Positions 1 through 21,413 of a stretch of DNA of 21,413 bases are shown here, in pieces. A program made the translations under genes and the position numbers. Each line of letters opens with the position of its first letter. Position 1 is the first letter of the stretch. The stretch is from Candidatus Velthaea sp. (GTDB lineage Bacteria > Vulcanimicrobiota > Vulcanimicrobiia > Vulcanimicrobiales > Vulcanimicrobiaceae). The notes beneath the pieces were generated by a model. The model worked only from the letters and a program-made list of their open reading frames with translations. It had not been told where the DNA came from and searched no databases. The stretch spans positions 1-21,413 of the forward strand of contig JBEKHC010000088.1 in the NCBI GenBank assembly GCA_050012475.1, in the 5' to 3' direction.

Positions 1-658
1 CGAACACGTCGTAGCGCGTTCCCGTGTCGGCTGCGACGAAGTACGACATGTTTTCCACCACGCCGAGAATCGGCTTCTTGAGCTGATGGATGAGGTTCGC
101 CGCCTTGCGCACGATCATCGTGGCCAACCGCTGCGGCATGGTGACGAGCACGACGCCGTCGATGTCGAGCGACTGCAGCACCGTCAGTGGAGCATCCGAT
201 GTGCCCGGGGGCAGATCGATGAGCAGCACGTCGAGATCGCTCCAGAGCACCTGTTCGTAGAATTGGCGGATGACGCCCGACAAGATCGGCCCGCGCCAGA
301 TCATCGCGGTGTCTTCCTTGTCGGTGAGCAAATTCGAACTGACGATTTCGATAGCGGACCGCGTGCGAGCCGGCACCATGAGCGGTTTGGGCGGTTGTCC
401 GGGAGCAACGTTGGGATCGCTCTCGATCGCCAGCGGCAGCGTGAGACCGAACAGCCGCGGGATCGACGGCCCCGTGATGTCGGCGTCGAGAATGCCGACC
501 CGTTTGCCGGCGCGCCGCAGTCCGACGGCGAGCAGCGCGGTCGTCAATGATTTACCGACGCCGCCTTTGCCCGACATGACCGCAACGACGTGACCGAACT
601 TCGCGCGTCGTGCGAATTCCGTAGGCGCACGGCGTGCGGGTGCTCGGTCTTCGTTCAT
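1..658 (-). CDS. Mrp/NBP35 (ApbC) family P-loop ATPase, Fe-S cluster carrier; runs off the window at its 3' end
   Basis: Manual minus-strand translation from ATG at 658: MNEDRAP...VVAVMSGKGGVGKS...GILDADITGPSIP...WRGP...DLPPGTSD...GVVENMSYF, the family signature motifs. Absent from the ORF track because it has no stop in the window. Confidence 0.93.
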   Translation of the reverse strand, partial: MNEDRAPARRAPTEFARRAKFGHVVAVMSGKGGVGKSLTTALLAVGLRRAGKRVGILDADITGPSIPRLFGLTLPLAIESDPNVAPGQPPKPLMVPARTRSAIEIVSSNLLTDKEDTAMIWRGPILSGVIRQFYEQVLWSDLDVLLIDLPPGTSDAPLTVLQSLDIDGVVLVTMPQRLATMIVRKAANLIHQLKKPILGVVENMSYFVAADTGTRYDVF

Positions 659-879
659 GATCGTGGGTACACGGCCCGACAAACGCGCTTGCTGAAGTGC
701 GGTGACGATCGGTTCCGAACGCAGGCCGTGTGACTTGGCGCCGGCGGCGATCGTCTCATACTTGTTGACTCCGCAACCGGAACAGGCAAGGCCGAACTGG
801 CCGAGAACATCGGCGGCAATCGGCAGCGCCTCCACGAGTTCGCGAATATTCGTTTGGGGTGTTATCTCAAAAACCGGCA

Positions 880-922
880 TGAAGCGTGGACTACAACCTT
901 TCGCGCCAGCGGCGCGTATGAT
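880..922 (+). promoter_or_regulatory. Putative class II Crp-family promoter: imperfect palindrome TGAAG-cgtgga-CTACA (880-895) plus -10 TATGAT (917-922)
   Basis: One mismatch from TGTAG-N6-CTACA, with 22 nt between TAC and the TAnnnT hexamer. Same geometry as the sites upstream of pufB and bchF. Confidence 0.45.
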
Positions 923-979
923 AATTTCGGACGACCTTTGTGTCGGACAGTTCCGGCCCGGCCGGAAGGAGGTGCGACC

Positions 980-1432
980 TTGGGAGCATTCGCCGCGTTG
1001 ACGATTCCGCTCGACTTGTCACGGCCTGGTGCCGGTACTCTCGCTCTGGCTGCCGCGCAATCGACGGCGGGATCGACCGACGTCGCGATCGATGTTGCGC
1101 ACAACGAGCTCACGATGAAACTCCAAATGCCGGGCAACATCAAATCGATTATGAATCGCCTCAAGGCTGCGGGGTTTGCGATTCCTCCCAAGATCCGCGC
1201 CGTGGTTCCGGTCCGATCGCTAGGACTACCCGATCGACGTCCGGACGTCCCCCATATGCTCGCTCAAATCAATGCCTCGGAGCATGTAAGCGACGCTTCG
1301 CTAGACGGCGCTCAACTGACGGCGATGATCGGTCCGTCGTCCAAGGGCCTGTACCAGATTTACTGGTCGCTCATCCACGCCGGCCTGATGGCTCAGGACA
1401 CGCCGACACTCCCCGCTCTCCGAGGACTCTAG
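980..1432 (+). CDS. Hypothetical protein, probable tandem HMA/ferredoxin-like fold lacking CxxC
   Basis: Strong SD AAGGAGG at 966-972 and TTG start at 980 within ORF 854..1432. Two repeats end in LKAAGF and LIHAGL. Stop codon abuts the desaturase gene. Confidence 0.7.
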   Translation: MGAFAALTIPLDLSRPGAGTLALAAAQSTAGSTDVAIDVAHNELTMKLQMPGNIKSIMNRLKAAGFAIPPKIRAVVPVRSLGLPDRRPDVPHMLAQINASEHVSDASLDGAQLTAMIGPSSKGLYQIYWSLIHAGLMAQDTPTLPALRGL

Positions 1433-1434
1433 TT

Positions 1435-2859
1435 CTGCTCGTCTCGACCCACTCCCCGACTCCGGATGCACCGAGCTACACCGACGACACGCTCATTATC
1501 GGCGGCGGTGTGGCCGGGCTTGCCGCTGCGAAATTTCTCGCCGATGCCGGCCGCCGCGCGACGGTGCTCGAGAAGCGCGGCGTCTTAGGCGGAAAGCTCT
1601 CGTCGTGGCGCGATCGCGACGGCGACATCCTCGAAACGGGCTTACACTCGTTTTTTGGCGGGTACGACTTTCTTCATGAGCTCCTACGGGACGTCGGGAT
1701 CTCGCACCACGTCCTGTGGCAGCCGCATACGCTCACCTTCGCGATGCCGCCGGGGTTTTCCAACCGCGTCGGCGCGCAGGCGATTTTCGAAGAGTTTCAT
1801 TTCGTCGACGCCCCGTCGCCCTTGAACGGCGTCGGCGCGGTGCTCAACGCGAAATACGTTTTCAACGCGTTCGAGAAGCTGCTGTTCGCGACCGGAACGC
1901 TGCCGGTGCTCACCGGCGACCAGTCGTACGTCGAGCGTCAGGACGGCCTCACGTACGCCGATTGGCATCGCCGGCGCAAGATGTCCGAACACATGCTGGC
2001 CACGTTTTTCGCGCCGATGGCCTTGGCATTGAACTTCACTCCGGTCCAGCAGATTTCAGCCGGCGCGATGTTGCGCGTGATGGCGTATTTCGCCAGTTCA
2101 AAGAATGCGAGCCGGGCGGGATTTCTCGACGGGCCGCCGGTCGAACGTCTGATCGATCCGATCGCCGAGTATTGCCGCGAGCGCGGTCAGGTTGTCGAAA
2201 AGGATGCGCGCGTCGGCGAGCTGTTGTTCGAGGGCGGCCGCTGCATCGGCGCGCGCTGCACCGATGGCCGCACGTATTATGCCGCCAACGTCATCATCGC
2301 GACGCCGGTCCACAACGCCGCGCAGCTTTTGCCGGCCGAGATGCTGCGCGACCCGCTCGTCGCCGGCGTCGGAAAACTCACGTCGTCGCCGGTCATCAAC
2401 GGCCACTTCTGGTTCGACCGGCCCGTCTCCAAGCACACGAATTTGATTTTCGGAGCCGGAACGCTGCTGCCGGTTCACGCCGACCTCGGTCAGGCGTCCG
2501 CCGGTTACGAGTGGCCCGGAAAATCGTTCATCGAGGTCTGCATCGCCCCGGCCGACGAGCTCATGAAGCTCGACAACGACGCGGTGATCGATCTGGTGAT
2601 GCGCGATATGCATCGGCTCTATCCGCTTGCGACCAAGGAGTCACTGGTGAAAGCGAAGCTGGTGCGTGTGCCCAAGAGCGTGCACCGCGCGGTACCCGGC
2701 GCGGAACGGTTACGGCCGGGCGCGCGGACTCCGGTCGGCAACCTCTTCTTGGCGGGATGCTACACCAATCATCGGTTCCCGGCCAGCATCGAAGGCGCGA
2801 TCCGTAGCGCCCGGTATGCCGTGGACGGCGTCCTGGAATTCGCCGGTGCTCGGACTTAA
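1435..2859 (+). CDS. crtP: Phytoene desaturase, CrtP/PDS (cyanobacterial/plant type) family FAD-dependent carotene desaturase
   Basis: Rossmann motif IIGGGVAGLAAA. PDS-like motifs GGKLSSWRDRDGDILETGLHSFFGGY, PSPLNG, YVERQDGLT, ALNF, FLDGPPVERL and ASIEGA. Adjacent to crtB. Start uncertain: CTG at 1435 after GAGGA, with no ATG/GTG/TTG between the upstream stop and the FAD motif. CrtP versus CrtQ assignment needs a phylogeny. Confidence 0.78.
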   Translation: MLVSTHSPTPDAPSYTDDTLIIGGGVAGLAAAKFLADAGRRATVLEKRGVLGGKLSSWRDRDGDILETGLHSFFGGYDFLHELLRDVGISHHVLWQPHTLTFAMPPGFSNRVGAQAIFEEFHFVDAPSPLNGVGAVLNAKYVFNAFEKLLFATGTLPVLTGDQSYVERQDGLTYADWHRRRKMSEHMLATFFAPMALALNFTPVQQISAGAMLRVMAYFASSKNASRAGFLDGPPVERLIDPIAEYCRERGQVVEKDARVGELLFEGGRCIGARCTDGRTYYAANVIIATPVHNAAQLLPAEMLRDPLVAGVGKLTSSPVINGHFWFDRPVSKHTNLIFGAGTLLPVHADLGQASAGYEWPGKSFIEVCIAPADELMKLDNDAVIDLVMRDMHRLYPLATKESLVKAKLVRVPKSVHRAVPGAERLRPGARTPVGNLFLAGCYTNHRFPASIEGAIRSARYAVDGVLEFAGART

Positions 2860-3742
2860 ACCAGGACTCGCCCTCGCCCCCGCCGAGGCGCCCGAGAGCT
2901 CGTATCTCGACGACTGCTACCGCCATTGCCGGGACATCGCCCGCAGCAATTCGAAAACGTTTTACCTTAGCTCGCTCTTCTTGTCGCCGGAGAAACGGCG
3001 TGCCGTGTGGGCCGTCTACGCATTTTGCCGGACGGCCGACGACATCGTCGACCAGGTCACGCCGGCCACCGAACGGCTGGCGGCGATCGATTATTGGGAG
3101 CGCGCGCTCCTTGCTGCTTATAATGGTAGTCCTAAGGACCGGATCATGGTCGCGCTCTACGACGCGATCCGCCGCTTCGACATCCCGCTGCAGCCCGCAC
3201 TGGATCTGCTGCGCGGGGCGCGGCTGGATATTACCGTGCGCCGCTACGCGACCTACGACGATTTGCGCGAGTACTGCTATTTGGTCGCCTCGACCGTCGG
3301 TTTGCTGACCTCGCCGATCTTGGGCTACACGTCCGACGCTGCGCTCGACTACGGTGTCGCCTTGGGCCGCGCCATGCAGATGACCAACATCCTGCGCGAC
3401 GTCGGCGAAGACGCGCGGATGGGCCGGATCTATCTGCCGCTCGACGAGATGCAGCAGTTCGGCTACACCGAGTCGTCGCTGTTCGAGGAAGTCGTCGACG
3501 GCGCGTTCGTCGCGCTCATGAAGTTCCAAATCGACCGGGTGCGCCGGCTCTACGCCGAGGCCGAGCCGGGCATCGCGATGCTGGCGCCGGAGTCGCGCTA
3601 CACGGTTCGCCTGGCACTGACCCTGTACCGGCAGATCCTGCGCTCGATCGAGGATAACCGCTACGACGTGTATTCCAAACGCGCGTACGTTCCGTTCCGC
3701 TCGAAGATGCTCGCCGCGATGACGGTCGCCTTCATCCGCTAA
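2846..3742 (+). CDS. crtB: Phytoene synthase
   Basis: Motifs SKTFYLSS, VYAFCRTADDIVD, YCYLVASTVG and LGRAMQMTNILRDVGEDARMGRIYLP. GTG start at 2846 overlaps the end of the desaturase. Confidence 0.93.
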   Translation: MLGLKPGLALAPAEAPESSYLDDCYRHCRDIARSNSKTFYLSSLFLSPEKRRAVWAVYAFCRTADDIVDQVTPATERLAAIDYWERALLAAYNGSPKDRIMVALYDAIRRFDIPLQPALDLLRGARLDITVRRYATYDDLREYCYLVASTVGLLTSPILGYTSDAALDYGVALGRAMQMTNILRDVGEDARMGRIYLPLDEMQQFGYTESSLFEEVVDGAFVALMKFQIDRVRRLYAEAEPGIAMLAPESRYTVRLALTLYRQILRSIEDNRYDVYSKRAYVPFRSKMLAAMTVAFIR

Positions 3743-4085
3743 CGGCGGCTCTCCGAGGCGGCTCTCCAAAAGTCCACGTTCCGCGTATTGCCCGCGCTTC
3801 GCTTCCCGTGGGCCGGGCGCCGGACCCGAACACCCCCGCGGCGCGGTCTAGGATGGCCCAAACGCCCTGCACCGCGGCTCGCGCCGAACGGTACAGGTCC
3901 GGCGCAATGCACCGGACCGTGCTGCTGCTGCGGTGATGCAGCGCACCGCTCGGGTCGGGCCCTCGGGCAGATGCTTTGAGCGTCATGCAGGCGCCATCAC
4001 GGCCCAAGGCCGGCCCCCCATTCGCAAGCGCGCGAACCGGATGTCGGCCAAAGCAACGGGGCACCTGCTAACCAGAGGGCGACGG

Positions 4086-4129
4086 CGTAGTACGCACTAC
4101 ACCGGAGCAGCAGTCGGTTTGTCTATAGT
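4086..4129 (+). promoter_or_regulatory. Putative puf promoter: palindrome cGTAG-tacgca-CTACa (4086-4101, GTA-N8-TAC) plus -10 TATAGT (4124-4129)
   Basis: Perfect GTAG-N6-CTAC inverted repeat with 23 nt between TAC and a near-consensus -10, about 50 nt upstream of pufB. Confidence 0.6.
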
Positions 4130-4181
4130 TCATCAAGAGCCGTGCGCTGTACGGCCGCTCATCACCGCTTAGGGGGTCATC

Positions 4182-4370
4182 GTGGCATCTCTTGATCCAG
4201 CGGTCGGCTCCGTCTATGAGATCGGCAACGATCAAGTACCGGAAGTCTACCGCGACTTTTTCAATAACGCGGACTGGACCGCGCACCGCTTTACGGTCTA
4301 CGGATCGTGGGTTTTCTTCATCATTGCCGTCGTCGCTCACATTTTCGTGTGGGCCTGGCGTCCGTGGTAG
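4182..4370 (+). CDS. pufB: Core light-harvesting antenna beta subunit (Chloroflexota B808-866-like)
   Basis: Single TM helix with AVVAHIFVWAWRPW (BChl-ligating His and WxPW). N-terminal DQVPEVYRDFFNNADWTAH. First gene of the puf operon. Confidence 0.95.
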   Translation: MASLDPAVGSVYEIGNDQVPEVYRDFFNNADWTAHRFTVYGSWVFFIIAVVAHIFVWAWRPW

Positions 4371-4382
4371 GAGGCGAGAAGC

Positions 4383-4568
4383 ATGATCATTCGTCGTCCG
4401 TATAACTTCCGCGCAACGCTCGGCGCCTATGTGCTTGCCGGCGTCGTCGTCGCGTTCCTGATCCACTTCATCGTGCTCTCCTCGCCGAAGTACAACTGGA
4501 TCTTCCCTGCCCAGACCTCCGGAACCGGAACGTCAACCCAAGTCAACCCGGCGCCGGGCGCCAAGTAG
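4383..4568 (+). CDS. pufA: Core light-harvesting antenna alpha subunit
   Basis: VAFLIHFIVLSSPKYNW motif (AxxIH...L.S..YNW), GGAGG upstream, located between pufB and pufL. Confidence 0.95.
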   Translation: MIIRRPYNFRATLGAYVLAGVVVAFLIHFIVLSSPKYNWIFPAQTSGTGTSTQVNPAPGAK

Positions 4569-4596
4569 TCTGCCGTAAAGAAGCGGGGAGAGCGTC

Positions 4597-5418
4597 ATGC
4601 TCGAATTCGAAAGCGCCTATAGGAAGCCGGGAAACACGCTCTTCCGCTCGATCTTAGGAACGGACCCCTTCGATTGGTGGGCGGGCCGTTTCTACGTCGG
4701 ATTGTGGGGCGTCGTTACGATCCTGGCCATCGCGGCCGGCGTGGGCGTGTTGTTCATCGCTGTCGGCCAATACGGTGACTGGGATTTGTGGCGTGCGAAC
4801 GTTCATGCGCCGCTGCGTGAGTATGGACTGGGCGTTGCTCCGTTCATGCAAGGCGGTGCGTGGCAAGCCGTCGTCATCCTGGCGACCGTCGCGTTCGTTT
4901 CCTGGGCGTTACGCGAAGTGGATATCTGCCGCAAACTCGAGATGGGCTACCACGTCCCGCTCATGTTCTCGTTTGCGATTTCGGCGTGGGTGACGCTGCA
5001 GATCATTCGCCCGCTCTGGATGGGCTGCTGGTGCGAAGGCTTCGATCTCAGTTATTCGGGTCACTTGACCTGGGTTTCCAACACGGGCTTCCGCTATCAG
5101 AACTTTTATCTCAATCCGTTTCACGCGTACGCCATTTTAGGATTCTTCCTTACGGCAATGGCGCTCGCGATGCACGGCAGCGCGATCCTCGGGACGTACA
5201 ACACCGACAAAGACCCGGTTCAAGAAGAAGCCAACGTCGACAATTTCTGGCGTGACTACATCGGCTACTCGATCGGCGAGTACGGGATTCACTTCCTGGG
5301 ATTCTGGTTGGCGATTTATACGCTGATCGTCAGCGATCTCTGCATCTTGACATCGGGCACGTTGGTGCAGGACTGGGTCGCTTTCTGGCAATGGCACATA
5401 CCCTTCATGCCGCACTAA
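4597..5418 (+). CDS. pufL: Type II photosynthetic reaction centre L subunit
   Basis: Motifs DPFDWW, FVSWALREVDICRKL, GHLTWVSNTG (His L153), NPFH (L173), AMHGSAIL (L190) and GYSIGEYGIH (Ser L223, His L230). Confidence 0.98.
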   Translation: MLEFESAYRKPGNTLFRSILGTDPFDWWAGRFYVGLWGVVTILAIAAGVGVLFIAVGQYGDWDLWRANVHAPLREYGLGVAPFMQGGAWQAVVILATVAFVSWALREVDICRKLEMGYHVPLMFSFAISAWVTLQIIRPLWMGCWCEGFDLSYSGHLTWVSNTGFRYQNFYLNPFHAYAILGFFLTAMALAMHGSAILGTYNTDKDPVQEEANVDNFWRDYIGYSIGEYGIHFLGFWLAIYTLIVSDLCILTSGTLVQDWVAFWQWHIPFMPH

Positions 5419-5445
5419 ACGAGCAGCAAGGAAAGCGCATATACG

Positions 5446-6459
5446 ATGGCAACTGTCATCAACGAGCAGCCCACTAGCGAGCCGCCGTTCGAGCTCCCTG
5501 GACCAAGCTACTACGACGAGCGTGATATCGTCGGAGTCCGGCTGGGCGTGCCGTTTCGGTTGCCCTTCTTGGGGCTCTTCGGCCTCCCGACGCAGCTCGG
5601 CACGATCTGGCTGGGTTCTTGGGGCGTTGCTTCCGTCGCGCTGTTCATCGCCGGGCTTTTCGTTTTGTTCGCGTCGGGCATCGCGTCGATGAACGGCAAC
5701 GCGCTCGAATACATTCGACATTTCGCCAACGTCCAAGAGCTGCCGCCGGACGGCTTGGGCATGGCGCGCAGCTTGTCGGCCGGCGGCTATTGGGAAATTA
5801 ACATGGTCCTGTGGGCCGGCGCCGTCGTCTGCTGGGCCGGCCGCTGCTGGGAACGTCTGCTGCGCTACAGCTGGCGGCCGTATCTGTTCTTCGCCTGGCT
5901 ATCCGCGATTCTCCTGACGTCCACGATCTGGGTCTTCCGCCCGATCATGATGGGAACGTGGGCTGAGGCGCCGGGCTTGGGTCTCAACGCCGACCTCGAC
6001 TGGGCGCAGAACTTCAGCGTGCTGTGGGGCAACTTGTACTACAATCCCTGGCACCAGCTCGCGATTTTCTTCCTGTTCGGATCGACGATGCTGTGGGGCA
6101 TGCACGGCGCGACGATTCTCGCAACGTCCGCCGAGGGCAGCCACCACGAAGTCGCCGAGATCAAAGACATGCACTCGGGCTCGCACAAGTCGATGCTGTT
6201 CTGGCGCTGGACCATGGGCTGGAACGCCAACCCCAAGACCATTCACGATTGGATCTGGTGGTTCTCGGTCGGTGTCGTGGTGAGCTGCTCGATCGGCATC
6301 ATCAGCACGGGCTGGATCACCAATGACTGGTACGTCTGGGGGGTCGACAACGGAACGGTCGCGCAATACGGGCCGCTGACGCGCGACGCGATCAACCTGC
6401 GCCCGAACCAAGTGAAGCTCGAGCTGCCGGTCTATATGCCGCAGCCGGTGAACCGCTAA
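5446..6459 (+). CDS. pufM: Type II photosynthetic reaction centre M subunit
   Basis: Motifs QLGTIWLG, RPIMMGTWAEAP, GNLYYNPWH (His M202), MHGATILA (M219) and LFWRWTMGWNA...IH (Trp M252, His M266). Confidence 0.98.
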   Translation: MATVINEQPTSEPPFELPGPSYYDERDIVGVRLGVPFRLPFLGLFGLPTQLGTIWLGSWGVASVALFIAGLFVLFASGIASMNGNALEYIRHFANVQELPPDGLGMARSLSAGGYWEINMVLWAGAVVCWAGRCWERLLRYSWRPYLFFAWLSAILLTSTIWVFRPIMMGTWAEAPGLGLNADLDWAQNFSVLWGNLYYNPWHQLAIFFLFGSTMLWGMHGATILATSAEGSHHEVAEIKDMHSGSHKSMLFWRWTMGWNANPKTIHDWIWWFSVGVVVSCSIGIISTGWITNDWYVWGVDNGTVAQYGPLTRDAINLRPNQVKLELPVYMPQPVNR

Positions 6460-7442
6460 TGAACATCAAACGCGTCCTCGGACCCATCGTCATCGTCTGC
6501 GTGCTCTCGTTATCGGGCTTGGTCCAGCCGCTCATCGACAAGGCTCGGGCGGCGGACGGCCCGGGTCAAGTCACCAGCAAGGCGGGTCCGTGGGCTCCCG
6601 GCGGTTCGACTGCCCCCGAAGCGCCGCATCTCTCATCGTCGATCGGCACCCAGGACGGCGGACAGATCCCGCCCGAGGCGCTCAAGGGCGTCGGCCCCGT
6701 CGATCAAAGCGCGCCGCTGGATTTCAGCGATCAGCCGGCCGCGGTCCCGCATCAATACGTCGGCGGTCGCACCTACAACGTGCAAGTCCTCAAACAGTAC
6801 TCGTACGTGCAGCTGCTGGGCCAGATGAACCAGTACACGGTGGCACTGGGCGTGCAGTGCACGTACTGCCACAACGTGCAGAACTTCGCGTACGACACGC
6901 CAACAAAGAGGGTTGCGCGGACGATGCAGATTATGTCCAACGAAGTTGGACGGTCGTGGGTCGATCCGATCAAGAAAGATTATCCGAACTACGCGGTCAA
7001 TGGTGCCGTGGGATGCGTAACGTGTCATCGCGGCGCTCCGCGAATGGGTGTTTCATGGAACATCGTGCCGGTGCAATTCTTGAACTACCGCTATAAATCG
7101 ACCAAGCAGGTCGGCTATGTGGTGAACTCGATGTACTCGGTGGCTCGGTCGCTGGGCGTGAACTGCCTGTTCTGCCACAACACGGCCGACTTCCTGACGC
7201 TTCAATACTATCCGACGAACCAGATCGCACATCGCATGTGGGCGATGGTCGATAAGATCAACCACGAGTATCTGCCGGCGAACATCAAGGCCGTTACGTG
7301 CTATACCTGTCACCAAGGTGCGAAGTGGCCGCAGGCGCTCGTGACCGCGGGCCTGGATCAGGCTCCCGCCGATGCGGTCGCCGCCCATCCGGAAGTTCAT
7401 GAGAATCCCGGAGCCCATCTAGCGTCGGGAGCGTTGCCCTGA
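6459..7442 (+). CDS. pufC: Reaction-centre-bound tetraheme cytochrome c subunit
   Basis: Four CxxCH motifs (CTYCH, CVTCH, CLFCH, CYTCH), N-terminal hydrophobic signal/anchor, and TAATG overlap with the pufM stop. Confidence 0.95.
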   Translation: MNIKRVLGPIVIVCVLSLSGLVQPLIDKARAADGPGQVTSKAGPWAPGGSTAPEAPHLSSSIGTQDGGQIPPEALKGVGPVDQSAPLDFSDQPAAVPHQYVGGRTYNVQVLKQYSYVQLLGQMNQYTVALGVQCTYCHNVQNFAYDTPTKRVARTMQIMSNEVGRSWVDPIKKDYPNYAVNGAVGCVTCHRGAPRMGVSWNIVPVQFLNYRYKSTKQVGYVVNSMYSVARSLGVNCLFCHNTADFLTLQYYPTNQIAHRMWAMVDKINHEYLPANIKAVTCYTCHQGAKWPQALVTAGLDQAPADAVAAHPEVHENPGAHLASGALP

Positions 7443-8123
7443 TTGGACCTCTTTTGGAGCTTGCCGGACTCGCGAGATTTCGCCGGCCTCACTGCCCCGC
7501 TCGATGAACTCTTCGGCGCTGCGCAATCGCGGAAGTATGAATCCGGTGCGTCGGTGTCCGATCCCGAGTTTGCACCGGAACGTGCGTTCCGGTGCGTCTC
7601 AGGCACGATCAAGGTAACGAAGCTCCTCGCGAGCGGACGCGAGATCCTCATCACGATCTTACAGACGGGCTCCGTCTGGAGCGATCGCGCGGTCCTCAAC
7701 GGCTACTGGCGCGACGTCTTCCTCGAAGCGATGGAGCCCAGCGAGATCGTCTCGGTCGACGCCGCCGCCTTCGAGCGCGTCGTGCGCTCATCGCCGGATC
7801 TGCTGGCCAAGTTCATGCTGCGCATCTCCGAGCAAGTCTCGGATGCCCTCACGCTGCTTGACGATTTCCGCGGCCGCGACGTTGCCTCGCGGCTGGCTCG
7901 GGTCCTCGTGCGCTTCTCCAAACAATACGGCGTGCCGACCGAACGCGGCGTCCGCATCGAACTCCCGGTCACCCACCAAGACCTCGCCAACATGATCGGC
8001 ACTGCGCGCGAAACAGTCTCTCGTAACATGGCCCGTTTCCGCCAGCAGGGCTACGTCAAAGACGGGCACGCCGCCACCCTCGAAATCCTCAACCTCGACT
8101 CGCTCGAAGCGCTCATCGTCTAG
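7443..8123 (+). CDS. Crp/Fnr family transcriptional regulator
   Basis: cNMP-type beta-barrel (SGTIKVTK...SGREILITILQTG) and HTH LPVTHQDLANMIGTARETVSR. TTG start immediately after the pufC stop. Confidence 0.93.
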   Translation: MDLFWSLPDSRDFAGLTAPLDELFGAAQSRKYESGASVSDPEFAPERAFRCVSGTIKVTKLLASGREILITILQTGSVWSDRAVLNGYWRDVFLEAMEPSEIVSVDAAAFERVVRSSPDLLAKFMLRISEQVSDALTLLDDFRGRDVASRLARVLVRFSKQYGVPTERGVRIELPVTHQDLANMIGTARETVSRNMARFRQQGYVKDGHAATLEILNLDSLEALIV

Positions 8124-8167
8124 CCGGTCAAGAAAGAATCGTCCCCTGCTTGCCCGCAGCGAGCCGG

Positions 8168-8208
8168 AAAAAAACGGCGGCACCCTTTCGGGGGTGCCGT
8201 TTGCTTGT
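8168..8208 (+). terminator. Rho-independent, probably bidirectional, terminator of the puf-crp operon
   Basis: Hairpin CGGCACCCT-TTCG-GGGGTGCCG (8178-8199) followed by TTTGCTTGT and preceded by an A7 tract. Confidence 0.8.
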
Positions 8209-8302
8209 GCGTCACGAAGGTCGGTGGCCAGCCGGGAGGGGGTAATTGGGTTGCCGGGCGTCCCCCGCAACCGAACGAGCCCCTCCCGCTCCCCACAGGC
8301 CG

Positions 8303-8345
8303 GGTGACGACTATCACCGTGCCTAATTCTCCGGATGCCTACGAT
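8303..8345 (+). promoter_or_regulatory. Putative class II Crp promoter of bchFCX: GGTGA-cgacta-TCACC (8303-8318) plus -10 TACGAT (8340-8345)
   Basis: Perfect GTGA-N6-TCAC Crp-box core, centred at about -41.5 if transcription starts near 8352. Confidence 0.65.
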
Positions 8346-8371
8346 AACCAACGGAGGGAGAACGTCCGCAC

Positions 8372-8839
8372 GTGGCATACGGGGATTCCGAACAAATGGT
8401 CGCTCGGCGAGCCGCGAGCGTATGGACCAAAATCCATCCGATTTTCGCCCTCGGCCAACTGCTCGCGTTCTTCGTGAGCGTCGGCTTCTTGATCGGTTAC
8501 TTCCGCGGGGCCGTTTCCATGGAGGCCGTGCACCAATCGGTGCTGGTCAAAGTCGCGCTGATGTTCGGTGCGATCATCACCGGCGCGCTGTGGGAGAAGG
8601 ACGTCTTCGGCCAATATTGGTTTGCCCCGGAGTTCCTAGCCGAAGACACGATGACCCTCAACGTGTTCATCTTGCACATCTCCTATCTCGGACTGGCGGC
8701 CGCGAATCCGGAGAACATCACCGTACAGATCGGCATGCTGATCGTAGCGTACGGCGTGTACATCGCGAACGTCGCTCAATACGTGGTGCGTACAGCGGTG
8801 CTGGGAAAGCACGTCGCCGTTCGGGTGCGCTCGCGGTGA
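8372..8839 (+). CDS. bchF: 3-vinyl (bacterio)chlorophyllide hydratase
   Basis: Motifs RRAASVWT, ITGALWEKDVFGQYWFAPEFLAED and AYGVYIANVAQY. Small membrane protein. Start is GTG 8372 or ATG 8396. Confidence 0.93.
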   Translation: MAYGDSEQMVARRAASVWTKIHPIFALGQLLAFFVSVGFLIGYFRGAVSMEAVHQSVLVKVALMFGAIITGALWEKDVFGQYWFAPEFLAEDTMTLNVFILHISYLGLAAANPENITVQIGMLIVAYGVYIANVAQYVVRTAVLGKHVAVRVRSR

Positions 8840-9795
8840 GCGGCGCCGTGCAGGCGGTCGTGTTTGCCGAGGCCGGTCAGCTCGATTTCCGTCCGGTGAC
8901 GCTGCGTGCGGCGGCGGCCGACGAAGTCGTGGTCGACACGCGCTTTTCGTCGATCTCCGCGGGCACGGAACGGCTGCTGTTCGATGGGCGCTTGCCGGCG
9001 ATTCCGCATTTGTGCTATCCGCTGATTCCGGGCTACGAAGCGGTTGGGGTCGTGCTGCAGGTCGGTGCCGACGTCACCGACGTACACGTGGGCGATGAAG
9101 TGTTCGTGGGCGGAAGCATGTGCTTCACCGACGTCTCGGCCGCTTTTGGCGGGCAGGCGTCGCGGCTGATCAAGAAAGCCGCCCAGGTCGTTCCACTGCA
9201 CGGGATCCCGCTCGCGCATGCTCCGTTGCTCGCGCTCGCGGCGACGAGTTTGCACGGCGTGCGCCGGCTTGGCGATGTGCGCGGGAAACGCGTCGGCGTC
9301 GTCGGCATGGGTGCGATCGGACAGTTCGCCGCGCGCTTCCTCGCCGCACTCGAACCGGCGGAGCTCTATGAAGTGGACACGAATCCTGCCCGGCTCGGCC
9401 ACGTTCGCGGCGCGATTTCCATCGATGCGTCGCAAACGACGCTTGCCGAGGCTGCCGGCGCGCCGTTGGACTGCGTGATCGAAGCCACCGGAAAATCCGA
9501 GATGATCGGGGCGTGCGCGAAAGCGCTTCGGCTCGGCGGTTCGATCGTGCTGCTTTCGTACTACGATACACTGACGACGCCGTTCGTCGATCTCTTCACC
9601 AAAGAGGCGACGCTGCTGGTCGCGCGCGAGTGGAGCCACCCCGACCTGCTGGCGGCACGCGACATGATCGCCGACGGCCGCGTCGACGTCGCCGACCTGG
9701 CTCAAAGCGCTTACCCGATCGCGCACTACGAAGCGGCCTACAAGACCGCATTCGAGGATCCATCGATACTGAAGGTGATTCTGCAATGGGCGTAA
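8836..9795 (+). CDS. bchC: 3-hydroxyethyl bacteriochlorophyllide a dehydrogenase
   Basis: MDR family motifs SSISAGTERLL and YPLIPGYEAVG, Rossmann VVGMGAIG, and KEATLLVAREW. GTG start overlaps the bchF stop (GTGA). Confidence 0.94.
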   Translation: MSGAVQAVVFAEAGQLDFRPVTLRAAAADEVVVDTRFSSISAGTERLLFDGRLPAIPHLCYPLIPGYEAVGVVLQVGADVTDVHVGDEVFVGGSMCFTDVSAAFGGQASRLIKKAAQVVPLHGIPLAHAPLLALAATSLHGVRRLGDVRGKRVGVVGMGAIGQFAARFLAALEPAELYEVDTNPARLGHVRGAISIDASQTTLAEAAGAPLDCVIEATGKSEMIGACAKALRLGGSIVLLSYYDTLTTPFVDLFTKEATLLVAREWSHPDLLAARDMIADGRVDVADLAQSAYPIAHYEAAYKTAFEDPSILKVILQWA

Positions 9796-10814
9796 GCAAA
9801 AACTCCACCGTCGCCATCTACGGCAAGGGCGGTGCCGGAAAGTCTTTTCTCACCAGCATGACGGCGAAGACGCTGACCGAACGCGGCTTCAACACGTTGC
9901 AGATGGGCTGCGATCCCAAGCACGACAGCGTGGTCACGCATTTCGGCGGCGCGCTGATCCCGACGGTCCTCGGCACTTGGGCGCAGTACGAAAAAGAAGG
10001 CCGCGCCGACGATCTCGCTCCCGAACACATCATCTTTAAGGGCAACGGCGTCTATTGCATCGAGCTGGGCGGCCCGGAGTCGGCGCGCGGCTGCGGCGGA
10101 CGCGGCATCACCTTCGGCTTCTCACTGCTCGAAAAGTGGGGCTTGTCGGAGTGGAACTTCGATTACATGCTGCTCGACTTTCTCGGCGACGTCGTTTGTG
10201 GCGGCTTCGGCACGCCGATCGCGCGTTCGATGGCCGATAAGCTCATCATCGTCTGCAGCAACGAAGGCCAGTCGATGTACGCCGCCAACAACATCGCCTC
10301 CGCGGTCCGTTACTTCGCCGAGCAGGGCGGGAAAACGCGCTGCCTGGGCCTCGTCGTCAACAAAGACGACGGCAGCGGCAAAGCGCAAGCCATGGCAAAG
10401 TGGCTGGGCATTCCGGTGATCGCGTCGATGCCGCTCATCCCGCAAGACGAGGTCGTGATCGACGGCGTTCCCAACGAAGCCGTTCGCAGCGCCGTCGACA
10501 ACGTCATCGCGGCGATCGACGATCTCGACGCGGTCGTCCCCAACAAAGTCGACTTCGTTCAATTCATGATGCACCTCTCGGGCAACGCTGCCGAGATGGA
10601 CGGCACGGCCGTCACCGCCGACGAACTCTGGTCGCTGCCCGAAGTTGTGCCCAAAGCCAAAAAAATCCAGCGCGAACTCGTCCTCGCCGGCATCCCCAAC
10701 GGCGGACGCGCCGATCATCGCTACATCGAAGCGGAAGGCGACGGCGAGAAAGTCCTTGGACCGACGATCGTATCCGTCGGCGGAGGGAATGTGCCGGCTG
10801 CCGACTGGGGCTGA
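9786..10814 (+). CDS. bchX: Chlorophyllide a reductase iron protein subunit X
   Basis: NifH-like motifs YGKGGAGKS, GCDPKHDS, ELGGPESARGCGGRGI and DFLGDVVCGGFGTPIARSMA. ATG at 9786 overlaps the end of bchC. Confidence 0.96.
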   Translation: MGVSKNSTVAIYGKGGAGKSFLTSMTAKTLTERGFNTLQMGCDPKHDSVVTHFGGALIPTVLGTWAQYEKEGRADDLAPEHIIFKGNGVYCIELGGPESARGCGGRGITFGFSLLEKWGLSEWNFDYMLLDFLGDVVCGGFGTPIARSMADKLIIVCSNEGQSMYAANNIASAVRYFAEQGGKTRCLGLVVNKDDGSGKAQAMAKWLGIPVIASMPLIPQDEVVIDGVPNEAVRSAVDNVIAAIDDLDAVVPNKVDFVQFMMHLSGNAAEMDGTAVTADELWSLPEVVPKAKKIQRELVLAGIPNGGRADHRYIEAEGDGEKVLGPTIVSVGGGNVPAADWG

Positions 10815-10815
10815 T

Positions 10816-10973
10816 CGTGGGAGAGCGGGGAGGCGACATTGGTGGGGCGGGGACGCCCGCGATTTTACATCCATGTAAAATCGCTACTGCCAAAAAATCT
10901 GCTCCCGCCCTCCGGGCTCCGCAGATTTGTTTGAGCCCCCGCACCACCCATGCCGCCTCCCCGCTCAGCCACG
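10816..10973. repeat. Branched inverted-repeat element (MITE/REP-like element or structured RNA)
   Basis: 37-bp outer arms 10816-10852 and 10937-10973 match at 32/37 positions. They enclose a perfect hairpin GCGATTTTACAT-CC-ATGTAAAATCGC (10859-10884) and a second hairpin CAAAAAATCTGC...GCAGATTTGTTTG (10891-10933). Confidence 0.8.
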
Positions 10974-11274
10974 CCGCCAGCGAGTCGGCAGCCGATGGAA
11001 GAGTGGCAGAGTCGGTGGTGTTTCGGGCTCGGAGCAGAAACACGCGCTTGATGCCTTTTTCTTTTTTAAGACAAAGTGGTACATCGAAGTTTGCAGCCTT
11101 CCCCCGCATCGAAATGCGAAGCTACGCGTGCGCGGCGATTGAGCGCTTCGAGATGAACCGGGCGATGCGCGCGGGTCTCCGGTTGGCGCCTGCAGCTCCC
11201 CTCCACCAGCGGCCCAACGCGGTCATCCGCAACAACGAACCAACATCAGAACGCCACGAGCGTTCGGGGTTTTC

Positions 11275-12600
11275 ATGAGTAAACAGGCTTCTTCGATGTG
11301 CCCGGCGTTCGGGGCTGTGCGGAATTTGTTGCGTATGGAAGATGCGATGCCCATCGTTATTTCCAGCGGCGACGGATGTTTGTATGGGCACACCTTCGTG
11401 GCGCATTTTTATGTGGCGAACCGGCCGATCTTTTCGCCCGGGGTGAGTTCGGAGATTTGGGCCAAGGGCTCGGTGTTCGATGAGCTCAAGCTCATGGTGC
11501 ACGAAATGGCGGAGAAACATCAGCCGTCGATCATTCCGATTTGTTCGCTGTGCGTGTCGGATACCGTGGGCTTGCCGTTCGATCTGCTGCCCAAGCAGAT
11601 CGGGCACACCGAGGTCATTTATGTACCGCTGCCGGCGTACAGCGTTCATACGCATTCGCGAGCGAAAGACATCGTCGTCGATTCGCTGGTTTGGCGGTTG
11701 CCGCCGCAGCGCAAAACGCGTGCGGGCGTGAACGTGATCGGAGAGCTGTTTCCCAGCGATCCGATTCATATCGACGAAGTGCTGCGGCGCATCGGAACGC
11801 ACGTGAATACGACGGTGCCCGGTCCGCGCTGGTCGGACTATGTCGCGATGGTGGACGGGGCGCTCAATGCGCCGGTCCATCCGTTTTACTCCGAGAGCGT
11901 CAAGCGGATGAAGATGAAGCAGGGTCTGCCGTTCATCGAGGGCGCACCGGTCGGCATCGATGGAACCTATGCGTGGATCCGCGGCGTCGGTGAGGCGCTC
12001 AAGCTGAATCCGGCGACGGTGAACGCCGTTGCCGCCGAGGAGCGCGATAAGGTGATCGCGGCGATGGCCGATTATCCGCTACACGGGCTCACGTTCATGG
12101 TGGCCGGCTATGAAGGGCATGAGTTTCTGCTCGTGCGGCTGCTGATCGAAGCGGGGGCCAAGGTGCCGTTTCTGTCGACCGCCGTGAGCTCGAATCCGTT
12201 GGCGCGCGAAGAGGAAGCTTGGTTGCGCGAGCACGGCTGCACGGTGTTGTACGGCGCGAATTTCGACGACGAGATCGGGGCACTCGAAGATCATCCCTAC
12301 GATTGCGTGATCGGGACGACGCCGTTGTGCGCGCACGCCAAGGAGCTCGGCATTCCGTCGATTTACTATACGAACGCGATGGCGACGCGTTCGCTCATGT
12401 TTGCGGCCGGTGCCAGCGATATCTTGTCGCTGATGCTTTCGACCTATCGCAGCAAGCAGCGGTATCACAAGATTGCGAGTTTCTTTAGCGAGACGGGGAC
12501 GCCGCAGCGGAGCTACTCGTCGTGGGCGCCCAAGATCGATTTGACCGAGCATCTGCTTGCGAATGGCGCGTTTGCGCCTGCCGACGGAGGAACGCCGTGA
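11275..12600 (+). CDS. bchY: Chlorophyllide a reductase subunit Y
   Basis: Three cluster Cys in SMCPAFG, GCLYG and SLCVSD, plus HSRAKD, GYEGHEFLLVRLLIEAGA and GIPSIYYTN. Confidence 0.96.
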   Translation: MSKQASSMCPAFGAVRNLLRMEDAMPIVISSGDGCLYGHTFVAHFYVANRPIFSPGVSSEIWAKGSVFDELKLMVHEMAEKHQPSIIPICSLCVSDTVGLPFDLLPKQIGHTEVIYVPLPAYSVHTHSRAKDIVVDSLVWRLPPQRKTRAGVNVIGELFPSDPIHIDEVLRRIGTHVNTTVPGPRWSDYVAMVDGALNAPVHPFYSESVKRMKMKQGLPFIEGAPVGIDGTYAWIRGVGEALKLNPATVNAVAAEERDKVIAAMADYPLHGLTFMVAGYEGHEFLLVRLLIEAGAKVPFLSTAVSSNPLAREEEAWLREHGCTVLYGANFDDEIGALEDHPYDCVIGTTPLCAHAKELGIPSIYYTNAMATRSLMFAAGASDILSLMLSTYRSKQRYHKIASFFSETGTPQRSYSSWAPKIDLTEHLLANGAFAPADGGTP

Positions 12601-12634
12601 TCGGCGGAGCGGGTTCAGGCGGGGGACGCTGCTG

Positions 12635-14203
12635 ATGGGTACACCCAAAGAACTCGAGAGCGCCGTCGTCAACACGGCGATTCGCAAGCGGGTGACCGAT
12701 CTCGATCACGCCGGCGGCGATACCGGCGGGATGCAAGTGTTCGCCTCGTTCAAGGATGCCAACGTCGTGCTCGACGGGCCGGTGGGCTGTCACGTGATGC
12801 CCGCCGTCGCCGTCATCAACTATACCGACAGCGTGCCGTATTTGCAAAACGTGACGTGTTCGGAGTTGTCGGAGAACGAAGTCACCATCGCCGGGACGCT
12901 CGGCGCGCTCAAAGAAAAAGTGGCGCGGGCCGGTGTCGACGGGCGCCAGGTGTTCATCGTTTCAACGCCGATGTCGGAGCTGATCGGGGCGTCGTGGACC
13001 ACCATGGATGCGGACGTGAAGGGGTCGGCGCTGTTCTTCGACAGCCACTCGCTCGATGACGACGAGTGGAAGTCGCGCGATCGGGCGTTACTGTTTTTGT
13101 GGGAGCATCGCGAGCACTTCGTTCGGCCGGCCGGCGCGGCGCCCCATCCGCCCAGGACTCGGCCACGCGTCAACATCATCGGACCGACGTACGGGAATTT
13201 CAACTCGTACAGCGATCTGCACGAAATCAAGCGGCTCGTCGCCGGGATCGGCGCCGAACTCAATTGTGTGTATCCGTTCGAGGCGCACACCTACGACACG
13301 CCGCATTTGCGCGACGCCGACGCGAGCATCGTCATGTATGCGGAGTACGGGAAATCGCTGGCGCGCGAGGTCGGCTTGCCGACGTTCTTCGCTCCGATCG
13401 GACTCGAGCCGACGACCCTGTTTTTGCAGGGACTCGGGGATGCGCTCGGGCTGCGAGCCGAAGCCGACGCGTTCATCGCGCGCGAGAAGAAGACGACGCT
13501 CGCGGCGTGGCAAGACATTTGGAAATCGACGCACAGCGATTTCTTTGCCAACGCCCCGATCGCGATCGTCGCTCCGCCGACGTATAAGGACGGTCTCGAG
13601 GGCTACTTGGGCGGCGAGCTGGGCCTGCCCGTTGTCTTCAGCGCGTACCGCACCGGCGCCGAGAGCACACCCAACGAAGAGGTCCGAGTCGCGCTGCGCG
13701 AACTGAGCCCGTCGCCGATGATGGTGTTCGGATCGATCAACGAACGCATGATCATCGCGCAAGAAAAGCTGCCGGCGCTGTTCATGCAATCGTCGTTCCC
13801 GGGCGCCGTCGTGCGGCGCGCGACCGGAACGCCGTATATGGGATACGCCGGGGCGGTCTGGCTGCTCCAAGTGGCGTGCGAAGGACTGTTCGACGTGCTG
13901 TTCGCGAACTTGCCGACCTCGGCGGTGCCGCCGCTGCGCGCCGAAGCGCCGACCGCCGAGCTGTTGGCCTCGGCACCCGGCGTCGTCGCTGAGAGCGGAA
14001 AGGGCCGCAACAGCGTCATTGCCTGGACGCCCGAAGCCAAGCAGCTGACGGAAGTGACGCTGAAACGCGTTCCGTTTTTCGTGCGCGTTTCGGTGAACAA
14101 GAAATTGCGTGCCGAAGCCGAGCAGCTCGCGCGCGAGCGCGGCTCGGATGTCGACCGGGCGGTGATCGAAGCGATCACGGCGCGTTACGCGCCGGGGCGT
14201 TAG
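12635..14203 (+). CDS. bchZ: Chlorophyllide a reductase subunit Z
   Basis: Motifs DLDHAGG, VVLDGPVGC, INYTD, VNIIGPTYGNFNSYSDLHEIKRLV and TGTPYMGYAGAVWLLQ, with a C-terminal PCP_red-type domain (WTPEA...VPFFVR). ATG at 12635. Confidence 0.96.
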   Translation: MGTPKELESAVVNTAIRKRVTDLDHAGGDTGGMQVFASFKDANVVLDGPVGCHVMPAVAVINYTDSVPYLQNVTCSELSENEVTIAGTLGALKEKVARAGVDGRQVFIVSTPMSELIGASWTTMDADVKGSALFFDSHSLDDDEWKSRDRALLFLWEHREHFVRPAGAAPHPPRTRPRVNIIGPTYGNFNSYSDLHEIKRLVAGIGAELNCVYPFEAHTYDTPHLRDADASIVMYAEYGKSLAREVGLPTFFAPIGLEPTTLFLQGLGDALGLRAEADAFIAREKKTTLAAWQDIWKSTHSDFFANAPIAIVAPPTYKDGLEGYLGGELGLPVVFSAYRTGAESTPNEEVRVALRELSPSPMMVFGSINERMIIAQEKLPALFMQSSFPGAVVRRATGTPYMGYAGAVWLLQVACEGLFDVLFANLPTSAVPPLRAEAPTAELLASAPGVVAESGKGRNSVIAWTPEAKQLTEVTLKRVPFFVRVSVNKKLRAEAEQLARERGSDVDRAVIEAITARYAPGR

Positions 14204-14226
14204 CGCCGATCGATCAGGAAGCGCTC

Positions 14227-15036
14227 GTGCTGCTGGCAGCGGCGCGATTGCGAATGGGCGGACGGCGGCTGCGGGCCTTGGCCGCCGGCGACGGGAGCGC
14301 GGTGCGCGAGTTCGTTACCGCCGACTCGGCGTTGCGGCTGGCCGAGGCGCGACGTGACGCGCGCGCCGATGCGGCAATGCTCGAGCGCCTCTCCGCGCGC
14401 GTGGTCCCGCTTCGCAGCGCCGAATACCCGGCCGGACTGCGCGACCTCCGGATGCCGCCGGCGTTTCTGTGCGTGCGCGGCACGTTGCCCGCGGACGGCG
14501 TCGCAATCGTCGGGGCGCGGGATGCCAGCAGCGCGGCGTGCCGCTTTGCCTTCGATCTCGCCCAGGCGCTGGGGCGTGCGGTCGTGAGCGGATTGGCACG
14601 CGGCGTCGATACGGCGGCTCACCGCGGCGCGCTGGCGGCGGGGTTGCCGCAGATTGCGTACGTCGGGACCGGCGTCGCGCGAACGTACCCGCCCGAAAAT
14701 GCCCAGCTCGCCGACGAGATCATCGCGAGCGGCGGCGCGATCGCTTCCGAGCGCCTGCCCAACGATGCGGTGACGCGTTGGGCACTCACCCAACGCGATC
14801 GATTGCAGGCCGCTCACGCCGCTGCGGTCGTATTGATCGAAAGCGAAGCGGAGGGCGGCGCGATGCACACACTGCGCTTCGCGCGGGAATTGGGACGCCG
14901 GCGTTTTGTTTGCGATCGTCCAACCACGGGAAACCGTGCGGCGGCTGCCGACGGAGCGACCCTCTTGCCCGCTGAGGCCGTCGCCGCCGCTGCCGCCATC
15001 ATCGCTTCTCTCCCGCACCAGGAGCCCGCAGGTTGA
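14227..15036 (+). CDS. dprA: DNA-processing protein DprA/Smf family
   Basis: Motifs YPAGLRDLRMPPAFLCVRG, VAIVGAR, VVSGLARGVDTAAHRGAL and YPPEN. Short form lacking the C-terminal domain. Confidence 0.88.
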   Translation: MLLAAARLRMGGRRLRALAAGDGSAVREFVTADSALRLAEARRDARADAAMLERLSARVVPLRSAEYPAGLRDLRMPPAFLCVRGTLPADGVAIVGARDASSAACRFAFDLAQALGRAVVSGLARGVDTAAHRGALAAGLPQIAYVGTGVARTYPPENAQLADEIIASGGAIASERLPNDAVTRWALTQRDRLQAAHAAAVVLIESEAEGGAMHTLRFARELGRRRFVCDRPTTGNRAAAADGATLLPAEAVAAAAAIIASLPHQEPAG

Positions 15037-15428
15037 GCGCCTTCCAAGCATACGATCTCGATAAGGTCCAGCTCCTTCGCAACGCCGATTTGGATTCCGC
15101 GCCGCTCGGAGTGATCGTCGTCGACCGCAACGGGAAAATTCTCGAGTACAACGCGTACGAACGCTCGTTGGCCCATATGGGCGACCGCGACGTCACCGGC
15201 CGAAACTTCTTCACCGACGTCGCTCCCTGTACGGCGATCCGCGACTTTCAGGGACGCTTTGGCGAATTCCTCAACTCCGAAGAGACGAGCATCGAGCCGT
15301 TCGAGTTCATTTTCGCGTTTCCGCACGGGCCCGAACGGGTGTCCGTCGTATTTGTCCGCCTTGCAGACGACCGGGAACGCGCAACGATTTGCGTGATCCG
15401 CACGGAGGTAGCCGACTTATCGACCTGA
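15033..15428 (+). CDS. pyp: Photoactive yellow protein (PAS fold, p-coumarate chromophore)
   Basis: LDSAPLGVIVVD..G.ILEYNAYE and GRNFFTDVAPCT give Tyr42, Glu46 and Cys69 equivalents in exact register with H. halophila PYP. TTG start overlaps the dprA stop. Confidence 0.88.
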   Translation: MSAFQAYDLDKVQLLRNADLDSAPLGVIVVDRNGKILEYNAYERSLAHMGDRDVTGRNFFTDVAPCTAIRDFQGRFGEFLNSEETSIEPFEFIFAFPHGPERVSVVFVRLADDRERATICVIRTEVADLST

Positions 15429-16708
15429 CCATTGGAGCCGATCCGCGGTCCGTGCTTGCCGGGGGCGCGAGTTCACCGGTGCGCACCGGCCACGCCGTCG
15501 GCGGTGAACCGTTCCTGCAAAGTCACGGCGCGGGCGCCTACGCGTATGCCGATGGCCGGCGCTACATCGATTACGTCATGGCGTACGGACCGCTCTTGCT
15601 CGGGCACGCTCATCCGGCATTGTGCGCCGGACTCGATCGTGTCGCAGCGCGCGGCATGGTGTATGGGTCGACGACGGCCGATGAAGTCGCCCTGGGCGAA
15701 CGCATTCGCGATCATCTGCCGTCGATGGAACGTGTGCGCTTCACGACGACCGGCAGCGAGGCGGTGATGAGCGCGATCCGGGTAGCGCGCGCCTTTACCG
15801 GACGCGACGCAATCGTGAAGTTTTCCGGCAACTATCACGGTCACTTCGATCTCGCGCTGCTCGACGCCGGCGCCTCGGCCCACACCCGGTCGGCCCGGCA
15901 TTCGGGCATCCCTGCGGCGATCACCGCCGATCTGTTCGTCGCCCGCTACAACGATCTGGCCAGCGTCGATGCGGCGCTCGAACGCTGCGGGTCGCGTCTC
16001 GCTGCAATCGTCGTCGAGCCGATCGTCGGCAACATGGGCCTGGTGCTGCCGGCGCCCGGGTTCCTCGCAGGTCTGCGGGAGCGCGCGCACGCGTGCGGCG
16101 GACTGCTGCTGTTCGATGAAATCATCACCTGGCTGCGGCTCGGTTTCGGCGGCGCGCAGGGGCGCCTGGGCGTACGACCGGACCTCACGACGATCGGCAA
16201 GATCATCGGCGGGGGCGCTCCGTTGGCCGCGTTCGGCGGACGCGCGGACATCATGGCGGTGCTGGCGCCGGACGGCCCGTGCTTCACCGGTGGAACGCAT
16301 GCCGGTAACCCGTTCGCGGTCGAACTCGGGCTGCGAACGCTTGGCTGGCTCGAGACGCACGGTGATTGCTACGCCCGGATGGACGAGCGGGCGCAGCGGT
16401 TGGCGGCCGGGATCCGCACGGCCTTGCGCGCGCTCGACCTCGACTATGCTGTCCTCCAATTGGAGTCGATCGTCGACTTCAAGTTTCGTCCCGGCGCGCC
16501 GACGCGCAATTACGACGATGCGCAGCGGGCCGATGCCTCACTCTTTGCGGCGTTCTATCATGCGCTGCGCAAGCGCGGCGTCTTGCTGGCTCCCTCGCAA
16601 AACGAAGTCATGTTTCTTTCGACCGAACATTCCGATGACGACATTGACGAGACGATCGCCGCCATCGAAGCGTCGCTGCGCGAACTGCGCGCGGAGGGCA
16701 AGCTCTAA
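15389..16708 (+). CDS. hemL: Glutamate-1-semialdehyde 2,1-aminomutase
   Basis: Motifs GGASSPVR, YIDYVMAYGPLLLGHAHP, KFSGNYHGH, VEPIVGNMG and PLP-Lys PDLTTIGKIIGGG. Start uncertain: TTG 15389, CTG 15425 or GTG 15452. Confidence 0.88.
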   Translation: MRDPHGGSRLIDLTIGADPRSVLAGGASSPVRTGHAVGGEPFLQSHGAGAYAYADGRRYIDYVMAYGPLLLGHAHPALCAGLDRVAARGMVYGSTTADEVALGERIRDHLPSMERVRFTTTGSEAVMSAIRVARAFTGRDAIVKFSGNYHGHFDLALLDAGASAHTRSARHSGIPAAITADLFVARYNDLASVDAALERCGSRLAAIVVEPIVGNMGLVLPAPGFLAGLRERAHACGGLLLFDEIITWLRLGFGGAQGRLGVRPDLTTIGKIIGGGAPLAAFGGRADIMAVLAPDGPCFTGGTHAGNPFAVELGLRTLGWLETHGDCYARMDERAQRLAAGIRTALRALDLDYAVLQLESIVDFKFRPGAPTRNYDDAQRADASLFAAFYHALRKRGVLLAPSQNEVMFLSTEHSDDDIDETIAAIEASLRELRAEGKL

Positions 16709-17364
16709 TGCCGAATGTTTTGGGCGCCGACGCCATCGCGGCCGAACTGGCTCGCCGGCCGGGCTGGACGTACGACGGCGCGGTCATCACGCGCACCTTC
16801 GATCGGGGCGACTTCAACGGATCGATCGCTTTCGTCAACGCCGTCGCTGCGGCAGCCAATCGCCTCGATCATCATCCCGACATCGCGCTGGCCTGGAGCG
16901 AAGTGACGATCTCGACGTCGTCGCACGACGTCAAGGGAATCTCCCCGCGCGATCTGGCCCTCATCGACGCCATCGAGGCACTTTGACATGCTCCCCGGCC
17001 GCAAGGACGGGGATTCGGTTGGGCGAACCAAGGGGCCGCGCCGCTCACGGAGCGCAACGCTTGCTGCTCTCGCAGAGAATCCGCACCTATTCGGCCCTTC
17101 GGAATCTTCAGCCCAGCGCACGAAGGCTTCGTGCGCTGAACGATTCTCTTCCAGATGTGGTGACAGCGCGAGCACCCGCGCGAGGTAGTACGCAGATCGA
17201 CGCGCAGCAGCAGGCCGCCCTGGTTTTGGCTGCGCCGGCTGAGGGCCCGCTTTCGCCGTCACCTTGGTGCCGGGATTGGCGAGCGTGCCTTTTGCCGAAG
17301 CCGCCGTGATGTTGACGACGCGCAGGTCTTCCTGGATCGCGTTCGCGTGGCTCTTCCGAATCAT
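16705..17364 (-). CDS. Possible hypothetical protein or gene remnant; only about 17090-17364 looks coding
   Basis: The 5' half has gene-like codon usage and fills an otherwise empty gap. The 3' half runs antisense through phhB. No recognised motif. Confidence 0.25.
   Translation of the reverse strand: MIRKSHANAIQEDLRVVNITAASAKGTLANPGTKVTAKAGPQPAQPKPGRPAAARRSAYYLARVLALSPHLEENRSAHEAFVRWAEDSEGPNRCGFSARAASVALRERRGPLVRPTESPSLRPGSMSKCLDGVDEGQIARGDSLDVVRRRRDRHFAPGQRDVGMMIEAIGCRSDGVDESDRSVEVAPIEGARDDRAVVRPARPASQFGRDGVGAQNIRH
16708..16986 (+). CDS. phhB: Pterin-4-alpha-carbinolamine dehydratase
   Basis: Motifs LARRPGW, AFVNAVAAAANRLDHHPDI and SHDVKGISPRDL. TAATG overlap with the hemL stop. Confidence 0.9.
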   Translation: MPNVLGADAIAAELARRPGWTYDGAVITRTFDRGDFNGSIAFVNAVAAAANRLDHHPDIALAWSEVTISTSSHDVKGISPRDLALIDAIEAL

Positions 17365-17556
17365 CCAGGGCGGATCATGGTGCCGAATATGGCGCTGACA
17401 TGTTTGCGTCTGCGTAAAGTGCGCTTAGCCTCAAGCTCGCGTAAGAATCTCGTTTAACTCCCGTACTGACTTCATATTCGTAACCCGGCTACCCGAATCA
17501 AGGTGTGAGGGCTGTCATGACGCCTTCATTACCATTGAGAAGGGTCGAACGCACCG

Positions 17557-19464
17557 GTGCAAACTCAAGCAGCAGCAGGGATCGCGAAGCGGGATCGAAT
17601 CGTGCTCGGTGCCGTACTGGCGCATGTTCCGCTCGTGGCACTCGTCGGCCTATTGTGCGGCCATTTCGTCGTCGGACTGATCGCAGCGTGCGCCGCCGCC
17701 GGCCTGTGCGCGGCGGGCTACGCGACCGCCCGCGGGACGCGGCTCTTCCGGGTGTACGGCGCAATCTTGCTGATGGTCGATTCCGGCGCGCTGATCGCGG
17801 CCAGCGGCGGGCAAACGACCGTCCACTTTCACGTTTTCATCGTCATCACGTTTCTGATTCTTTACTTCGACTGGCTGCCGATCGTGGTCGCCACCGTGAC
17901 GATCGCGCTGCACCACGTGATCGGCAATCTGTTCTTCCAGCCGCTCGTCTTCGGCGACATGGCGATGGGCACGAATTCGTGGGTCACGGTGCTGGTGCAC
18001 GCGGTTGCCGTTGTCCTCGAAGCTGCTGCGGCGATCTACGTGGCCGTCCGCATTCGGAGCAGTGCCGCAGCCGTGGCCACGGTTGCCGAAACCATCGCTC
18101 AAGCGCAGATGCCGCGCTTCCGCGAGGCGATCGCGGCGATGGCCGCAGGTGATCTCACGCGCGAAGCGAGCTTCGAGATGAAACACCTCACCGTCGATAC
18201 CGGCGATGAAATCGGCCAGCTGGCCGCGACCTTCGAGGCGATGCAGGGCGAGATTGCCGCCAGCGTGGTGGCGTTCGAGCAAACGCGGGAGAAGCTGCGC
18301 AGCGTCGTCAGCGGCATCACCGAGGCAGCCTCACAACTTTCGCGTGCCAGCCGGGAGTTCACGATCGCGACCGGGCAAGCCAGCAACGCGGTCGAGACCA
18401 TCTCGACGTCCTCCGAACAAGTTGCGCACGGTACCCGCGAGCAGACGGAACAATTGGCCGAAGCCGGCGACGCGTTGGATCTCCTCACCTCGTCGGCAGA
18501 ACAAATTGCGCAAGGTGCGAACGAGCAGACAGCTGCCGTTCACGCCGTGGCGGGTGAGGTCCAGGCGCTCGACGGAGAAATTTCCGGCGTTGCTGATTTG
18601 GGAACGACGCTGACCACTGCCGCGCGCCTTGCAACGACCGAGGCGGCGACCGGAATGGAGGCCGTCGTGCAAACCGCCAAGGCGGTCAAACACCTTCACG
18701 AGCGCTCCGCCGCCACCGAGAAGCTGATGACGTCGCTCGAAAGCCGTTCGAACGCGGTCGAGGAGATCGTGAGCGTGATCGACGAGATCGCCGAGCAGAC
18801 GAACTTGCTTGCGCTCAATGCGGCAATCGAAGCGGCGCGGGCGGGCGAGCAGGGACGCGGATTCGCCGTCGTGGCCGACGAGGTGCGTAAACTCGCCGAA
18901 CGGTCGGCGACGTCGACCCGCGAAATCAGCCAAATCCTCTCCGCGATCCGGCGCGAAACCGTCGAGGCCGCGGCGTCGATGCGCGCCTCGAACGCGGATA
19001 TGGAAGCCGGCTTCACGCTCGCGGCCCAAGCCCAAAACGCGTTGACCTTGGTCGAAGCCAAGATCGCGGAAACGACGCGTGTCGCGGTCGCGATGGTGAC
19101 CGGTTCGGAGACGATGCGCGCGGCCAGCGCTCGCGCCAGCGCGAACATCGAAGCCGTTTCCTCAAACGTGCAAGACAACGCCGAAGCAGCGAGCGAAGCT
19201 GGACGGACCACGTCCGCGGTTCGTAACTCGCTGTCTGCCGTAACCGCGCAGTCGCAACTGCAGTCGTCTGCCGCCAGCGACGTTTCGACCTCGGTGCTCT
19301 CGCTGGCGGCCCAAGTTCAGGAGATGGACGCGACGGCTCAGCAAGTTTCCGGCCAAGCCGACCGCCTCATCGACATCATCGGGCACTTCAAATTGGAGCC
19401 AGCCGGCTCGACCGCGCACACCTCGCCCGCAGCGCGAGACCGCAAGGCCGCGACCGTCGCTTAG
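17557..19464 (+). CDS. Methyl-accepting chemotaxis protein with multi-TM His-rich membrane sensor and HAMP domain
   Basis: Signalling hairpin [44 protein letters not shown] motifs AGDLT...[10 protein letters not shown], and about 5-6 N-terminal TM segments. Confidence 0.95.
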
Positions 19465-19690
19465 CGGCGGCCCCGCGCGTCTACGGTGCGCACGCCGAAA
19501 AGCCGGTTCGGCATTGGAAAACGGCCCCAGGATGGCACTCGCGCGGGCGGTTCCGACGATTTCAGAACGTCGAAAATCCCGATGGAGTTAAATCCTTCGT
19601 GGCCCGGGCCCCGGGGCTCGTAGGCCTCGCGCCGAGGAGATGGAGAGCGTCCAAGAAAAAGGACCAACTCCCGTTTGTCAGCAGGGTTGT

Positions 19691-20076
19691 ATGTCAAAGC
19701 CTTCCGCCGTTTCAGCCGCCGGGTTGCTGCTCATTGCCGCGGTCCGACTGCGCCGCCGGCCCGGATCGATCGTCGCTAACCCAAATCCGCTGACGTTGGG
19801 CGCCGCAGTCTCAGATGCAAACTACGTCGTTTCGCTGACGCTCTCGCAGGAAATGCGACGGGCGAATTCGTGAGCATCACTCCCATAGGCTGCGCTGCAG
19901 TTCTGCCAACAACCCAGCCATTCGATCGGAACATCGGCGTGAACTCCGCGGGCTCGGCTACGGCAACGCTCGCGAGCTTCATCGGCGAAACTCCGATGGC
20001 TCACGGCACGTGCACCATCGCAGTCACACCGGCCTCGGGATCGGCGCTGACTTTCCCGGTCATCGGCAATCCTTAG
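19691..20076 (+). pseudogene. Frameshifted small secreted beta-rich protein
   Basis: ATG 19691 opens a signal-like MSKPSAVSAAGLLLIAAV...SQE. One extra base in GGAAATG (19849-19855) would join it to NATGEFVSITPIGC...GTCTIAVTPASGSALTFPV. Confidence 0.45.
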
Positions 20077-20208
20077 GATTCGCATGTCGTCCCGACGCGC
20101 TCCTGATAGAATACGAGATATCCGCGCTCCCCGCTCCTTCAAGCGTTGCTGGGCGCTGCGCGAGAAATGGCGAGTGTCCATCGAGCGTGTTGCGAATGAG
20201 AGGTCACA

Positions 20209-20709
20209 CTGAACGGCAAGAGCGCGCTCTTCGCGACCGCTTTGTTCGCACTCGTCTGCATCGGCATCTGCGAATCCGGCGCTTCCGCCCAAGTGACGAA
20301 GAGCGCAAGCATCTCGACGAACTCGTGCAAAGATGCGGTTGGTTCTCGAGTTGTCCTCGAATACGTGACCGGCGCCGAAAACGCCCTGTTACTCAACGGC
20401 GGCCCCATGATCTTGCTTGATGCAAACGTCATCAATCACCAGCCGATACAGCTGGCCGAGTTTCTCTACTTCAGCGAGTGCGGACACCACGTTCTCGGAC
20501 ACGTCCTCAAAGCTGCCGGCGGTGATTCACCCAAGTTGACCGACGGATCTGACGCCGATTGTTGGGCGCTGCGCTTCCTTCAACATTCGGCAGGTTACGG
20601 GGCCTCGGACACGGCGATCATTGTGGCCGGTCTCGCCGCGCTCAGAGTGCCGGGATATGCGTACCCGCAAGGTGCAGAACGCGCAAATGCTTTGCGGACA
20701 TGTCGCTGA
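20209..20709 (+). CDS. Secreted hypothetical protein, degenerate zincin-like (SECGH in place of HExxH)
   Basis: Signal peptide ending ASA-Q, with FLYFSECGHHVLGH and DADCWA motifs. Start is CTG 20209 (after GAGAGG) or TTG 20242. Confidence 0.6.
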   Translation: MNGKSALFATALFALVCIGICESGASAQVTKSASISTNSCKDAVGSRVVLEYVTGAENALLLNGGPMILLDANVINHQPIQLAEFLYFSECGHHVLGHVLKAAGGDSPKLTDGSDADCWALRFLQHSAGYGASDTAIIVAGLAALRVPGYAYPQGAERANALRTCR

Positions 20710-21198
20710 CGCGGTACGAGTGCCGCTCACCGAGGCGGTCGTGAGATAGAGACGTGACCTTCGTTGAGCTCCCAGCGCACCGCTTTCATGCGGCGATCCC
20801 CACCCAACGATTTGGATGGTCGGTCCAATGCTCGTCCTCACGACCGTTCTGGACGTGCACAGTAGCTCGGGCTCCGGCGGAACACCGGCCGCAGCATTCG
20901 CGCCGCAACAAGCAAGGATCGTCGGCGGAAGGACCGCCCAACGCCTGGTCGCGGCCGAAGCTTTCATGGCTGCGCACGCGGTTATCGGCAATTCATCCGG
21001 ATGGAAATTGGCAACAGTCGTGGGAAGCCCGTAGTTGACGCCGGCACGTTCGGCCCATACGCCGGCGGTCGCCGGCGCAATGACCGGGTCTTCGGAAAAG
21101 TTGTCTCAGCGGCTGCGCGGGGAACAAGACTTGCGCAAACGTGCGTGCAAGCTCTCGAGACGGCGATGCGCCGTGAACGATCAGCACGGAAGGACGAC

Positions 21199-21413
21199 AT
21201 GGAATCTCGACTACTCGGCCGGAGCGGTCTCAAGGTACCGCTGCTGAGCTTGGGCACGGGCACGTTCGGCGGCGGCAACGAATTCTTCAAAGCCTGGGGT
21301 TCGACGGGCGCCGATGAAGCAACGCGCATCGTCGACGTCTGCCTGGATGCCGGATTGAATTTGTTCGATTCCGCGGACATCTACTCCGACGGATTGGCCG
21401 AGGAAATCTTGGG
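21199..21413 (+). CDS. Aldo/keto reductase, N-terminal part (runs off the window)
   Basis: MESRLLGRSGLKVPLLSLGTGTFGG...CLDAGLNLFDSADIYSDGLAEEILG contains the catalytic Asp/Tyr region. SD GGAAGGA upstream. Confidence 0.93.
   Translation, partial: MESRLLGRSGLKVPLLSLGTGTFGGGNEFFKAWGSTGADEATRIVDVCLDAGLNLFDSADIYSDGLAEEIL

Follow-up and report, generated by a model that had tools for sequence, protein, structure and literature searches.

Crp-type palindromes upstream of the photosynthesis operons of phototrophic Eremiobacterota are of two classes sorted by operon, not one. Sites of the form GTA(G/A)Y-N4-RCTAC (class A) lie ahead of the puf operon and of a further antenna pair, with a GAA variant ahead of the crt operon, and GGTGA-N6-TCACC sites (class B) precede bacteriochlorophyll operons. 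Two Crp-family regulators with different recognition helices are encoded only in genomes that carry pufL, and we consider it probable that there are two regulons with two activators, one serving bch and the other puf and crt.

Promoter architecture in the window

The window, meaning the whole stretch of DNA analyzed, comprises 21,413 nt of contig JBEKHC010000088.1 (assembly GCA_050012475.1) from Candidatus Velthaea sp., phylum Eremiobacterota (Vulcanimicrobiota). It includes the following features.

880..895, + strand: class A site of the orf-crt promoter, asymmetric form T-GAA-N8-TAC-A (TGAAG-CGTGGA-CTACA)
917..922, + strand: TATGAT, predicted -10 box for crt, which would place +1 at 929
980..1432, + strand: first gene after the crt promoter, a conserved ORF for a 150-aa hypothetical protein with homologues in photosynthesis clusters
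1435..2859, + strand: carotenoid (phytoene-desaturase-like) flavin oxidoreductase (PF01593); start uncertain, probably CTG at 1435
2900..3742 (start approximate), + strand: crtB, phytoene synthase (PF00494)
4086..4101, + strand: NtcA-type (GTA-N8-TAC) class A site for puf, CGTAG-TACGCA-CTACA
4124..4129, + strand: TATAGT, predicted -10 box for puf, which would place +1 at 4136
4182-4370, + strand: pufB (puf genes by PF00556, PF00124 and PF02276)
4383-4568, + strand: pufA
4597-5418, + strand: pufL
5446-6459, + strand: pufM
6459-7442, + strand: pufC
7443..8123, + strand: Crp-family regulator of 226 aa (window Crp), start codon adjoining the pufC stop
8178..8199, called terminator-like on the - strand and folding on the + strand also: G+C hairpin separating crp from the bchF promoter, A run 5', T-rich run 3'
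8303..8318, + strand: class B site of the bchF promoter (GGTGA-CGACTA-TCACC)
8340..8345, + strand: TACGAT, predicted -10 box for bchF, which would place +1 at 8352
8372-8839, + strand: bchF (bch genes by PF07284, PF08240, PF00142 and PF00148)
8836-9795, + strand: bchC
9786-10814, + strand: bchX (best NCBIfam match TIGR02016)
11275-12600, + strand: bchY
about 12635-14203, + strand: bchZ

The 150-aa ORF has no Pfam, NCBIfam or Atlas match, and the oxidoreductase scores 333.7 bits against TIGR02731, under the cut-off. The puf-crp transcript likely ends at the hairpin. Contigs of one metatranscriptome (share 0.06, contigs only), which derive from related strains, cover pieces of crt, puf and bch; they are uninformative on starts and strand and are set aside as support. 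One piece begins at 961 and another at 4122, the latter upstream of the predicted puf +1, although contigs do not define starts.

The initial annotation had described these three sites as lying at the class II position of Crp-activated promoters. All three are present, each near a TAnnnT box, with 21 (crt), 22 (puf) and 21 nt (bchF) between the end of the 16-mer and the -10 box. If +1 is assumed to lie 7 nt past the -10 box, the sites are centered at -41.5, -42.5 and -41.5, respectively. The -35 hexamers are poor (CAACCT, ACCGGA and CCGTGC); the possibility that CTACA is itself a -35 element was rejected, as it ends 21-22 nt rather than 17 nt upstream of the -10 box. Orthologous promoters of phototrophic Eremiobacterota retain all three sites and the 21-23 nt spacing to TAnnnT, which with the inferred +1 is the arrangement of class II promoters. 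Furthermore, the bchH ATG lies 6-7 nt past the -10 box in 7/7 loci and coincides with the predicted +1 (leaderless), which supports the class II geometry.

To gauge chance, we used the TAnnnT frequency of genome G000 (0.0028 per position). Its 49 strand-counted RGTGA-N6-TCACS cores would be expected to yield about 0.27 with TAnnnT at 21-22 nt, versus four observed, all upstream of bch genes. Likewise, its 13 GTARY-N4-RCTAC cores would yield about 0.11 with TAnnnT at 21-23 nt, versus two observed, both upstream of light-harvesting beta genes. A looser class A pattern has exactly three sites in the genome, at crt, pufB and a second pufB-like gene.

Two site classes sorted by operon

Class B sites occur upstream of bchF/C, bchM-acsF, bchH, bchL and bchN. 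The class B pattern has 78 sites in 22 pufL genomes versus 39 in 139 others; at least two sites are present in 22/22 pufL genomes versus 2/139 others, and at least three in 18/22 versus 0/139, counts that, like the other genome counts here, overstate independence because the genomes are related (G000 is, in addition, 5.3% contaminated). Every locus with a flank reaching bchF/bchC has a class B site (26/26), versus 0/52 loci of distant Crp genes. Stand-alone bchN promoters have the site in 5/5 cases, with a weaker -10 box. Neither class is found before bchY or bchI/D in G000.

For class A, a first loose pattern was dropped because it mixed two classes of site. The stricter pattern was derived on the first nine pufM genomes and tested on 13 new ones, in 11 of which a site lies directly upstream of pufB. 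Overall, 21/22 pufL genomes carry the pattern versus 16/139 others. Note that the reversed-pattern control was high in all genomes, and for this reason we rely on the non-phototroph counts and on position for class A. The puf promoters examined lack class B sites, and the main bch promoters lack class A sites. One hybrid site (TGTGC-N6-CTACA) occurs in G130, and mixed GTAAG/GCTAC sites lie upstream of bchF paralogues in G017 and G033. The proposal of a photosynthesis-wide regulon is supported.

The crt site is non-palindromic, with the consistently asymmetric consensus ATGA(A/C/G)GY-N4-RCTACA. We place it in class A; it matches GAA-N8-TAC, to which NtcA binds strongly (PMC3898017). In the window, the divergent mrp start codon (878-880, - strand) supplies the T that opens the site, and the crt -10 box is overlapped by a sigma70-like promoter of mrp at 946-918 (- strand). 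The same asymmetric site exists without an mrp start codon in three copies (two in G081, one in G096). In nine genomes, the crt leader also contains a GTGC-N6-TCAC site.

Two Crp-family regulators and their predicted targets

Both regulators match PF00027 and PF13545 above cut-off and therefore belong to the Crp/Fnr superfamily. The window Crp gene is present in 22/22 pufL genomes and 0/139 others; the second gene, encoding a longer protein, adjoins bchM outside the window (G000 C20/C52) and is present in 21/22 and 0/139. Both track pufL even within genera g25 (1/11 phototrophic) and g51 (2/4). The cultured Vulcanimicrobium alpinum encodes both (WPS_26220, 77%; WPS_24930, 68%). Duplicated or divergent puf modules are accompanied by extra paralogues of the long Crp, whereas the short window Crp stays single.

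The window Crp has a CRP-type recognition helix, R189-E-T-V-S-R194 (coordinates 8007-8024), with TARETVSR in 118/120 homologues. It scores 77 bits against TIGR03697 (NtcA) and 55 bits against the NCBIfam CRP model (cut-off 266), both below cut-off, and 36 bits against the FnrL model. The Fe-S cysteine quartet of FNR/FnrL is missing (one Cys in 102/121 homologues, four in one), and neither this protein nor the long Crp has an LdrP (NF052518) match at E <= 1e-8. Invariant in its homologues is the pocket segment WSDRAVLNGYW, which stands where CRP has its cAMP-binding motif and suggests a ligand of its own. The initial annotation had placed this regulator in the puf operon, which is true of the window but not universal: the gene lies 3' of pufC in 21/28 loci and 3' of crtB (or crtB-long Crp) in five. 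In G033 it has its own class A site, and none lies directly 5' of it in G007, G017, G096, G064 or the second copy in G000 (C19).

The long Crp has the helix RVTVTR, identical to that of NtcA, with NRVTVTR in 112/120 homologues. NtcA contacts bases through R186, V187, T190 and R191, and a V187E mutation abolishes box binding (PMC11850224). The corresponding residues of the long Crp are R320, V321 and R325 in 111/111 and T324 in 110/111 aligned proteins; the window Crp has Glu190 in place of the NtcA Val. Nevertheless, the long Crp reaches 72 bits against TIGR03697, under the cut-off of 245. By eye, its own promoter has no class A or B site.

The N-terminal domain of the long Crp (about 140 aa) is modeled with a globin fold (pLDDT 88.6). 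In VIA comparisons it scores Z 11.4-11.5 against RsbR-N, stressosome and AfGcHK domains, and matches to globins reach Z 11-11.6 over 125-133 residues, all subject to the tool's caveat on helical bundles. Foldseek with the domain alone gave nothing at E <= 0.001 (E only 0.04-0.3), and with the whole protein Crp domains only. Atlas gave a lead only (0.75) to RsbRD_N-like clusters, a weak RsbRD_N signal appears in 4/17 members (best E 0.0076), and no close relatives outside the family were found among 1.84 billion representatives (14 hits). The position taken by eye as that of the proximal histidine (70) is Gln in 108/111 long Crps, and another His, H40, is kept in 107/111. This domain, as modeled, appears to be a non-haem globin fold, and we call the protein globin-Crp.

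We infer the pairing of proteins with sites from the helix code, and binding and activation likewise. The promoters would be activator-dependent class II promoters, with a weak -35 element, a TAnnnT -10 box and a dimeric Crp-family site near -41.5. The window Crp (RETVSR) is predicted to bind GGTGA-N6-TCACC and so to switch on bchF/C-X(YZ), bchM-acsF, bchH, bchL and bchN-B. Globin-Crp (RVTVTR) is predicted to bind GTA(G/A)Y-N4-RCTAC and to activate the reaction-centre/antenna operons and, through the GAA variant at 880..895, the carotenoid operon. A single activator serving the three promoters, as the initial annotation had favored, is not supported, given the two operon-sorted site classes and a second phototroph-only Crp with an NtcA helix. 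The fallback of that annotation, two regulators, is now the better reading.

The helix code is not absolute, and this counts against the two-activator model. In Thermus, the CRP homologue TTHB099 recognizes TGT(A/g)-N8-(T/c)ACA according to the part of PMC7662524 consulted, GTAAG-N4-CTTAC sites accompany a more widespread Crp of the C48 type whose helix is RETVSL, and the G130, G017 and G033 sites combine half-sites. It is nonetheless improbable that the window Crp alone recognizes GTGA as well as GTAG half-sites and governs every photosynthesis promoter. Its presence in every pufL genome beside puf and bchF, the G130 hybrid, the nine crt leaders with GTGC-N6-TCAC and the acceptance of A or G at this half-site position by TTHB099 (same part of PMC7662524) would all fit. 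However, sorting of classes by operon is strict in about 20 genomes, globin-Crp would be left targetless, and NtcA no longer binds its box when Glu replaces the helix Val (PMC11850224).

Slightly less credible is an arrangement in which the two regulators have swapped targets or pair up as a heterodimer where a site is asymmetric, as at crt. Both genes usually lie just 5' of a class B promoter (bchF or bchM), so neighborhood does not decide the assignment, and the crt asymmetry is consistent. Yet helix identity with NtcA and CRP argues the opposite way, and the asymmetric form is a recognized NtcA site variant. We give a little less weight still to the C48-type Crp targeting the GTAG sites and tying puf/crt to a general regulon, with globin-Crp occupied elsewhere. 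The gene for this Crp carries a class II site of its own, GTAAG-N4-CTTAC, mixed half-sites exist, and the gene is present in 20/22 pufL genomes. But G084 (93% complete) and G103 (97%) have class A sites at puf, yet the gene was not found in either; half-site position 5 is G in the sites of the C48-type Crp, versus C or T at puf/crt (by eye); and class A is not enriched in non-phototrophs that have the gene (3/35 versus 13/104). Least plausible of all is a repressor-operator role for the palindromes, or their conservation for another reason such as RNA structure or mrp start/promoter overlap: a protein bound at the crt site, which covers the mrp start codon downstream of the predicted mrp promoter, could repress mrp, but the fixed 21-23 nt spacing with poor -35 elements, the persistence of the site without mrp and the lack of a leader on bchH, whose ATG coincides with the predicted +1, fit class II activation instead.

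Since the puf operon closes with the window Crp gene, the activators could form a cascade, for which we see roughly even chances: globin-Crp would sense a signal and activate puf together with the window Crp gene, which would turn on pigment synthesis, so that pigment supply would follow apoprotein synthesis. Against it speak the lack of a class A site directly 5' of the window Crp gene in the cases listed above and the pocket segment of that protein, with its suggestion of a separate ligand. In a bolder and rather doubtful version, globin-Crp, with a tetrapyrrole or comparable cofactor bound, would respond to light, oxygen or pigment level and be the master switch of anoxygenic photosynthesis, acting through an NtcA-type box on puf, then the second Crp and then all bacteriochlorophyll synthesis. 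If so, photosynthesis would be controlled wholly by two dedicated Crp activators, independently of PpsR, RegA and FnrL.

Known systems and consequences for phototrophy

Cyanobacterial NtcA promoters have GTA-N8-TAC (or GAA-N8-TAC) about 22 nt before TAN3T (PMC3898017), which together with the shared helix is the closest likeness to globin-Crp. NtcA differs in lacking a 140-aa globin-fold domain and in serving nitrogen genes in cyanobacteria, whereas globin-Crp is found outside cyanobacteria with puf/crt as predicted targets. Escherichia coli CRP and actinobacterial GlxR resemble the window Crp in their TGTGA-N6-TCACA-type site and R-E-T-V-x-R helix, but here the outer bases are GGTGA...TCACC and the regulon is apparently limited to about five bch operons.

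In Rhodobacter sphaeroides, FnrL and CrpK are Crp-family activators of photosynthesis genes that share binding determinants, have 6-10% photosynthetic targets and act beside PrrA and PpsR; CrpK, like both regulators here, lacks the FnrL cysteines (PMC4263372, in the part consulted). Here, by contrast, two motifs divide the photosynthesis operons and the regulator genes are phototroph-only. The Thermus LitR-LdrP system (TTHB099/TT_P0055) also involves a cAMP-independent Crp with a TGTA-N8-TACA-like motif, proposed as the second tier of a carotenoid-gene cascade, but its first tier is a B12 MerR repressor and direct binding at crtB is disputed there (PMC7662524, in the part consulted). RsbR-N, globin-coupled sensors and photoglobin share the globin fold, which here is fused to Crp; the photoglobin paper makes no mention of Crp or cNMP. 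The part of PMC3590769 consulted holds nothing on helix residues.

In five genomes, neither PpsR (TIGR02040) nor RegA/PrrA (NF033791) was found above curated cut-offs, which agrees with the initial annotation that such control is replaced. B12-cap domains (PF02607) occur in 5/5 genomes, where long frames resemble methionine synthase and there is one short match (G000 C39); a LitR/AerR-type input may exist. Eremiobacterota are a little-known soil phylum whose photosynthesis genes are scattered and seem to lack purple-bacterial regulators, and our literature search found nothing on how transcription of these genes is regulated there.

The outcome is a pair of regulator genes, a pair of motifs and about eight target promoters per genome, with predicted start sites given to the base. 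The model would represent a rare natural pairing of CRP-type and NtcA-type helices splitting one pathway. Globin-Crp would be a new architecture, and its ligand may explain how pigment and apoprotein are balanced in an aerobic anoxygenic phototroph.

Promoter geometry and gene order in the window

The sequence of the window, which is contig C88 of the source genome (G000), bears out the palindromes and −10 boxes that the initial annotation had placed upstream of crt, pufB and bchF, together with the class II geometry ascribed to them: TAnnnT follows the three sites after 21, 22 and 21 nt, respectively, and the −35 hexamers are poor. On the assumption that +1 lies 7 nt past the −10 box, the sites are centered at −41.5, −42.5 and −41.5.

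Gene order and neighboring features of the window
mrp, − strand, at the start of the gene order
946–878, − strand, predicted sigma70 promoter of mrp, overlapping the crt −10 box in head-to-head orientation
980–1432, + strand, conserved ORF of 150 aa that matches no family
1435–1437, + strand, CTG 8 nt after GAGGA, at the phytoene-desaturase-like gene, which has no in-frame ATG, GTG or TTG from the upstream stop to the Rossmann motif; CTG is also found there in genomes G033 and G017 (by eye)
crtB and then pufBALMC, + strand
7443–8123, + strand, Crp-family gene (short Crp)
bchFCXYZ, + strand
10815–11274, bchX–bchY gap of 460 nt, which contains low-complexity tracts and lacks both class A and class B sites; its length in relatives ranges from about 50 to 550 nt
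14227–16986, after bchZ, dprA-like, PAS, hemL and pterin dehydratase genes, with synteny kept in several relatives

The sites fall into two classes. Class A, GTA(G/A)Y-N4-RCTAC, is found at puf and, as a GAA variant, at crt, and a loose form of the pattern yields three sites in all of G000, one at crt, one at pufB and one at a second antenna pair, pufB-like, on contig C103. Class B, GGTGA-N6-TCACC, is found at bchF and, elsewhere in G000, also at bchH, bchL, bchM–acsF and bchN, the last with a weaker −10 box. Among the 49 strand-counted RGTGA-N6-TCACS cores of G000, TAnnnT lies at 21 to 22 nt in four (bchF, bchH, bchL and bchM–acsF), where about 0.27 would be expected; the remaining 20 spacings in the range 12 to 33 together give two cases. 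The class II geometry is independently supported because the bchH ATG follows the −10 box by 6 to 7 nt, and thus sits at the predicted +1, in 7/7 loci, leaving no space for a ribosome-binding site. Transcripts of bchH are predicted to be leaderless in these seven loci (C54:21322–21373 of G000, retrieved as L040, and six others), as is bchN in G027.

The crt site is always asymmetric, ATGA(A/C/G)GY-N4-RCTACA, and in the window it overlaps both the mrp start codon and the predicted mrp promoter. A single protein bound there could activate crt and dampen mrp, as judged from this arrangement. Three copies of the crt-type site, two in G081 and one in G096, lack the mrp start codon. The crt leader of nine genomes carries a second promoter with GTGC-N6-TCAC, which is absent from the window. 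Homologues of the 150-aa ORF remain in photosynthesis clusters, and where they have moved away from crt (G027, G081 and G096) they still have a class A promoter.

Two site classes and two phototrophy-linked Crp proteins

Conservation was assessed in 161 genomes of the family that are at least 85% complete, 22 with pufL and 139 without; these genomes are related, so that counts are not independent. Unpublished genomes (G024, G031 and G117, plus G022, G032, G048 and G059 in a first sample) contributed only to non-phototroph background counts. The sites are kept in orthologous promoters, with a variable spacer. The class B pattern occurs 78 times in the pufL genomes, with at least two sites in 22/22 and at least three in 18/22; the 139 other genomes hold 39 sites, with at least one in 37, at least two in 2 and at least three in none. 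It is present in 26 of the 28 loci around the short Crp gene, both misses having a flank without bchF or bchC, and in 0/52 loci around distant Crp genes. The class A pattern is found in 21/22 pufL genomes versus 16/139 others. It was derived on nine genomes and then checked on 13 new ones, in 11 of which the site lies immediately 5′ of pufB. As for the remaining two, the G063 contig breaks off within pufB, and G064 has its class A site on the opposite strand, upstream of a long-Crp paralogue, with a TGTAT-N6-CTACA variant and a CATCAT box facing pufB (by eye).

About a dozen Crp-family proteins are encoded by G000, and two of these track phototrophy. The short Crp matches 28 loci at 57 to 96% identity (next best about 30%), and its distribution coincides with that of pufL, at 22/22 genomes versus 0/139 others. 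Its nearest named relatives bear the labels Candidatus Velthaea sp. and Vulcanimicrobiota, so the window is assigned to a phototrophic member of the Eremiobacterota (Vulcanimicrobiota). The long Crp, a 361-aa protein encoded just 5′ of bchM, occurs in 21/22 pufL genomes and 0/139 others; it is missing in G115, whose bchM-type site is 134 nt from the contig start. The G000 gene is split across C20 and C52, and the intact G001 orthologue was used instead. Within genera, both regulator genes track pufL (1/11 genomes phototrophic in g25, 2/4 in g51). A second short-Crp copy in G000 (C19:35155–35829, L039; 82%) lies outside any photosynthesis cluster and has no counterpart in the rest of the 22 genomes; it could be a duplicate or derive from contamination.

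The recognition helices differ, being TARETVSR in 118/120 short-Crp homologues and NRVTVTR in 112/120 long-Crp homologues, of which RVTVTR is identical to NtcA. In NtcA four of the helix residues touch bases, and changing Val to Glu, the CRP residue, abolishes box binding (portions of PMC11850224). NtcA promoters combine a TAN3T box with GTA-N8-TAC at −41.5, and some of the strongest sites detected by ChIP read GAA-N8-TAC (portions of PMC3898017); the CRP consensus contains TGTGA-N6-TCACA (as quoted in excerpts of PMC7662524). Therefore, the simplest assignment is that the short Crp would act at the class B sites of the bch operons, and the long Crp at the class A sites of puf, the second antenna pair and crt. 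Where puf modules are duplicated or divergent (G007, G017, G033, G064, G081 and G096), extra long-Crp paralogues occur with them, whereas the short Crp is single in these genomes.

The site classes and the two phototroph-only proteins thus supplant the initial proposal of one activator for crt, puf and bch and favor its fallback of two regulators. We consider this two-regulator model probable, with binding, activation and start sites all predicted from sequence. The accompanying suggestion that PpsR and RegA/PrrA control is absent stands, as these models scored far under cut-off in 5/5 genomes. A third Crp-family protein (C48-type, helix RETVSL) is found in 20/22 phototrophs and 35/139 others, and was not found in G084 and G103, both of which retain the puf site. 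It is associated with GTAAG-N4-CTTAC sites, one upstream of its own gene. This third class II motif precedes the C48-type gene (C48:11219) and a DUF305 gene (C126:3896–3911) in G000, recurs in non-phototrophs, and marks a separate, probably autoregulated regulon.

Possible second photosynthesis modules in relatives

In G007, G017, G033 and G081, divergent and often duplicated puf operons are accompanied by long-Crp paralogues, additional bchF paralogues and a second Mg-chelatase set; this is possibly a second acquired photosynthesis module. On TIGR02025, BchH of the second set in G007 reaches 1364 bits and the main BchH 594. In the same genomes, a predicted class A promoter precedes genes for two tandem membrane proteins of about 95 aa with the motif PYYYGGYPGPP, just 5′ of puf and sometimes followed by two genes of about 600 aa. 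In G003 (L033, C266, 8585–10681), pufM and pufB look frameshifted in the assembly.

Retrieved loci with accessory features
L121:5141–12416, L126:2661–14108, L131–L132 and L155, extra Mg-chelatase/puf modules
L120:9475–10191, L121:14143–14860 and L155:13594–14324, tandem membrane-protein genes
L035:9700–9800, L037:9420–9470 and L038:3990–4030, conserved element AGGGCT-N10-CGGTCCAA, about 80 nt 5′ of the short Crp gene where crtB precedes it (G007, G017, G033 and G096; by eye)

Putative sensing domains, a possible cascade and known systems

The first 140 residues of the long Crp have a confident predicted fold (pLDDT 88.6), a globin-like bundle nearest to RsbR-N, globin-coupled sensor and phycobiliprotein domains at Z of about 11, a score that helical bundles can reach. 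Foldseek E-values are weak, and a weak RsbRD_N signal is consistent with the globin-like match. Position 70 is Gln in 108/111 sequences, His40 is present in 107/111, and the cysteines of a CxC at 222/224 are kept in 102 and 109 of 111. In the homologue alignment, the short Crp lacks the FNR cysteines, and its pocket is unlike the cAMP motif. Because its segment WSDRAVLNGYW is nearly invariant, the short Crp may bind an effector of its own.

The short Crp gene touches the pufC stop codon, and a hairpin separates it from the bchF promoter. Its upstream neighbor in the 28 loci is pufC in 21, crtB in 4, crtB with the long Crp gene in 1, and none identified in 2; the G033 gene has a class A site of its own. 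Therefore, the gene is mostly downstream of a class A promoter, and bch expression would lie two steps below the long Crp, by way of the class A promoter and the short Crp. However, no class A site lies immediately 5′ of the gene in G007, G017, G096, G064 or the C19 copy of G000, which counts against such a cascade, and we give it roughly even chances. In V. alpinum, light raises bchM 2.9-fold and pufL 1.9-fold (parts of PMC9758169), which fits coordinated control and does not discriminate between the readings.

No description of two-Crp photosynthesis control was found in the literature outside subscription journals. The words promoter, FNR and Crp do not occur in the main text of PMC9758169, nor does Crp in six text supplements; the main text of bioRxiv 10.1101/534180 gave no such description. 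Available sections of a review (PMC12654162) remark only on scattered genes, and those of the photoglobin paper (PMC8717448) do not mention Crp. Neither protein passes the NtcA, CRP, FixK, FnrL or LdrP models in profile searches. Crp-family control is already known for photosynthesis genes through FnrL and CrpK (extracts of PMC4263372) and for carotenoid genes through LdrP (extracts of PMC7662524). Unlike those systems, the arrangement predicted here has two dedicated regulators and two motifs, and would split pigment synthesis from apoproteins and carotenoids. In contrast to cyanobacterial NtcA, the long Crp would be a globin–Crp fusion with an NtcA helix outside the cyanobacteria.

Follow-up and report, generated by a model that had tools for sequence, protein, structure and literature searches.

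A Candidatus Velthaea-like photosynthesis gene cluster of the described Eremiobacterota type, with two candidate promoter boxes and two putative Crp-family regulators

The stretch of DNA analyzed here (the window, 21,413 nucleotides) carries genes for type II photosynthesis, and it raises the question of which organism they come from, whether the cluster is of a new kind, and how its operons might be controlled. A sequence-only reading had placed a mosaic cluster at 980-16986, proposed a host in Eremiobacterota/Vulcanimicrobiota (WPS-2), and made novelty depend on the host taxon. Vulcanimicrobiota, Eremiobacterota, and WPS-2 are synonyms for one phylum. We conclude, with a probability of about 0.9, that the window is one contig of a loosely grouped photosynthesis gene set from a member of the Vulcanimicrobiaceae close to Candidatus Velthaea, for which we infer control through promoter boxes and Crp-family regulators.

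The genes named by that reading (crtP-like, crtB, pufBALMC, bchFCX, bchYZ, pyp, and hemL) were all present, intact and on the + strand, as judged by family matches. Its list lacked a Crp/Fnr-family regulator (7443-8123), and a DprA-like gene (14227-15036) was added. The boundaries needed adjustment: 980-1432 is a separate gene outside crtP, and the coordinate 16986 marks where a pterin-4a-carbinolamine dehydratase gene beyond hemL ends.

The antenna beta and alpha subunits are encoded by pufB (4182-4370, +) and pufA (4383-4568, +), a pair that matched NF040862/NF040861. They are Chloroflexota-like: their best solved relatives are the B808-866 subunits of Roseiflexus and Chloroflexus (E 1.6e-11 and 3.1e-8), whereas purple-bacterial LH1 gave E values of 5e-6 or worse. 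The pufL (4597-5418, +) and pufM (5446-6459, +) genes matched PF00124 with 230 and 190 bits and are separate ORFs, as had been claimed; in Roseiflexus, in contrast, L and M are fused, and the top match was such a fused chain. Compared with purple bacteria, PufL has Phe at L-Tyr162 and Tyr at L-His168, two substitutions published for the phylum (Ward 2019). The tetrahaem cytochrome subunit PufC (6459-7442, +; PF02276, 80 bits) has four CxxCH motifs, and its best solved relative is Chloroflexus cytochrome c-554. None of the window ORFs matched puhA or ppsR, which agrees with the earlier reading. No puhA scored over the cut-off in the four genomes of the genus, a PRCH model search of the bin (93.8% complete) was also negative, and a profile search of the bin gave no PpsR over the cut-off. 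Judged from these genes, the encoded reaction centre is of type II, with separate L and M subunits and a tetrahaem cytochrome, and probably without an H subunit. The mosaic character stands, in the closest structures of the antenna and PufC, the unfused L and M, the pufBALMC operon order, and a sole desaturase of the PDS type.

Five bacteriochlorophyll genes follow on the + strand: bchF (8372-8839; PF07284, 113 bits), bchC (probable start GTG 8836, end 9795; TIGR01202, 249 bits), bchX (9786-10814; TIGR02016, 300 bits), bchY (11275-12600; TIGR02015, 391 bits), and bchZ (ORF from 12557, probable start ATG 12635, end 14203; TIGR02014, 439 bits). By family assignment, BchF, BchC, and BchXYZ are the late steps of bacteriochlorophyll a synthesis. 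In the genome-wide search that had been proposed, the remaining pathway genes came up elsewhere: contig C54 has bchH, bchL, and a gene like bchI/D, C97 has bchN, bchB, and bchG, C52 has bchM and acsF, and two copies of bchE are on C6 and C60. A non-coding insert of 460 bp (10815-11274) separates bchX from bchY in the window and in locus L003, and it is missing from L004, L012, and L001. Roughly the first 160 nt of the insert consist of a repeat element that forms a hairpin and has seven more copies elsewhere in the genome (69-89% identity); an Rfam search of the insert returned only two miRNA models, far under threshold, on the hairpin.

Two kinds of palindromic box precede these operons. Upstream of pufB lies GTAGT-N4-ACTAC (4087-4100, +; GTA-N8-TAC class), whose centre is some 42.5 nt ahead of the start site deduced from the -10-like hexamer TATAGT (4124-4129). 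It is the single exact match in the window, with 0.01 expected, and it is exact in 11 of the 12 sequences holding the region, locus L011 having one mismatch. The 5.36-Mb genome has four exact sites, one of which precedes a second antenna gene pair on contig C103. A variant, GAAGC-N4-ACTAC (881-894, +), lies upstream of orf980-crtP-crtB and is followed by a -10-like TATGAT (917-922). This variant has two mismatches to the 16-mer pattern and a degenerate left half; its right half-site and spacing are conserved in 8 of the 12 aligned sequences. The GTA-N8-TAC box probably serves the antenna, reaction-centre, and carotenoid promoters.

The second box, GGTGAC-N4-TATCACC (8303-8318, +; GTGA-N6-TCAC class), has a single exact match in the window, upstream of bchF, and its centre is some 41.5 nt ahead of the start site placed from TACGAT (8340-8345). 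It was found before bchF in 11 of 12 sequences, all except L011, and also in genome G007. A genome scan with the bchF-defined box detected seven more exact GTGAY-N4-RTCAC sites, three of them directly before bchH, bchL, and bchN, and a variant precedes bchM-acsF. Orthologous sites are carried by G001-G003, where the exact 16-mers fall on photosynthesis-gene stretches (5/5, 4/4, and 5/5, respectively). Counts of exact boxes per genome (0-5 in non-phototrophs, 1 in G007, and 0 in G017) fail to separate the phototrophs, so the argument is drawn from positions and not from counts. This box probably serves five bacteriochlorophyll operons (bchF, bchH, bchL, bchN, and bchM-acsF).

A generic sigma-70 scan gave no match at the box-linked promoters, and the start sites come from the -10-like hexamers. 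In class II activation by CRP/FNR-type activators, the centre of the site is near -41.5/-42.5. At three promoters of the window, a 14-bp palindrome would have its centre some 42 nt ahead of the likely start, the position of an activator of this type. The crp1 gene (7443-8123, +; PF13545, PF00325, PF00027) begins directly after the pufC stop, and its product has the recognition helix TARETVSR and is missing the Fnr-type Cys cluster. Orthologues of Crp1 with at least 69% identity were confined to the six kin genomes that have a reaction centre, the remaining 35 reaching at most 33%, a co-occurrence count that exaggerates the support because the kin genomes are mutually non-independent; the Vulcanimicrobium alpinum orthologue has 77% identity. 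The gene adjoins bchF even when the puf operon is elsewhere (G007), and L011 lacks both crp1 and the box before bchF. In genome G000, another copy of Crp1 (82% identity) with the same helix is encoded in an unrelated neighbourhood. A further regulator, Crp2, has its gene upstream of bchM; it shares the RVTVTR helix of NtcA exactly, and its orthologues are restricted to the reaction-centre genomes and G020. The site of NtcA is GTA-N8-TAC. By the CRP and NtcA recognition rules, Crp1 (CRP-like RETVSR helix) would read the GTGA box and Crp2 the GTA box. The recognition helices suggest that these two phototroph-only regulators fit the two boxes.

The boxes may be real yet read otherwise: one regulator could bind both, Crp1 could act on the puf box, other factors could be involved, or the boxes could be repression operators. 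The assignments are predicted from sequence in a genome (G000) with at least eight Crp-family proteins, the closest solved relatives of Crp1 are NtcA proteins (E 1e-20), whose site is of the puf type, and in all six reaction-centre genomes another Crp paralogue, a candidate reader, has a PYP-like gene next to it in divergent orientation. We regard these readings as possible, at clearly less than even odds, since the Crp1 helix has Glu where NtcA has Val and Crp2 has the exact NtcA motif, crp1 stays beside the bchF box across two different layouts, and both box centres suit class II activation. The puf-crp1 transcript probably ends at a GC-rich hairpin (8178-8199, +) after crp1. On the + strand the hairpin is followed by TTTGCTTG in the alignment, and the scan had reported a hairpin with a T run there on the - strand. 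Taken together, terminator-like sites showed no excess (16 found vs. 16.8 expected in shuffles).

Upstream of the puf operon, orf980 (980-1432, +) encodes a conserved protein of 150 residues assigned to no known family. A Pfam search gave no match, and the named ones among its 52 homologues are all called hypothetical. It shows 31-79% identity among nine loci and occurs in 7 of the 41 kin genomes, namely the six with a reaction centre and G020. Its fold is predicted (AlphaFold2, pLDDT 86.4) as a tandem pair of beta-alpha-beta-beta-alpha-beta (HMA/ACT-like) domains that lack Cys motifs; the best folds for the model were the tandem HMA domains of CopA and the ACT pairs of aspartokinase (TM about 0.45). 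The crtP-like gene for a PDS-type phytoene desaturase (1435-2859, +) comes next, in an ORF that is open from 940 with a conserved stretch from about 1483. No ATG, GTG, or TTG occurs in frame across 1400-1500, and in 8 of 8 sequences the frame has a CTG at a distance of 0-5 nt from the stop of orf980. The probable start is CTG 1435, 2 nt past the orf980 stop. The phytoene synthase gene crtB (ORF 2666-3742, +; PF00494, 274 bits) matches the cyanobacterial-type CrtB model from ORF residue 78 onwards, and from the in-frame starts its true start is probably 2816 or 2846.

These three genes could in principle lead to squalene or hopanoid precursors, as HpnD/HpnE-like enzymes, instead of carotenoids. 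Relative to cut-offs, HpnD (243 of 279 bits) and HpnE (222 of 283) fit about as well as CrtB (309 of 550) and the PDS model TIGR02731 (332 of 569). We consider this unlikely: the raw bit scores favour CrtB and PDS, no HpnC-like third gene was found in the cluster, and the orf980-crtP-crtB triad occurs only in genomes with photosynthesis genes, beside puf genes. The crtP-like gene is also the sole PDS-type gene and the sole phytoene desaturase in this genome, where no CrtI reached the cut-off, and V. alpinum is described as a carotenoid producer in the available part of Yabe 2022. As read from their families, CrtB and the single PDS-type desaturase are the first carotenoid steps.

On the left flank of the cluster, an mrp/apbC-like gene for an Fe-S cluster carrier ATPase (2-880, -; PF10609, 238 bits; NF041136, 232 bits), cut by the contig end, is divergent from the cluster and syntenic in relatives, 9 of 12 loci having it at this place. 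Downstream, the DprA-like gene (+; PF02481, 149 bits) encodes a Rossmann-type domain only, with a DprA and the DprA-like antitoxin ShosA as best solved relatives; it is present in four of the seven loci extending to this position. Its end overlaps by 4 nt the start of the gene for a PYP-like PAS protein (15033-15428, +; TIGR02373, 78 bits, under the cut-off of 143). Aligned with solved PYP, this protein conserves Tyr42, Glu46, and Cys69 and has Ala for Thr50 and Met for Arg52, in PYP residue numbers. PYP-like paralogues occur in 8 of the 41 kin genomes, including all six with a reaction centre. The last two genes, hemL (15389-16708, +; NF000818, 458 bits) and that for pterin-4a-carbinolamine dehydratase (16708-16986, +; NF002017, 80.5 bits; PF01329), are syntenic in relatives, and HemL, going by its family, belongs to the C5 route to tetrapyrroles.

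The host assignment was supported by the PufM clade, RpoB, the PufL substitutions, and the lack of over-cut-off matches to puhA, PpsR, and CrtI. By PufM, the best relatives bear the title Candidatus Velthaea (87 and 85% identity). A database search gave about 100 clusters at 58-85% identity, among them one of Ca. Velthaea with 77% and that of V. alpinum with 64%, then a gap to 50%, and then values of at most 43%, a named alphaproteobacterium having 40%. In the PufM tree (74 rows), one of the checks that had been proposed, the window groups with two Ca. Velthaea loci in a clade of five rows (SH-aLRT 99), nested in a 59-row Vulcanimicrobiota clade that is split from the outgroup with support of 100. 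The genome, a metagenome bin of 204 contigs (5.36 Mb, 93.8% complete, 5.3% contaminated), is classed in one genus with three others, all of which have reaction centres; RpoB identity is 98% to these and 92% to G007 and G017. The host is of an uncultured soil/peat type. Gene order is common to 12 related loci, nine of them titled within Vulcanimicrobiota, and in V. alpinum the Crp orthologue (WPS_26220) and the PYP homologue (WPS_26150) are seven tags apart, consistent with the same layout.

The contamination of the bin, and the frequency of the pufBALMC order in Proteobacteria (stated in the available part of Yabe 2022), leave a very small chance that the contig belongs to a purple bacterium, Gemmatimonadota, or Chloroflexota and was mis-binned, or was recently transferred from one of these, in which case the cluster would be an ordinary proteobacterial or Chloroflexota one. 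The identity of PufM to the tier outside Eremiobacterota and its separation in the tree argue against this, as do the lack of over-cut-off puhA, PpsR, and CrtI, the L and M subunits unfused unlike those of Roseiflexus, and the flanking housekeeping-type mrp and hemL, which have syntenic counterparts of 73-92% identity in Ca. Velthaea loci. That the host is a new deep lineage, extending the known range of phototrophy beyond the described phototrophic Eremiobacterota, is highly improbable even though nearly all bch and puf matches score under the NCBIfam curated cut-offs and L011 is titled Armatimonadota, because such low scores are common to the whole phylum, as expected of a divergent lineage, PufM is 82-87% identical to that of same-genus genomes, and the puf contigs of the 98% RpoB genomes coincide with records that carry Ca. 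Velthaea or Vulcanimicrobiota as their title.

The window therefore holds a normal photosynthesis gene cluster of the already described Eremiobacterota type. The pufBALMC and bchFCXYZ orders, with reaction-centre genes at most 2 kb from bchF, are published (Ward 2019 and the available part of Yabe 2022), which places the cluster in a known kind. The host genus is recorded as phototrophic with these same sub-clusters in that part of Yabe 2022, so by the host taxon the cluster is not novel. Four details appear in no paper that the searches reached: the two promoter boxes, the two phototroph-only Crp-family regulators, the phototroph-only 150-residue protein, and a crtP without a canonical start. 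With crp1 as the closing gene of the puf operon, expression of the antenna and reaction centre would feed forward into pigment synthesis.

The bin that contains the window measures 5.36 Mb in 204 contigs and is 93.8% complete and 5.3% contaminated; the window is its entire contig C88 (21,413 bases), with a G+C content of 59–71% all along. The gene map was drawn from family scans of the window ORFs. An mrp/apbC-like gene lies on the reverse strand (2–880). The genes that follow are all on the forward strand: orf980, which matches no family (980–1432), a PDS-type, crtP-like desaturase (about 1435–2859), crtB (within 2666–3742), pufB (4182–4370), pufA (4383–4568), pufL (4597–5418), pufM (5446–6459), pufC with four CxxCH motifs (6459–7442), crp1, which encodes a Crp/Fnr-family regulator (7443–8123), bchF (8372–8839), bchC (to 9795), bchX (9786–10814), bchY (11275–12600), bchZ (to 14203), a DprA-like gene (14227–15036), a PYP-like gene (15033–15428), hemL (15389–16708), and a gene for pterin-4a-carbinolamine dehydratase (16708–16986). 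A noncoding gap of 460 bp (10815–11274) separates bchX from bchY. Outside the cluster, beyond 16986, the family scan identified a chemotaxis receptor (17557–19464) and an aldo-keto reductase fragment. Every gene named in the sequence-only reading was present in the window; its map had overlooked orf980, crp1, the DprA-like gene, and the dehydratase.

The order mrp (reverse strand), orf980, crtP, crtB, pufBALMC, crp1, bchFCXYZ, a DprA-like gene in some, pyp, hemL, and dehydratase is common to 12 loci. The end of pufC (7442) and the start of bchF (8372) put the reaction-center genes less than 2 kb upstream of bchF. The accessible sections of Ward 2019 (PMC6664022) likewise place them at most 2 kb upstream of bchF, with bchC between bchF and bchX and with puhA absent. 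Those of Yabe 2022 (PMC9758169) describe pufBALMC and bchFCXYZ sub-clusters in V. alpinum and in "Velthaea" MAGs, along with a PYP homologue. As far as these sections describe V. alpinum WC8-2 and the Eremiobacterota MAGs, they share with our genome the pufBALMC and bchFCXYZ genes, the lack of puhA, a PYP homologue, and AcsF, with BchE in some genomes. They show no difference in kind from it, and the window comes from a further species-level genome of a known phototrophic genus; its PufM is 64% identical to that of V. alpinum and 77–87% identical to the Ca. Velthaea records. The published photosynthesis gene set of Eremiobacterota thus gains an ordinary member. The mosaic features pointed out earlier are real, and they are known traits of the phylum.

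The host was placed by several lines of evidence. A protein-database search with PufM returned 1089 proteins at E ≤ 0.001. Among the best 120 of these 1089, about 100 clusters were 58–85% identical, including Candidatus Velthaea (77%) and Vulcanimicrobium alpinum (64%); below that tier, full-length matches among the same 120 fell to 50% (protein P0104) and then to at most 43%, and a named alphaproteobacterium was at 40%. The PufM search of species-representative genomes gave 12 loci. The titles of nine name Vulcanimicrobiota or a group within it: Ca. Velthaea for two (87% and 85%), Ca. Lustribacter for one (77%), Vulcanimicrobiales for one, and "Vulcanimicrobiota bacterium" for the remaining five. 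Two others were titled "uncultured bacterium" and one, L011, Armatimonadota. The PufM of L011 (64% identical) nests in the Vulcanimicrobiota clade, and its title could reflect a binning error, a labelling error, or a transfer; this locus has no crp1, and its pufC is followed directly by bchF.

A PufM tree was built from 74 rows (the window, eight loci, and 65 database proteins), after dropping the 10 of the 120 hits that were outside 290–400 residues and thinning about every second near hit. It contained no named Chloroflexota, and the relation of the clade to Chloroflexota and Proteobacteria was taken from papers. The window grouped with both Ca. Velthaea loci in a clade of five rows (SH-aLRT 99). 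A larger clade of 59 rows encloses this one and includes V. alpinum; a 15-row outgroup split off from the larger clade with support of 100. The kinship table puts our genome in one genus with three others (G001–G003), all of which have a reaction center, on contigs and at coordinates that coincide with loci L003, L004, and L012. RpoB, encoded on another contig, is 98% identical to those of G001–G003 and 92% identical to those of two other phototrophs of the family (G007 and G017). In an alignment to solved L chains, PufL reads ...vsntgF...nfYlnpfH, versus ...vsntgY...(f/h)Hynp.H in the purple chains; it has Phe in place of purple L-Tyr162 and Tyr in place of L-His168, by the residue numbers that we assign to these positions. 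Phe at L162 and Tyr at L168 are reported for Eremiobacterota in Ward 2019 (PMC6664022). The PufM tree, the genus kinship, RpoB, and the PufL signature agree on the Eremiobacterota/WPS-2 host that the sequence-only reading had favored. PufL and PufM belong to the phylum's own deep clade, and the host genome lies within the phylum.

The family also holds a second, much more divergent reaction-center lineage (loci L027 and L028 of G007, L029 of G017, and P0104), with PufM about 50% identical to that of the window though RpoB is 92% identical. In G007, pufBALMC is present twice; the copies are separated by about 28 kb and share 98% identity over 4.4 kb. Three Vulcanimicrobiaceae PufM proteins (P0010, P0045, and P0059) carry at the C-terminus an OmpA-family (peptidoglycan-binding) domain of about 100 residues, and precomputed domains place one on P0056 and P0070 too; the PufM of the window has none.

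A purple-bacterial cluster would share the order pufBALMC and the synthesis of bacteriochlorophyll a through BchF, BchC, and BchXYZ. This origin is rejected: the desaturase here differs in being PDS-type, puhA, PpsR/CrtJ, and CrtI gave no match over cut-off, and PufM lies on the other side of the outgroup split. The closest solved antenna beta, alpha, and cytochrome subunits are those of Roseiflexus castenholzii and Chloroflexus aurantiacus (PDB 8iug, 5yq7, 8ydm), whose complexes lack an H subunit, as does the set in the window. The beta subunit of the window aligns with theirs along the N-terminal part, including a His, to which we ascribe a pigment role of the B800-plus-B866 type; judged from this residue, the protein fits such an antenna. 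According to PMC9758169, V. alpinum has peaks at 798 and 868 nm. A reaction center of the Chloroflexota type would have fused L and M chains, or pufLM apart from pufBAC. Roseiflexus has one fused L–M chain of 641 residues, whereas the ORFs for L and M are distinct in the window, with 28 nt between them. In Chloroflexus the puf genes are split, with pufLM apart from pufBAC, whereas here pufB, pufA, pufL, pufM, and pufC form one operon, and the Chloroflexota type was also rejected. PufL scored 240 bits against Roseiflexus (L part) and 246 bits against purple bacteria; with scores so nearly equal, it belongs to neither group.

The genome-wide search for the remaining genes bore out the reported gene set. 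No puhA (TIGR01150) was over cut-off in any of the four genus genomes, with the caveat that none of 14 control genomes had a match over it either. The best match in our genome had 21.8 bits versus a cut-off of 200; the weak matches, on contigs C16 and C134 (21.8 and 19 bits), covered the barrel part alone and were discarded. PF03967 had no match in this 93.8% complete genome. Neither PpsR nor CrtI was found over cut-off in the genome, and its desaturase is of the PDS type. Other contigs encode bchB, bchN, bchH, bchL, bchG, acsF, and two copies of bchE. For bchI/D, a single open frame of 648 residues matches the BchD model in both its N-terminal and its C-terminal part, in keeping with the published BchI–BchD fusion. 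A putative bchM was inferred solely from the ORF between a bch-type box and acsF. A full bacteriochlorophyll a gene set of the Eremiobacterota type, with AcsF, is therefore encoded elsewhere in the genome. Both BchE matches are full-length (C6:27454–28941, 822 bits; C60:29337–30821, 809 bits); among the genus mates, one has a single copy and the other two lack the gene. BchE is present in half of the Eremiobacterota genomes according to the available text of Ward 2019 (PMC6664022), a remark with which the two copies fit.

The ORFs at 3933–4172, 8205–8477, 10927–11142, and 16988–17188 were not counted as genes because none matches a family and they are little conserved or not at all. A reverse-strand ORF (10612–11109) resembles locus L003 no further than a shared repeat insert and its overlap with bchX. 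The 460-bp gap between bchX and bchY is an insertion common to the window and L003 only, and it opens with a repeat element of about 160 nt that can form a hairpin. Seven further copies of the element lie in the genome (contigs C1, C35, C62, C79, C80, C84, and C96), and G007 has a look-alike (L028, about 11100–11500). An Rfam scan of the whole window revealed no riboswitch or small RNA; its only two hits, to plant miRNA models and far under the threshold, fall on the repeat hairpin. A generic signal scan was uninformative, with four promoter-like sites versus 3.4 expected and 16 terminator-like sites versus 16.8 expected. The DprA-like gene sits between bchZ and the PYP-like gene, whose start it overlaps by 4 nt; it has a Rossmann-type domain only, and its nearest solved relatives include the antitoxin ShosA. 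It was present in four of the seven loci that reach its position and absent from L004 and L005. Short single-helix membrane ORFs of about 41–43 residues occur 3' of pufC in G007 (L028, about 10860–10990) and between crp1 and bchF in L006–L009; the window has no counterpart.

The product of orf980 (150 residues) has 52 database homologues, which are "hypothetical" wherever they are named. Pfam had nothing usable, with one match of 13 bits below cut-off. The gene was present in seven of the 41 kin genomes, all with photosynthesis genes, including G020, where the contig ends in crtB. In every case crtP comes after it, or crtB in the loci that lack crtP (L007 and L008). The AlphaFold2 model (pLDDT 86.4) shows two ferredoxin-like repeats; tandem HMA domains and ACT pairs come closest to it in fold, though with low TM-scores of about 0.45. 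We also found that the desaturase has no usual start: in eight of eight sequences, the stretch from the orf980 stop to the FAD-binding motif of this enzyme contained no in-frame ATG, GTG, or TTG, and an in-frame CTG lay 0–5 nt from the stop in all eight. We read crtP as having a CTG start that may be translationally coupled to the orf980 stop. Fusion of orf980 and crtP by a programmed frameshift is unlikely because the direction of the shift differs between loci (−1 in the window, L003, L004, L009, L010, and L012; +1 in L002 and L005). In the regulatory reading proposed below, the desaturase would be translated from a CTG codon coupled to the stop of orf980, and orf980 would assist this single PDS-type enzyme as a new accessory protein. 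A complex prediction for the two proteins scored 0.00 versus a mark of 0.32 and weighs neither way.

Two palindromic boxes were found in promoter regions of the cluster. The first, the puf-type box (GTAGY-N4-RCTAC), lies upstream of pufB at 4087–4100, about 24 nt upstream of a −10-like TATAGT. In an alignment of the DNA upstream of pufB, it was exact in 11 of the 12 sequences that hold the region, with one mismatch in L011. This is the sole match in the window (0.01 expected), and the whole genome has four. A second one precedes a second antenna beta/alpha pair on contig C103; of the other two, one is inside a coding region on C26 and one, on C2, precedes an ORF resembling that of a secreted protein. 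Before orf980-crtP-crtB a degenerate version is conserved, its left half reading GAAGC. The pufB promoters of G007 and G017 have GTAAC-N4-GCTAC, which gives GTA-N8-TAC as the common core.

The second, the bch-type box (GGTGAC-N4-TATCACC), lies upstream of bchF at 8303–8318, about 22 nt upstream of TACGAT. It was present in 11 of 12 sequences (absent from L011) and in G007. The motif was defined at bchF, and the genome was then scanned. This gave seven further exact GTGAY-N4-RTCAC sites, three of them directly before bchH, bchL, and bchN, and a variant was found 71 nt upstream of the ORF preceding acsF. Orthologous sites exist in G001–G003, where the exact 16-mers on photosynthesis-gene stretches numbered 5/5, 4/4, and 5/5, respectively. 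Exact counts per genome do not part phototrophs from others (0–5 in non-phototrophs, one in G007, and none in G017); only the positions of the sites are informative, not their counts. Three other exact sites in our genome, inside a 390-residue ORF (C39:64745), beside ORFs without a Pfam match (C68:1091), and at C3:38343, were taken as chance or unexplained. With the start taken 7 nt after each −10 hexamer, simple arithmetic on these predicted starts puts the box centers at −42.5 (puf) and −41.5 (bch), close to the −42 that we take to be the class II position of CRP/FNR activators.

Crp1 starts at the base after the pufC stop and matches PF00027 (33.7 bits), PF13545 (73.9 bits), and PF00325 (39.3 bits), all above cut-offs. 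The entire protein has one Cys, so it has no Fnr-type Fe–S cluster; its recognition helix reads TARETVSR. Orthologues with at least 69% identity were found in all six kin genomes with a reaction center, and the other 35 of the 41 had at most 33%. The V. alpinum orthologue, WPS_26220, is 77% identical. In G007 the layout differs (pufBALMC, orf980, crtP, crtB, crp1, bchFCX), and crp1 still adjoins the bchF box. Our genome has a second copy (C19:35155–35829), 82% identical, with the same recognition helix and unrelated neighbors, which none of the three genus mates has; it could be a paralogue or come from a co-binned relative.

Crp2, the second regulator (361 residues; L016:5228–6310, reverse strand), is encoded upstream of bchM-acsF in G001–G003. 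In our genome it is split by a contig break (C20:1–996, reverse strand, and C52:2–178, forward strand). About 160 N-terminal residues have no Pfam match. Among the 41 kin genomes it was found in the six with a reaction center and in G020, and in none of the other 34. The negative kin counts for Crp1, Crp2, orf980, the bch-type boxes, and PYP include three unpublished genomes (G022, G024, and G036). In G020, which is 80% complete, one contig terminates in orf980-crtP-crtB, a bch-type box follows Crp2, and a PYP-like gene is present (C92, C115, and C163); no reaction-center gene was found in this genome, and it is probably a phototroph with unassembled puf genes.

The best solved match of Crp1 is NtcA (PDB 2xgx, 8h3v, 3la2; E 1e-20), of the same fold family as E. 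coli CRP, though the score of Crp1 with the NtcA model was 77 bits, below the cut-off of 245. NtcA reads GTA-N8-TAC, and the Arg-Glu...Arg of CRP reads GTGA. Crp2 has a recognition helix (RVTVTR) identical to that of NtcA and differs from it in the extra N-terminal stretch of about 160 residues. The sites of NtcA have the same form as the puf-type box, GTA-N8-TAC followed by a −10 about 22 nt downstream. The R-E-x-x-x-R pattern of CRP equals the one that we match to the helix of Crp1. By these helix rules, and by analogy with CRP and NtcA, we infer that Crp1 fits the bch-type box and Crp2 the puf-type box. The putative targets differ from those of NtcA and CRP in being photosynthesis genes. 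The two boxes (GTGA-N6-TCAC and GTA-N8-TAC) are neither the FNR consensus nor the PpsR palindrome. Regulators of this family, FnrL and CrpK, take part in the control of photosynthesis genes in Rhodobacter sphaeroides, according to the accessible part of PMC4263372. Crp1 differs in lacking the Fnr-type cysteine cluster.

We propose Crp2, with its NtcA helix and an N-terminal putative sensor domain, as an activator that would act at GTA-N8-TAC boxes to switch on the operons for antenna, reaction center, and carotenoids. The last gene of the puf operon is crp1, and Crp1 would then activate five bacteriochlorophyll operons through GTGA-N6-TCAC boxes. The result would be a feed-forward link from the supply of apoproteins to the supply of pigment. 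Taken as a whole, the tentative reading is that in phototrophic Vulcanimicrobiota a two-tier, lineage-specific circuit of CRP/FNR activators replaces repression of the PpsR type, with orf980 as a desaturase accessory and a desaturase started at CTG; we give it a probability of roughly 40%.

A further regulator may be associated with light sensing. The PYP-like protein keeps Tyr42, Glu46, and Cys69, the last presumably the chromophore residue of photoactive yellow protein; Thr50 and Arg52 are replaced, and the match to TIGR02373 (78 bits) is below the cut-off of 143. PYP-like paralogues occur in eight of the 41 kin genomes. In all six reaction-center genomes a PYP-like gene lies divergent beside another Crp-family gene (C15:24122–25187 in ours; also in G001, G002, G003, G007, and G017), and the two are a candidate light-sensor/regulator pair.

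The sequence-only reading was confirmed in its overall observation and supported in its interpretation. Vulcanimicrobiota is the third phylum with a cultured phototroph that has a type II reaction center. The phototrophs to which the cluster adds one genome are a lineage already described between 2018 and 2022. The cluster therefore does not change where phototrophy occurs; its value is the comparison with relatives that it allowed. We found no published account of photosynthesis-gene regulation in this phylum, although supplements outside the search may show some of the genes. The consulted sections of PMC9758169 and PMC6664022 are silent on orf980, the promoter boxes, the lack of a usual crtP start, and a Crp gene lying between pufC and bchF, and "crp" has no occurrence in the two papers. 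As far as the searched literature shows, the boxes, the two Crp-family regulators found only in phototrophs, orf980, and the CTG start are new details. The missing start codon of crtP and the unannotated orf980 bear on the automatic annotation of genomes of this phylum. The two boxes and the two phototroph-only regulators make up a concrete circuit that can be tested, and the cultured V. alpinum carries an orthologue of Crp1.
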